Source of the DNA: an uncultured Methanosarcinaceae archaeon
Lineage (GTDB): Archaea > Halobacteriota > Methanosarcinia > Methanosarcinales > Methanosarcinaceae
NCBI GenBank assembly: GCA_963733675.1
Contig: CAVTET010000004.1
Span: 320,001-384,000 of the forward strand
Length of the DNA: 64,000 nucleotides
Reading direction: 5' to 3'
Under the pieces are notes generated by a model that saw only the letters and a program-made list of their open reading frames with translations, was not told where the DNA came from and did no database searches. Below, piece by piece: positions 1 through 64,000 of the stretch. The translations under genes and the position numbers were made by a program. Numbering within the stretch: position 1 is the stretch's first letter; each line of letters starts with the position of its first letter.

Positions 1-313
1 ATATCAACGATGTTACAAAATTAAGGAGCCAAAGGCAGTAAATTGGCTGTGTATATACCAGAAGCGGGGTTCTTTTCTACTGTTTTAATCAACGACTTCA
101 TTACCTTCAGCAATTTTTTGTTCTTATTCTGATTTGTAGAAATGATTTCGGAACTTCTGAAATTTGAAAATATTGAATTTGTCTGAAAGATTTTATAGTA
201 TAAGATTTATCAAGCATAATGCTTTTCCCTGTTGTCTTGGTTAAATATTCTAAAATTAGATCCCTTAAATAGAATAGCAGATCTACTAAAAAAGAAAATT
301 CAAATAGATTGCA

Positions 314-1381
314 ATGAACAGGTACAAAAAATTGCTTATTGGAGCGCTGTTTATCAGTGCGGCATCAATTGCGCTGGTTGTTATCTTAACTTTTGACTCG
401 GAAACGATTGCAGCTCTGAGAAGGATCAAGTTGGAATATATTCTGGCATCTGCTATTTTTCATATTTTTTCGTACTTTATCTGGGGAGCACGGACCCGAG
501 CTCTATGCAAATCCTTGGGTTACGATGTCAAGTATCTAAAAATAGTAGAGATAATTCTTTCCGGGGTCTTTGCAGCTGGAATTACTCCCTCTTCTGTAGG
601 TGGAGAACCCCTAAGGATCCATATGTTGTACCTGAACAAAATCCCTTTTGGCCGTGCTACAGCCATAATTATAGGAGAACGTCTACTTGACGCCTTTTTA
701 ATTTTTGCTTCTCTACCTTTTGCACTTTACATAATGGGAGACATTTTTTCTAACTATAAGTTCGATATAGTATTATTAACAGCTAGTTGTCTGGCCTTCT
801 TTGCTCTTATTTTCTTTATTTATGGGCTATGTAGGCCTAAAAAAGTAAAAAACATAATACTCTGGGTTATTAGAATATTTGCTCCTTTTTTAGGAAAACG
901 GACAGATGATGAAATTGCTCATCTTATGGAGCAGATAGATAGGGAAATGGATATTTTCCACGAAAGTCTCTGGATACTTCTTTCAGAAGGAAAAAAAGGG
1001 CTTTTTTGGGGCATGTTTTTTACCATCCTATTTTGGACAGTTGAATTTTTTCAGCTTGTACTGATTCTCATGGGTCTTTCAAAGACACCTTCTATATTAA
1101 TTGCCTTTGCAGCTCAGATACTATTGGTCGTTGTCATGATCGTACCCTCAACTCCCGGAGGCAGTGGAATTGCTGAATTAGGAGCAGCTACTATTTTTTC
1201 TGTTTTTGTAGATGCTCCCATACTTGGAGTTACAGTGATTTCATGGAGGGCCTTAACATACTACATGAACATTTTAATAGGAGGTTTCATAAGTTTGAAG
1301 GTGGTCAAAGATATGGATTTGATTAATAAGTTGATAGGGAAATCTACAGAATTTCAGCGATTACCTGAAAAGGATATTTGA
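314..1381 (+). CDS. Flippase-like / lysylphosphatidylglycerol synthase TM-domain membrane protein (UPF0104)
   Basis: 355 aa, multi-TM; motifs ITPSSVGGEPLR, ERLLD and PSTPGGSGIAE are typical of the family. Confidence 0.85.
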   Translation: MNRYKKLLIGALFISAASIALVVILTFDSETIAALRRIKLEYILASAIFHIFSYFIWGARTRALCKSLGYDVKYLKIVEIILSGVFAAGITPSSVGGEPLRIHMLYLNKIPFGRATAIIIGERLLDAFLIFASLPFALYIMGDIFSNYKFDIVLLTASCLAFFALIFFIYGLCRPKKVKNIILWVIRIFAPFLGKRTDDEIAHLMEQIDREMDIFHESLWILLSEGKKGLFWGMFFTILFWTVEFFQLVLILMGLSKTPSILIAFAAQILLVVVMIVPSTPGGSGIAELGAATIFSVFVDAPILGVTVISWRALTYYMNILIGGFISLKVVKDMDLINKLIGKSTEFQRLPEKDI

Positions 1382-1825
1382 GATCAAAAAGTTATTTCTG
1401 GAAGCTCTAGGTGAGTATATTTTTGTAGGATATCCTCACAAACTCTTTCTGCTATTGCATCCAGAGAAATCCTTGCAAACTCTTGAAAAAAAGTTTGCAT
1501 TTCCGTTTTAATCTCGATCGTACTGATCTATGATTTTTATGTAGTATCGGTAATATAACCATTTTCTGATCAAGTAAAATATAGCGACCGAAAAATTGAT
1601 GATATTTTATTCCATCTGCAAAGTGTTATTTTAATTCTTTTAAATCTGCAACCAACATCTAAAGGTCAAAAATACCAAAAACGAGACTTTTTTTAGACAA
1701 CACTATTTTTAATTATACAATATCCAATTGCTTTGGAAGCATTGTTTCTTAATTTGGGATGATCAAAGGTTCGTGGTGTATTTCTTTGTAAGCTGGGTAT
1801 GTTCGTGCTATTGCTCTGGTTATAA

Positions 1826-2271
1826 AGAATTTGTTCTAAATCAGATATTTTCATATGCTGGCACTATTCCTCTTTTTCATGAGTTTTTTTATTTTCAAGA
1901 TGTTTTTTAATTAAATCGAAAGTTGTACATCACCTCCATTCCAATGAAACCTCTCTCACTCCAGAGCTCGCTATACGACAATTTTTTTCAAGCTCAGAGT
2001 GTACTCTACAGATTTTTCTTGCTTTGATACTTTTTGTAATTTGCATCACTCTTGAAGGAGTATATTTTGGTTCAGAATCAACGAAAAGATATACATCACC
2101 ATCATTATCGATTAAATTAAATTCAAAAAAGTATCTTTTACCAATTCCAAAGAATACATATTTCAAATAGTTTAGGATTTCATCATCTAGAAGAATTTTT
2201 TATGATATTTCATGCAAAAAAAACAATCTGATCATTTTGTATAGACAAGTAGCTCGCATGAAAAGTTCCAT
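1826..2271 (-). pseudogene. IS200/IS605-family Y1 transposase (TnpA) remnant
   Basis: Fragment DGDVYLFVDSEPKYTPSRVMQITKSIKARKI resembles the HUH region of IS200 TnpA with the His residues lost; frameshifts on both sides; ends approximate. Confidence 0.7.
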
Positions 2272-2550
2272 GTTATAGCACAACTTTAGCTCAAAATACA
2301 AGACTATTTGATAAATCCCAGAATTTTGTCACATTCATATAAATTGTATATAGATGGTTCTTGAAAATCAGAAATCTATCACAAATCAAATAAATCAGTC
2401 CATCAATAATGGTTCTCTGGGAAAGCTCCGAAAAATGACAGAGATATTTTGTTCCATTCTGCCTGCATTCAGTTAGCTGCAAAATAATATAAAATCCAAT
2501 CATTAAACAGTTTATAACAAAAAGCCTACCATTTACTTCAAATAGAATAA

Positions 2551-2637
2551 GAGAATTTCGATAAACCCCACATTTCTTAGTATGCTCATAAATGGTATAT
2601 ATGACTCGTGAAAAATCAGAAGTTTATTGAATTCCTC
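2551..2637. mobile_element. ~88-bp MITE (family B) copy
   Basis: Imperfect TIRs GAGAATTTCGATAAAC...GTTTATTGAATTCCTC; homologous to copies at 14604, 33369 and 41545. Confidence 0.75.
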
Positions 2638-3250
2638 TAAATTTAGATTCGTTATCACTAAACAGTGGATATTTTAAGAAACTCTTTATTTAGGATGTCC
2701 TTCATTAAATGACGGATCTTTTCATTATTAAGTTCCAGTATAACAAATGTTTGCATTTTCATGCATTGAAGCAGATTTGCTCTAACCAACACCAATGAAA
2801 CGCAGAACAAAAAAACAGAACAATAACACTAAGTGCATTTTTGAAATGAAATCAACCAAACAAAAGTGAATTACAATAACTTTCTATCTTTTAAAATAAA
2901 GAAGAAGGTTTTTCTATAAAATTGACTCTATAGGTTAAGATCCATAATTATGTATATACTTCAGGCAACATTATTATATTCTTCCTTAATGTTATACAAA
3001 TTCTTATGCTACAGAAGCAATTTCGAGTTTCAAGAGTTAATTCGAACATGAATTATATTCATTTCACAATTCCAGTTTAATTCCCCCTCTATACTTTGAA
3101 TAGAATTGATAGCTAAACATATTGAATAATTATACACAATTTAAAAGCCTTAATATTCTTCAAAATTGTTGAGTTGGGACATTTATGCCTTCCTTTTGCA
3201 TCCATAATACAACAAGGTAAAGCAAATCTCCACCATCCTGAGTGATTGTT

Positions 3251-6037
3251 ATGCTTGAAGATGAATATCAACTTAATTTTTTTAAAAATAACGGATTTAT
3301 CCGGAAGCAGTGCCACACATGCGGCAAGTTCTTCTGGACACGTGACATTGACCGAAATACATGTGGAGATGCACCCTGTGATCCTTATTCCTTTATAGGA
3401 AGTCCTATATTTTCCAGGGAATTCGAGATATCACAGATGCGTGAGTATTATCTCTCCTTCTTTCAGGCCAGAGGGCATAAGAGAATTGATCGCTATCCTG
3501 TAATCGCACGCTGGAGGGATGACATTTATCTTACCATTGCATCCATTGCAGACTTCCAACCGTTCGTAACATCTGGACAAGTTCTCCCTCCTGCAAACCC
3601 TCTCACGATTTCTCAACCCTGCATTCGCCTCAATGATCTAGACTCTGTAGGCAGGAGTGGACGTCATCTTACAAATTTTGAGATGATGGCTCATCATGCC
3701 TTCAATAAAAGAGATCATGAAATCTACTGGAAGGAGCGCACCATGGAACTCTGTGACGAGCTCCTGAATTCACTAAAAGTAGACCCCTTTGCTGTAACCT
3801 ACAAAGAAGAACCCTGGGCAGGTGGAGGCAATGCAGGGCCATGTGTGGAAGTCATTGTGAATGGACTTGAGCTTGCTACCCTTGTTTTCATGGATTTGAA
3901 GACCGACAAAAAAGGAGATATCCTGATCAAAGGAGAGACCTATTCAAAGATGGACAATTACATTGTGGATACAGGATACGGACTCGAACGTTTAGTCTGG
4001 GCTTCAAAGGGTTCCCCTACAATCTATGATGCGCTTTTCCCGACCATAGTGACAGAGCTAATGGGTCTTGCCGGACTTGAACATGAACTAGATGATTCTG
4101 GTTATGCGAATATTCTGGCCCAGAATGCACGGCTCTCAGGATCTATGGACATCAGTGAGAAAGCAAATCTGTTGGAGCTTCGGAAAACTGTTGCTTCAAG
4201 CATCGGAATGACAGTGGATAAACTCTCAGCGATCATGGAACCTGTAGAAAAGGTCTATTCAATAACTGATCACACACGCTGTCTGACTTTCATGCTTGGA
4301 GACGGGGTTATCCCCTCAAATGCCAAGGCAGGATACTTGGCCCGTCTTGTCCTCAGAAGAACTTTGCGCATGATGAGTGATCTTGGCATCATGACCCCCC
4401 TCTCCGAAATTGTAGAAATGCACATAAAGAATATGCCTGAGTACCCTGAGTTCAGAGAAAACTTCCCGTTCATGCAGGAAATACTGAAATTGGAAGAGGA
4501 AAAATTCATTTCGACTATGGCAAAGGGGCGTAGGATTATCCAGAAACTGGCATCTCACATTAAAAAAAGTGGGAAAAAGATTCCCCTTTCTCATTTAACT
4601 GAACTCTACGATTCCCATGGAATCCCTCCAGAGATGGCAAAGGAAGTAGCGTCGGAAATAGGAGTGAGAGTAGAATTTCCCGACAACTTCTATTCTATTA
4701 TTGGAGAAATGCATAACAAGGTAGCAGAAACAGAAGCAGAAGTTATTCCTTTTGCTGATAGACTTAAGCACCTCCCAAAAACAGAACGCCGTTTCTATGA
4801 CGAACCTACACGCCTAGAATTCGAAGCTGTCGTCCTGGATGTATTTGACAATCATATCGTATTGGATAACACTTTCTTCTATGCCGAAGGTGGAGGGCAA
4901 CTTTCAGATATCGGAACAATCACGGTCGAAGATGCTGTTTATCAGGTAGTGGATACCCAGGACTACAATGGGGTAATCATTCATACCGTGGAAAATTCAA
5001 ATGGGCATCTTGAGATTAGGAAAGGAGACATTGCCACAGGGGAGGTAGATGAAAAACGAAGAATTGCCCTTTCAAGGCACCATACAGCAACCCACATCAT
5101 AAACGATGTAGCCAGAAAAGTTCTTGGAAAACATATCTGGCAGACAGGTGCTCAGAAATTTGAAGATCGTTCAAGGCTCGACATTTCGCATTACAAGCAT
5201 ATCTCTCCGGAAGAATTAAGGCAGATTGAGCTTCTAGCCAACCACATGGTTATGGAAAACAAGCGAGTGGTTACGGAATGGATCACAAGAACTGAAGCTG
5301 AACAAGGATATGGATTTGGGCTATATCAGGGTGGAGTGCCTACAGGAGAGAAAATAAGGATTGTAAAGGTAGGAGATGATGTAGAGGCCTGCGGCGGTAC
5401 ACATTGCCTTAGCACTGGGCTTATCGGCCCGATCAAGATACTGAGAAGCGAAAGAATTCAGGATGGTGTGGAAAGAATAGAGTTTGCAGCCGGAACTGCA
5501 GCCGTGCTCGCAATGCAAAAAATAGAATCTCTCCTGACAGATTCTGCAAAAATCCTGAGCGTGCCTCCTGAACACCTCCCCATAAGTGTTGAACGCTTTT
5601 TTGGGGAATGGAAAGACCTAAATAAAGAAAATGAAAGGCTCAAGGAAGAACTTGGGCATTCCATAGCCTCTAAACTGCTTGAAGATTCTCTGAAAGTTGT
5701 AGACCTCAAGGTTATTGTGGAATTAGTTCCCGGAGCCGATATCCTTGAGCTCCAAAAAATAGCCGCTGAATTCCTGAAGCACGAAGAAGTGGTGGCTCTC
5801 CTTGTCAGCGACGTTGAAGGAGTCAAGATAGTAGCAGCGGTTGGAGATAAAGCTCTTAAATTGGGGATTAATGCCAATAACCTTGTCAGGGAAGTGGCAA
5901 AAATAGTTGGTGGAGGTGGAGGTGGAAAACCTAGCCTTGCTATGGGGGGTGGGACTGATTCTGCAAGAATCCAAGATGTTCTTGCTCGTGGACTTGAGCT
6001 CGTGAAAGAAAAGTGTAAAGAAACCTCACAAAAATGA
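3251..6037 (+). CDS. alaS: Alanine--tRNA ligase (archaeal type)
   Basis: N-terminal CxxC/CGD motif, TIASIADFQP, HHTATH editing motif, CGGTH, C-terminal GGGGGKP; ATG at 3251 preferred over GTG at 3242. Confidence 0.98.
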   Translation: MLEDEYQLNFFKNNGFIRKQCHTCGKFFWTRDIDRNTCGDAPCDPYSFIGSPIFSREFEISQMREYYLSFFQARGHKRIDRYPVIARWRDDIYLTIASIADFQPFVTSGQVLPPANPLTISQPCIRLNDLDSVGRSGRHLTNFEMMAHHAFNKRDHEIYWKERTMELCDELLNSLKVDPFAVTYKEEPWAGGGNAGPCVEVIVNGLELATLVFMDLKTDKKGDILIKGETYSKMDNYIVDTGYGLERLVWASKGSPTIYDALFPTIVTELMGLAGLEHELDDSGYANILAQNARLSGSMDISEKANLLELRKTVASSIGMTVDKLSAIMEPVEKVYSITDHTRCLTFMLGDGVIPSNAKAGYLARLVLRRTLRMMSDLGIMTPLSEIVEMHIKNMPEYPEFRENFPFMQEILKLEEEKFISTMAKGRRIIQKLASHIKKSGKKIPLSHLTELYDSHGIPPEMAKEVASEIGVRVEFPDNFYSIIGEMHNKVAETEAEVIPFADRLKHLPKTERRFYDEPTRLEFEAVVLDVFDNHIVLDNTFFYAEGGGQLSDIGTITVEDAVYQVVDTQDYNGVIIHTVENSNGHLEIRKGDIATGEVDEKRRIALSRHHTATHIINDVARKVLGKHIWQTGAQKFEDRSRLDISHYKHISPEELRQIELLANHMVMENKRVVTEWITRTEAEQGYGFGLYQGGVPTGEKIRIVKVGDDVEACGGTHCLSTGLIGPIKILRSERIQDGVERIEFAAGTAAVLAMQKIESLLTDSAKILSVPPEHLPISVERFFGEWKDLNKENERLKEELGHSIASKLLEDSLKVVDLKVIVELVPGADILELQKIAAEFLKHEEVVALLVSDVEGVKIVAAVGDKALKLGINANNLVREVAKIVGGGGGGKPSLAMGGGTDSARIQDVLARGLELVKEKCKETSQK

Positions 6038-6196
6038 GCTAATCAAGATAAATTGAAAAAATAATAAAAATGATGCCAGATTTTCAACCCTCGATTTTAT
6101 TTACTTATCTGTTCTTTGGGTTTTAATTTTGGGTCTTGATCTTGATTTTTTTTTATTTTTGGATTCCACATTCATCAATTTTTTCCAGTTACTCTT

Positions 6197-7246
6197 TCAG
6201 TCACTAAAGAGCAATTCACAAAGAACTGCGGTCCCGTCTTTTACAAAGAGGTGGACTGCCTTTATTCCTTCAAGACCTTTTTCTAACTCTTTTCGGACTT
6301 TCCAGTAGTCTTTGGGATTTAATCCCGCCCTGAGCACAACAATACCGACATTTCTATATTTCAAAAATTTGTTAATCTCAATTGGATCAAAAGGACAAAC
6401 CTTTAAGACGAGGTAGTATTTTTTGATCATAGATTGCTTTACCAGAGTATCAGATGTAAGCAAAAGCCTCTTCTTGTCAACTTTAAAGAGCCCTAAAGTC
6501 CCCATAATAGGCCCTGCAATCTGAATAATGGATTCCATCAGTTCAGGCAGAAGACCTGCTGCAACAACCGAGGGTTCAGGTTCATAGGCATAGAGTTTCA
6601 TCCTTTCCGTTTCTCTTGTTTGTAGAAGCGACCCGTTTTTCGAGACCAATCTTTCGCCTGAAGGAAGAGACACAGCTGTCCGGTCATACTTTTTCAGCCC
6701 ACCAAAGTAAAGGGTCAGCCGGTTGAGCTGGCCATCTAAAGCTATATACTCCTTTTCACAGTCAAAAGGAATTCTATCAGGTGATATTTGGGGAGGAACT
6801 TCAAATGAAAAATTATTAGTCTTTTTCATATAAGCAAACAGCACATTTGGAATTCCCGGTTCTAAGCTTGAGACATGCCTTTCATCTTCTTCCGCAGGGC
6901 GGAAAGGATCTGAAAAAACAACATCAACTACTGGGATTTGCTTTATTATTTTTGGATCAAGGGCATCTCCACAGATGAATTTCACATTGTCAATTCCGTA
7001 AATTTTACAGTTTTGCTTTGAATACTCGATTTTTCGGGGGTCTATTTCCAATGCATAAACGAACTCGCACTGCTGTGCAAAAAAAACAGTCTGTCCCCCT
7101 ATCCCGCAGCTAATGTCGGCCAGAGTTTTACATTTCAAGCGCTGTGCCCTATAGCGGGCAACCGGTTCAGGAGTTGCAAAGCGCAGGCTCTCCTTGTCCC
7201 CATAAAGGGGCTTTTCAAATTGTTTTTTCCATGCCACATTGATCAA
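6197..7246 (-). CDS. Class I SAM-dependent methyltransferase (Tgs1/THUMP-like, probable RNA methyltransferase)
   Basis: FATPEPVA, DISCGIGG SAM-binding motif, FSDP motif IV; start uncertain. Confidence 0.8.
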   Translation of the reverse strand: MINVAWKKQFEKPLYGDKESLRFATPEPVARYRAQRLKCKTLADISCGIGGQTVFFAQQCEFVYALEIDPRKIEYSKQNCKIYGIDNVKFICGDALDPKIIKQIPVVDVVFSDPFRPAEEDERHVSSLEPGIPNVLFAYMKKTNNFSFEVPPQISPDRIPFDCEKEYIALDGQLNRLTLYFGGLKKYDRTAVSLPSGERLVSKNGSLLQTRETERMKLYAYEPEPSVVAAGLLPELMESIIQIAGPIMGTLGLFKVDKKRLLLTSDTLVKQSMIKKYYLVLKVCPFDPIEINKFLKYRNVGIVVLRAGLNPKDYWKVRKELEKGLEGIKAVHLFVKDGTAVLCELLFSD

Positions 7247-7635
7247 GAAATAGTAAATAGTTAATGGAATTTAAAGGAAACTGAAAAGGAAGAGATAAAT
7301 TGCCATTTATTTTCTCAATATGAAAGTAGCTTAAAAAATAATATAAATTTCAACGAATAATAATGGACAAACAGGCAAGCAAAGTCTACATCTGTGTCTC
7401 AAATAAGGTGTTGAACCAAAAAATAAATAGTATTTTCAAACAGATACTGTCAAATGGATATAAATAATAAAAAAATTAAGAGTCTCACTCTTAGGTCAAT
7501 GACGTTTTTGTCTACTGGATCGAACAAGCTTACTTAAGTAGTAAGACTCTTATCTGCATTTAATCTACTATTTTATAATTCTTTTTAGCTTTTGTGCTAT
7601 TTCATGCCGTGTAGTGGTACTCAGAGTTATGGTAC

Positions 7636-8208
7636 TCAACAAACTGGTGCACAAACAGGTACCTGGACAATTACTGGAGCAGGTGCACAAACAGGTGCCT
7701 GGACAATTACTGGAGCAGGTGCACAAACAGGTGCCAGGGCTGGTGCATAAAAAGGTACCGGGGCAGGTGCACAAACAGGTTCTTTGACAACTTTTTTGAC
7801 AGTTGTTTTGACAGGTACGTCGATAACCTTTTTGGCATATGTTGTGACAGGCACTTTAACAACTTTTTTAACGTGTTTTGTGACAGGTACTTCGACAACT
7901 TTTTCGACATATTTTTTGACAGGTGCCGGGGCAGGTGCTTCGATAGGTGCCGGAGCAGGTTCATAAATAGGTTCATTGGCAATTACCGGAGCAGGTTCAT
8001 ATACAGGTGCATTGGCAATTACCGGGGCAGGTCCACAAATGGGTAATCCGCAGCCAAGTCCAGGCAAACCCCAACCCGGTCCCCAGCCACCATAGCCACC
8101 CCAGCCATGACCCCAATGGCTGCCGCCATGGCCATGTGCAGTAGCTGTCACTGCTGTTAACGATACTACAAAAAGGACTGCAAACAAAATAGCCAGTACC
8201 TTTTTCAT
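7636..8208 (-). CDS. Secreted Gly/His/Trp-, Pro/Val/Lys- and Cys-rich repeat protein
   Basis: Signal peptide MKKVLAILFAVLFVVSLTAVTATA, then low-complexity repeat blocks (PAPVIAN, KKVVxVPV, PVCAPAP). Confidence 0.8.
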   Translation of the reverse strand: MKKVLAILFAVLFVVSLTAVTATAHGHGGSHWGHGWGGYGGWGPGWGLPGLGCGLPICGPAPVIANAPVYEPAPVIANEPIYEPAPAPIEAPAPAPVKKYVEKVVEVPVTKHVKKVVKVPVTTYAKKVIDVPVKTTVKKVVKEPVCAPAPVPFYAPALAPVCAPAPVIVQAPVCAPAPVIVQVPVCAPVC

Positions 8209-9514
8209 ACTACGATATGATTGCTTCAACATCTGTTTAAACGCCTCCTAAAAACTAACTTAATGATTTTCAAGTAATTTCCCATTTTTAGATGTGGTTT
8301 TAATTGTTGATTCACATTTTTTTTCAATACTAATTGAACTTTTACCTTAGTCCAATTTTGGAAGTTCGAAGTGTAATGATTTCACTAACCACTAACATTT
8401 CGCGTGTGAAATTAATTCATTTAGATATAAACTTACTTTTTTTTCACTAAAATTTTATAGGATTATAAAAAAATAATAAGTTCAAATGGATTTTTAATTC
8501 AATAAAAAAGCTTTATAAATCTTTATTTCTGTAGCATTTAGTTTAAGCTTTAAGAATGTGATTTTCTTAGAACCTATTATAATTTCATGAAATAAGTATG
8601 AGCTTAGTAAGAGCTTAGGAAAAAAATGAAAATGGCATTTTGTTATATATAACTTTCTATGTTTTTTGTTGAATCAAGTACTTTGATTATACCCCATCAA
8701 CTAGTTAATATTTTCATCTTAGAATACCCTTTGTTCAAATGAACTCGTTTTCTAATCTTAACCGCATGCAATGAACCTAAAAGTACATTATATAAAAAAT
8801 AAGATTAATAGAGCAAGTGTATAACTTTTCTGGATAAGCTCAGCTTATTATTGATAGACCATTAAAGTGTTTTTATGAAAAAAGTAGATTTCATCACAAT
8901 ATGTTGCGATAAGTGTCAGATATAATATTTTGTTTGCAAAACATAACGTATAAGGACTGAACACTGGAAGTAAAAAACAATTTCAATTGGGGTATGGAAA
9001 ACAACTTTACTTTTAGACATTTTGAAGCCTTCAATACTTATTGATTATTTAGTTCAACCACATAAGGTCCTAATACAATTAAATGTAGAATCATTAGAAT
9101 TCTATTCTATATATTTTTTGGTCGCAATATATTATTTGATTGATGTTTTCAACCTACATTCCGTAGGTGTACACTTGTTAAAATTTGTGTACCGATTTGT
9201 TCACTATTATTCATTGAAATTTATACTACTTTTTAAGCTACTTTCATATTAAGAAAATAGGTAGCATTCCTGTATACATCTGCATAAAGTGGGTTTCAAT
9301 AATTAAGCTTCATGCAACGAAAGCTTACGTTTTCATTCATTGAAACAAGTCTGCTCCCATCTCACTGAAATGCGAAACAAAAAAGACTTAAAAACGGCAT
9401 TTAGAGTATTCCGGGAATAACATCAACCAAATAAATAAAATGATCAATAGATTAGATATAATAAAACTCATACACTTGGGAACCATCCTTGAAAAATATA
9501 AACTATTATGGCCA

Positions 9515-9712
9515 TTAAAATAGCTCTACGAACTTTAAAACAATGCTAGCACCAAAGGAAAATAATAGTGGAATAATACCCATATTCAAAGAAACTTTTA
9601 CCATATTATCCCAGTATTTTGACAATGGAAGGAAATCTCTGAGCAAAAGCAGCAAAAGCAAAGTTAACGTAGCCACTGGCGCACCTTCGGGGATCCCCGG
9701 TGTGGATATCAT
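9515..9712 (-). CDS. Small two-TM hypothetical membrane protein
   Basis: Two hydrophobic segments; the frame stays open upstream (LTTLISFISSSS), so the true start may lie near 9770. Confidence 0.55.
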   Translation of the reverse strand: MISTPGIPEGAPVATLTLLLLLLLRDFLPLSKYWDNMVKVSLNMGIIPLLFSFGASIVLKFVELF

Positions 9713-9955
9713 TGATAGCGCACCAGAAGGGACTGAACTTGATGAAATGAAACTTATAAGCGTAGTTAGAACTCCTTGAGTTGATTATCAAATTTAAGAG
9801 CCATATTTACAATATGATATAAAAATCCTCTCATATAACCAGTGTTTCCAAATATATTCGTTCCAAAAATCATTTATACAAATCAGAGGAATCACAAAAA
9901 ATTATTTAAAAGTATTTTGATAGCTCCTAACTTCTGTCATGTGATTCTAAAATGG

Positions 9956-10105
9956 GGTTCCGTTGCAAAAAAATTGGCTCCCTTGCAAAATCAGAAAAAA
10001 CATTCACAATTAGGAAAGTTAATCATTTTCATTAGAGAGAAATTGACACATAAAGGTGAAAATTATAGTGTCAAAATGTAGAAATATTCTTTTTGCAACG
10101 GAACC
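9956..10105 (+). mobile_element. 150-bp IS6-type MITE (family A) copy 1
   Basis: TIRs GGTTCCGTTGCAAAA/TTTTGCAACGGAACC identical to the IS6 elements at 46899 and 50721; no transposase; no flanking direct repeat. Confidence 0.93.
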
Positions 10106-10203
10106 CATTCAAAGATCTCGCTTCTTGAGATGGTAAAGGTACAACTTTAGAGAAATTAGGTAAATCTGATGAAGCCATAATAGCTGACAGACATCCTAAG
10201 TAA
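10106..10203 (+). pseudogene. TPR protein fragment
   Basis: DLAS*DGKGTTLEKLGKSDEAIIA resembles one TPR unit, truncated at the MITE edge. Confidence 0.5.
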
Positions 10204-10566
10204 CTTTCAACTAATAAGGGCGCCGGATTTAATGCACTTGATTTGGCAGAATACCTAATTTTCCGCAAAATCTGCTATGTACCCTTGAATTTTCTTTTTT
10301 GATTACTATTCTATTAATACATTCTTATTTCCTCTAATCCTGAATGGAGTTTCAATATAATATGAAGCAACATTTAAGCGAATTATTATTCCGTGATTTA
10401 AGTAAAGCCTACTTACTTATCTCCAATTCAGATAAATGTGCACCCACAAGTTCGGATTAAAGTGAAAAAATACAGAGATTTTGCTACAAAAACTCTGCAT
10501 AACCAAGATATAGTGTCCTTAAAGGGGTCTAGCTTAAAGAAAAATAGTATTTCTAGTAAACGGATA

Positions 10567-10716
10567 GGTTCCGTTGCAAAAAGAATATTTCTACATTTTG
10601 ACACTATAATTTTCACCTTTATGTGTCAATTTTTCTCTAATGAAAATGATTAACTTTCCTAATTGTGAAGGTTTTTTCTGATTTTGCAAGAAAGCCAGAT
10701 TTTTTGCAACGGAACC
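10567..10716 (-). mobile_element. 150-bp IS6-type MITE (family A) copy 2
   Basis: Same TIRs, inverted relative to copy 1; no flanking direct repeat. Confidence 0.93.
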
Positions 10717-10779
10717 AAAAATAGATATATTTCAACTGATTTCTGATAGGCTGGATAATTGCTATTATTTCCTACTATT

Positions 10780-11451
10780 TCACTTCATTTCCGTGTTTTT
10801 CAGCTTTTCTCTAATATTTTCTACAGTCTTCCAGGACTGCCGGACAATGCTGGGAAACTCTCCACAATGTTGTCTTCCCCACTTAAAGAGAAATTCTATT
10901 GTTTTCGGGTCTGAGGGATAGCCGCTACCGAAATCTGCACTCCACTCTTTTTTTAGTTCTCTGATAATTTCATCCCTACGCACCTTTGCAATAATAGAGG
11001 CTGCTGAGACTGTGGGATATAACACATCTGCCTGGTGCATGGAAACTATATTAATTTTCGTTGAATCATTTATACTGTTTTTTGCGTACTGCCTACGAAG
11101 ATTTTCAGCAAAACGTTCGGCTTTGACATCAGCAGCATCAACATACACGAGATCAGGCTTAAGCTGTTCAAGTACTTTTGCAAAGCAAACTACCATTATT
11201 TCATTCATGCTCATTATCTTCCGTAGTTCGTCTATCTGAAAGGGGCTGACTTCAAGTATAACATAGCCTTCGGAATGTTTTTTTATTAGGCCTGCAAGGT
11301 GCTCTCTTTTTTTTGGTGTCAATTTCTTGGAGTCAGCAACCCCAAGTAACTTGAGGATATGAGCTTTAGATTTCTCTATTTTTATGCCTCCTATGCACAT
11401 GGGTCCGATTACAGGTCCTTTTCCTGCTTCATCGATTCCTGCGATCATCAT
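10780..11451 (-). CDS. rnhB: Ribonuclease HII
   Basis: GIDEAGKGPVIGP, DSKKL, VSAASIIAKVRRD, GSGYPSDP. Confidence 0.97.
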   Translation of the reverse strand: MMIAGIDEAGKGPVIGPMCIGGIKIEKSKAHILKLLGVADSKKLTPKKREHLAGLIKKHSEGYVILEVSPFQIDELRKIMSMNEIMVVCFAKVLEQLKPDLVYVDAADVKAERFAENLRRQYAKNSINDSTKINIVSMHQADVLYPTVSAASIIAKVRRDEIIRELKKEWSADFGSGYPSDPKTIEFLFKWGRQHCGEFPSIVRQSWKTVENIREKLKNTEMK

Positions 11452-12956
11452 TCTGGCTTCCTCCTTATTTGAGGGAAGAGAGATATTTTTATTAAGAGTC
11501 AGCAAAAGGATTTTTTTACATCCATAACTCTGAGGATTCCACTTAAAAACTCAGCTTTTGATATAAAATTCATCAGGATGTAACATCATTCGTGCAAAAA
11601 GAGGCTTTTTACTACTTTCGGGTGGTTTTATTCATTCCAATCGCAGAATGTGGGGAACAATTATAAATTTTTGCGATTAAAAAGGACCTTAAAAAGTCTC
11701 TAAATTTCTAGTCTTTACTTCATGTAGCAAGATCTAACATTACGAGCAAAAGTAAATTTTCTTCATATAATGATAGATGGTAGATATCAATTATCTTAAA
11801 TGTATACTCTTTTATTTTCCATATTATAATTTTAGTAGTATCTAAAAATATAAGAATATTGGCTTATTGCCATAGGAATTCATGGATTCAAATTTCATAC
11901 ACAGCAATAAAATACTTATAAAGATTAGTGTAATTGAAACTTAGCAAAGCTTCAAAATTTACTTTTTTAAATTTGGAATCATATCAATAAATTGTTGATC
12001 AAATCTAATAAAACGATTAATATCACTGCATTTTAAGAAAATAAATACAAATTTTTATGCTCACTATTATTAAGCAATTATTGGACATGGTAGTATTCCA
12101 AATTTTGAAATCAGATTAGGCCTGAAGTAAAAAAAGGAGATTAATACGAAAGAAATAGTACCAGTAGATCTCATGGGTGGATTATCGAGATTAATGTTTG
12201 GAACATAAAGAAATTGAGCATCCACACGAAATATGGCCTCATAGGTTAAATATCTAAGTGCATTCATAGTAACTGTACAAAGGAAAAACATCATGAATTG
12301 CCAAAAATCAAATTGCACATGTATCAGAAGAGACTAAAAATATCTAAGCACTTTGAGAAGGAGAAAGCTAAAACTCGTATTAAAACCACAAAATGTATTT
12401 TGATTGAACATTATTGAAAATTTCATCCGCAAAATGGTAGAAACCTTTTAAGGGTAATAAGAGAAGAATCATTAAATATATATTTACTCAATGCAGAGCC
12501 CTTTATATTTATGTAGAAATATAATATTGAGGACAAAAATAAGATTCCTAGTGGACTTAAAGTTATGATAAAAAATATGTAATCAATTTGGAATCCATAT
12601 ACTGTTTCGGATGTAAATATTCCACATTTAAGTCATCCATTATTGTATAACCCCGGAAGAAAGAAAGAATTGGATAATCTTTTCCGCGTCCTTAAGTTTC
12701 TTCAATGCTCTCTTTCGTTGAACTTTTAATTTAGGGTAAGTTAAGAGATTTATGCACTTGGCGATAAATCCATTTTTCTAAGTTTCAGAAATGTCAAATT
12801 TTACTGTGAAAACTAAAATGAAGAAAACTTGATGTATCAGGATGTCATAAATTTTAACAAATGTAGCATGCTCATATTGCGAAGCAGAAAATTGTTAAAT
12901 AAATAAGCTAGTGATTTGCTGAAGGGGCAAGCTAAAAAATCACAGGGAGATCCAAA

Positions 12957-14159
12957 GTGATAAATTCAATACTCGATAACGATCTTTACAAATTCACAAT
13001 GCAGCTAGCAGTACTAGAATTTTTTCCTAAAGCGGAAGCTGAGTATCGGTTTACCAACCGGGGATCCCAGCGCTTTTCCACAGAGTTTGTAGAAAAGCTC
13101 GAAAGAATCATAGAAGAGAAAATATCTAAGTTGAAGCTAACAGAAGAAGAATATTACTGGCTCCCTGAGTACTGCCCTTATCTTAAATCCATGTACTTAG
13201 AATACCTTAAAAACTTTCGTTTTAAGTTTGACGAGGTGAAAATTGGCCTAACGCAAGATAAAGATCTGGATATCCGGATAAAAGGGCCCTGGCACAGCAC
13301 TATTCTCTGGGAGGTGGTCCTTATGGCTGCAATCTCGGAACTTTATTTCGTAACCATTGAAAAGGATTGGAAGGTAAACTCAGAAAATAACTGCGCACAT
13401 AAATCTGTAATTGAAGCTTATAAAGAAAATATTCTTGAAATCGGAAAAGCTCTCGAAGAAAATAATTGTTTTTTTTCAGAATTCGGGACCCGTAGGCGTA
13501 GAAGTTTTGAATTTCATGAAAATGTAATTAAAACTCTCATTCCGATAAAGACTTTTGGAGGAACGAGTAATGTGTATTTCGCAAAGAAATATGGCTTGAA
13601 AGCAATAGGTACTGTCAGCCACGAGTGGATTATGGGTACTTCTGCTATTGTAGGTCTCAGGTACGCAAACCGCTTCGCTTTTGAAAACTGGGTAAATGTC
13701 TTTAATGGAGACCTCGGAATTGCCCTTACAGATACTTTCGGCTCGGATGTATTTTTTAAGGACATGGACACGAAGTTATCAAAAATCTACGATGGAGTCA
13801 GACATGATAGTGGAGACCCTTACTATTTTGTGGATAGGGTGATAGAGTATTATAGGAAAATTGGGATAGATCCTATAAGAAAAGTAATCGTTTTCAGTGA
13901 TGCTCTTGATTCGGAATCTGCAATCGAGATCAAAAAATATTGTGAAGGCAAAATCAACTGTAGTTTTGGGATAGGCACAAGCCTTACCAATAACTCAGTT
14001 TTCTTCAGGAAAAGTCCTCCTCTCAACATGGTCATAAAACTGCATAGAGTTAATGGTATTTCTGTGGTGAAATTAAGTGACTCTCCAGAAAAGGAAACCG
14101 GGGAAATAGATGCCCTCCGGGTCGCCAACTACATCTTTGGAAGAAAGGGACTGGATTAA
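12957..14159 (+). CDS. pncB: Nicotinate phosphoribosyltransferase
   Basis: [40 protein letters not shown]. Confidence 0.96.
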
Positions 14160-14603
14160 TGATGTGGTCCCACTATTACATGATTTATGTTATTATATAT
14201 AACTGAAGTCTCTAGAGAATTTCGAGAAACATCTACACATTTTAGTATTGAAATTTATAGAAATTCTATATAATGTATAACGTTTTTAATGCGGCAAAAT
14301 CAGTTCTTGCATAATAACATAGAAAATAAAATCAAGAATTATAATGTATATTATTAAACTAGTAACAGACGAAATTGAGGAATTAGACAATATTCCAGTA
14401 AAATTAATACTAAATTTTTTGCTGAAGTTTACTAGAGAACGAAATCTAGTGCTCCGCGCTCAATCAATAGATACATAAACTCAAAAATAAACTCCTAAAT
14501 AATAATAACGTAATTTAGTTAGGTATATATATTTTATGCCGCACAACTTTATAATATTGAATTTTATGTAGATGATTAAAAAATACAGTTGCAGAAGATC
14601 ATA

Positions 14604-14693
14604 GGGGATTTCGATAAATCTCTGATTTTCACGAATTTTATTATATACCTTTTATATGCATACGACAAAATTGAGGAGTTTATCGAAATCCTC
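14604..14693. mobile_element. ~88-bp MITE (family B) copy, best preserved
   Basis: GGGGATTTCGATAAAT...GTTTATCGAAATCCTC terminal inverted repeats. Confidence 0.8.
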
Positions 14694-14840
14694 ATAAATC
14701 CAAAAATCACTTGTCAATTCACATGCAATAAAACCAAATTTTTCTGATGGGAACAATTTTTTGAAGGCTAAATTCCATCATAATTTAGCTCGAAAAGTTG
14801 TTGTTATTTTTCACCAAATATACTGAAGCTTGTATAAATA

Positions 14841-15060
14841 AAAAAATGTGTGTGAATGTCTAAACAACAAAATTTAGTTACTATTTTTGACAATTTAGAC
14901 CCTCAAATCTATTTGGCCAATGCAGTTGACTCAAAAAAAATTGGCATCCGTGATCAAAGTCACATTTGAGTCTTCGATGGCAATTCACGGATTATTTTAG
15001 GTCCGATTTAAAACCAGAATAAACACAATCTTCTGGGCAAGGTAATTGTGAAGTAAATAT
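14841..15060 (+). repeat. ~220-bp dispersed non-coding repeat, copy 1 (copy 2 at 52265-52488)
   Basis: Shared core TGTGTGAATGTCTAAACAACAAAATTTAGTTAC..TTTTTGACAATTTAGA.CCTCAAATCTATTTGG. Confidence 0.85.
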
Positions 15061-15366
15061 ACAAAATAAATAGGATGCGAAGTTATTCATTTATTTGAGC
15101 ATTTAATTCAATAAATGCAGTGTTTTTTAGGTTATTAATAATTAAATTTTTTGGATACTCCTAGGTGCAGAAAGGAAATTTGACAATGTAAAGACAATTT
15201 CATAAATTCAAAAATCAGAAAATAATAAAAAGTCTCATAATTGAGCTGTATTTATCTTAGCAAAGAATCTTGAATATGATCTTCCTATTTGGTTATCACT
15301 CTTATTTTCAAGTTTATTATAGTAACAATATCCGACTTTAAACATGATTAGGATATAGAAGTCTCA

Positions 15367-16395
15367 CTAGAATACTCTAGCGTCCACAACCACATGCAGA
15401 ATACCAGGAGAATACTTCTTTATCCTGCGAGTCTCTAAAATTTCTACTTTCTTTTCCAGGGACTCTGCAGCTTTTCGGATCCTCTCTTGCGGTCTGATTC
15501 TGGCTAGATTTTCTGGGACCGTTTCATGATAGTGCAGAATACCCCCACTACTCTTCAGGGTTTTAATAGCCTGGCCCAGGTAATAATCCGTGTTTCCTAC
15601 ATACCCCATAAGAACGCGGTCAGCTGTTCCTTCGGGAGTAAACTTCGAGCAATCTCCAAAAATTGGGACAATTATATTTTCTACTCTATTTAGCTTGATA
15701 TTTTCCTCTAGGTAGGCAAAGGATTCAAGGTTTATTTCAATTCCTGTAATTTTTTTAGGCCTAGAATGGACAGCCATGGGAATTGAAAAATATCCTATTC
15801 CTGCGAACATGTCTACTACGATCTCTCCTTTTCCCTTCCTACTCATCCTTTTCCTCTCTTCAAGGTTGCCTTTGGAATACATCACTTTTGTTACGTCCTG
15901 CTTGAAGAAGCAGCCATGTTCTTTATGCAATGTTTCCGTCCTGCTTCCGAGAAGAAGTTCTCTTTTCGGCAGGCGAAACTGTCCTTCAATTCCAAAGTCT
16001 CTTACGACGCTTTTGCAACTTGGACACTTGGCAAGCAGAGCTTCAGCTATCCTCAATTTATTGTCTTCAAGTATTTCTGGTATTCTGACTATTATTATGT
16101 CTCCGAGAATCTGCCAGCCTGATGGGACATACACAAGTTCGGATTCAGAAAAGTGGTTTTCGAGGAATTCTTTCCAGATGTATGACTTTTCAAAAAATAC
16201 TGGATTTTCCTGCTCAATGACTGGAAAGTCTTCTACGATTTCATCTGCAGAATTTGTAAGAGGGATTTCCAGAAAATTGCCTTCATCAGTTTTGATTTTT
16301 TGGATTTTTCTGGCAGTATCGAGAAATTTTCCAGCTACTGCTTTTTTCCTTATTTCTTCCCCTTTTTCTGGAGGAATCCGGATTATCCTGTACAT
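15367..16395 (-). CDS. Trm5/TYW2 (Met-10+) family tRNA-modifying SAM-dependent transferase
   Basis: HKEHGCFF, DVTKVMYSKGN, VVDMFAGIGYF, GGILHYH. Confidence 0.88.
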   Translation of the reverse strand: MYRIIRIPPEKGEEIRKKAVAGKFLDTARKIQKIKTDEGNFLEIPLTNSADEIVEDFPVIEQENPVFFEKSYIWKEFLENHFSESELVYVPSGWQILGDIIIVRIPEILEDNKLRIAEALLAKCPSCKSVVRDFGIEGQFRLPKRELLLGSRTETLHKEHGCFFKQDVTKVMYSKGNLEERKRMSRKGKGEIVVDMFAGIGYFSIPMAVHSRPKKITGIEINLESFAYLEENIKLNRVENIIVPIFGDCSKFTPEGTADRVLMGYVGNTDYYLGQAIKTLKSSGGILHYHETVPENLARIRPQERIRKAAESLEKKVEILETRRIKKYSPGILHVVVDARVF

Positions 16396-16581
16396 TGGAA
16401 ATAAATGATAGAATACATAATATTAATTTTTTCTGTTCTAATTGTTCATGAAGAATTGATTATGAAATTAAAATGAAATTTTTCTAAAAAAGCACGAGTA
16501 AATGAAAGTACTTTTCATCTCACCATTTTTTTGACTATTGAGGATTTCGATAAACATCTGGTTTTTACGAGCTATTTATGT

Positions 16582-16731
16582 GGTTCCGTTGCAAAAAATC
16601 TGGCTTTCTTGCAAAATCAGAAAAAACCTTCACAATTAGGAAAGTTAATCATTTTCATTAGAAAGAAAATGATACACAAAGGTGAAAATTATAGTGTCAA
16701 AATGCAGAAATATTATTTTTGCAACGGAACC
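16582..16731 (+). mobile_element. 150-bp IS6-type MITE (family A) copy 3, inserted in a family-B MITE
   Basis: IS6 TIRs; left flank ATTTATGT (16574-16581) preceded by the left half of a family-B MITE (GAGGATTTCGATAAAC at 16540). Confidence 0.95.
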
Positions 16732-18539
16732 ATGGATAGTTTATTGAAAAATCTTTTCGGTGAAAATTACCCAGATCGCTTGTGGAATGGGATATACTCG
16801 TTAATCGATAAAGATAGTGTACTCTATACTAATTACAATGGTAGCGTTTATGCATTTGCTTTAAGCGATCCAAATAACCTCCTAAAGGCATAATCAAACG
16901 CTACGTGCTAGAAGATGCAGTTACTGCGATTCAGGGTAATAACCATCAAGCTAACACAAGAGTATCTGGCCTTTCTATGACTTACGATGGCCATATTGTT
17001 ATCACCTTTAGCAATGGAGTGGCTGTTATCAATCGTGACCTCAATGCTTCTTCTGCGTCTTTTTACAAGTTTGATGATGATGAATTTGTCACTAACTCAA
17101 TTGCGATAGATGAAAATAGTAGTATATATGTGGCGAGCAATACTATCATGCGCAAGCTCGTCTGGAACGGTACAACTCTTTCTGACAATGTGGCTGATGG
17201 TGCGTGGTTATGCCCGTACACCCATTCGGTACAACCTCCAATCGGCAAAAGTGGGAATGGAACAGGATCAACACCCACTCTCATGGGTTTAGGCAATGAT
17301 CCGGATAAGCTTGTGGTCATAACCGATGGTGCCAAACATATGAACCTTGTGGTATTCGGCGTGACAACATCCCCCCTGGATCCAACCACATCGCTGGGCA
17401 GATCCCAGTAACTTGCGGTTTTTCACCCCTTCCTGAATGGATACAATCGGAATCTTCTGTAGTCGTATATGGATACGGAGCTTTTGTGGCGAATCAGATA
17501 CCGAAAACTATTAGTTCTGACCTTGTAGGCCAAAACCTAATGCTTCAATTCATGCTCTTGGGCCCTGCATATCCAGGACCATATGGCGTTGAGCGCTTTC
17601 AATGGAATACATCAACACATCAATGGTCTTCAGTATGGGCACGATCAGATGTAAAGACAAATGCGACCCCAAATCACAGCCAGTCGGGTAATATGACTCT
17701 TTTCCCTGGTTATAGATTGCCATATGGCTGGGAAGTGCTCGGACTTGATTGGAATACAGGCAAAACCGTGCATCATACTCTTCGGAGATAAGAACTTCGG
17801 AAGCGCAGTATTTTCAGGTCCACTGGAGTATTTGAAAAATGGAGATCTGATTTTCAATTCGATAGTGGGCCCAATTCGTGTAGATTATGCAACAAATCCA
17901 AGTACCCCAAGTGCAGCTCTGACAATAGTAAAATCTGCAGATCCAACAAGTTATGATACTGTAGAACATACTATCACATACCATTACACTGTGACTAACT
18001 CAGGAAATGTAGATATCTCAGCACCGATAACTGTTGCAGACGACAATGCTGGTACAGTACCTATACAAAACAGTGGTATCCCTTAGTCCAGGTTCAAGTG
18101 TACAGGAACAACTACCTACAAAATAACAGATGCCGACATTAATGCAGGTCATGTGACTAATGCAGCATATGCAAAAGGATCATTCAAGAACAACCCAATA
18201 AGTTCACCACTAACAGTTGCTCTAGTTCATTATAAACAGCCAACCAAGAAAGAAGAGCATAATGAAGAGCACATTGGTGACAGAGATAACTATGGCGGAC
18301 CTGGCTATGGTGGTTATGGCGGTACTGTAATTCCTATGATCCCTGGACCAATGTCTAGCAGCCCGATGTATGGCAATTTACCTGATGGGTATGGTAATAT
18401 ACCTAATGTATATACCAGTGGACTTTCTACAGCAGAAATACAAAATTCAGAATCTAATACCCACAAAGCTAAAGCTAATTTGAGCAAACATAAACACCAT
18501 ACAACCAAACATCATAAAACAGGGAAAAAAAGCACTTAG
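16732..18539 (+). pseudogene. Fragmented large surface/secreted protein with DUF11/DUF7507-like Ig domain; 5' end lost at the MITE
   Basis: Consecutive fragments with stops and frameshifts (16905-17411, 17486-17791, 17724-18086, 18153-18539); ALTIVKSADP...TITYHYTVTNSGNV is DUF11-like. Confidence 0.75.
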
Positions 18540-18684
18540 TATTAAATGATAAAAAAACAGTTGAATTTCCAGATGGGTATCCACATCTGAAAGCATTGGA
18601 TATCCTGTATTACAATTTTGAAAACGAATCCAGTTAAATATATTAGGATTGTATTTATTATAAATAAGAGAATAATTAGACGAC

Positions 18685-19636
18685 TTAGAAAAAGAAAGAA
18701 AGGTATCTTGGAAAAGTTGTCTCTACTGTATGCCCAAATACAGTCACTTCGAATCTATACCGATACTTTTCAAATCTATCCGCATCAACTATATCAAACA
18801 CTTTATCTATGTGTTCTGGAAGAACTTGTGAAAACCCATTTTCTTCAGCATATATCGCAGAGGCTCTTAAAAGTTCAATTGCTTTCCTAGCATCTCCATG
18901 TGATTTAGCTGAGATTGCAGCACATAGATTAATAGTTTCTTCAATAATAGATCCTTCATTAAATGCCAATTTAACACGGTCACACAAAATAATTCGTATT
19001 TGATAGGTATCGTATAAAGGAAAAATAAAATCCTTAAAATTCATAGAAGATTTTACTCGTGGATCTAAATTTTCGCCATAGTGAAGATCATTCGAAATGC
19101 CTATAGTTGAGATAAAGTGACCGTTATTAAGAAATTTAGATTCTCCTGCTCGACTAATATTGTAGAGAAAATCGTTTTTTTTAGATAGTAGATTTCATAT
19201 AAAACTACCACAAGAGATACGTTATTCTCTTTGATGACCTTCCATAAGACAGAATAATAATAATCTAAAGAAAACCCTTTCATTGGAATTTTAGTTTCTG
19301 GATCGACCTGTTTAATCATTTCATACAAAATACTGTTCTCCATATGCTGAATTTCACACGAAATGTAAATCCATTTTAAGGTATGATCCATTATTTTTTT
19401 ACTTTCTAAGCGTTCTATCAACTTTTGAAGCAAGAACCTTGTTACTACTGTTTTCCCTGAACCTAGATAACCTAAAACTAATGTATTCGATGGATATCCT
19501 TTTGAGTCAAGTGGTTTAAAGATTCTTGCTAGTTTAGTGATTTCCCTTCTCTTTCCTATCAATTGCGAAGGGACATGATCAGGAGATAAACACAAAACTT
19601 CGCATTATCTGAAACAGTAACTATAAGATCCTTCAT
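18685..19636 (-). pseudogene. cdc6: Orc1/Cdc6 replication initiator pseudogene
   Basis: LSPDHVP, degenerate Walker A GYLGSGKT, degenerate Walker B LVVVLYEI, HGDARKAIELLR; frameshifted and internally deleted. Confidence 0.85.
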
Positions 19637-19754
19637 AACAATTAACTTAAATTCAATTAGGTTATATTGAAAATAAAAAAAATATAGAAAATTTTTATTA
19701 CCCTACAGATAAAACTACATAATACAACTATATAACAAAAAGGGGATCTAAAGA

Positions 19755-20219
19755 ATGGGTGTAGAAACAACTATCAGAGAAATTGCAGATGAACTTGAGA
19801 AAATAGCGACCACTAAGACTGTTGTTGGAGAACCCATTACTGCTGCTGGAAAAACAATTGTTCCCATTTCAAGAATTACTATGGGTTTCGGGGCCGGAGG
19901 TGGAGAAGGTAAGAAGGATAATGAATCGGGGTACGGAGGAGGTGGGGGTGCAGGAGTGAAGATAGAACCTGTGGCCTTCATCATGATTTCCGAAGAAGAA
20001 GCTAGAATTTTCCGTATCTCTGAGAAAAATGACGCTGGATCAATCCTTAGTGCCCTTCCAGATATGTTGCCTGATATTATAGACATGCTCAAAGGAAAAG
20101 GCAAGCATAAAAAAGAAGAAACTCTGGGAGAAATGGAGAACAAAGAAAAAAAAGATAGAGAGGAGGAAACAGCAGAATATACGGAAGCTCAAGTTAAGAA
20201 AGATAGCTGCTCGCAGTAA
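19755..20219 (+). CDS. GerW/YtfJ family protein
   Basis: KTVVGEPI, GFGAGGGEG, GGGGGAGVKIEPVAF. Confidence 0.88.
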   Translation: MGVETTIREIADELEKIATTKTVVGEPITAAGKTIVPISRITMGFGAGGGEGKKDNESGYGGGGGAGVKIEPVAFIMISEEEARIFRISEKNDAGSILSALPDMLPDIIDMLKGKGKHKKEETLGEMENKEKKDREEETAEYTEAQVKKDSCSQ

Positions 20220-20325
20220 ATTTCTTTGAAAATTAAACTCTTTCGAGGAATTTTCAGAAATGAAAATAAAGAACTAAGTTTCTCAAGACATTTAGAACTA
20301 TTCTTTTCCTCAGAATTTGTGTAGT

Positions 20326-21246
20326 ATGCCGTTCATAATCTATCTCTTCATTTTGGTTATTCTGTTGATTATATTTATACTTTTTACAGCAATAGGCCTC
20401 ACTATCAAGTTCAAAATCATAAGTTTGAAGGAAACTAAAGAATTAAGAAGCATATTTGCTGTAAAATGGTTGTTTTTTTCACACAATTTCTTAATTGAAA
20501 TGCCTCAAACTAACAAAAAAACTATTGAGGAACCTGAAGAGTCAAAAGCGGAAAAAGTAGTGGAAACTTGGAAGGATGAAAAAAGGTTTGAACAAAGTGA
20601 AAACATAGCAGAATACATTCCAAAAACAGAATGTAAAGTGCAAGCAGAAAAAAAGAGAGATATCAAAAAGAGAGAATTCGAAGAGAAAACAGTAACTAGT
20701 AAGGGTAAAGGAAAAATTGAAATTAAAAAAAAAACTGAGGATAGGGAAAAAACAGAATCAAATGGTAGAATAAGGGGAAAAGAAAGAATTAAAAAGGAAT
20801 ATGGGGCAGAGCCTAATAATGGGATGACCACCAAAGAAATGTTTCAATGGAGCTTTAAAGCATTTAATTCTCTCAGAAAACCATTATTTTGTCTGTTTTC
20901 TGATTTGTTAAATGGAATAAAAATTAAAAGCCTGGAATCTTGCATGACTTTTTGCCTCCCAGATCCTTCAGATACTGGTATTCTCTGTGGATTTCTGCAT
21001 GCTATCGCAGGATTTGTATACAGCCGTTGTAGGCATTGCAATTTTTCCATAAAACCTGAATTCATGGATCAAATGTTTGATTTTCAGGGAAATTTGGAAA
21101 TACGTATAAAAATACATTCTTTGATCCTTCCATTCATTAAATTTATATTTAACTGGAATACTTTATCTTTCACTTACTCGGTTGTGAAGGATATACTTCA
21201 GCGAAAATGGAAGTCTACGCGGAAGCCTAAATGGAAGTTTGCCTAG
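20326..21246 (+). CDS. DUF2953-like membrane-anchored protein
   Basis: N-terminal TM, Lys/Glu-rich linker, DPSDTGILCG motif; usual partner of YtfJ. Confidence 0.75.
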   Translation: MPFIIYLFILVILLIIFILFTAIGLTIKFKIISLKETKELRSIFAVKWLFFSHNFLIEMPQTNKKTIEEPEESKAEKVVETWKDEKRFEQSENIAEYIPKTECKVQAEKKRDIKKREFEEKTVTSKGKGKIEIKKKTEDREKTESNGRIRGKERIKKEYGAEPNNGMTTKEMFQWSFKAFNSLRKPLFCLFSDLLNGIKIKSLESCMTFCLPDPSDTGILCGFLHAIAGFVYSRCRHCNFSIKPEFMDQMFDFQGNLEIRIKIHSLILPFIKFIFNWNTLSFTYSVVKDILQRKWKSTRKPKWKFA

Positions 21247-21295
21247 AAGTCTAACTCTGAATCTTTATGAACAGGTAATGAGGATACAAGTGAAT

Positions 21296-22261
21296 ATGAT
21301 CAAAGTAGTGTCTCCCTCCAGATTGCATCTTACCCTAATAGACCTCAATGCAGAGCTCGGCAGAGTTGATGGGGGGGTAGGAATTACGCTGGAATACCCA
21401 TCCATGGAACTTTTGGCAGATAAGGCTGATAATATTGAAATTTTTGGAGGTTATGGTCTATCAGGAAAACTGAGAAAAGCGGCAGATTCTCTACTGCCTG
21501 CTGGGAAAGGTATTAAGCTCCATATTAACGACAGTATTCCTGACCATGTAGGTCTCGGTTCTGGGACTCAGGCTGCACTATCGGCAGCGGCAGCTTTAAA
21601 TAAAATTTACGGACTTGGAAAAAGTATTCGGGAACTCGCCGTTGCTGTGGGTAGAGGCGGAACTTCTGGGATAGGAGTTGCTGCTTTTGAATACGGTGGT
21701 ATCATCCTGGATGGAGGCCATAAATTTAAGGATAAACGTGAATTTTCTCCTTCTGCTGTCTCACATGTACCTCCTGGTCCTATGCTCTTCAGGAAAAATT
21801 TTCCGGACTGGCCGATTGTCCTTGCAATCCCCAATACTAAAGGAGTACATGGCTCAGAAGAAGTGGATATTTTCAAAAAATATTGCCCTATCCAGCTTGC
21901 GGAAGTCCAGGAGATTTCCCATGTAATCCTTACTCAGATGCTACCGGCAATAATGGAAGAAGACCTGGAAAGCTTCGGCAGGGCGATAAACCACTTCCAG
22001 ATTGCAGGTTTTAAGAAGCGTGAAGTCGAACTTCAGGAACGGCCTGTTCTGGACATCATGGAGTATCTGCGAGATAATGGAGCAAGTGGTTCAGGAATTA
22101 GTTCTTTTGGGCCAGTAGTTTACGGGATTGTTGGCAGCATCGAAGAAGGTAAAAAACTTCAGAAAGAATCTCAGCGAATGCTTAATGAGTCTCTTGGTGG
22201 GAAAGTATTGCTCACAAAGGCTAAAAATCGTGGCGCTGATATATTTGGGGGTTCTGCTTGA
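21296..22261 (+). CDS. Beta-ribofuranosylaminobenzene 5'-phosphate synthase (methanopterin biosynthesis, GHMP kinase family)
   Basis: SPSRLHLTLIDL, HVGLGSGTQ, GRGGTSGIG, DGGH, SSFGP. Confidence 0.93.
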   Translation: MIKVVSPSRLHLTLIDLNAELGRVDGGVGITLEYPSMELLADKADNIEIFGGYGLSGKLRKAADSLLPAGKGIKLHINDSIPDHVGLGSGTQAALSAAAALNKIYGLGKSIRELAVAVGRGGTSGIGVAAFEYGGIILDGGHKFKDKREFSPSAVSHVPPGPMLFRKNFPDWPIVLAIPNTKGVHGSEEVDIFKKYCPIQLAEVQEISHVILTQMLPAIMEEDLESFGRAINHFQIAGFKKREVELQERPVLDIMEYLRDNGASGSGISSFGPVVYGIVGSIEEGKKLQKESQRMLNESLGGKVLLTKAKNRGADIFGGSA

Positions 22262-23265
22262 AAATTAATACCTGGTTTGGAATTCTTGAGATAAGCAGAA
22301 CAGGAGAAATTATAGAATCCGAGCTTTTTTCAAAGGATAGCCAGGAGCTTGCATGTCATTCCCTTGCCATAAGAGAAAACATACCAAATCTTCTGCCTGT
22401 GAAATTTGATTTGAAAGCTGCAGCTATCGATTGTAGGTTTGTAGCTTCTCCTTCAGAATACTATTCCCTTTTACACGAAGTAACTCTAAAAACTACAAAA
22501 CTTCAAGTATCAGGAGCTCTTACCCCTGATCAGCGAATTATCCAGGCTGTGGAAGCCCTGGATGACATTAATGGAAATGTAAATTCCCTATCGGAAAGAC
22601 TTTTCGAATGGTATGGGATTTATTTCCCAGAAAGCGGTCTTGGAGGAGAAGCTCTTGCCATTTTTGTTGCATATTATGGTTCACCTAAGAATATAGAGTC
22701 TGAAAATCCTCTTTATTCAAAGACCATAAATTCCATGGGTGCAGAACTAGAAGCTGCAGATGAACTGCTTCTTAAAGGCTTTGCAGAAAGCGTCTACAGC
22801 CTGTATGAAAGAAAGAGACAGATAGAAACTTATATTGAAGATAGCATGGGATCTCTTTCACCGAACCTGAAACTCATTGCAGGCCCAATTCTTGGGGCAA
22901 GATTAATAAGCATTGCAGGGAGCCTAGAAAAACTTGCCGCTTTTCCTTCAAGTACCATTCAAGTTATAGGAGCTAGCAAGGCTCTCTTCAAGCACCTCCG
23001 AGCTCGAGCTCCATCTCCTAAACATGGAATTATCTACAGTCATCATCTAGTGAATACTGCTCCCTGGTGGGTAAGGGGAAAAATCTCAAGAGCACTTGCA
23101 GGAAAGTTATCCCTTGCTGCGAGACTCGACTATTATTCAGGCGAAAAAGATCCCACTCTTGTAGAAAAACTTGAAACAAAGGTCCGACAGATCAAGGCTT
23201 CGAATCCAAAATCTCCTCAAAGAACGCAAGTAAATGAGACAAAAACCAAAAAAAGGAAGAAGTAA
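22258..23265 (+). CDS. nop5: Box C/D RNP protein Nop5 (Nop56/58)
   Basis: EWYGIYFPE, STIQVIGA.KALFKHL, PKHGIIY; adjacent to fibrillarin. Confidence 0.93.
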   Translation: MKINTWFGILEISRTGEIIESELFSKDSQELACHSLAIRENIPNLLPVKFDLKAAAIDCRFVASPSEYYSLLHEVTLKTTKLQVSGALTPDQRIIQAVEALDDINGNVNSLSERLFEWYGIYFPESGLGGEALAIFVAYYGSPKNIESENPLYSKTINSMGAELEAADELLLKGFAESVYSLYERKRQIETYIEDSMGSLSPNLKLIAGPILGARLISIAGSLEKLAAFPSSTIQVIGASKALFKHLRARAPSPKHGIIYSHHLVNTAPWWVRGKISRALAGKLSLAARLDYYSGEKDPTLVEKLETKVRQIKASNPKSPQRTQVNETKTKKRKK

Positions 23266-23949
23266 ATGCCTGAAATAAATAAACTATATGATGGGATTTA
23301 TGAGGTTGTGAAAGACAAAAAGCATCTTGCTACACGGAATATTGACTTTGGTAAAGTAGTATACGGAGAAAAACTAATTACTTTTGAAGGGGTTGAGTAC
23401 CGAATATGGGACCCTCACAGGAGCAAGCTGGGAGCCATGATCCTAAAGAAGTTCAACATACCAATTAAAGAAGATTCTAAAGTTATCTATCTTGGAGCAG
23501 CATCAGGCACAACTGTCAGTCATGTATCTGACATCGTTTCAAACGGTGCAGTCTATGCCGTTGAGTTCGCCCCGCGAAGTATGAGAGATCTCATAGGACT
23601 TGCATCTAGACGGAAAAATATTTATCCAATCCTAGCTGATGCAAGGAAACCGGATAGTTATGCCCATCTGGTTGAACCTGTGGATCTCATCTTCCAGGAT
23701 GTTGCACAACCCAACCAGGTCGAAATAGCTACAAGAAATGCTTCTCGCTTTTTGAAAAGAGATGGGAATCTCCTGCTTTCTATCAAGGCACGAAGTATCG
23801 ATACTGTAGTAAACCCTAAAAAAATATTTACAAATGAGCTTCGAAAATTAGAGCAAACACTTGAACCAAAATTCGAAATCATTTGTGTAAAGAACCTGAT
23901 ACCCTATTATGAAGACCACCTCGGAGTTCTTGCAAAATTAGAAAGTTAA
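23266..23949 (+). CDS. flpA: Fibrillarin-like rRNA/tRNA 2'-O-methyltransferase
   Basis: VYGEK, YRIWDP.RSKL, YLGAASGTTVSHVSD, QDVAQPNQ. Confidence 0.97.
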   Translation: MPEINKLYDGIYEVVKDKKHLATRNIDFGKVVYGEKLITFEGVEYRIWDPHRSKLGAMILKKFNIPIKEDSKVIYLGAASGTTVSHVSDIVSNGAVYAVEFAPRSMRDLIGLASRRKNIYPILADARKPDSYAHLVEPVDLIFQDVAQPNQVEIATRNASRFLKRDGNLLLSIKARSIDTVVNPKKIFTNELRKLEQTLEPKFEIICVKNLIPYYEDHLGVLAKLES

Positions 23950-24116
23950 ATCATTATCACATCACTTAGTTATAAATTTTTAAGTAATTTTGGTGAAGTT
24001 ATTTTTCATTATCATAATAAACTATTTCATTATCTTAAATAATTTCTTTGATGTTTATCTTATTTATAAAATTAGTTTCATAACTGAAAACGTTCAGAAA
24101 TACTGTTTATTACATC

Positions 24117-24205
24117 GGATTTCAATAAATCTATAAATATTTTCATATGCACATAAATGGTACATTAATTGACTCGTGAAGACACAGAGATTATCTAAAT
24201 CTTCT
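24117..24205. mobile_element. ~88-bp MITE (family B), degenerate copy
   Basis: GGATTTCAATAAAT...GATTATCTAAATCTTC with internal ATAAATGGTAC..TGACTCGTGAA. Confidence 0.6.
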
Positions 24206-24294
24206 TAAACTCGATTTTTGCCATTTATGTTTAATTCAGGAAAAATTATTAAGTAAATGAAACGAAAGTACGATTTGGAACTTTTGTTCCAAAC

Positions 24295-25434
24295 CTACTC
24301 CAAAACTTTTAAATATTTTTCCCTGAATTCTGGGTTCCTCATAAGACAGTACTTTGCATTATATACAGGATCCTCCCGGATTTTCTTCCAAATATCTTTT
24401 ATTTTGTCTCTATAGACATTCCCATATGGAATCGGAATACAAGCACAGGGCAGGATGTTCCCTTCGGGGGTGATGTGCAACCATTTCCGGCCTGCCATAC
24501 ATCCAGTTGCCTTTATGACCTGGGGGATAGCAAAAACTCTTGGACCTTCTTTTTCCCTAGCAGTCGATAGAAAATTGTCAAATTTTCTCACATTTATCGG
24601 GTTCATGATTTCAGAAGCATGATTCATCCACCTCCCAGTAGGAACTATTTCGTACAAGGAGAGTTCGTGAACTCCAAGCTCTGAAGCAAGTGTATATATT
24701 TGTTCAAGCTCGTTTAAGTTATCCTTGGAAAGCACCACATACATATTCACGAGCAGATCTGCCTTAAGTCCATTTTTAATTGCCTCAACTGCACTGCTGA
24801 AAACCCCTTTTCTACCCCTGACATAATCGTGCTTATCTTCAAACGCACTGTCAAAACTGACAGTAAGGGAATAAAGGCCTGCTTCTTTCAAGCTTCTTGC
24901 TCTCTCTTCAGTCAGCCCAACTCCAGAGGTAAACATTCCACAGATGGCCTTTGCAGGGTCTACATGATTAATTAGGTATTCTAACCCAGGGTATGTAAGA
25001 GGTTCGCCTCCGTCAAAGATCACGAAGGTCGTGCCCATCTCGAGAACCTGATCAATTGTAGATTTCACTGCTTCAGGTGTAAGTTTCGCCTGGTTTTTCG
25101 TATCAGGAAGAGCACAGTGGATACAGTTGTTGGGACATTCCTCAGTTATGGAAATGGTTACCTGATCAGGAACCATTTTGCCCAGAATGGACAAAAGCTG
25201 GCTTTTAACCAGGCGATCAAAACCCAGGCTCGGAATAGGGGGTAGCCAGGTCGAACAAATAAGCCTGTCTGAATCTATTTTTGCAGGTTTTTCTCCTTCA
25301 AAAATTGAGAGGATTTTCCCAATATTTTTTCGCATAATTACGGACGCTGGCCTGCTGGTTATTACCCTCATGCGCCCTTCGTCTATTTTGATAGATACTC
25401 TTAGAAAGGGGCTTTTATAAAAATCATACTTCAT
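24295..25434 (-). CDS. Radical SAM protein with C-terminal SPASM/twitch-like domain
   Basis: CPNNCIHC, GGEP, CMAG...PEGNILPC. Confidence 0.92.
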   Translation of the reverse strand: MKYDFYKSPFLRVSIKIDEGRMRVITSRPASVIMRKNIGKILSIFEGEKPAKIDSDRLICSTWLPPIPSLGFDRLVKSQLLSILGKMVPDQVTISITEECPNNCIHCALPDTKNQAKLTPEAVKSTIDQVLEMGTTFVIFDGGEPLTYPGLEYLINHVDPAKAICGMFTSGVGLTEERARSLKEAGLYSLTVSFDSAFEDKHDYVRGRKGVFSSAVEAIKNGLKADLLVNMYVVLSKDNLNELEQIYTLASELGVHELSLYEIVPTGRWMNHASEIMNPINVRKFDNFLSTAREKEGPRVFAIPQVIKATGCMAGRKWLHITPEGNILPCACIPIPYGNVYRDKIKDIWKKIREDPVYNAKYCLMRNPEFREKYLKVLE

Positions 25435-25517
25435 ATTTTATCCTACATATGATAGTTGATGCTGATATGTGTGCAAATCCTATTTTTTATTTAAATTGAT
25501 CTTTTAAAATCCCAAGT

Positions 25518-26687
25518 TCATTTGTTTCTGAGAAGTGCTCTGCAATTCAATATTGAAGAGGGTTTTTTCTTCAACATGAATGCAAAGATCTGTATCGCCT
25601 GCTCAACTGAAGTTCCATGAATGAATGAGAGATTTTCCTTCTCAAAAACAGTTACCATCTCATCAATTTCACTATCTGTCATTTTTCTCAGAGTTTCAAG
25701 CCCTATGCGGCCGATGTAGTGTTCTACCTTAAATTCCTTTTCCCAAATCTTCCGGTACTCTAATAGGGAATTTCTTGAGATGTCCCCCTTTCTTATAGCA
25801 TCTGCAGCCACATCTCCGCATATCTGGCCTGCTCTCATTGCATAGCCTATCCCAGACTGACCAGCTGCCCCGCCAACGACCATGATCCCATCAGTAATAA
25901 ACTCATTTGGAAGTGTTACTATAGGGTCTCCGCCAGAAAATTTTCTTACAATTTCAAAATCTATTAGTCCTTTCATTTTTTTGAATTTTTCAATCCAAGA
26001 GTTCAGGTAAGGCGTTGCATCCTTTCCACATCTGCGCACATATGCCCCAATTGAAGCATTGTCTCCCCCCCTTGGAGAATAAGTGGTCTTCCATCCAGGC
26101 GCATGATTCCCTACGTAATATTCAAACATTTTTGATTTACCAATGTCAGAAGCCCGAATTTCAAGTTCAATTCCCCAAGCAATGTCTCCCGGATGCTTCA
26201 TCGTTTTCAGCCCGATAAAGGATGCCATTTTCGAATTAACGCCGTCAGAGATAATAACAAGTTTTGACTTAAAAATTCCGGCCGAGGTTTTGACAGAAAA
26301 TGTTTTCCCGTCCCTGAGAATATTCTGTGCTTCGATCCCTTTTTGAAGATCTACGCCGATTTTGATAATTTCTTTCGCATAAAATCTGTCGAACTTTGTT
26401 TTATCAATAGCATATCCAGGGGTCTCAACCTCTAATATCCTTCCCGCCGGAGAAATAATTTGCATGCCCTTGAGATAATGCATTACATAAGAGGAATCTA
26501 CTGTCTCTCCACATTTATCGAACATACTCTTAAAAAAAGAATTTGCAGGATGTGAAGGGTTTCCAATATCTTCTTTTTTTTCTAGCAAAAGAACTGTAGA
26601 GCCTTTTTCACACGCGTTCCTTGCAGCCATCAGTCCTGCAGGAGATACTCCAATCACAATAATATCCGCATCCATGTTCCCATACAT
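25518..26687 (-). CDS. Geranylgeranyl reductase-family FAD oxidoreductase
   Basis: DIIVIGVSPAG...LLEK Rossmann motif, ISDG, SGIGYAM; start could be 26687 or 26675. Confidence 0.85.
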   Translation of the reverse strand: MYGNMDADIIVIGVSPAGLMAARNACEKGSTVLLLEKKEDIGNPSHPANSFFKSMFDKCGETVDSSYVMHYLKGMQIISPAGRILEVETPGYAIDKTKFDRFYAKEIIKIGVDLQKGIEAQNILRDGKTFSVKTSAGIFKSKLVIISDGVNSKMASFIGLKTMKHPGDIAWGIELEIRASDIGKSKMFEYYVGNHAPGWKTTYSPRGGDNASIGAYVRRCGKDATPYLNSWIEKFKKMKGLIDFEIVRKFSGGDPIVTLPNEFITDGIMVVGGAAGQSGIGYAMRAGQICGDVAADAIRKGDISRNSLLEYRKIWEKEFKVEHYIGRIGLETLRKMTDSEIDEMVTVFEKENLSFIHGTSVEQAIQIFAFMLKKKPSSILNCRALLRNK

Positions 26688-26691
26688 TTTT

Positions 26692-27633
26692 TCACCAGAG
26701 AATGGAGATATAAGATCCCGCATAAATGCACATCACCACATCCAGAATCATTGATCCGAACATGATTGCTCTGTAATTTGAGCCTTTAAGGAAGATTGCC
26801 CCTCCTCTCTCCGGGGTAGGGTGCCTGATAAAGTCAAAACACTGGACAAGCATCCAGAGTCCTGAGGCAAAAGCACCTACAAAATATATAGGCCCAAGAT
26901 GGGCAGACCAGCCGATAAGCATTGATGCAATAACTCCGACAATCCACCAGATAGTAACAAATCTGGCGGTAAAAGGAATTCCAAAAGTCACTGGCATTGT
27001 AGGGGCACCCTTAATCCTGTCCCCTTCCAAGTCTCTGGAAACACCTCCAAGAGTAAAAGCCCAGTCTGTAACACACATCATGAGCCCGAAAAAAAGAGCT
27101 GGCAAGGGCAGAGTTACTCCGTCGCCGCCTTTCAGCAGCCCTATAGGGTCAAAGGCAACCCAAATACCTATAGGCACAAGCCCATAGGAGATGCCCACGG
27201 GCAAAAAGCTGAGAAAGGTGTGTCTCTTTGCAAAGATCGAATAAATGGTGATAATTCCGACCGCAATAAAAAGTATAAGGAGAGATTCAGGGTTCAGATA
27301 AGTGGCTGATGCGCCTGCTATTACTAACAGCAAGAAGACATAAATAAGAGCCGAATTTTTTGAGATTCTGGAAGATGGTAGAGGGCGGCCTGGCAGATTA
27401 ATCATATCTATATCAATATCGCAGCAATCGTTAAAAACGTATGAACTGGTAATCGCTGCAAAGCCGCCTATTACTGCAATCAAGAAGGGAATAAGTTTCG
27501 GAAGCCCTCCAGTTGCTATATAAGAGGCCAGAATTGCACTCGAAGATGGAAGTGTAAGATCCATGTAGTAGAGTTCGGGCCTCAAAAGCCTAAGGTAAGG
27601 ACTGAGTTCCCCGATTCTTGCTGTAAGAGACAA
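26692..27633 (-). CDS. UbiA-family prenyltransferase
   Basis: LLRP, NDCCDIDIDMINLPGRPLPS, second Asp-rich motif RDLEGD; multi-TM. Confidence 0.92.
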   Translation of the reverse strand: MSLTARIGELSPYLRLLRPELYYMDLTLPSSSAILASYIATGGLPKLIPFLIAVIGGFAAITSSYVFNDCCDIDIDMINLPGRPLPSSRISKNSALIYVFLLLVIAGASATYLNPESLLILFIAVGIITIYSIFAKRHTFLSFLPVGISYGLVPIGIWVAFDPIGLLKGGDGVTLPLPALFFGLMMCVTDWAFTLGGVSRDLEGDRIKGAPTMPVTFGIPFTARFVTIWWIVGVIASMLIGWSAHLGPIYFVGAFASGLWMLVQCFDFIRHPTPERGGAIFLKGSNYRAIMFGSMILDVVMCIYAGSYISILW

Positions 27634-27902
27634 TTATTTCACCTCTTTTTTTCTAATGGATATTGAAGTCTTTTTACCAGAATAATTATACTTTAGGCTT
27701 TTTTTAATTTATAAAGTTGCTTGCAATAAGTCCTATAAAGGTTCGCATCTCAAAAAGTTTTTCTTTTTACTTTTTTCAGAGACAACATTTTATTTATGAG
27801 AACTAGTGAAGGAGTTATAAGGAAATCAAAAGAATATATTCGGAAGTCTGAAAGATTGTTGAATGTTCAATGTCGTTAAAAAGCTTATAAAGAGCCCATT
27901 TA

Positions 27903-29375
27903 TTATTTTTTCCCCAAAGCCTCCCTATAGACCAGTTTTGCATTTTTGCTTATTTCTTCAAATAGCGGATGCTTAAACTCATTTTCGCAGACAAAGGTAA
28001 ACTCTGCGTGCGGGTTCAAGACAATTAGTTTAAGAGTATTTAGAAGAGCTGTGCTGAGGGCTTCGTAGTCAGGAAATTTTGGGACCTCGGCATTGAAAGG
28101 ATATACTTCTTCCATTTCAACAGGAAATGCCCCGAATGGTGCTTTGAAATTAAGGATTTGATCGTAGCTGGCTTCTCCTTTCACAGGGTCTGTACGAATA
28201 AGTACCGAGCCTTCAAAGCTAAACCTTTCAAGCCGTTTTCCAAAACGTAGGATTTCTGGTCGCGAGGATGATTCTGGCCCACAGTAAAAATATACTCCTT
28301 TTGTGGCCGGATCCAACTGTTCAAGCCAGGGTGAGTGCTTATAGAGTTTTTTCAGTCCTTCAAGAAGCTTTGGATGAGAACGGCAGCGTTTCTCTACAAG
28401 TTCGAGCAGTTTTCCGTCCCTTATGCATTGTTTAATAAGCTGGATTTCGGCAAAAGTTGCGTAGAGGTTGTGTTTTCCCAAAAGTTCTTCTCTATTATCT
28501 GCTTTTTTAAGTTCTTGTGCGGTATATTTTGAACAAACCGGACAGAAACAGGGTAAATAATTTAGTTTTTCTACATGATAAGTTCCGTTTACAGTAATAT
28601 AGCGCCCGTCCTTGGCATAAATAGCATAAGCTGCAGAATCAAAAAGATCGCACCCAAGTGCTACTGTGAGAGCGAACATCATTGGATGCCCTGCCCCGAA
28701 AAGGTGTACAGGTGAGACTGGAGAAAGACTTTTTTTGGATATCGCAATTAAGTCAACTAGTTCTGAATAACGGTATGCTTCCATGAGCGGAACGATTGCT
28801 CCTAGAGAATATACCTCAAATTTGAGGTTTTTCAGTTGGGAAGCAGCCTTTTTTCTTAGATCAAGGTAGGTTGAGCCCTGCAATGGCCCTGCAAGGAGCT
28901 GTTCACCCTGAATAAACTTACGGGCAACTTCCAGGCGTTCATATGTGATAGCAAGCTCCTCTTCAGCCCTTTTATAGTGAACATCCGGGGGTGTTGGGAT
29001 GTCAAGAGGGACAATAATATCGCTTCCTATCTTTTGCTGAAATCCAATAATCTCCTCATTTGTTACTTCAACAGAACCATATACTGAAAGCTGGAAAGAA
29101 CCAGAGTCTGTCATAATGGGCCCGTCAAAATCCAGGAGCCTATGCAGCCCTTTCTCAAGAGCAATTTTGCGCAGCTCTTCCTTTCGGTAGATAATATACG
29201 AATTAGTAATCAGGATTTCCGCCCCAAAGTTTCCCATTTCTCTCGGAGAAATTAGCTGGATATTCGGATTGATTACAGGCATTACTGTAGGTGTCTCAAC
29301 AGTTCCATGGAGAGTCCTGAGCTTCCCTATTCTGCCACCTGCGTCCTTGTCAAGAATTTTGAATACTACTGACAT
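27903..29375 (-). CDS. tgtA: Archaeosine tRNA-guanine(15) transglycosylase
   Basis: ETPTVMPV, MTDSGSFQL, HLFGAGHP, DLFDSAAY, CxCxxC; short (split-type) ArcTGT. Confidence 0.96.
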   Translation of the reverse strand: MSVVFKILDKDAGGRIGKLRTLHGTVETPTVMPVINPNIQLISPREMGNFGAEILITNSYIIYRKEELRKIALEKGLHRLLDFDGPIMTDSGSFQLSVYGSVEVTNEEIIGFQQKIGSDIIVPLDIPTPPDVHYKRAEEELAITYERLEVARKFIQGEQLLAGPLQGSTYLDLRKKAASQLKNLKFEVYSLGAIVPLMEAYRYSELVDLIAISKKSLSPVSPVHLFGAGHPMMFALTVALGCDLFDSAAYAIYAKDGRYITVNGTYHVEKLNYLPCFCPVCSKYTAQELKKADNREELLGKHNLYATFAEIQLIKQCIRDGKLLELVEKRCRSHPKLLEGLKKLYKHSPWLEQLDPATKGVYFYCGPESSSRPEILRFGKRLERFSFEGSVLIRTDPVKGEASYDQILNFKAPFGAFPVEMEEVYPFNAEVPKFPDYEALSTALLNTLKLIVLNPHAEFTFVCENEFKHPLFEEISKNAKLVYREALGKK

Positions 29376-29687
29376 GCCGGTATTATAGATGCTCACCAGA
29401 TATATTTATCTTTGGGACTGAAGATAAACTCGAGAAAAGTGAACGAAAGCCTCTATATATACTTTCCCAAGCTTTAAAAAACTGGGAAAAAAGGATTTTT
29501 AAGTTAGAATTCGTGTGTCTAACTAATTTTCCTGGATTTTTTCCTACCTCAATCTTTTCTTGCTCAAGACATGAAATGATTTTCCCGAAACTGTAGGAAG
29601 AAGAAATCACTACTCTGGGATGGTCCGATTACAAAGACCACATATGTTCCCAATTAAATGTCTCCTATAGCTATAATTACCGTGTCA

Positions 29688-30200
29688 TGAGAAACAAGAA
29701 TATTCCTTATTTAGCTGCCATAATTGCAACATCTGTAGCTACTTCGAAGTTTATTCCAAAGAGATATCTGAATATAAGGAATAATTTCCACTATGGAATA
29801 ATCTCCTAACTTCTTTGTGACCGAGCATTCAATTTCGTAAAAAATATCTGATTGAGTGAAAATTACTTTCCGGGCTCTTCAGATTTCTTATTATATTATC
29901 CTTCTATTTTCCACTAGCCTTTTTCTTTCTGGCAATAACGGTAGCTTATCCAGATAAATTTAATTCCGTTACCCTTTAAATCCTCAGTCACTCATATAGC
30001 GATTTTTCCGCTCATGCTAGCTGCTACAATATGGAATATTCCCAACTATGATGGTCTTCTTGATGCTACCTCAAAAATTGCTTTCATACTTGACTCTCCT
30101 ACACTGTATCGATGGAAAACAGATTTTTCCGATGATATTCTTCTGTTCATTCGTATTTTGTATCCTGCTTGGACTCTTTTTTGCGGTTCCTTTTCTAACC
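29688..30200 (+). pseudogene. Possible EamA/DMT-type transporter remnant
   Basis: MRNKNIPYLAAIIATSV start and hydrophobic fragments across several frames; weak similarity only. Confidence 0.3.
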
Positions 30201-30513
30201 TATGCTCATCCTGACAACCATTACACAAACTAAGCTCCTCCTGAGCGTTCCCATCGAGGAAATAAATTTTATTTAACTTAAAATATATTTTAATTATAAA
30301 TAAAAATCTTTCAGGAGAAAAAATATATATTAAAACGAGTCTATTTTAATAAAAAAGAGAGTTATGAAATTCGGAAATCCGGTTTCATCGCATAATTTTT
30401 TTTTGTTGACGTCAATGCAGAAAACAAAGCAGAGCAGGCTGCTGAAAAAATTGTTTATCTATGATTAGGTCAGATATAATCATAGGGGTCGCATTTTATA
30501 GAGGTGATTTTTT

Positions 30514-31260
30514 TTGTCAGCTACGGATTATGACAATAATGATGTGAAGATTAGTACCAAACCTTTAAAGTCAAAAAACCCGATGTTAATTGAAGGCTTT
30601 CCAGGAATCGGACTCGTGGGGAATATAGCAAGCCAGCATATAATCGAAGAATTGAATATGGAATACATTGGTTCCATTGACTCCAGATATTTCCCCTCTA
30701 TTGCAGTACTATATGAGGGCCTTATAAACATGCCCGTAAGGATCTACGAAAAAGAGGATCGGAACCTGATCATCGTAATTTCCGATATCCCTATCAGTCA
30801 CTCAGTCTCTTACGATGTCAGTAATGCTCTTGTGGACTGGGCCCAGTCTATTAATGTAAAAGAAATAGTTTCCATTGCGGGAATTGCTATTATGGACGGA
30901 GGGCATAAAGTCTTTGGAGCAGCCACCATGCCGGAAATGTTGGAAAAAATCAGGAGTAAAGTAGAGATTTTCCAGATGGGAACTATTTCCGGGATTTCAG
31001 GCAGCGTAATGACTGAATGCCTGATGCGTGGGATTCCTGCACTTAGTTTACTGGGAGCTACCAGAACTCAGAACCCGGACCCAAGAGCTGCATCTGCTGT
31101 TATTGAAGTTTTAAACGAGCTTTATGAGCTGTCGATAGATACTCAGAGGCTTGTAGAACAGGCTGAACGCATAGAAATAGAACTTCAGAAGCTTGCTGAA
31201 GATGTCCAGACAACTGAGCAGAAAGGGGAAGTAAAAAAGGAATTTCCAATGTACGGGTGA
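30514..31260 (+). CDS. Proteasome assembly chaperone (PAC2) family protein
   Basis: LIEGFPGIGLVG, PVRIY, PDPRAA, C-terminal MYG (HbYX). Confidence 0.93.
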   Translation: MSATDYDNNDVKISTKPLKSKNPMLIEGFPGIGLVGNIASQHIIEELNMEYIGSIDSRYFPSIAVLYEGLINMPVRIYEKEDRNLIIVISDIPISHSVSYDVSNALVDWAQSINVKEIVSIAGIAIMDGGHKVFGAATMPEMLEKIRSKVEIFQMGTISGISGSVMTECLMRGIPALSLLGATRTQNPDPRAASAVIEVLNELYELSIDTQRLVEQAERIEIELQKLAEDVQTTEQKGEVKKEFPMYG

Positions 31261-31264
31261 TCTC

Positions 31265-31654
31265 ATGGAGTACATAGCATTAACAGGAATTGCTGATTCT
31301 GTAATCGATATCCTGAAAAAACATAATCTCAGAACTCTTGAGATCCGAAATCCTCTAAATTTTTTAGGAATAATTGAGCTTAATGTGGGAGATGATGTTC
31401 TTCTGACATCTACCAGCCTTCAGGACATTAAAGAGGGGACCCCAGGTCTTATAGCAAGGGTTATGCAGAAGCAAATCTCCGTTCATTCTATTCTCAGCTC
31501 AAACGATATTTATATTGAAGAACGAGAAACTATGTCTGTCCGTATTCAACTTGAATACAGGTCTATAGCAAGGGTGAAAAGCGTCATTTCAAATAAACTG
31601 GGAAAACCAATAAGGATAGATGCGAGGGAGATTTCATGCTACGAAGCCAGATAA
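31265..31654 (+). CDS. DUF473-like archaeal protein
   Basis: ALTGI...RTLEIRN...GDDVLLT; directly downstream of PAC2. Confidence 0.8.
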   Translation: MEYIALTGIADSVIDILKKHNLRTLEIRNPLNFLGIIELNVGDDVLLTSTSLQDIKEGTPGLIARVMQKQISVHSILSSNDIYIEERETMSVRIQLEYRSIARVKSVISNKLGKPIRIDAREISCYEAR

Positions 31655-31832
31655 CAATTTTATTAACTGATTTAATCTCTAAAAATGGCTCTATGAACTA
31701 AATTTTCTTTAGTTTTTCGCCACCTAAGTTTCAGGAGATAACTATCAATTTCCAAGGCAGAAAGATAGCTTTCTGTCCGATTTTTTCCTTGGGAAAACTT
31801 TTCGAAAATTGAACAAAAAGATGTTCATCAAT

Positions 31833-31920
31833 AGAGATTTTTGATAACCCTCTAATTTCCAAAAGTCATTGATATACCATTTAGAATAATATGAAAAAAT
31901 GTAGAGATTTATCGAAATAC
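31833..31920. mobile_element. ~88-bp MITE (family B), degenerate copy
   Basis: AGATTTTTGATAACC...GATTTATCGAAAT. Confidence 0.6.
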
Positions 31921-32699
31921 GAATGATAAGTTGGCATTCCTCCAAAATATATGTATATAATGTTCTTTGTAAATTCTTTCCCTACATCATAGTTTTTTGT
32001 TTTCTACGACCACGTAATTTCAGTACTTCGCTTAAAATCTTTTCTCTACTTTTACCCTACCCATTTACCTCATACACACAACTACCAGCCTAACCTGAAC
32101 TTTCTACCCAGCATTCCAAAGTGAAAAGTACTAACATATCAAATCCAAACTTTTGAAATATATCGCCTGGGATCCCTGTTTGACACCCATCTAATTTTTT
32201 TAAAGGAGTAGTATAATATGTGTTTTAGCGGGAAAGATTATCAATAGTAGGCTCAGGATTGCGCATCTGAAATAAAACTCAAATACTTTAAACATTGTAG
32301 CTAATCAAAAAAGAAGATTAAAGAGTGTATAGCAGATTTTACAGAAAATTATGCATGCCACATCTAAGATTAACCTGCATTATTTTTAGAAAAAAAAATC
32401 TCAATGTTAAGTTTGTGAAGATCTCCGAAATTAATAAAAACATAATTAATATAAAAATATGTTTTGGTTTTAAAACATTTTATTGGAAAGTAATTTTTAT
32501 TCAGAAATTATTTTTTGTATAATTAATTTAAAATAAAGAAAGAGATAATTATACTTTAAATCTTAAAGGAAACTGATAAAGAGTTGGGAAGTTAGAGATT
32601 ACCGATAGGATGTGTGAGTACGCAGAGTGGATGTAGAGTATATGGGTAATCATAGAGAATTTTGATAAACTTCCGATCTCAACAAATTGCTTACATTCA

Positions 32700-33356
32700 C
32701 TTTTTTGCTAACTATTTTTTAACTTAAATCATGTCCGTCCATAAATTAGAGATTTTCCAACGCTTCGCAGCGCACCAATTATTGGAATACAATTGAATTG
32801 TCGTTGATTATCGTTTACAATTGATTACAATTGATAAAAAGCTAATAAAGTCAGAATTTAGTGGTAAAAGAAAGAGGTTATTGTATGATTGGTCTTGGAG
32901 AAATTAACTTTTATGGGGCTAATCTTAAAATAATCAACCTTGAAAGAGCTAACCTTGAAAGAACTAATCTTACAGGAGCTAATCTCCAAGGAGCAAACCT
33001 TTTTATGACTAACCTTAGAGGAGCTAATCTCCAAAGAGCGAATTTTGAAGGAGCTAACCTTGAAAGAGCTCTTCTTGAGATAGCTAATTCTTTTATGGCA
33101 AATCTTGAAAAATCTAGCTTCGGCGGAGCTATCTTTGATGGAACAAACCTTGAAGGAGCTAACCTTACAGGAGCTTTCAATTTATCAATTGACCAGCTAT
33201 CTAAAGTGAGAACGCTTTATAATGCAAAAATAGATGAAGAACTCCTTATACAACTGAAAGAGGAGTTTCCCTCCCTATTTAAATCACTAAAGCAGAAGTT
33301 TCCAGAATATCAGAGCAACCTTTTAGGAGCTAACGCACGCAACAATCTATAGAAAA
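32700..33356 (+). repeat. Inverted duplication arm 1 (arm 2 at 38495-39046)
   Basis: Identical by eye to the reverse complement of 38495-39046 except for a 105-bp in-frame indel. Confidence 0.95.
32861..33352 (+). CDS. Pentapeptide-repeat protein
   Basis: A(N/D)LxG/R pentapeptides; C-terminal NLSIDQLSKVRTLYNAKID. Confidence 0.85.
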   Translation: MVKERGYCMIGLGEINFYGANLKIINLERANLERTNLTGANLQGANLFMTNLRGANLQRANFEGANLERALLEIANSFMANLEKSSFGGAIFDGTNLEGANLTGAFNLSIDQLSKVRTLYNAKIDEELLIQLKEEFPSLFKSLKQKFPEYQSNLLGANARNNL

Positions 33357-33368
33357 ACTAAGCCTATA

Positions 33369-33457
33369 GAGGATTTCAGTAAACCTATTAATTTCGTCAT
33401 GTGATCATAAATGGTACACAAATGATTCTTAAAAAATAGATGTTTATTGAAGTCCTC
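33369..33457. mobile_element. ~88-bp MITE (family B) copy
   Basis: GAGGATTTCAGTAAAC...GTTTATTGAAGTCCTC. Confidence 0.75.
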
Positions 33458-33469
33458 TTTAATCTAATA

Positions 33470-34330
33470 TCACCTTTTTTTGGATCATTAGAAAGATCCC
33501 TGTTTTCTTCAAACCATCTACAGTATTCTTCAGGGCATTGTATCTCAGGGCACTTATGTATATATTCCAGGATATCTCTCATTTTCGCACTGGCCATTGA
33601 TACTGACACATCCTCATTTCCATAATAAATGCAAATTTCATCATCCACTAAGCCCATCCGCAAGGAAAAACAACATCATTAACGTATCCACTACGTTCAT
33701 ACATTTCACGAGGCCCGAAACCCCATTCTTCAGATATGTGAAGCACTTTCATGAGATCTTCAGGATCAAGAAGAGCCAATACAAGTCGATAACTTGCTTT
33801 ATATGTCGTCTGGTGTACTCCATGAGGTTGTGGTGCAAAAATGATATTTCCGCAGTTTGATACTACAATTCTTGCCTTTGGGTACCAGTTTCCCGGTGAG
33901 GGGAATAATTAACTTTCCTAATTGTGAAGGTTTACACTTATTTTGCAACAAAGACATATTTTTGGTACCATAACCGCATATATTACGGCCCATTTTTCTA
34001 TCTCATCAATGTAAGTTATATGTGCATCTTCAATTCCATATATCTATTCAGGGTAGTTTATAGGATCTGGAGCAAAGGTTGGTTTGCTGTCAATCTCCCA
34101 ACCCAGCCATCAATTCCATTCTGACTCCTGGCTCCCGTAAAATGGGAAAAGTTCCTGTGATCTTCGACACGCACCAGTAATAAATTTATACCATTAAAAC
34201 TAAGCGTCTGCAGGGTTAAAGACTGAGTGGGCCTGATCTGGCAAATCTTCAAAGGTAAGTGTAGGATTGGTCTCACATCTTTGGAACAGCTCTCCGTGAT
34301 TTTTCGATATCATGTTATTTTCCTCATTTT
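33470..34330 (-). pseudogene. GH130 (PH1107-like) glycosidase/phosphorylase pseudogene, interrupted by a MITE
   Basis: Fragments LLVRVEDHRNFSH...SQNGIDGW, YGIEDAHITY, YERSGYVNDVVFPCG, ICIYYG; frameshifts and a missing middle. Confidence 0.8.
33826..33975 (-). mobile_element. 150-bp MITE (family A), divergent copy 5
   Basis: TIR variants GGTTGTGGTGCAAAA / TTTTGGTACCATAACC; shares internal TTAACTTTCCTAATTGTGAAGGTTT; same 150-bp length. Confidence 0.85.
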
Positions 34331-35079
34331 ATCTGATTTGCTAATGATATTTTCTTTTTTTTCAGCAGAGCTCTGGCGTCTGCTTCATCATTTACTCTGG
34401 GTTGCAATAATGTACTGAATACTCTCTTTTCATGTTTATTTTAAAGACTAAAAGTCTTGAAGTAACAAATTACGAGTTCTGTATCGTTATTGTAGTTAAT
34501 GCTGTAGCTGCTGAACTTGGCGTAGACAACACTTAGTGTGATAAAAATATAATTAATATTTAAATATTGTTTTATTTTGATACATTCTAAGTAGGAGTAG
34601 CTTTGTTCAGAGGCAATTTTCATGTAATTAATTTGAAATAAACATAGAAATTATTAAACAAAGTTTATTTAACTGAATCATGTAGTAAAACCAATTGGTA
34701 TAATCTACATGTAGTGGATAAATAATGAAAATGAGATTGATAGTTCATTTGTTCTACTTCCCACAGATCTACACAAAAATGTCATATATTTCCTCAATAT
34801 AGAAGTATCTTAAAATTTAGTCTGCATTGTTGTGAATTTGCTGTAATTAGATGTCAAATTTTCGTGTGCTGTAAATACTTTTATTCTTCGATACGAATCA
34901 AATCGAGTCTCCGACTGGAGCACAGGAACGAAGTATAAATTATGAAGAAGTATTCCAGAAAGAAGATTAAAGGGCTAGAGCAAATTTTACAGAAAATCGG
35001 TACATTATTTTTTATGTGTTAAAATTTATTTTTTGAAATCCTGTGACTGTGAGGTTGATAGTAAAGTTAAATAAAAAAT

Positions 35080-35175
35080 TGGACCTCTGCCTATTCAAGA
35101 TTCTACCCATATACGTCCTACATTTCTTTTTGCAATTTTTTTACAAATTGCAAGCCCTATTCCTATTCGAGGACA
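35080..35175 (-). pseudogene. Histidine kinase HATPase_c C-terminal fragment
   Basis: GIGLAICKKIAKRNVGRIWVES*IGRG (G2 box region). Confidence 0.65.
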
Positions 35176-35675
35176 ATCCGTCATTACTTCGGTCAAAGGA
35201 TCATGAGGTCCAGTAGCTTCAGGTCTTCGAGTAATCTACTTAAGAGTTGATAGCACTTGATTTATATGGATTCCAAATCCGTAGTTAAGATTCTCTGCTT
35301 CTTTTAGCCACTTGGGATATTCTTAAAGATCATTTTTCATATTTGTACAATGACCAAAGGGTATGACATTGCATTTAAAAATTTTTATTTAAAATATAAA
35401 GCGTTGATAATACTTTTCATCATGTTTTTAAAATCTAGAATTTGATCTAAGCTCAATTTGCATTGTTTCTTTAGAAAATGTTCAATGTTAAATTTGTGGA
35501 GATCTCTATAATAAAAATTACATAATCAATATTAAATTATTGTTTAAGATTAAAACATTTTATTCAGAAGTAACTTTTATCAAGAAACTATTTTTTGTAT
35601 AATTAATTTAAAATAACTAAGGGGATAACTGTACATTGTAGCTTAAAATGAACAGATTTTGGCAGTTTTAGGTTT

Positions 35676-35979
35676 AAAGTTTATTAATTTTAGTAACTAG
35701 CAGTTTAACTGTCTGAATAATGAATTTGACCAAAATATATATTGTGCTTGATTTTGGGTCTTTAAGTGTACAAGTTCTAGATTTCTTAATCCAATTAAGT
35801 ATGTACTACTGTATGAGTCAGTCCTTAAAAGTTTATTAATTTTAGTAACTAGCAGTTTAACTGTCTGAATAATGAATTTGACCAAAATATATATTGTGCT
35901 TGATTTTGGGTCTTTAAGTGTACAAGTTCTAGATTTCTTAATCCAATTAAGTATGTACTACTGTATGAGTCAGTCCTTA
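35676..35979 (+). repeat. Perfect tandem duplication of 152 bp
   Basis: 35676-35827 is identical to 35828-35979. Confidence 0.97.
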
Positions 35980-36547
35980 TGGAAAAGCTACAGGAATTGT
36001 AGATATCAAAATTCAATGAAAACTTGAATAGTAACATACCAACCTATAACTACATTGGAATTTGAGGTCTTTTAGTCCATGAAGATCTGGAAATATGGGG
36101 AAAATGTATCCAATAATTGAGTACAACATATGTAGGGCAGGCTATTGCCTACTGTGGAGTTTGCCCTATATAGGTTTTTGATATTGAAGTGATTGATAAG
36201 ATAAAAAGGAAGTTGTAGCCCACCCTGAAAATTGATATAATGCGAGCAGTGTGTGTAAGTCTTTACTAAGATACTATCGGGCTTGTTGAAAGCTAAATTC
36301 AAACTCTAAAAAGTGGTGAAAATAGTGCATTACAGAATTGATTATAATAAGTGTGTAGGTTTATTGAATGCTATGATGTCCGTCAATGTGGACGTGTTTG
36401 ATGCGGAAGAGGTTACTGGAGGACAGAGGGTGTTTGTAGCACGCTCTGAAGCTATGCTTTATATTGTCCCACAATTGCGTAAATCCTAATATTTATAGAG
36501 CTAGTATCAGAAGTTGAAACGGTGTAATTGCAAATAATTCATTATTT

Positions 36548-36940
36548 TTGACAGCAAGGACGATAAAAGGGGGCAAAATCATCAATATGGATGGAGAACA
36601 TCTGGGAAAGATTGAAGACATAATGATTGATCTAGAAAATGGTAGAGTAGCATATTCAGTACTCTCTTTTGGCAGATTCCTGTGTCTTGGAAATAAACTG
36701 TTTGCTGTTCCCCGTGAAGCTCTTTCAGTGAGGCCACATGAACAAGCTTTCTTTTTTGACGTTGCAAAAAAAATCCTGAAAGAGACCGAAGGCTTTGATA
36801 AGGACGACTGGCCTCTAACTCGTGAGCGGTTAGCTAATATTTATACTTGCTACGGATACAAGCCTTGCTGGCAGACAAGAGTTTTAGAGCAGACAAAAAA
36901 AGAGAGGCCAGGAGAGATAGAAGCAAAAAGAATATCCTAA
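36548..36940 (+). CDS. PRC-barrel domain protein (start possibly degraded)
   Basis: GEHLGKIEDIMIDLENGRVAYSVLSFG...KLFAVP. Confidence 0.8.
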   Translation: MTARTIKGGKIINMDGEHLGKIEDIMIDLENGRVAYSVLSFGRFLCLGNKLFAVPREALSVRPHEQAFFFDVAKKILKETEGFDKDDWPLTRERLANIYTCYGYKPCWQTRVLEQTKKERPGEIEAKRIS

Positions 36941-37080
36941 ATAGAAAAGAAGGCAGAATCAAAATAAGAAATAGAAGAAGCTAAAGTTGAGCTATACACC
37001 CCTCTGAAAATAGAAAAAGTAAAAAGAAAGGTCTTTTGGACACTTGCAAGTAAGTAGGTTTTGGTATTGGAGATGAGTCA

Positions 37081-37368
37081 TTGATAAAATCTGATAAAAT
37101 GAGCATATTGCTCTATTTTGGGATAATTTGCAAGCCTGATGGTAAAATAAAGATGAAGAAGGCAGTACATCTTGTGGGTACAGGCATGATTGGCGGAGCA
37201 TTTTGGGGTATTTTGATAGGAATGTTTGCTTTGTTTATCTTAATCGCGAAATGGGCTGAAGATAATGCGCTAGATAAATTAAAAAAGTTCAAAGCAACAA
37301 TAATACGCGCACCTCTTTCTAATGAAGATGAAGTTAACCTTAAAGTCGCTTATTGTGCTGATGAATAA
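37081..37368 (+). pseudogene. DUF1269-like membrane protein remnant
   Basis: PDGKIKMKKAVHLVGTGMIGGAFWGILIG joined directly to ALFIL...IIRAPLS; internal deletion. Confidence 0.6.
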
Positions 37369-37628
37369 TTAAAAGATTGAGAGGTATCAAGGATAAATGA
37401 GTGAAAAAAATCTTCACAGATTCTAACTACCGGTTTCTTCAATGAATAATATTGTGCAAATAGGCGAACAAATTCTATATATGTGTACATCTGCTGAATG
37501 TTGGATAAATTGAACCTAATGAAGCTAGTTTATAGACGATTTATACAGAGTCGCTCGAGTTTTATGATTTTACAAAAAATCGATACATTGGCGAGCAATC
37601 CTTACTCAAACTATTCATCCTCAAGTGT

Positions 37629-38323
37629 TTATCTTTTTTTCCTGTTAAGTAGCCAGCTTGCAGAGATGAAGACGATAACCGCAATAGCTGTGTAAAACGC
37701 AATAAGTAAAAGAGAACCGTATTTACTCTGCAAGAAAGGATTTGTGTTATCTATCTGCTCATTGGATGGATACATAATATCCTGCGGATCAATGCTATGA
37801 TCCAACTCCAAGGCATGGCCTAATTCATGTTCTGCAATGGCAAGCATTGCTGTATCACTATATGGTACCCATTCCATCCACTGAGAATTTCCAACTTCAA
37901 GTATAATATCTACGGATATAAATCGGCCATTGGCACCACGCCGGATTGTTTCACCTGCAACTTCTTGAGGAGCACCTTGATCTTTCTGCAAGTTTGCATC
38001 CCATCTTATCCTGATATCAGCATCTTCTGAATCCACAATCTCAAAGATAGGGATGTATTTCAGTTTTCCATTTCCACCTCCTGCCCAGTAATTCAGAGCT
38101 TTTTTACATCTGAATAATAGGTGAGACTATAATGGAGAGGAACAATTTTGTTATCTATATATACGGTGATAGGGGAATGATCCCATGGGTGATCTAAAAA
38201 TCTTGGATAACCAACTTCTGAAGCTTTCGAGGTGATGGCCAAAATAAGTATCATTAACGACAGTAAAAATAATAGTTTTATCGTATATCGACAGATTTGG
38301 TTAATATACACCTCCCTCTGCAT
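37629..38323 (-). pseudogene. Matrixin (M10) zinc metalloprotease, frameshifted
   Basis: Signal peptide plus PWDHSPITVYID (38093-38323); HELGHALELDHS...DIMYP plus C-terminal TM (37629-38036). Confidence 0.82.
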
Positions 38324-38498
38324 TATTTTAGTCCTTAACTTAATGAATTATACTTTTTATCTCTGAGTGAAAAGTTTCTATTGGAAGCGGCAGAATATCA
38401 TTCTTCATTGTTTTGAACCCTTTTTCAACAAAAACTGTGCATAAAAACATGCTATCCTAAAAATATTTTTTTAAAAATAGAGGGGATTTCGATATTTT

Positions 38499-38885
38499 CT
38501 ATAGATTGTTGCGTGCGTTAGCTCCTAAAAGGTTGCTCTGATATTCTGGAAACTTCTGCTTTAGTGATTTAAATAGGGAGGGAAACTCCTCTTTCAGTTG
38601 TATAAGGAGTTCTTCATCTATTTTTGCATTATAAAGCGTTCTCACTTTAGATAGCTGGTCAATTGATAAATTGAAAGCTCCTGTAAGGTTAGCTCCTTCA
38701 AGGTTTGTTCCATCAAAGATAGCTCCGCCGAAGCTAGATTTTTCAAGATTTGCCATAAAAGAATTAGCTATCTCAAGAAGAGCTCTTTCAAGGTTAGCTC
38801 TTTCAAGGTTGATTATTTTAAGATTAGCCCCATAAAAGTTAATTTCTCCAAGACCAATCATACAATAACCTCTTTCTTTTACCAC
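38499..38885 (-). CDS. Pentapeptide-repeat protein, shorter duplicate
   Basis: Identical to 32861-33352 minus 35 aa (7 pentapeptides). Confidence 0.85.
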   Translation of the reverse strand: MVKERGYCMIGLGEINFYGANLKIINLERANLERALLEIANSFMANLEKSSFGGAIFDGTNLEGANLTGAFNLSIDQLSKVRTLYNAKIDEELLIQLKEEFPSLFKSLKQKFPEYQSNLLGANARNNL

Positions 38886-39368
38886 TAAATTCTGACTTTA
38901 TTAGCTTTTTATCAATTGTAATCAATTGTAAACGATAATCAACGACAATTCAATTGTATTCCAATAATTGGTGCGCTGCGAAGCGTTGGAAAATCTCTAA
39001 TTTATGGACGGACATGATTTAAGTTAAAAAATAGTTAGCAAAAAAGCACATTAAAAAAAGAAGATAAATTTTCAGTAAAATCATCAAAATTTACCTGAAG
39101 GCTTTTGAGTTCTTCCAAAAATGATATAAATTTATGAAAACTCAAAATTTTCTAAAATTAAAAATTGAATCTAAAAACAAAAAATGGTCACAAAAAACTC
39201 CAATAATGACGAAAAAATAAATCGTAATGTATGGAGTTTAAGGGATTACCAACATTAAGATTTTATGTTAAATAACCTGAGTTCAGGACCGACTTATAAC
39301 CTATAAAAAAGGTTATGAAAGATTGGAAGATCTCCAGAAACCCTTGATTAACATTTCTAACCCTTTTT

Positions 39369-40997
39369 TTACATGTCTTCCGGCATTTCGCCACCAGGGC
39401 CTGGGCTTGGACCTGCTCTTCCACTACTTGATGAGGCTATTACATCATCGATTCTGAGAATCATGATTGCAGCTTCTGTGGCTGCATTAATTGCCTGCGT
39501 CTTAATTCGGAGAGGTTCAAGAACATTGTTTTCGAACATGTCCTCAATTTTACCACTAAAAACATTAAGGCCTGCACGTTTATTCCCCTTCTCGTGCTGG
39601 GAGCGCATTTCCACAAGCATATCTATTGGGTCAAGCCCTGCATTTTCGGCAAGTGTCTGAGGAATAATTTCGAGTGACTCTGCAAACTTCATAACAGCAA
39701 GCTGTTCTCTGCCTTTAAGGGTTGCTGAGTATTCTTTGAGCCTGAGGGCCAGTTCAATTTCAGGTGAGCCTCCACCCACAACTATCTTCTGGTCTTCGAG
39801 AGCAACACCCACAACTCGGAGAGCGTCTTCGAGAGCTCTCTCAATCCCCTCAACTACATGTTCAGTTCCGCCGCGAAGAAGAATTGAGGTGGTTTTGCTG
39901 TCCTTGCAGCCTGTAACGAAAGTCATCCTGGAACCTGTAACGTCTTTTTCTTCCACAAAACCGGCATAGCCAAGGTCGGATTCTTCAATTTCGTCCATGC
40001 TTGTGATGATCTTTGCACCTGTTGCCCGCGAGAGCTTGTCCATATCGCTCTTCTTGACCCTACGCATGGCGAAAATACCCGCTTTTGTGAGATAATACTG
40101 GGCTAGATCATCAATGCCTTTCTGGCAGAAAACCACTTTTGCACCTGTCCTTATTACCTTTTCCACGATTTCCTTGAGCATGGATTCTTCCTGATCTAAG
40201 AACAACTGCATCTGGTCAGGGGTGGTTATCTTTATTTCGGCTTTTGTTTCGGTTTTCTTGAGTTCTATGGGCACACTCAAGAGCAGAACTTTGGCATCTG
40301 CCACTATTTCGGGCATTCCAGTGTGAACGCGTTCTTTATCAATGATCACACCTTCGATAATTTCGGAGTCCCCAATACTTCCCCCGGGCCTCTTTTCGAT
40401 TTTGATGTCCTCGATATCCACAGTGATCTTTCCATCCTCGTTAGCCTCAACAACTGACTTAACTGCCTTAACTGCAAGCCTGGAAAGGTGTTCCTTATTA
40501 GCCTCTGCGCCCTTACCTGTTATAGCTGTGGCTGCAAGCTTTTCGAGAGTTATAGTATCTTCTGGGGATGCACTAATAGTAATGGTTTCAAGTATCCGTG
40601 CAGCTTGATCTGCTGCAAGCCTATAACCACTTGCAATCACTGTGGGATGAACACCGCTTTCCAGTAGGTATTCTGCCTTTGTCAAGAATTCTCCTGCGAG
40701 CACAGCTGCTGTGGTGGTTCCATCTCCTACTTCAGCATCTTGGGTCTTCGCCACTTCAACGATCATCTTTGCACCTGGGTGCTCGATGTCCATTTCTTTG
40801 AGAATTGTTGCTCCGTCGTTGGTGATAACCACATCACCTAGAGAGTCTACAAGCATCTTGTCCATACCCTTCGGCCCAAGAGTGGTCCTTACTGCCTCAG
40901 CGACTGCCTTTGCGGCCATAATATTGTTGTGCTGAGCATCGGAACCATGGGTTCTCTTGCTGCCTTCCCTTAAAATAAAGATCGGTTGTGCTGCCAA
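39369..40997 (-). CDS. Thermosome (group II chaperonin) subunit
   Basis: [32 protein letters not shown]. Confidence 0.98.
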
Positions 40998-41423
40998 GCT
41001 TTAGTCTCCTTTTAATGATATGAATTTATATGGATTTTTATTAATCATATTACTAAAAATATTATACTAAACACATTATTTTTGTGCGTAATTTTACTAT
41101 TCTTAATGCAAGCACTTCTATATAAGAATTTCTCTGAAACTTAGTCTTTAAAATAGAAAATGGAGCCAACTGAATCTTTTAACCTTAGGTTGAAAGTATC
41201 CACTAATTTCTAATGAAAATCAATCCTATTTTTAGTTCAAATTGATTTGACAAGATTTAATTATTATATAATATTTGATAACTGATTCCACAAAATAGTC
41301 TCCATTTTTGTCACAATTAAGCTACTATAATTGTCAAAATCAGCAAAAATATACATAACTATTCAGGTATCTTTATATGTGACCACACAATTTTTCCTCA
41401 TAAGGAGAAAAATTGGATGTAAA

Positions 41424-42560
41424 ATGAACTCTTTTTATTGCTGATGAAAAAGAAAAGATTCTTGTTCTGTGTGCTCAAAATCCTAAAGTTATTGCTTATA
41501 TTGAAAGTCTTGAATCTCAAATTAAATAACCCACTGAAAGATCAGAGGATTTCAGTAAACATCTGATTTTCAAGAGTCATTTATATACAATTTATAAGCA
41601 CATAACAAAATTTAGGGTTTATCGACATTTTCATTAATCTTATTAGGATCTCGCTTGAATAAAAACAATCATAACAGTAACAAATCTCCTTTGAATGATG
41701 TTCTTGTTAAGATAAATAATCCAACGAGTCACCACAAAAAGGATCTCAAGAAACCTTGAGATCAACAAAGTTATTTAAAAAAATTATTTAAATGTTTAAT
41801 GATTCTGATTGACTAATCGAAAATTCTTTGAACTACTGTGAAGAATTTAGCCACTCTATTGAGAATATTGAAATCTAAGCTGATCAGAAAAGATAAACTG
41901 TTGACATTTCAGTTACAAATCTTATTTTTCAGAACATCGAAGTCAGATGAAGATCTTTCCTTAATGTAGAAGATTAAATAAAGGTGTTTTTCCAGAATCA
42001 GTGAAATATACAGTCCAATATGATTCAAGTATTATAGGCTCAGCAATCTACTATAAAAGCTACCAATTTAGCTCTTATGGAAGGATTATCGAGTTTTTTG
42101 ATAGTTTTGGGGGATCAAAGAACGAAAATCAAGAAAAAAGGATATTGCTTCATGTAACTTTCAATGACAAATGCATATTTTAGCTTTCTTATCTATAAAG
42201 AAAATCTAAAGCATTAGAAGCTATGGAAATTCTTGCAAGTTTAAAGGAATAACAATTTATGGTGAATGGGAACCCTCAGCAGTTATAGAATTATACTGCT
42301 CATCTTCAGATAGAACTTAATGTTTGAAGAGAATTATAAACAACAATCAGCTAAAGGGATTAATATATTTTAATAGAAATTAAAAAAACACACTGATTGA
42401 ATGTAAAGAGCAACTTCAATTGTTGAATTTTTAGCAAATCAAAGCGTTGGAAGAAAAGTTAGATTCCGTAGTCACTAAAGGACTTGAAGGGAATGCACCT
42501 TTTTTAGACCCTTAAAAACAAGAAAAAAGCTGTGTAAATTCAAAAACAAGCCTCAAATCT
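41424..42560 (+). pseudogene. IS66-family transposase remnant with an inserted family-B MITE
   Basis: KILVLCAQNPKVIAYIESLESQIK, SRLNKNNHNSNKSP, VFPESVKYTVQY; heavily decayed. Confidence 0.75.
41545..41632. mobile_element. ~88-bp MITE (family B) inside the IS66 remnant
   Basis: GAGGATTTCAGTAAAC...GTTTATCGACATTTTC. Confidence 0.75.
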
Positions 42561-43029
42561 AACTTTGATCACGGATGTAAAATTAGCCTTTGAGACAATC
42601 CCACTCCCAATGCATTTGTGCAAATTTACAGAATGTTTGTATATCAACCTGAAGGAATTTATTTGTTGTATCTTTGATTTCGGAAATTTAGTTGCAGATT
42701 CAAGATAATTTGTAAATATGTGAAGCATTAAATGAAATAGTAAGAACTTCTTGATAGCTATAATTTGCTTCATAATGTGAAGTTATCATATCAATTATGT
42801 TAAATAATTCCAAAAATACAATAAGTTAACTAGTTGTATCTGTACTAGAAATGGAGTCATTTTTTTGCAAGAATCAACGACTTAATTACCTTAAATAATT
42901 TTATGATTTTTTTCTTATCGTAGAAATGGTTTAGTAACTGACAGGATTCGAAACTACTGAAAACACATTAATTTATATATAAAACCAGTATCATGATTTA
43001 AGGAACATGAAGACATTAGACTGAGCTGA

Positions 43030-43204
43030 TATGATGCAAAGTAATGAGCTCATTAAAGAGCAGGTAATACAATTAAAAATAGAAATCGCGCAGTTAGAAG
43101 TGGAAGTTAATAAATTACAAGTTACGATACACGAAAAAAAATATGCTTTGAATAGATTGTGTGAACTTTTAGAAATAAGAGATGTAGCTTTAAATGACAA
43201 ATAA
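43030..43204 (+). CDS. Small coiled-coil hypothetical protein
   Basis: MMQSNELIKEQVIQLKIEIAQLEVEVNKLQVTIHEKK with a heptad pattern; below the ORF-track length cut-off. Confidence 0.35.
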
Positions 43205-43721
43205 ATGGATTAGAATCATTCATTTGATGCATCTGATGACCAAACTCAACACAAACGAGTTTGTAAAAATCAGCATGTTTTAGGTAGTTTGATTCTCATG
43301 CGACTATTTGGTAGTTAACCAACGTAAGCCCTAAGGATACATTTGTTTCAATTATTTTGTTAGTGAATCTATATGATATGACCACTATCTGACTTGAAAT
43401 GTACTGTTACAATCCTTTTTGTTTTTGTAACAATTCCCTTTTGCCTTCAAATCAAGATTTTTATCAATCAAGTAACTTATTTACTACCCTTTTAACCCAT
43501 AAAACTAGGTTTATGATTTAAAAACGAGAATAGATTTTTTACAATACTTCATACAAAAACTATTTGGCATCATATATTATATACACAATGTTTCTCATGA
43601 ATTAGCTCCTTTACTTATAGTAAAAAGATTGTATAAAATAAAAATCAGTTCATTAATAGCTGTTCTAAGAGAGATTTCCATCCCCGAAACAAGCTTCACT
43701 GTATTTGATTGAAATGAAAAA

Positions 43722-45902
43722 TTAATTCTGCCTAATTATATTTTTAACCCGCCTGTCCCATTCTGTAGACTCAAAAAGTTCTCTGAGTTCTGAAGAGTCA
43801 TTAATAAAGCAGAAACCCCAATAAACTGCAGGCAGGAATTCTCGTTTCCATTGCTCTTTCTTCCTCTTATCAATGAACTGATATGTTTTTGAAGACGATA
43901 GACGGCTTACGAACCCCAGGGCCTTTACAAGATCCGGGATAGTCTTCTGTGCAGAACCGAGTTTAAGACATTTAAGTCTGTACATATCTATTTCCCTGAA
44001 ATCTGATTCGAAACCCAAGGTATTCAATATCCGGTTTTTTTCGGATATAGAAAGGTGTTTACCTTCATACTTAAGGGAATTTAAAGCCTGAAGTTTCAGC
44101 AGCCACTCAACTTCCCCGAAGACCTTAGGTTTGTGCCGCCTCGGGACATCTCCTAATCTGCGGTCTTCATATGCTTCCCGCTTGAGCTTATTAATCTGTT
44201 CTGTAAGAATCAATAATTCTTCAGCATCTTTGACTTCCCTGACCCTGAATCTCAGAGCATCACGCATGAGTTCTCGTTTTTCCCTTTCAAAAGCTCCGAT
44301 ATTCTTTTCCTCTATTAGAGTCAGTAGGCGTGAGAAATATTTCGCCCTAAGGACGGTTGGAGGAAGTCTAACTGGCATTTCCTTAAACTGTGTATCTTTT
44401 CCTTTTCCGAGTGCTCTAAGCTCTACCTTGTTGATCTTAATCTTTCCTTCTTCAATCGCCCTGGCTGCATCTCCCTCGGAAAATAGCTCTTCAATTCGTA
44501 TTTCAGGCTGTAGCATCTGGATTTGATTTACTTTTTCCCCATTAAAAATTCCTTCCCCAAAGCGCTGGTAGAGAGATTCAATGTTATCCGAAATTTCAAC
44601 AATTCTTCCATGTTGCTTCCCTGATGCAGGGGACAGCCTCGTCACCCTCCCGATCTGTTGCTCAAAAAGACGCATGCTCAGGGTAGGACGCAGCAGGAAA
44701 AGGGATTCTAGGCCCGGGAAGTCAAAACCTTCAATCAACATACCTACAGCACAGAGGATATAAGGAGGTCTCCCGATCTCTTTGAAAGCTGCAATAAGGT
44801 CATTTTGAGTTTCTTTAGGCAATTCAGAAGTTATAAATACCGAATTTTTGAATTGCCCTTCGGGGGTATAATTCTCAAAACTTGCGGGCAGGACAGGGGC
44901 AGAGCCCTGATTCAGTTCTGCATCAGAAATCTCTCCATTGAAAACCGAGGAAGTAAGCTTTGCATGAAAAGCATTAATTTCTTTTCCACATGCTCCAGCT
45001 CCATATACCCGCTTCCGGACAGGGGCACAAAATACAAGGGTTTTTGAAGCTTTTTGTTTTACCATCAAATCGTAAACATCTTTTGCAAACTGTGTTCTTC
45101 GTATAACTTTATTCAACTTATCAACAGTGCTGCAGTCAAGAAAAAGATCCTGCTTATCAAGTTCATCCAAACCTTTTTCGAAATCAAAAATCTCAAAAAT
45201 GTCTTCTGAACTTTCTGCAATCGTATATTTGAGGGGTGCAAGTTCTCCGTCTATAATACATTCAGGAAGCGTTTTAGAGTAAATCTCTCTCATATCCCCT
45301 GCAATTTCATCCACGAACTTGACATTTCCGACTATACCCTGGAATGGAGTCGCAGTCATGCCCAAGATTTTTGTCCGTTCACCAAACTCATTGAGAAAAT
45401 CGTTCCCTTTGTTGTTGATGAAGTTATGAATTTCATCCACTATCGCAATGTCTGTAAATTCAAGAATTAGATCTTTGATTTCAGAACCCTGTTTTCCCAA
45501 TATTGTCTGCAAAGAGGCGAAAAGCACAAAACCTCCACTTTTTTCTTTCCCTAGATATTTCAAAATTTCAGCAAGTTCATTTTTATCTACCTTATGCTCA
45601 GAAGAGAGGATTGCACTATTGGGAAAAATAGGGTGTTTTTTCTTTCCATCATAATAGGTTTGATTAAGAAGAGGGTTGTTTTTCGAGACTAGGAAAAGCA
45701 TAATCTTTCCTTCGTCGTAGTAAGTTTTCATGATGTGTTTCGAAACAAAGGTCTTTCCCCATCCAGTGGGAACCTTGATGTAACCTCTCTGATTTGTTTC
45801 AAAATATTTCAAAAGATCTTTAACAATTCTTTTCTTATTTTCCTTCATGGGCTCAAGATAAATGGGTTTCACTCCGGCTGTGGCTTCATCTAAAATCGTC
45901 AT
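43722..45902 (-). CDS. SF2 DExH helicase (ResIII-like) with unassigned C-terminal domain
   Basis: PTGWGKT, DEIH, MTATP, MLIEGFDFP, QQIGRVTR. Confidence 0.9.
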   Translation of the reverse strand: MTILDEATAGVKPIYLEPMKENKKRIVKDLLKYFETNQRGYIKVPTGWGKTFVSKHIMKTYYDEGKIMLFLVSKNNPLLNQTYYDGKKKHPIFPNSAILSSEHKVDKNELAEILKYLGKEKSGGFVLFASLQTILGKQGSEIKDLILEFTDIAIVDEIHNFINNKGNDFLNEFGERTKILGMTATPFQGIVGNVKFVDEIAGDMREIYSKTLPECIIDGELAPLKYTIAESSEDIFEIFDFEKGLDELDKQDLFLDCSTVDKLNKVIRRTQFAKDVYDLMVKQKASKTLVFCAPVRKRVYGAGACGKEINAFHAKLTSSVFNGEISDAELNQGSAPVLPASFENYTPEGQFKNSVFITSELPKETQNDLIAAFKEIGRPPYILCAVGMLIEGFDFPGLESLFLLRPTLSMRLFEQQIGRVTRLSPASGKQHGRIVEISDNIESLYQRFGEGIFNGEKVNQIQMLQPEIRIEELFSEGDAARAIEEGKIKINKVELRALGKGKDTQFKEMPVRLPPTVLRAKYFSRLLTLIEEKNIGAFEREKRELMRDALRFRVREVKDAEELLILTEQINKLKREAYEDRRLGDVPRRHKPKVFGEVEWLLKLQALNSLKYEGKHLSISEKNRILNTLGFESDFREIDMYRLKCLKLGSAQKTIPDLVKALGFVSRLSSSKTYQFIDKRKKEQWKREFLPAVYWGFCFINDSSELRELFESTEWDRRVKNIIRQN

Positions 45903-46067
45903 CAGTACATTGTCCTCATGCTATTTATTGTAGAAACTTTTAAAGTACCTTTTCAGAACCAAAATATACATTACACAGAAGTTTCTTGAGTAATTGAATA
46001 TTCCACACAACAAAAAACATTTCATAAAACTGAACACATTATAAAAAGTAATTCCCCTCGAATTGCA

Positions 46068-46135
46068 GAGGATTTCAATAAACGTCTCAATTTATATAAA
46101 TAATTCATGAAAATCAGAGGTTTACCCAAATCCTC
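46068..46135. mobile_element. Family-B MITE, internally shortened
   Basis: GAGGATTTCAATAAAC...GTTTACCCAAATCCTC. Confidence 0.65.
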
Positions 46136-46898
46136 TGCAAACGATTCATAAAAAAATTTAGTCCAGAAAACTTCTGTTTATACCTTTCTCTTCAAAAGCT
46201 GAAAAGAATAAACTCTGGAAACGCTTTTCTTTAAAAAGAATCCCTGTTAAAGAATAAGGATTACATCAATATATATTTTATGCCAAAAAAGTCAGAGAAG
46301 AGTGATAAATAAGGAACTTTGATTTCTTTAACTACTTTGTGCTTTTTCCTGAAATAATTTAGCTTAAAAACTTGTTTTAATTTTGTCATATTAGCATAAC
46401 CCAAACAACTTAGCTCCTGTTATAAATTTTGCTTCCACTATCAATTTGTTCAATAAAACATTTCCTAAGGAGTACAGTTTCCCAAGTTTTTAGTCTATGT
46501 GATGCCTTTTGTGTATCATTGAATGAATTTCTTAAAATTTTTAAACTCATCTCTGAAATTAGTTTGTTCAAGAACCGAAGCCGAATTTCGACTTCTTTAG
46601 ATTTGAGAGGAATGGGTAATCGTATCAACCCTTATTTGTACAATATTCACACGAAACTCCTAAATATTTTTATATGAATATACTTATTATAGAATCTACT
46701 AAAACAATACAATTGAAAATAATGAATGTTTCAAATCTCCATTTTTAATGTGGCTAAAAAAAGAATGATAACTACAATCAGTTTTTTTCAAGACACCTTG
46801 AAGTGGTTTTGAATATACTATATTGGATTCAGTATTTCCATTTTTTTGGAATCAGAAAGCTTATTTTGTTGTTCAAAGTATTGATACTACGAATTTGT

Positions 46899-47750
46899 GG
46901 TTCCGTTGCAAAAACTTCAACAAAATATGTAAATCTATAAGTGATTAATAAAAATCAAAACATTCAAGGAAAATGTACTAACATTATAAAACTATATCAA
47001 ATAATTGATTAATGTATTTGACTTCATTAAGAACAGAGTAATTTAGATCGATTACTTGTCCTTTTTGATCATATTTATAGCTTCAATTCCTTTTAAAGTC
47101 TTATTAGCAGATCGAAAAGACTGAAATCCTAACATTGGATTAACGATTCGCTTTATAGATCTGTGATCTTGTTCTATAATGTTATTCAAATACTTGATTT
47201 GTCGAATGCCTACGTTTTTAGGTAGTATTTTATCAATTTTTAGTTTATCTATAGCAGGTGGATAAGCTGGATTCTTATCAACGGTTATTAATCTTGGAAT
47301 TTGATTATGATTAGAACTTAAAGCTTTCTTAAAGAATCTCTTTGCTGCTTTTCTATCTCGTTTTGAACTTAACATGAAAGCAATTGTATCTCCATTTGAG
47401 TCAACTGCTCGGTAAAAATATTTCCATTTACCTTTTACTTTGATATAGGTTTCGTCAACTCTCCACGAATAGTTTGTTAGTCTTAAATGTCTTCTTATCT
47501 TCTTTTCGATTTCAGGAGAATATTGATGTACCCATCTCATGATTGTTGTATGGTCGACTTTTACTCCCCTTTCTGCCATCATTTCCTTTAAAGTTCTATA
47601 ACTTAATGCATATTTTAAGTACCATCTTACATTCAATAAGATAATTTCCCCTTCATAATGCTTCCATTTAAAGGAATTAGATAGCATGTTACTATCTTTG
47701 GTTTTTTTTATTCTATTGTATCATTAGAAAGGATTTTTTGCAACGGAACC
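46899..47750 (-). mobile_element. IS6-family insertion sequence, copy 1
   Basis: 852 bp, TIRs GGTTCCGTTGCAAAA; DDE transposase 47052-47687. Confidence 0.96.
47052..47687 (-). pseudogene. IS6 transposase, C-terminally frameshifted (211 aa)
   Basis: WRVDETYIKVKGKW, NNIIEQDHR; diverges from copy 2 after NMIKK. Confidence 0.85.
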
Positions 47751-47774
47751 AGAAATATTGTCTTATCGCGGTTT

Positions 47775-48266
47775 TTAGCCAAGTTTTTCGAATTTGGATA
47801 CAGGTGCCCCACAAATTGGACATTTTCCATGAGGTTCACATTCCTTAGTATATCCGCAGATACTGCAGACGTAGTAATCAACTTCTTCATTCTTTCCAAT
47901 TTCATCCAGGGCTTTTTCGTATAATCCAGCATGGATCTTTTCTACTTTATTTGCCACCTCAAAGCTCCAGAGAGCCCTGTTATCCCCTTCTTCCTTTGCC
48001 GCATCTATAAATTTGGGGTACATTTTTGTAAATTCGTATGTTTCGCCGTTAATGGCATCTTTCAAGTTGTCCATTGTAGTTCCAATCCCACCCATACGCT
48101 GGAAATGATTGAAAGCGTGGACAGTTTCCGCAGCAGCAGCAGCTCTAAATAATTTAGCTATCTGATGATACCCTTCTTCATCGGCTTTTTTCGCAAAGGC
48201 CAAGTATGTCCTGTTTGCCATTGATTCGCCAGTAAATGCAGCTCTAAGATCATCTTTGGAACTCAT
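47775..48266 (-). CDS. Rubrerythrin
   Basis: AFTGESMANRTY, AETVHA, EKIHA, C-terminal CSICGY...CPICG. Confidence 0.95.
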   Translation of the reverse strand: MSSKDDLRAAFTGESMANRTYLAFAKKADEEGYHQIAKLFRAAAAAETVHAFNHFQRMGGIGTTMDNLKDAINGETYEFTKMYPKFIDAAKEEGDNRALWSFEVANKVEKIHAGLYEKALDEIGKNEEVDYYVCSICGYTKECEPHGKCPICGAPVSKFEKLG

Positions 48267-48572
48267 AAATATCTCCCTTAATTTAAATTTTTTTCACCCT
48301 AATTAGTGGTTATATATATCATTTTAACGCCAATGATGTATCACAAAATTATCAACGTATCTATGGCAGCATAGTATTCCTTTTTACCCATACCTGATAT
48401 ATATTCTGAAAACGAGCTATATAACCTCAAAAATTCAGATAGTTATAAGATTTTGGCGAAGTACTAAATCTAATTGCTATGACTCTAGAAAAGCTTATAA
48501 AATGACTGGCAATTATACATCAACTAAATCTTTTGAAGTACTGGAATCACCTTAGACTAGCTTCTAGAATAG

Positions 48573-49400
48573 ATGATAAAAATGGTTCAGAAAATGCACT
48601 ACTCAAGGAGGAACAATTCTCCTTTCCTACTTGAATTAAAAAACGTAACTGTTATCAAGTGTAGGAAAAAGATCCTCGATTCGGTATCAATCTCTATTGA
48701 ACAGGGAGAACATGTTGCAATTATAGGGCCAAATGGCTCTGGAAAATCCTCTCTTATCAAGACTTTTACAAAGGAATACCATCCTCTTGCATCAACCGAC
48801 GAGTTTGTTCTAAAGATAATGGGCAAAGATATCTGGAATGTTTTTGAGCTCAGAAAATTATTGGGAATAGTCTCTGGAGATCTTCAGCAGACATACTGCC
48901 GTCAGATTAACGTTTTGGATGTAATACTCTCTGGATTTTTCAGCAGTATAGGAATTCATTATAATCATGACGTTACTCCTGAAATGGAAAACAGAGCCAG
49001 AGAAATTTTGGAATTCCTTGAAATTTTACATCTGGAAAACAGACTTATATGCGAACTCTCCACCGGAGAAGCCAGACGAATACTGATAGGAAGAGCCCTG
49101 GTGCATGATCCCTATGCCCTTGTTTTAGATGAACCAGCAAACAGCCTTGACCTAAAGGCTCTTTATAGCTTCCGCGAGTGCATCAGGAAAATTGCAAGTT
49201 CAGGAAAAAGCGTGATCCTGGTCACTCACAATCTTCAGGACATTATTCCCGAAATAAACCGTGTGGTTCTCATAAGAGAGGGAAAAATCTTCAGAGATGG
49301 GAAAAAAGGTGATATCCTAACAGATGCCAACCTCTCAGAACTTTTATCCCTCCCAGTAAGGGTTCTGGAAAAGGGAGGGTTCTACCAAGCTCTGATCTGA
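48573..49400 (+). CDS. ABC transporter ATP-binding protein (ModF-like)
   Basis: GPNGSGKS, LSTGE, LVLDEP, VTH. Confidence 0.92.
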   Translation: MIKMVQKMHYSRRNNSPFLLELKNVTVIKCRKKILDSVSISIEQGEHVAIIGPNGSGKSSLIKTFTKEYHPLASTDEFVLKIMGKDIWNVFELRKLLGIVSGDLQQTYCRQINVLDVILSGFFSSIGIHYNHDVTPEMENRAREILEFLEILHLENRLICELSTGEARRILIGRALVHDPYALVLDEPANSLDLKALYSFRECIRKIASSGKSVILVTHNLQDIIPEINRVVLIREGKIFRDGKKGDILTDANLSELLSLPVRVLEKGGFYQALI

Positions 49401-49918
49401 TGAGAATTATTCTGCAGCTCGTAAATAAGTCATCGAACTTTACCCTACAAAGTGTAGAGAGCTGCTCCACCCGTTATTTTTCCAGCAACACACTCGACTC
49501 TAAATTTTTATATTTCTTAATCCTATATTCCAAGTCACTTTCATCTGACGTGACTAAGTTAGGTGCTTTAAGAGATGATTAGTTTCCTCTTTCGGCTTAC
49601 TCTACCGTTTCGGAATATATTCTCTTATGATATCAGATGTCACATTTTCAATTGGTTAGAGAGAAATCATGAAACGCATTACTACGACAGTAAACTCAAC
49701 CTAACGGCTTCTACAAGCCTTCGCCGACGAACAGACCGGTAACAGTGTAGCACAGGGAATAATTAATCAAGTGCCTACCGTTCGACTGTCAGCCGAGTGC
49801 AACCTGATAGGCGCTGACGACTGCACTGGTTTAGTGTTCACCGAGAGTGCTGACGAGGCGACTCGCTAGTGACAATCACGTAACTTCACTGCGACTATAG
49901 GAGTCTCCGACCGTACAG

Positions 49919-50476
49919 GCTGTTGGTTTTTTGGGAAACGAATTAGTTGCAAAGTTCAGGATTAGGGTGGGGAGGGAAATCGGGAGCGCTGCTCTTGTTG
50001 TAGATGGTTACCATGCGCAGGAAGACGGTTTTTCTAGCCTTGCCGTGCTTTTCGGGGCATTTGGTATCTGGTTAGGTTATCCACTTGCTGATCCTTTAAT
50101 AGGACTTCTTATTACAATTGTAATCTTGTGAATAGTCTGGGAAGCAGGTAAATCAGTATTCTACCGTATGCTTGATGGTGTGGAACCAGGAATTGTTGAC
50201 GAGATCCATCAGGTCGTTAGTAAGGTAGAAAATGTAAGGGATGTGACTGAGATACGAGTAAGCTGGCTTAGGCACAGGCTTCACGCGGAAGTGAATATTG
50301 CGGTAGACCCACTGTTTTCTGTTGAAGAAGGGCATTCAACTGCCGTGGAGATACGACAGAAAATGATACATGATCTAAGTTACCTCTCGAATGCAGTTGT
50401 ACATGTAGACCCACTTGATTCATCTGGAGAATTTTTCCATCAATCTTCGAAAACAAGGAAACATATTGTAACGTGA
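49919..50476 (+). pseudogene. Cation diffusion facilitator (CDF) transporter, 3' half only
   Basis: GFLGNELVAKFRIRVGREIGSAALVVDGYH, ADPLIGL, stop at 50129-50131, MLDG...HAEVNI...VHVDP. Confidence 0.88.
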
Positions 50477-50720
50477 GATCATAAATCAGGAGACAGGAAT
50501 AGCACAGCATATTTTACTTCTTACTTCCTATTATTCTGGATGTGGTAGGGCTTGCGATTTGTAAAAGAATTATAGAAAGGCATGTAGGGGTATATGAGTA
50601 AAATAGGAACTAGGAAAATGTTCGACTTTTTATTTCACTTTAACAATTAATCCTGTAGAATTTCAAAAACTAAATTTTAATACATAAGAAAAAAAACTTT
50701 TAATTTTTTATTGAAATTAA

Positions 50721-51574
50721 GGTTCCGTTGCAAAAAAATCAAAAAAATATGTAAATCTATAAGTAATGAATAAAAATCAAAGTATTCAAGGAAAATGTAC
50801 TAACATTATAAAACTATACCAAACAATTGATTAATGTATTTGACTTCATTAAGAACAGAGTAATTTAAATTATTGACTTGTCCTTTTTTGATCATATTCA
50901 TAGTTTCAATTATTTTTAAAGTTTTATTAGCAGACCGAAAAGACTGAAATCCTAATATTGGATTAACGATTCGCTTTATAGATCTATGATCTTGTTCTAT
51001 AATGTTATTCAAATACTTGATTTGTCGAATGCCTACGTTTTTAGGTAGTATTTTATCAATTTTTAGTTTATCTATAGCAGGTGGATAAGCTGAATTCTTA
51101 TCAACGGTTATTAATCTTGGAATTTGATTATGATTAGAACTTAAAGCTTTCTTAAAGAATCTCTTCGCTGCCTTTCTATCTCGTTTTGAACTTAACATGA
51201 AATCAATTGTATCTACATTGGAATCAACTGCTCGATAAAGATATTTCCATTTACCTTTTACTTTGATATAGGTTTCATCAACTCTCCATGAATCATTTGT
51301 TAGTCTTAAATGTCTTCTGATCTTTTTTTCTATCTCAGGGAAATATTGATGCACCCATCTCATTATAGTACTGTGATCAACTTGAATTCCTCTTTCTATC
51401 ATCATTTCCTTTAAATTTCTATAGCTCAATGGATATTTTAAGTACCATCTTAAATTTAATAGGATAATTTCTCCTTCATAATGCTTCCATTTAAAGGAAT
51501 TAGATAGCATATTACTATCTTTGGTTTTCTTTTTATTCTATTGTATCATTAGAAAGGATTTTTGCAACGGAACC
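50721..51574 (-). mobile_element. IS6-family insertion sequence, copy 2
   Basis: 854 bp, same TIRs, same orientation as copy 1. Confidence 0.96.
50806..51510 (-). CDS. IS6-family DDE transposase, apparently full length (234 aa)
   Basis: FKWKH, VDHSTIMRWV, DETY, TVDK, IEQDH. Confidence 0.95.
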   Translation of the reverse strand: MLSNSFKWKHYEGEIILLNLRWYLKYPLSYRNLKEMMIERGIQVDHSTIMRWVHQYFPEIEKKIRRHLRLTNDSWRVDETYIKVKGKWKYLYRAVDSNVDTIDFMLSSKRDRKAAKRFFKKALSSNHNQIPRLITVDKNSAYPPAIDKLKIDKILPKNVGIRQIKYLNNIIEQDHRSIKRIVNPILGFQSFRSANKTLKIIETMNMIKKGQVNNLNYSVLNEVKYINQLFGIVL

Positions 51575-51798
51575 ATAGTTAGACCCAAAATTTTAGAAAA
51601 ATTAGTCCATACTAAAGGTAGTCTGCTGATCGTAATATCCACCAAAAAATTTTCATTTACAAACGGGTATTATTTAATAGACATGTCTTCGTATTTATGT
51701 GCATACAGAGAAACAATTTCTCACTTAGATGTGGTATCCAACAAATATTTTGGAATAATGATCCGAAAACCTTCACATATCTGGAGGCAATAATCCGA

Positions 51799-51920
51799 AT
51801 GCCTGCATGCCAAGATTGTAAATTTTATGCATCTGTTGATGAGCAAAAGGGCGAATGTTTTAGCCTAGGCTTTGAAGTACGTGGTAAAACCGATTCTAAG
51901 CAGGCCTTCAGCCTGGAAAA
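51799..51920 (+). pseudogene. Small Cys-rich protein (benzylsuccinate synthase gamma-subunit-like), probably damaged
   Basis: GGAGG RBS then MPACQDCKFYASVDEQKGECF; the expected final Cys and stop are absent. Confidence 0.4.
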
Positions 51921-52264
51921 AATGAGAAAAACTTCCAATAATTTTTACGCTTTCTGCTCGCCGAAATTAAATGGCCTAGATAAAATCGCATTCAAGGTTT
52001 TAGCCCATTTTTTGCAGACATATCTGCCAACACATCACTTCCACGACACATTTCAAAGGAAAGAGTATCATGGGCTTCATTTTTTGTATCTTTTCTTTTT
52101 TGTACAAATTTGTGGCGAAGCCTAAAATATGAACAAAATTCTCTATGATATTTTTGGGAAGCACTTGATGAATGGATCATTTCATTCAATGCAAATTGCG
52201 CAGTGACTTCAAGATTTATCTTATCTGTGTTCTGGTGTGTTAATACTGAGGGATAACAGCAATG

Positions 52265-52488
52265 AAAAAATTTGTGTGAATGTCTAAACAACAAAATTTA
52301 GTTACGATTTTTGACAATTTAGATCCTCAAATCTATTTGGTAATGCAGTTGTCTCAAAAGCAATTTGGTGCACTTGATCAAGGTTATATTTAAGCCTTAA
52401 ATGAAATTCACATATTAGTATTATATAATTTTTAAAAATTGGGATTAATACAAACTTTCTGCTAAAGATAATCATGAAATCAATAAAT
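52265..52488 (+). repeat. ~220-bp dispersed non-coding repeat, copy 2
   Basis: Homologous to 14841-15060. Confidence 0.85.
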
Positions 52489-52540
52489 TATTTCGATAAA
52501 CTCCTAAATTTAGTCATATGCTTATAAGTGATACATAAAT

Positions 52541-52690
52541 GGTTCCGTTGCAAAAATAATATTTCTGCATTTTGACACTATAATTTTCACCTTTGTGTAT
52601 CATTTTCTTTCTAATGAAAATGATTAACTTTCCTAATTGTGAAGGTTTTTTCTGATTTTGCAAGAAAGCCAGATTTTTTGCAACGGAACC
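52541..52690 (-). mobile_element. 150-bp IS6-type MITE (family A) copy 4
   Basis: Reverse complement of copy 3; flank ACATAAAT (52533-52540) is the reverse complement of ATTTATGT. Confidence 0.95.
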
Positions 52691-52785
52691 CGATTTCTTT
52701 AATCTATTTAGATAAAGTGTCTTTATTGTGCCAAATTTCTGAGTTCTATGGAAGCTAGCATTAATTATGCTAAGTATGTTAAGTC

Positions 52786-53164
52786 TATTTGGCAAATTCA
52801 ATTGCTTTGTCATATGTTTTTATTGCTTCATCATGCTGTCCTAATTTATCTAAAATGGCTGCTTTATAGCTCCAAGTATCTGCATCCTGCGGGTTGATTT
52901 CAATTACTTTGTCGTATGCTTTTATTGCTTCATCGTTGTTACCGAATTCCTTCTGAGCTTGCCCTTTATTGTACCAAGCAGCTGAATCCTGTGGGTTAAT
53001 ATCAATTGCTTTGTCATATGCTATTATTGCTTCATCGTATTTTTTTAAATTGTCAAGAGCAGCTCCTTTGCTGTTCCAAGCAGCTGAATTTTTAGGATCA
53101 ATTTCAATTGCCTTGTCTTCTGCTTTTAGTGCTTCATCGAACTTGCCTAAAGCATTCAGAGCTT
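52786..53164 (-). pseudogene. TPR protein, 5'-truncated at a family-B MITE
   Basis: DEALKAEDKAIEIDPKNSAAWNSKG, DEAIIAYDKAIDINPQDSAAWYNKG repeats; no start codon. Confidence 0.85.
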
Positions 53165-53250
53165 AAAATTTTGATAAACCACTGATTCTCATGAGTAATT
53201 TATGTACTGCTTATAAGCAAATAAAGAAATAATAGGTTTATCAAAATTCT
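53165..53250. mobile_element. ~88-bp MITE (family B) copy
   Basis: AAAATTTTGATAAACC...GGTTTATCAAAATTCT. Confidence 0.65.
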
Positions 53251-54107
53251 AAGTAGATATATAACTCTAATTAGATATATAGTTCTATACTGTTTGCTGT
53301 AAAATTTGCATAATAGTTATAACTTTAGAACTAAGTGGAAATACACTCAAAATATGTAATCAACCTTTTTTGCTTCGTTGTTGCACATTTCTTACTTTGA
53401 AGCCTATGAATAAATGGAAAAATAAAAAACAAAATATTTGTCAGTAAAACTATTGACTTTCCATTAATTATAATGAAGGACAAAATAGTAAGTAATCTAG
53501 AAGACTCAAAAAGAAAAAGGACAATGTTGAATACCTTAAAGAATATCGTTATTGCCCTAGAAATTAAGTGACTAACCCCTTTTTATTATCCATGGAGATA
53601 ATATCTACAAAAATGGAATTAATAACAATAAAATATTATTTATGCAATTAGTGGGATTATCAACCTGATGCTTTAAAGCTTATTCTTTTCTGATGTTTTC
53701 TCTTTATGCTTTTGGTTTAGTTAATTAGTTCCAAGTGTTCCAGTAGCTCCATATGTTCTAAAAGTCCCATAAGCTCCATGAGTAACAGATATGTATCTGG
53801 TGTGTATCTTTCCAGTGACATTTTATACTACGGATTGAAAATAACAGAATACTCTAAATTGTTTTAAACTTCCACTTTTTATCTTTTAGACTGCGTAAGT
53901 CCTATCATATTTCTGTTATGAAAATAAGTGTGTACTTTTTAACACCGTAGTCTTTTTTTAAACATACTTAGTTATATATATACAAAGACTTTATTATTTA
54001 AAAGTCTCTAATTATACTGATATATATTACATTTAAAAATCTTGTATTTTGGCATTCAGCCTAGGCTTTAGTAAAATATCAAAATAATATTTAAAAGACG
54101 ATCTATT

Positions 54108-56072
54108 ATGGAAATGAAGTATAAAATATTCCTTTTATCAATCAGCGTGATTTTACTGTCGGGGACTGCACTTGCAACATCTCTGACCTTGAAATCTACG
54201 GCACAGCCATATTACATTGATCCACAGCATAATTTGTGGCTCAAAGTTAACATGAATGGCAGAGCACACCATTTCAATGTGTACAATGCGCCTGGCTATT
54301 CCCCTAATGGGGATGCGGTCATGTGGACATGCGATAACTTTAGCTCAGGCAGCTTAAATACATCAAAGTGGACAGCTTACAAAGAAGGAAGCAATAGGTC
54401 AACAGTAGAAATACAGAATGGACATTTAGTATTGTCAGGCTCTGGCAACACATCTTCTGCAAATGTTGTGCTTAATAAACCATTTACAAATGGCATTGAA
54501 TTGGCAGTCAATGAAACATTAGCAGGGGGTACTCATGATGTTGGCACATTTACTGATGCTTCTTTTGGTGCAGGTACACTCGTAGGTGGGATAAGGGGAA
54601 CAGATTGGTGGCATACAAGATTCGCTACAGGTGGGGGCTCATTCCAAAGCCAGGGAATATATAATGCGATGATTTGGGCAAACTCAAACAGTTCGGATGT
54701 TAGTATGCCCACTCCTGGAATCAGATTAAGTGATTATGTAGAAGAGGGTATTCCACATACATTGGCATATAGTTATGATGCTTCTGGTAATGCAAATATG
54801 TACATGCTATATATAACTCAAAATCGTCTCCCTTTATCGATCCCTGATCCATATGGGTATAACCAGTTCAATCACCCATCTATCTATTTCAGTGAGACTG
54901 GTGTATTTGGTCACAAATGGTGGATGTTTGTCACACCATATGCATACTCTAACGATATATATGAAAATGCATGTTTGTACTATTCTGATGATGGATTAGT
55001 TTGGCATATACCACCTGGAGTGAGAAATCCTATAGGAACGCCAATAAAATCTGAGTATAACTCAAATGTCTATGGTTCTGATCCATATGGTTCTGATCCA
55101 CATGGTTCTGATCCTTATGGCTCTGATTCTCATCTCATATACAATCCTGATACTGGAAAATTCATGTGCTACTATGTAATTGGGGATGTAAGGAGTAATG
55201 AAACCGTAGAAGACCCGAAAGTCAAAATATATGATGGTATTACTGTTTCACCAGAAATAAATGTCACAGCTCATGGGGTATCACCCGCTGTTCTCTATGA
55301 TAAAGCCACAAAAACGTATTACATGTGGATTGTTGATATTGATCCTACTCCACATGTAATCTATAGATATACATCCACTGATGGTATACATTTTGGTAAT
55401 AAACAAGCTGTGAGTCAATCCAGTTCCTATTATCCTTGGCATATTAATGTGATGACTTATCCAGGTAAATCGACAATATATGCATTACTTACAATGTATA
55501 GTAAAGAAGGATTCACCAATAATCTGCATCTAGCTACTGCAAACAATTACACAGATAATTTCACAATTCAAAGCTCACCACTTCTAAAACTAAAGGACTC
55601 ATCATGTGCAACACATAAAGATGCTCTATTATACCGTAGTGCAGGTATATTTAGCGATGATGGAAAGCTCTTAAGACTCTGGATACCTGCACAAGATACT
55701 CTAGGGGCTTGGACTGTGTTTTACACTCAAGCAACTGAGAAAAATGGTGTATGGAAAGTTGGAGAGTTTACAACTCCCCGCGCACCACTTATGACAATCA
55801 AAAATACACAATATCTTTATACCCCAAAACAGTGGATGCTATCACAAGGCGATTCTCCAAAAAGTCATGGAGTCAAAAGAGAAATCAATGAAGTTTGGGG
55901 ATATAAAACAGGTCACACACCAAAAATAAACGCAAAAAATATGGGAACATATACTCAAATTGATGTTAAGCCAACCGATTTACAAAACGTGTCTAATTAC
56001 CAGGTAATGATCCCTGCTAGTATGCTTAACATATCATCACAGAGCGAGTCTCTGGATGTAGAGCGTGCATAA
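54108..56072 (+). CDS. Secreted protein with probable five-bladed beta-propeller (glycoside hydrolase-like) domain
   Basis: Signal peptide; NHPSI, WWMFVTPY..ENACLYYSDDGLVW, SPAVLYD, STDG, PWH, LYRS. Confidence 0.75.
   Translation: MEMKYKIFLLSISVILLSGTALATSLTLKSTAQPYYIDPQHNLWLKVNMNGRAHHFNVYNAPGYSPNGDAVMWTCDNFSSGSLNTSKWTAYKEGSNRSTVEIQNGHLVLSGSGNTSSANVVLNKPFTNGIELAVNETLAGGTHDVGTFTDASFGAGTLVGGIRGTDWWHTRFATGGGSFQSQGIYNAMIWANSNSSDVSMPTPGIRLSDYVEEGIPHTLAYSYDASGNANMYMLYITQNRLPLSIPDPYGYNQFNHPSIYFSETGVFGHKWWMFVTPYAYSNDIYENACLYYSDDGLVWHIPPGVRNPIGTPIKSEYNSNVYGSDPYGSDPHGSDPYGSDSHLIYNPDTGKFMCYYVIGDVRSNETVEDPKVKIYDGITVSPEINVTAHGVSPAVLYDKATKTYYMWIVDIDPTPHVIYRYTSTDGIHFGNKQAVSQSSSYYPWHINVMTYPGKSTIYALLTMYSKEGFTNNLHLATANNYTDNFTIQSSPLLKLKDSSCATHKDALLYRSAGIFSDDGKLLRLWIPAQDTLGAWTVFYTQATEKNGVWKVGEFTTPRAPLMTIKNTQYLYTPKQWMLSQGDSPKSHGVKREINEVWGYKTGHTPKINAKNMGTYTQIDVKPTDLQNVSNYQVMIPASMLNISSQSESLDVERA
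55071..55130 (+). repeat. 15-bp coding tandem repeat x4 (YGSDP/HGSDP)
   Basis: TATGGTTCTGATCCA-like units. Confidence 0.9.
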
Positions 56073-56422
56073 GTGCAAAATGTTAGGATATTATAAAATA
56101 TCTTATTATAAAATATCAGAATGTTATAAAGATAATTAGATATAATGTTGCTGTTAAAGTATCTGGTTTACCATCATTTTCATCCATTTTTTTCGTTTCG
56201 TGACATGATCATTATTCAGCACTTAATCGAAGATGTATGGTAACTTTTTACAACATGTCATTATTGACTTTTCGGATAGGTTTTTAGAGAAAAACAAAAA
56301 GTAAAGTTATTTTGGAACGTTATTTATATTGACTAAATCAATCCACTTAAGAAATAGGAGATGTACCACATCTCCAGAAGTCTGTGAGCTTGAAGATGAG
56401 ATGAGTTCGGATATGCTGATGT

Positions 56423-56680
56423 TTATGTAGCTTGTTTTGTTTCTGGATCTTTTGATGCTGTTTCTGGATCTTTTGCGGCATCAGCATTTCGCTTTTGAAT
56501 GTGTTGTGCAAATTGATAATATTTTCCAGATTTCTCGGTCTTGCCTTTTTGATACCATGAATTGAAAGTCTGATATGTAATTCCTGCAGCTTCAACAGCA
56601 AGCGAGAAAGTCAATCCGAGAGCTACACCATCGCCGATTTTCTATTGTACTTCATGAGTGAGCTTTGTAGGACGTGGCAT
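56423..56680 (-). pseudogene. HTH / terminase small subunit-like protein remnant, copy 1
   Basis: MPRPTKLTHEVQ*KIGDGVALGLTFSLAVEAAGITYQTFNSW; truncated. Confidence 0.6.
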
Positions 56681-57059
56681 GATAACACAGCTTTTTATTT
56701 TACATAGTTAATATGAGTAAGTCTTGTATTTAATGTTTCTTTAGTTCTTTTATGCACTAAGGCGGGGTTTTGACTAGATTAATCAAAAATGGGCCATTTT
56801 CAGGCGTTTTAAGACGTTTTTTTACCAAAGTAATATTCATAGGACTTCTGATAAATGTCTCACTCGCGAGCTTAGGTTAAGTCGTTTTTCGGCCAATTTC
56901 ATTCCCCATGTTTTAAATTTGGCTGCATGGTAAGTATCTACACGATATTTTTCCATATGATTTTATAACTTTACAATAGTAAAAATTATGTCTAATGAAA
57001 TATTTGCTTAAATTTTTAGCTAGAATTTCAATCCTATTCTATACTATTTAGTTATAACT

Positions 57060-57981
57060 ACTGCTATTTAGTATATATGCAAAAACTATATATTGAATCA
57101 AATATAGTTACAATTATAGGATCTCTCAACCTTTAATTAAACCTACTCATGGACTGCGGGCACCGGCATCCTGCAGTTTACAAGATCAACTTTTTTGACA
57201 TTCGACATCAGCCAAATTGCCTAAGCTTATAAAAAATTAATTTTAAGATAAATATTTTCCCTACACGATTGATACTTTATTGTTAGTTGGTTTTTTGAAA
57301 TATCTATTGTTTTGCTCTTAGTCTCCTTATTTACTTAATATATTTATAGTGAAAGTTAATGGCATATTTTATAGGATTTTGAGAAGAGTAAAATTCTACC
57401 CTACAATTGACTAACTTGATAAGGATCCCTATATTATAATTCATGTGATAAGAATCACGTAGTTTGAATATTAATTAGTTCAAATTAGTGCTATTTAGAC
57501 TATATGCAATAGATATATCACAAATCAAATAGAGTTATAAAGTATAGGTTTCCCCACCTTGTAGTAGACTTTCCATCGGGCTGTAGGTATCCCCGCAGCT
57601 CATAATATCCACTTCTTGATATCTAATATCAGCCCAGTCATCTAAGCTAATTGAATAAAGTAGGAAAAGATTGATTTTGGGACGATTTAAGGCGTTTTTT
57701 GAGTAGGTCAGAGTATTCCACCTTACATAGATTATAAGCCTGTCATAGGAACTGAGATGAAATCAGTGATTTGTGAGCATGAAAAGGCGTTCAGATGTTA
57801 TAATTCATGAGAACAGAATTATTTAATTTTATTTAGTGCTATTTAGAATATATGCAAAAAATATATATTCAATCGAATTTTGTTATATCCTATAGGTATT
57901 CTGGTACCTTGCAATAGATTCTCCAACAGGCTGCAGGATTCCCTACTCCTGCAGCTACAAGATCAACTTTTTTGACAATTA
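57060..57981 (+). repeat. Three diverged ~145-bp non-coding modules (57060-57205, 57483-57625, 57831-57981)
   Basis: Each has GCTATTTAG..TATATGCAA, TATAGG and a CTGYRGG...CCYGCAG hairpin. Confidence 0.75.
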
Positions 57982-58363
57982 AAATCATCTTATTGAGCCA
58001 GATAATTAACAACAACTTATTTATATAGGAATATAACTTTTAGATTCTGACTCAGTTATCATAAATTTAGATTCTAAGTTATTTAATATAGAAAATTCCC
58101 GGAGAAATATTGGAAAAGTTAATAAATTTGTGATGTGTATCGAGATTTCCTAATAATTTAATACAAATGTATTTTTTGTAAAAGATTTCTGTGTCCTTAT
58201 TGACTTAGACTCTGTTTAGTTTCGGAGATGTATAATTTAAAAATTTGACGTTAGTTACAAGAGGCACTCATTTCTTTCAAACAGTTTAAGATTCCGGGAG
58301 AGATCTATATGAGACTATTTATAAATTAAGCTAATTTCCAATCACAGGCAAGGAAGGACATAT

Positions 58364-60202
58364 TTGAACGCTTTAATTCTTGTGCTCTTTTCATTGAGTG
58401 TATTTGCATTTGCCTACAGATATTATAGCCTTTTTATAGCGACTAAAGTTTTAGAAATTAATCCTAGCAAGTAAACAACAGCAAAAACTATGGCTGATGG
58501 ACACGATTATCATGAAACCGATAGATATGTGCTATTTGGCCATCACTTTGCAGCGATTGCCGCAGCTGGACCCCTTATCGGGCCTGTTCTTGCTGCACAG
58601 TTTGGATATCTACCTGGAGCACTTTGGATAATAATCGGAGCGGTAGTTGCAGGAGCGGTCCATGATATGGTAGCACTCTTTGCATCGGTGAGGTACCAGG
58701 GCCGAAGTTTGCCCTTGATTGCTAAGGAAGAAATTGGAAGTAAAGCTGGTACTGTGGCTTCTTTCGCCGTATTATTTATTTTAATATTGACTCTTGCTGG
58801 ATTATCTATATCTGTTGTTAATGCATTATTTAATAGCCCTTGGGGTATATTCACGGTTTTTTGCACCATACCTATTGCTCTACTTATGGGATTTTACATT
58901 CATATTCTGAGGCCTGGAGATGTGAAAGGGGGAAGTGTTTTAGGTGTAATTCTGCTAGCTTTGGTATTATATTTCGGCCCTTACGTGGCTGCCAATCCTG
59001 TGCTAGCTTCAATGCTCACATTTTCTCAGAATTCTTTAGCATTATCAATTCCTATATACGGTTTCATCGCTTCGATACTGCCAGTTTGGCTGTTACTTTG
59101 TCCAAGAGACTATCTATCTACCTATCTAAAAGTTGGAACTATTTTAGTCCTTGCACTAGAGATATTTGTGGTTCATCCTGAAATGAATATGCCTGCGATG
59201 ACCAGTTATGTGCATGGTGGAGGACCAGTTACCAGGCGCAGGCAGTTTTCCCATTCTTGTTTATTACAATAGCCTGCGGTGCCATATCTGGCTTTCATTC
59301 TATTATTGCCACAGGTACTACACCCAAGATGATATCTAGTGAAAAAGATATCCGTTTTATTGGGTACGGCGCCATGATGGTCGAAGGCTTCGTAGCTATA
59401 ATGGCCTTGATCGCAGCTTGTGTTCTTTTGCCACAAGATTACTTTGCCATAAATGCTTCAGGGCCGGCCTATGCTTCGCTAGGCATGACACCAGTACATC
59501 TCCCTGCTTCTTGCCATTTCTGTGGGAGAAAATCTATTAGGAAGAACCGGGGGTGCGGTATCTATGGCCGTAGGAATGGCTTATATTTTTTCATCTCTTC
59601 CCTTCATGAAAGGGCTTATAGCCTACTGGTACCACTTTGCCATAATGTTTGAAGCTCTGTTTATTCTGACTGCTGTCGATACTGGAACTCGGGCTGGCAG
59701 ATACCTGCTGCAAGAGATGGTGGGTAAAGCAATTCCCAAATTCAGCGAGAAGAAATGGGTTCCAGGCATTGTTATAACCAGTTTGGTTTTCACTGCATCA
59801 TGGGGATATCTGCTTTATACTGGGAACATAACCACTATCTGGCCAATATTTGGTATGTCTAATCAATTACTGGCAGCATGTGCACTAATTATAGGCACAA
59901 CTATGATACTAGGTATGGGCAAGGGTAAGTATGCTCTAATCACAGCTGTCCCAGGGTTGTTCATGATACCTGTTACTTTCAGCGCTGGATATTTGAATAT
60001 TGTTACAAACTATATGCCTAAGGGACTATACCTATTGGTCTTCCTGACTGCCATACTGATGTTCCTTACAGCTATCATATTCATAGAAGCTTTCAAGAAA
60101 TGGTATAAACTTATTCAGGTTCATAACAAACCCATTAACGGATCCGGCCGTATGCCGATCAAGTTTAATCAAGGAGAGTTCTGCGAACAGCCGAAAATAT
60201 GA
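58364..60202 (+). pseudogene. cstA: Carbon starvation protein A (peptide/pyruvate transporter) pseudogene
   Basis: TTG start, in-frame TAA at 58472, [35 protein letters not shown]; two frameshifts. Confidence 0.93.
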
Positions 60203-60219
60203 GAATTTAGGTTTATTAG

Positions 60220-60244
60220 ATTGCTTGCTTCGCAGGCGATTTTT
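60220..60244 (+). terminator. Hairpin plus T-tract after cstA
   Basis: ATTGCTTGC-TTC-GCAGGCGAT followed by TTTT. Confidence 0.5.
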
Positions 60245-61195
60245 GACCTTTATTCATTTTTCCTTAATTTTTTCACCAGGGTTATACAAGACCATTACTT
60301 CCATCCCCTAGCCTTCTGTTTTTTCATTTACATGTAAGAAAATATTATTTTCATCTTTTTTTTGTTCATCACCAACTACCATAACTACCTATATTGTTTA
60401 CAACTCTCTTTAATCATTACTTAAAAATCAAATAATATTTCATCAGTAAGATAATAATTATGTATTTGTTATGTGACTTTGCAAGACAGCAAGTAGAATA
60501 TATCCATTCAATATCTCTCGGAATTATTAATTTCTGTTTGACAGTATGTAACTGGTTAAGTCTGGTTACGGTTTATGATGCCAAAACTATAGAGTCTGTT
60601 TCATTTTTATCTCCAGATAAGCGAAAACTCAAAGGAATTTTCTCTTTTACCTAATACAGCCATGCTAGATTAAAATTTCACCATTCTTCAACTAATCCAT
60701 GCATTTGAAAGATTCAGCTTGCTTCAAAAGTGAATATGCTTATAGCTTATATTCTATCCGAAAAGTCCTTAATGGCATGTTGGAAAGTATTTAGACAGGA
60801 GCATTACATACACACCAATTTTGTGAGCTCATTAGAAGCCCATGGAGAAGTTTGAATCATATAGCTAATAGATAATAATCATTAACTCATTAAAAATTAT
60901 GCTTAGAAGAATTGTAAGAATGTGATTTTATAATTATTATATCGTATATTATTTTCAAAATAACAAAGATGAAATTTTTGGATGCCAAGAGTAGTCTTCT
61001 TGAATTCGAAAAATAATTTCTTTTTTATGAGACTTCTTTAAAAGACAAAGCTAGATTAAAACTTAAAAGTGTTTTTCTTATGCGCTGAAAGTTAGTTTTT
61101 GAACTTCTGCGGGGCTGATCGGTAAAGTGAAATAAACAGATCAAATAAATCCGACCTTATAGTCGTAAATATAAAAGAGAGATCGGTTACTGATT

Positions 61196-61651
61196 TTAAG
61201 GCAGTATTTGATGTAGTGTAGTCTCATGCAAGGACTTATCAAATTTTTCTAGAATTTTTTTCCTAATTCCATCTGTATCATTGATAGTTAACTCTATATT
61301 TTCGTTTTTATTTTCTGATACAACATCCATTTTTCTGTACACACGCCTGCCAAAACAATCAGGGAAACGTCGCTCCAGTATCCACATGCAAACCTGGCAA
61401 TTTCCAGCTGCAGTTGCATCATTTAACTGTTCAAGACGTTTCTTAGCCCCGTCCGCATTACATTTTGGGATATATTGATAAAACTAATTATATTTCTCAG
61501 ATTTATCTGTCTGCCCCCTTTTCGGCCAAAGATTTAGCGTCTTGTATGTTATTCCAACGGCTTCAGCAGCAAGAGAGTATGTGAGTCCCAAAGCAACATT
61601 CTCGCCGATTCTTTGTTGCAGCCCAGGAATTAACTTAGTAGGGCGTACCAT
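61196..61651 (-). pseudogene. HTH / terminase small subunit-like protein remnant, copy 2
   Basis: MVRPTKLIPGLQQRIGENVALGLTYSLAAEAVGIT...MWILERRFPDCFGRR; frameshift and stop. Confidence 0.65.
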
Positions 61652-62386
61652 AAATTCACCGTTTTACTTTACAATTAATATTGGTTAGTCTTGTACTTTA
61701 ATATTTAGTTAGTTTTGTTCTGTATAGAAACGGGGCTTATACCAGTTAAATCGACAATGAACCATTCTCAAACGCTGTAAACTATTTTATTGATTCGGGT
61801 AGTGATCTCATGGAACTTCGATTAGAAGGTTCTGTAGTAATCCCAGATTAAATCATTGTTTAGATAAATGAAATGCCCATGATTTTGCTGCAACGATACG
61901 GTAAGTAACCACGAGACATTTTTCATACGTTTTTATTCAGTTAAACTAATAAAAAGCTGTTCAATAAAAATAGTTATTCAGGTTTTGAGAGAGAATTTCG
62001 CCTAAACTTCAGATTCCTTAGTTTTTAGGTCGTGAAATAAAAATATATTCAAAAAAAGTCAAAATACTTAAACACCACAGATTTATGAGAAGTATATAGT
62101 AAAACGACCGATTGTGGGGCGATTTAAGACATTTTTTTCAGCAAGTTGAGTAATTAACATTAGATTAATTATGAACTCGTTGTAGGGGGTTGAAATCAAG
62201 CCCAGGAACCGGTAAACTTTCTGATATTTAGACTGATATTATTCATTTTTTGTTGGTATGCGAACATTTGCCCTAGCTTCATCGTAAATTGGCTTGATCG
62301 CCTACTATGAGATTGTTTCCCAGAATTCATGCTTGAAATGTAAAAATCAAGAGCCTATAAGGGTCAGGTCCCCCCCAGAATCACTG

Positions 62387-62416
62387 ATATCAATATCAAT
62401 ATCAATATCAATATCA
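62387..62416 (+). repeat. (ATATCA)5 microsatellite
   Basis: Direct reading. Confidence 0.9.
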
Positions 62417-62491
62417 ATAAAAAGGAAAGATAGTATTTTGAGTTCCTACCATTCTCAAGCTTTTACCGTCCCTTCAGGCGCCATTATTCGA

Positions 62492-62836
62492 TTATTTGAC
62501 ATATGTTTTTAAAGTGGGGTACTCTTCATAACAATTGTCACATACAACAGTTACAGTGGGACTTTTACCCCGTTGTCTTACAGTTTGTATCATCCCACAT
62601 TTTTCTAACTCGTCCAATGCTTTCGGAAAAGCCCAATCAGGGATAGGTAGAAATGAGTTTATTCCCTTCTGGGTGACTACTAAATCATTAGATTTCTTCA
62701 CCCCTTTTAAATGCCAGATATACATAGCCACCCTATATGTATGCCCAAATGAATTGGAAGATAACTTTACAATCCATTCTGAAGGCATTTGAGATATGAA
62801 AGACCCCTTTATTTTATCTTTAGAATTTACTAGCAT
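62492..62836 (-). CDS. Winged-helix DNA-binding protein (virus/plasmid-like)
   Basis: KALDELEKCGMIQTVRQRGKSPTVTVV wing motif. Confidence 0.6.
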   Translation of the reverse strand: MLVNSKDKIKGSFISQMPSEWIVKLSSNSFGHTYRVAMYIWHLKGVKKSNDLVVTQKGINSFLPIPDWAFPKALDELEKCGMIQTVRQRGKSPTVTVVCDNCYEEYPTLKTYVK

Positions 62837-62934
62837 ACTTTACCCCATTTAATATTACTTCTAAATATTAAGAAGAAAGAAATGAGTTATACTAAAGAAA
62901 TATAAGTAGTAAAACAGACATCATAAGACTTTAG

Positions 62935-63046
62935 AATTTAGCTGCACAGCTAATTAATTTTAGCTGCAGGGCGAAATATATTTTGCTGGGTAGCTAATTA
63001 ATATTGCTCTACAGCTAAATTGGGATTAGGTTCTACAGCTAAATTG
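62935..63046. promoter_or_regulatory. Array of (C/T)AGCTAA(A/T)T sites (iteron/operator-like)
   Basis: Six copies, direct and inverted, including TCTACAGCTAAATTG twice at 24-bp spacing. Confidence 0.6.
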
Positions 63047-63392
63047 AAAAGTCTGGCAAAAATCTTTGAGCCTCATTTATGGTGGTTTTTACTCTTGTTT
63101 TACCTCTGTGAGTATTCGCATAATAAGATTCCAGGTTTCAGCACCTTTTAGGACTATCTAAATATTATTAATAATTTTTAGCAATACTGATTTTAAACTC
63201 TGTTAATGTCTATTCACAATGTGTTAGCGAAGCAAAAAGATGGGGTTTGACACAGAAGTGAGTTAATTTAATAGAAATGATGCTTAAAAATAATAGTTAA
63301 AACGTTTGATAGTTTCGATGTGATACAAATAAATCATACCGAAGGCTACAAAAAGATTGGGGGAGCAACGCTATCATCTTTTAGTTTAATTC

Positions 63393-63896
63393 TCATAACG
63401 TCTTTGAACCTGAGAATTTTAACAATGAACTTAATAATAAGTCGGCAGATTCCCCTTTTATAATAAGTACTGCTTTTCTCGAGTGTCTAATCACATTTTC
63501 GGCTACACTTCCGACCAGGAATCTCTGGAGTTCAGTTTTTTCGTGTGTGCCCATAACGATAAGGTCGATGTCGTTATTTTCTGCAAAATCTATAATCTCA
63601 TTTGCAGGATTTCCTTCAATAATTACAGATTCTACATCAATATTTGCAGCTTTTCCAACGTTCTCGACATAAGCTGTTGCCTTCTCACCCTTTATCATGA
63701 GTTGCTTTTTCATTGTCTTTTTCCATTTCTCATCTAAGGAATGAATTATTGAATAACTCCCAATTGCGATAACGTGTACAGCATATAATTTTGCCTCACT
63801 TAATTTTGCAATTTCAACTGCTGACTTAACTGCTTGTTTTACCAATTCTGAACCGTCGGTTGCAACCATTATCTTCCTGAAAATTGCACTTTTCAT
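63393..63896 (-). CDS. Universal stress protein (UspA family)
   Basis: KIMVATDGS, GNPANEI, DLIVMG, GSVAENV. Confidence 0.93.
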   Translation of the reverse strand: MKSAIFRKIMVATDGSELVKQAVKSAVEIAKLSEAKLYAVHVIAIGSYSIIHSLDEKWKKTMKKQLMIKGEKATAYVENVGKAANIDVESVIIEGNPANEIIDFAENNDIDLIVMGTHEKTELQRFLVGSVAENVIRHSRKAVLIIKGESADLLLSSLLKFSGSKTL

Positions 63897-64000
63897 TTCT
63901 AATTCCCCTTTTCCATTTCGTTTTTTACATCAATATAGGATAATACGCACTTATGATGCAAAATCAAATATCTTAACCGGCATAGTTAAAATTTGAATTT

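Follow-up and report, generated by a model that had tools for sequence, protein, structure and literature searches.

The inverted segment and its boundaries

How a 36-kb piece of an archaeal chromosome came to lie inverted between two copies of a short element without a transposase is the question raised by this locus. Within the window, the 64,000-nucleotide stretch of Methanosarcinaceae DNA analyzed here, the inverted segment of 35.8 kb (16732-52540) is bounded by two IS6-type MITEs of 150 bp with 16-bp perfect terminal inverted repeats, copy 3 (16582-16731, plus strand) and copy 4 (52541-52690, minus strand). A sequence-only reading of this DNA had described them as identical and inverted, and copy 3 indeed equals the reverse complement of copy 4 at 150/150 bases. 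Among the 66 full-length MITEs of the genome they are each other's sole exact twins, the nearest other copy differing at one site, and only 5 of 2145 MITE pairs genome-wide are identical. A C at element position 96 is private to these two, the allele being present in 2 of 19 close copies; it was not seen in contigs of any of the four sequencing runs searched, which drop rare variants. Copy 4 probably marks the donor position, and copy 3 would be the new copy at the target.

The two MITEs share one 8-bp target between them, as that reading had also proposed and as the flank sequences bear out. The outer 8-mer, ATTTATGT (16574-16581, plus strand), adjoins the left end of the element at copy 3, while its reverse complement ACATAAAT (52533-52540, minus strand) adjoins the right end at copy 4. 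Exact matches of a left flank with a right flank number 6 among the 66 MITE copies, compared with a mean of 0.26 and a maximum of 2 in a shifted-offset control. A point absent from the earlier reading is that the remaining flanks, ATGGATAG on the inner left (16732-16739) and CGATTTCT on the outer right (52691-52698), form no duplication. Since 52691-52698 does not pair with 16732-16739, the donor MITE probably had no target duplication of its own. Pairing 8-bp flanks genome-wide, a check suggested by the same reading, recovered the split pairs but gave no partner for either of the donor's own 8-mers.

The inner left flank is the 3' remainder of a gene (16732-18184, plus strand) cut at codon 165, precisely at the MITE end; in the relative G063 this gene encodes about 670 aa. 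The missing 492-nt 5' part had no blastn or tblastn match in this genome (G000, 92% complete) and was probably lost by an earlier adjacent deletion. The inverted segment also carries nop5/fibrillarin, tgtA, thermosome, a rubrerythrin-like gene, an ABC ATPase and two IS6 copies. GC skew showed nothing notable, and a promoter scan found 2 candidates compared with 2.9 expected.

The ancestral junction in relatives

The target lies within a dispersed repeat of about 95 bp with inverted ends, family B, which is split into a left part (16540-16573, plus strand) and a right part (52489-52532, minus strand). By nhmmer, 16529-16581 corresponds to profile positions 10-62 and 52480-52545 on the minus strand to positions 50-115. 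When the halves are rejoined in silico the score is 84.7 bits with one 8-mer, 75.5 with two and 69.8 with none, and in relatives the two parts are unbroken; the proposal that the sequences ending at 16581 and 52532 rebuild a single family-B repeat therefore holds. Family B itself had been called a MITE. It is multicopy (271 near-full copies by BLAST from one seed) and non-coding with terminal inverted repeats, and we would describe it only as MITE-like. The copy at 14601-14695 has a hairpin z of -4.8, and an Rfam search of the window returned no matches. We also considered family B as a hot spot for IS6 insertion and rejected this, with 4 of 384 ends falling in it compared with 0-6 in shifted controls.

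In all six relatives spanning the site, comprising 4/4 sister genomes that reach the junction and 2/2 metagenome contigs (95-99% identity), 16581 is joined to the reverse of 52532 through one copy of the 8-mer and without a MITE; the 8-mer has one mismatch in G063. This is the junction predicted by flipping the segment and aligning it to relatives, and it confirms a 36-kb inversion bounded by MITEs at a site that relatives keep unbroken. The expected return of synteny was found at the 16581 junction and for about 5 kb beyond it: once flipped, 47750-52540 follows on collinearly from the left flank in both G059 and G062, and the ancestral orientation is shown for this part and in these two genomes only. 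The remainder of the segment is a mosaic of earlier events. An IS6 copy whose transposase frame ends early at 211 aa (46899-47750, minus strand) marks an older breakpoint, and a 5.4-kb inversion relative to G059 is nested inside the segment between pentapeptide-repeat paralogues of 96-97% identity. Nothing could be learned from distant Methanosarcina, in which the protein of the flank gene is 72-78% identical: 5/5 examined have a different neighbourhood upstream of that gene, with thermosome and fibrillarin far apart.

An IS6 partner and probable mobilization in trans

The segment contains an IS6 element of 854 bp (50721-51574, minus strand) with a single open frame (50806-51510) encoding a 234-aa DDE transposase, which matches PF13610 (E 4.7e-45, 153.6 bits, cut-off 27) and NF033587 (270.5 bits, cut-off 125). 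Annotated IS6 transposases from plasmids of Bacillus and Alicyclobacillus match this transposase at 63-65% identity, and homologs of it occur in 21 of 59 genomes of the genus (E <= 1e-40). We take the Bacillota relatives to be IS240-like. The element shares with Bacillota IS6/IS26 elements a bacterial E-DH---K motif, here at residue 170, and ends that carry a terminal GG, G7 and G10, here as a 16-bp perfect repeat; it differs from them in residing in a Methanosarcinaceae genome. These ends and this motif are family criteria in PMC6807381, from whose divergent archaeal clades the partner differs, and a length of 700-890 bp with a single ORF is the family range given in PMC7986276. The intact transposase inside the segment, to which the earlier reading drew attention, is thus real as an open frame, but this copy is not special because 50 of the 101 full IS6 copies in the genome have an ORF of at least 225 aa.

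The MITE itself encodes no transposase, its longest open stretch in six-frame translation being 50 codons. It has 16-17 terminal bases in common with the IS6 element, and its interior showed no similarity beyond chance to the resident IS6, which does not fit derivation by internal deletion, an origin that holds for some MITEs but is not a requirement. That only the 16-bp ends are shared suggests that the 150-bp MITE was moved in trans by IS6 transposase. An 8-bp duplication flanks a hybrid element (G000:C6:262718-263619) made up of the IS and 47 bp of the MITE right end, and from this a MITE end appears to work as a transposition end. No relative has an orthologous flank that would reveal the empty site of this hybrid.

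Mechanism of the inversion

We favor, with a probability of roughly 60%, one-step intramolecular replicative (copy-in) transposition of the non-autonomous element by the pathway called 'trans' for IS26. Transposase from any of the approximately 50 open-frame IS6 copies would bind the 16-bp ends of the MITE near 52.6 kb, and these ends would be joined to a staggered 8-bp target within the family-B repeat 36 kb away. Replication would then duplicate both the MITE and the 8-bp target and flip the intervening DNA. Before that, the same donor may have removed the 5' portion of the adjacent gene in a 'cis' outcome, which would account for its mismatched flanks. The geometry is the IS26 pattern: the copies are inverted, and so are the 8-mers, of which one adjoins a left end and the other a right end. 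The element is also abutted by a partial gene. Intact 8-bp duplications are rare, as for IS26, flanking 2 of the 66 MITEs and, as exact matches, 5 of the 101 full IS6 copies in this genome, as well as 1 of 22 MITEs in G062. That the copies are exact twins favors duplication and inversion in a single reaction. Copy-in suffices with one event where its main rival needs an insertion and a later flip. Against copy-in, insertion followed by recombination gives an identical end state. The targeted reaction of IS26 requires active transposase in both partners (Varani et al., PMC7986276), which by analogy hints at a cis preference in the family that would speak against copy-in in trans.

That main rival, which we consider clearly less probable though a serious contender, divides the process into two steps. 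The transposase would first set a daughter MITE into the target, leaving a normal 8-bp duplication, perhaps through copy-in to another copy of the chromosome and subsequent resolution. The segment would be flipped later through exchange between the two identical inverted copies, whether by homologous recombination of the host or by the targeted conservative reaction of the transposase, possibly reversibly. Mobilization in trans is still demanded and the flip alone is separate. Of the two routes offered by the sequence-only reading, mobilization in trans or recombination between inverted copies, the former is supported, and copy-in is favored, though not firmly, over recombination. Different MITE sub-lineages are united in two of the five split pairs of the genome (6 and 7 differences; five shared diagnostic sites), which means that 150-bp copies do exchange flanks or undergo conversion here. 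At G000:C1:357844 a simple insertion has kept its duplication intact, and an identical copy in inverted orientation is found 522 bp away. The nested inversion between pentapeptide-repeat paralogues also speaks for this route, and IS26 and IS1216 are documented to undergo targeted conservative exchange (PMC7986276). The two-step route, however, takes two or three events instead of one, and its filled but uninverted intermediate was seen in none of the six relatives, none of which is the same strain. A stretch of 150 bp is a short substrate for recombination. The 855-bp IS copies are not more often split than the MITEs, with split to intact targets at 4:5 and 5:2, respectively (p = 0.36, no significant difference).

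An artifact of assembly is very unlikely by comparison. It would mean that the true structure is a simple insertion at 16582 whose flanks were swapped at the identical 150-bp repeats, and flipping the inner segment does leave a normal insertion flanked by a direct repeat of 8 bp. Among the listed Logan contigs of four runs none spans the element, and short-read contigs cannot phase the repeat. Both local junctions are supported in these contigs: one of run X1 covers 15342-16610, 29 bases into copy 3, and contigs of runs X1, X2 and X5 lead from 16708 into the remainder of the gene. In the assembly, 21 interior repeat pairs of at least 800 bp at >=99.5% identity are bridged, plus one of 5 kb, and several contigs terminate within 3-10-kb repeats, so it was probably made from long reads. 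The same pattern also occurs at pairs with 3 differences whose targets are rejoined in relatives. Least credible of all, and in effect refuted, is a chance match of the 8-mer between two unrelated insertions. IS6 targets in this genome are AT-rich, as is this 8-mer, and controls reach 2 chance matches among 66 copies, but the flanks are contiguous through exactly that 8-mer in 6/6 relatives. A MITE-to-MITE joint with 18 letters between, present in the Logan contigs, was considered as a circle and rejected, its sequence matching a junction that the assembly already contains (C4:793616) and an internal IS stretch.

Relation to known systems

IS26 acting by its 'trans' route (He et al. 2015, PMC4471558) is a close parallel, with inverted copies, inverted 8-bp flanks and inverted intervening DNA, rare intact duplications and partial genes left by deletions; in one case there, too, a second mobile element has been divided into two parts. 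IS26 is autonomous and was described on enterobacterial plasmids, whereas the element here has 150 bp, no transposase and an archaeal chromosome as its location. MITEBth2 and MITEHarch3 of ISfinder likewise have IS6-type ends and no transposase (PMC6807381); at 227 and 336 bp (PMC7986276) they differ from it in size, and the accounts of them in these two papers report no mobility or rearrangement. The Tn3-derived TIMEs and IS101 (PMC4133298, PMC13367494) are also non-autonomous and use a replicative transposase in trans, with cointegrates shown for IS101 and intramolecular replicative transposition speculated for MITESen1. They differ in belonging to the Tn3 family, with 5-6-bp duplications and some with res sites, and inversions are attributed there to resolvase, on plasmids. 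Sulfolobus SM and SMN MITEs (PMC3718332, PMC10969869) are archaeal, non-autonomous and moved by resident IS transposases; their IS partners are different, and those papers describe insertions rather than MITE-bounded inversions with a split target.

The IS26-type chemistry is already known, and what seems new is a non-autonomous driver in an archaeon. The literature as covered by these sources contained no MITE-bounded inversion with a split target and no such driver in archaea; ISfinder or supplementary files could list the element. Harmer and Hall (PMC6807381) found no experimental data for archaeal IS6 members; the archaeal clades described there are more divergent than the present element. 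Work on the IS6/IS26 mechanism has so far dealt almost exclusively with autonomous elements of clinical plasmids. If copy-in is true, 16-bp ends are all that the trans reaction requires, and archaeal replication is able to finish it, which bears on whether mini-elements with IS26-type ends can move or reshuffle DNA although they encode no transposase.

Split targets elsewhere in the genome

Three further MITE-split targets of this genome rejoin in relatives, so that four MITE-bounded rearrangements now have before-and-after states. In two of these three the partner copies show 3 differences and are the most or second most similar among 65 copies. No relative has an orthologous flank for the split pair C1 585107/675513, and the match C1 395177/399021, with 43 differences and low complexity, was set aside as chance. 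None of 11 close, near-identical inverted MITE pairs was among the exact split 8-mers. A partial sample from G062, in which 40 of 250 candidates were scored, gave no split pairs among 22 usable of 32 fetched copies.

By analogy with resistance-spreading IS26 in bacteria, this genome seems to be reshuffled by very small parasitic elements. We suggest tentatively, at a little under even odds, that a bacterial-type IS6 which entered a soil/peat Methanosarcina lineage supports 150-bp MITEs that, with no more than 16-bp ends, carry out the full copy-in reaction in trans and so give rise to inversions of tens of kilobases, adjacent deletions and nearly half of the IS6-type breaks. The MITEs would then be a main engine of reshuffling and not passive debris. 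Tools that seek transposase genes alone would miss a large share of the breakpoints in such genomes; in one 500-kb comparison, MITEs were present at 9 of 20 IS6-type synteny breaks.

Inversion ends and their flanks

A chromosomal inversion of about 36 kb (window 16732-52540) bounded by two inverted MITEs, 150-bp transposase-less elements with IS6-type ends, had been proposed in the sequence-only reading. This rearrangement is real and well anchored, and rearrangements of its kind recur in the source genome (3.92 Mb, 15 contigs, 92% complete), where the window is C4:320001-384000. The two bounding copies, copy 3 (16582-16731, +) and copy 4 (52541-52690, -), indeed match at 150 of 150 bases; only 5 of the 2145 pairs among the 66 full-length MITE copies of the genome are identical. 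They have in common an allele at element position 96 that is carried by two of 19 close copies. The split target was likewise borne out: ATTTATGT abuts copy 3 at the left end, and the reverse complement of this 8-mer abuts copy 4 at the right end. Exact matches between left and right flanks numbered six for the 66 copies, versus a mean of 0.26 and a maximum of 2 at shifted offsets. The remaining two flanks match neither each other nor any other element end.

The half-repeats flanking the inversion are parts of an AT-rich repeat (family B), about 95 bp long and bearing inverted ends, and the proposed reconstruction scored best when they were joined via one 8-mer (84.7 bits, versus 75.5 with two and 69.8 with none). 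Family B has hundreds of copies genome-wide, 271 of them near-full in a search with one seed, and occurs in the window at 2307, 2547, 14592, 24105, 31825, 33357, 41541, 46060 and 53166. It forms hairpins and has no Rfam match within the window.

Position 16732 corresponds to codon 165 of a gene of about 670 aa that is intact in the relative G063, and the first 492 coding bases of this truncated gene have no match in the 92% complete source genome. A partial gene abutting an element end is given by He et al. as a mark of cis-pathway deletion (PMC4471558). An earlier deletion of this type next to the donor MITE, presumably copy 4, may have removed the 5' part of the neighboring gene, which would explain why the donor has no target duplication. 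The sole stop-free MITE frame continues in frame into the truncated gene as a 120-aa ORF (16531-16893), which is probably fortuitous since the gene behind the MITE is broken. What reads as another broken gene ends about 170 bp from copy 4; its 102-bp repeats (52797-53167, minus strand) we take, from their periodicity, to be tetratricopeptide repeats.

Ancestral junction in relatives

The left flank is matched at 91-97% by five of 59 genomes of the genus, one of which (G045) was left out of the junction count because its contig ends before the junction. In all four others, 16581 is joined to the reverse of 52540, overlapping at the 8-mer and without a MITE. Two metagenome contigs (95-99% identity), picked by a 26-base flank pattern, both have the same empty junction, each with a single exact 8-mer. 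The expected restoration of synteny was thus seen at the 16581 junction and for block 47750-52533, which continues into the left flank in G059 and G062, but not for the rest of the 36 kb, which is an older patchwork. The stretch 19214-46561 lies 70 kb away in G059, as a distinct block with a nested inversion of its own. Once the 36 kb are flipped back, the IS6 copy at 46899 is inverted relative to the one at C4:502111, from which it has 17 differences; if these two copies then bounded a second inversion, the three-block order of G059 would result. This is consistent with the MITE event as the most recent rearrangement. We infer a segment size of about 36 kb when the event happened.

In G046:C40 and G063:C66, the ancestral junction lies together with the flank gene in another inversion, about 2 kb long, when compared with G059 and G062. 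Window 33050-38494 is inverted relative to G059 and ends in two inverted pentapeptide-repeat paralogues, 96-97% identical in the source genome, apparently because the two paralogues recombined. At 35673-35976 a 152-bp sequence is present as a tandem pair (99% identity).

Mechanism of the inversion

We favor, at a probability of roughly 0.6, a one-step intramolecular copy-in transposition in trans, in which the MITE would be duplicated, its 8-bp target split and the intervening DNA flipped, because a single event then suffices to explain the identity of the two copies, the division of the target between them and the reversed orientation. The same end product could arise in two steps, an insertion and a later recombination or targeted conservative exchange between copies; to this tentative reading we give about half that weight. 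Counting against copy-in, two split pairs unite different MITE sub-lineages, so exchange or conversion between copies does happen, and one MITE copy is a simple insertion adjoining an identical inverted neighbor. Methanosarcina have several chromosome copies per cell, which would ease the initial insertion. An assembly isomer with flanks swapped at identical repeats is unlikely, since the assembly runs through 21 interior pairs of near-identical repeats of at least 800 bp and one of 5 kb. Contigs of four runs confirm each local junction but break inside the MITE, as such an isomer would allow; at position 96 they have the common allele only and not the private one, which also counts against copy-in.

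Either of the two leading readings entails mobilization in trans, since the MITE reached its new site with an 8-bp duplication. The source genome has 101 full copies of an 854-bp IS6 element, and in 50 of them the ORF reaches at least 225 aa. The transposase exceeds Pfam and NCBIfam cut-offs and has the bacterial signature by the criteria of Harmer and Hall (PMC6807381). Of the 59 genomes of the genus, 21 have it; its closest relatives are from uncultured Methanosarcinaceae and Methanosarcina sp., and IS6 transposases on Bacillus-group plasmids are 63-65% identical to it. A midpoint-rooted tree was built from 50 rows (the window protein and 49 usable frames from 80 loci); in it the transposase clusters with 24 other methanogen rows (97/94), the remainder being bacterial except one methanogen row. 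MITE and IS have only 16-17 terminal bases in common. Hybrids in which a full IS6 is continued by 47 bp of the MITE right end occur at C6:262718-263619 and C1:646090-646999, and the 8-bp duplication enclosing the whole C6 unit suggests that the transposase may use MITE ends.

The inversion geometry is that of intramolecular copy-in in trans, a reaction already known for IS26 (PMC4471558). IS6-family MITEs have been catalogued, two in ISfinder (PMC6807381, PMC7986276), and cointegrate formation in trans is documented for miniature elements derived from Tn3 (PMC4133298, PMC13367494). In the accessible parts of the literature searched we found neither an inversion bounded by IS6-type MITEs with a split target nor an archaeal case of a MITE-bounded inversion of this type, and an earlier description is possible. 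By sequence, this appears to be a known mechanism in a new form, in an archaeon. Fibrillarin, thermosome and TgtA are archaeal marker genes present on the window DNA, which is contained in metagenome runs from soil, peat and permafrost; together with the closest relatives of the transposase they put the genome in or beside Methanosarcina.

Recurrence in the source genome

Three other MITE-split targets rejoin in relatives. Inverted copies at C4 687109/732659 surround a 45.5-kb segment; their flanks form one 8-mer in G045, G046 and G063, have a short match in G062 and none in G059. The C11/C12 target is rejoined in five of five relatives, and the C6/C1 target exactly in G045, its flanks lying about 750 bases apart in the other three of four matching relatives. 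One split pair stands outside this count, and one further split target was set aside as chance. When synteny was compared with 500 kb of G059:C3, an IS6-type end of the source genome was touched by 20 of 98 block ends (11 IS, 9 MITE), versus 0.2% of random positions, a control not restricted to intergenic DNA; either lineage may be the origin of these breaks. MITEs make up 125 of the 399 IS6-type ends.

MITE neighbors at most 3 kb apart are inverted in 13 of 19 pairs, and in 11 of 12 with at most 7 differences (nominal p = 0.006, threshold set post hoc). No exact split 8-mer was found among close neighboring inverted pairs of the source genome, and no split pair in a partial sample of MITE copies from G062; both results count against copy-in. 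One inverted pair without a split 8-mer lies in the window (9956-10105 and 10567-10716; 6 differences, 462 bp apart); its second member, copy 2, sits at a synteny break, and the partner end of this break is at a MITE on C6. Identical head-to-head copies occur at C6:39022-39885, their inverted identity reaching 12 bp into the 564-bp spacer. Inverted full IS6 pairs with a split 8-mer at C4:502111/517469 (15 differences) and C12:99716/101510 (55 differences) are candidate IS-bounded inversions.
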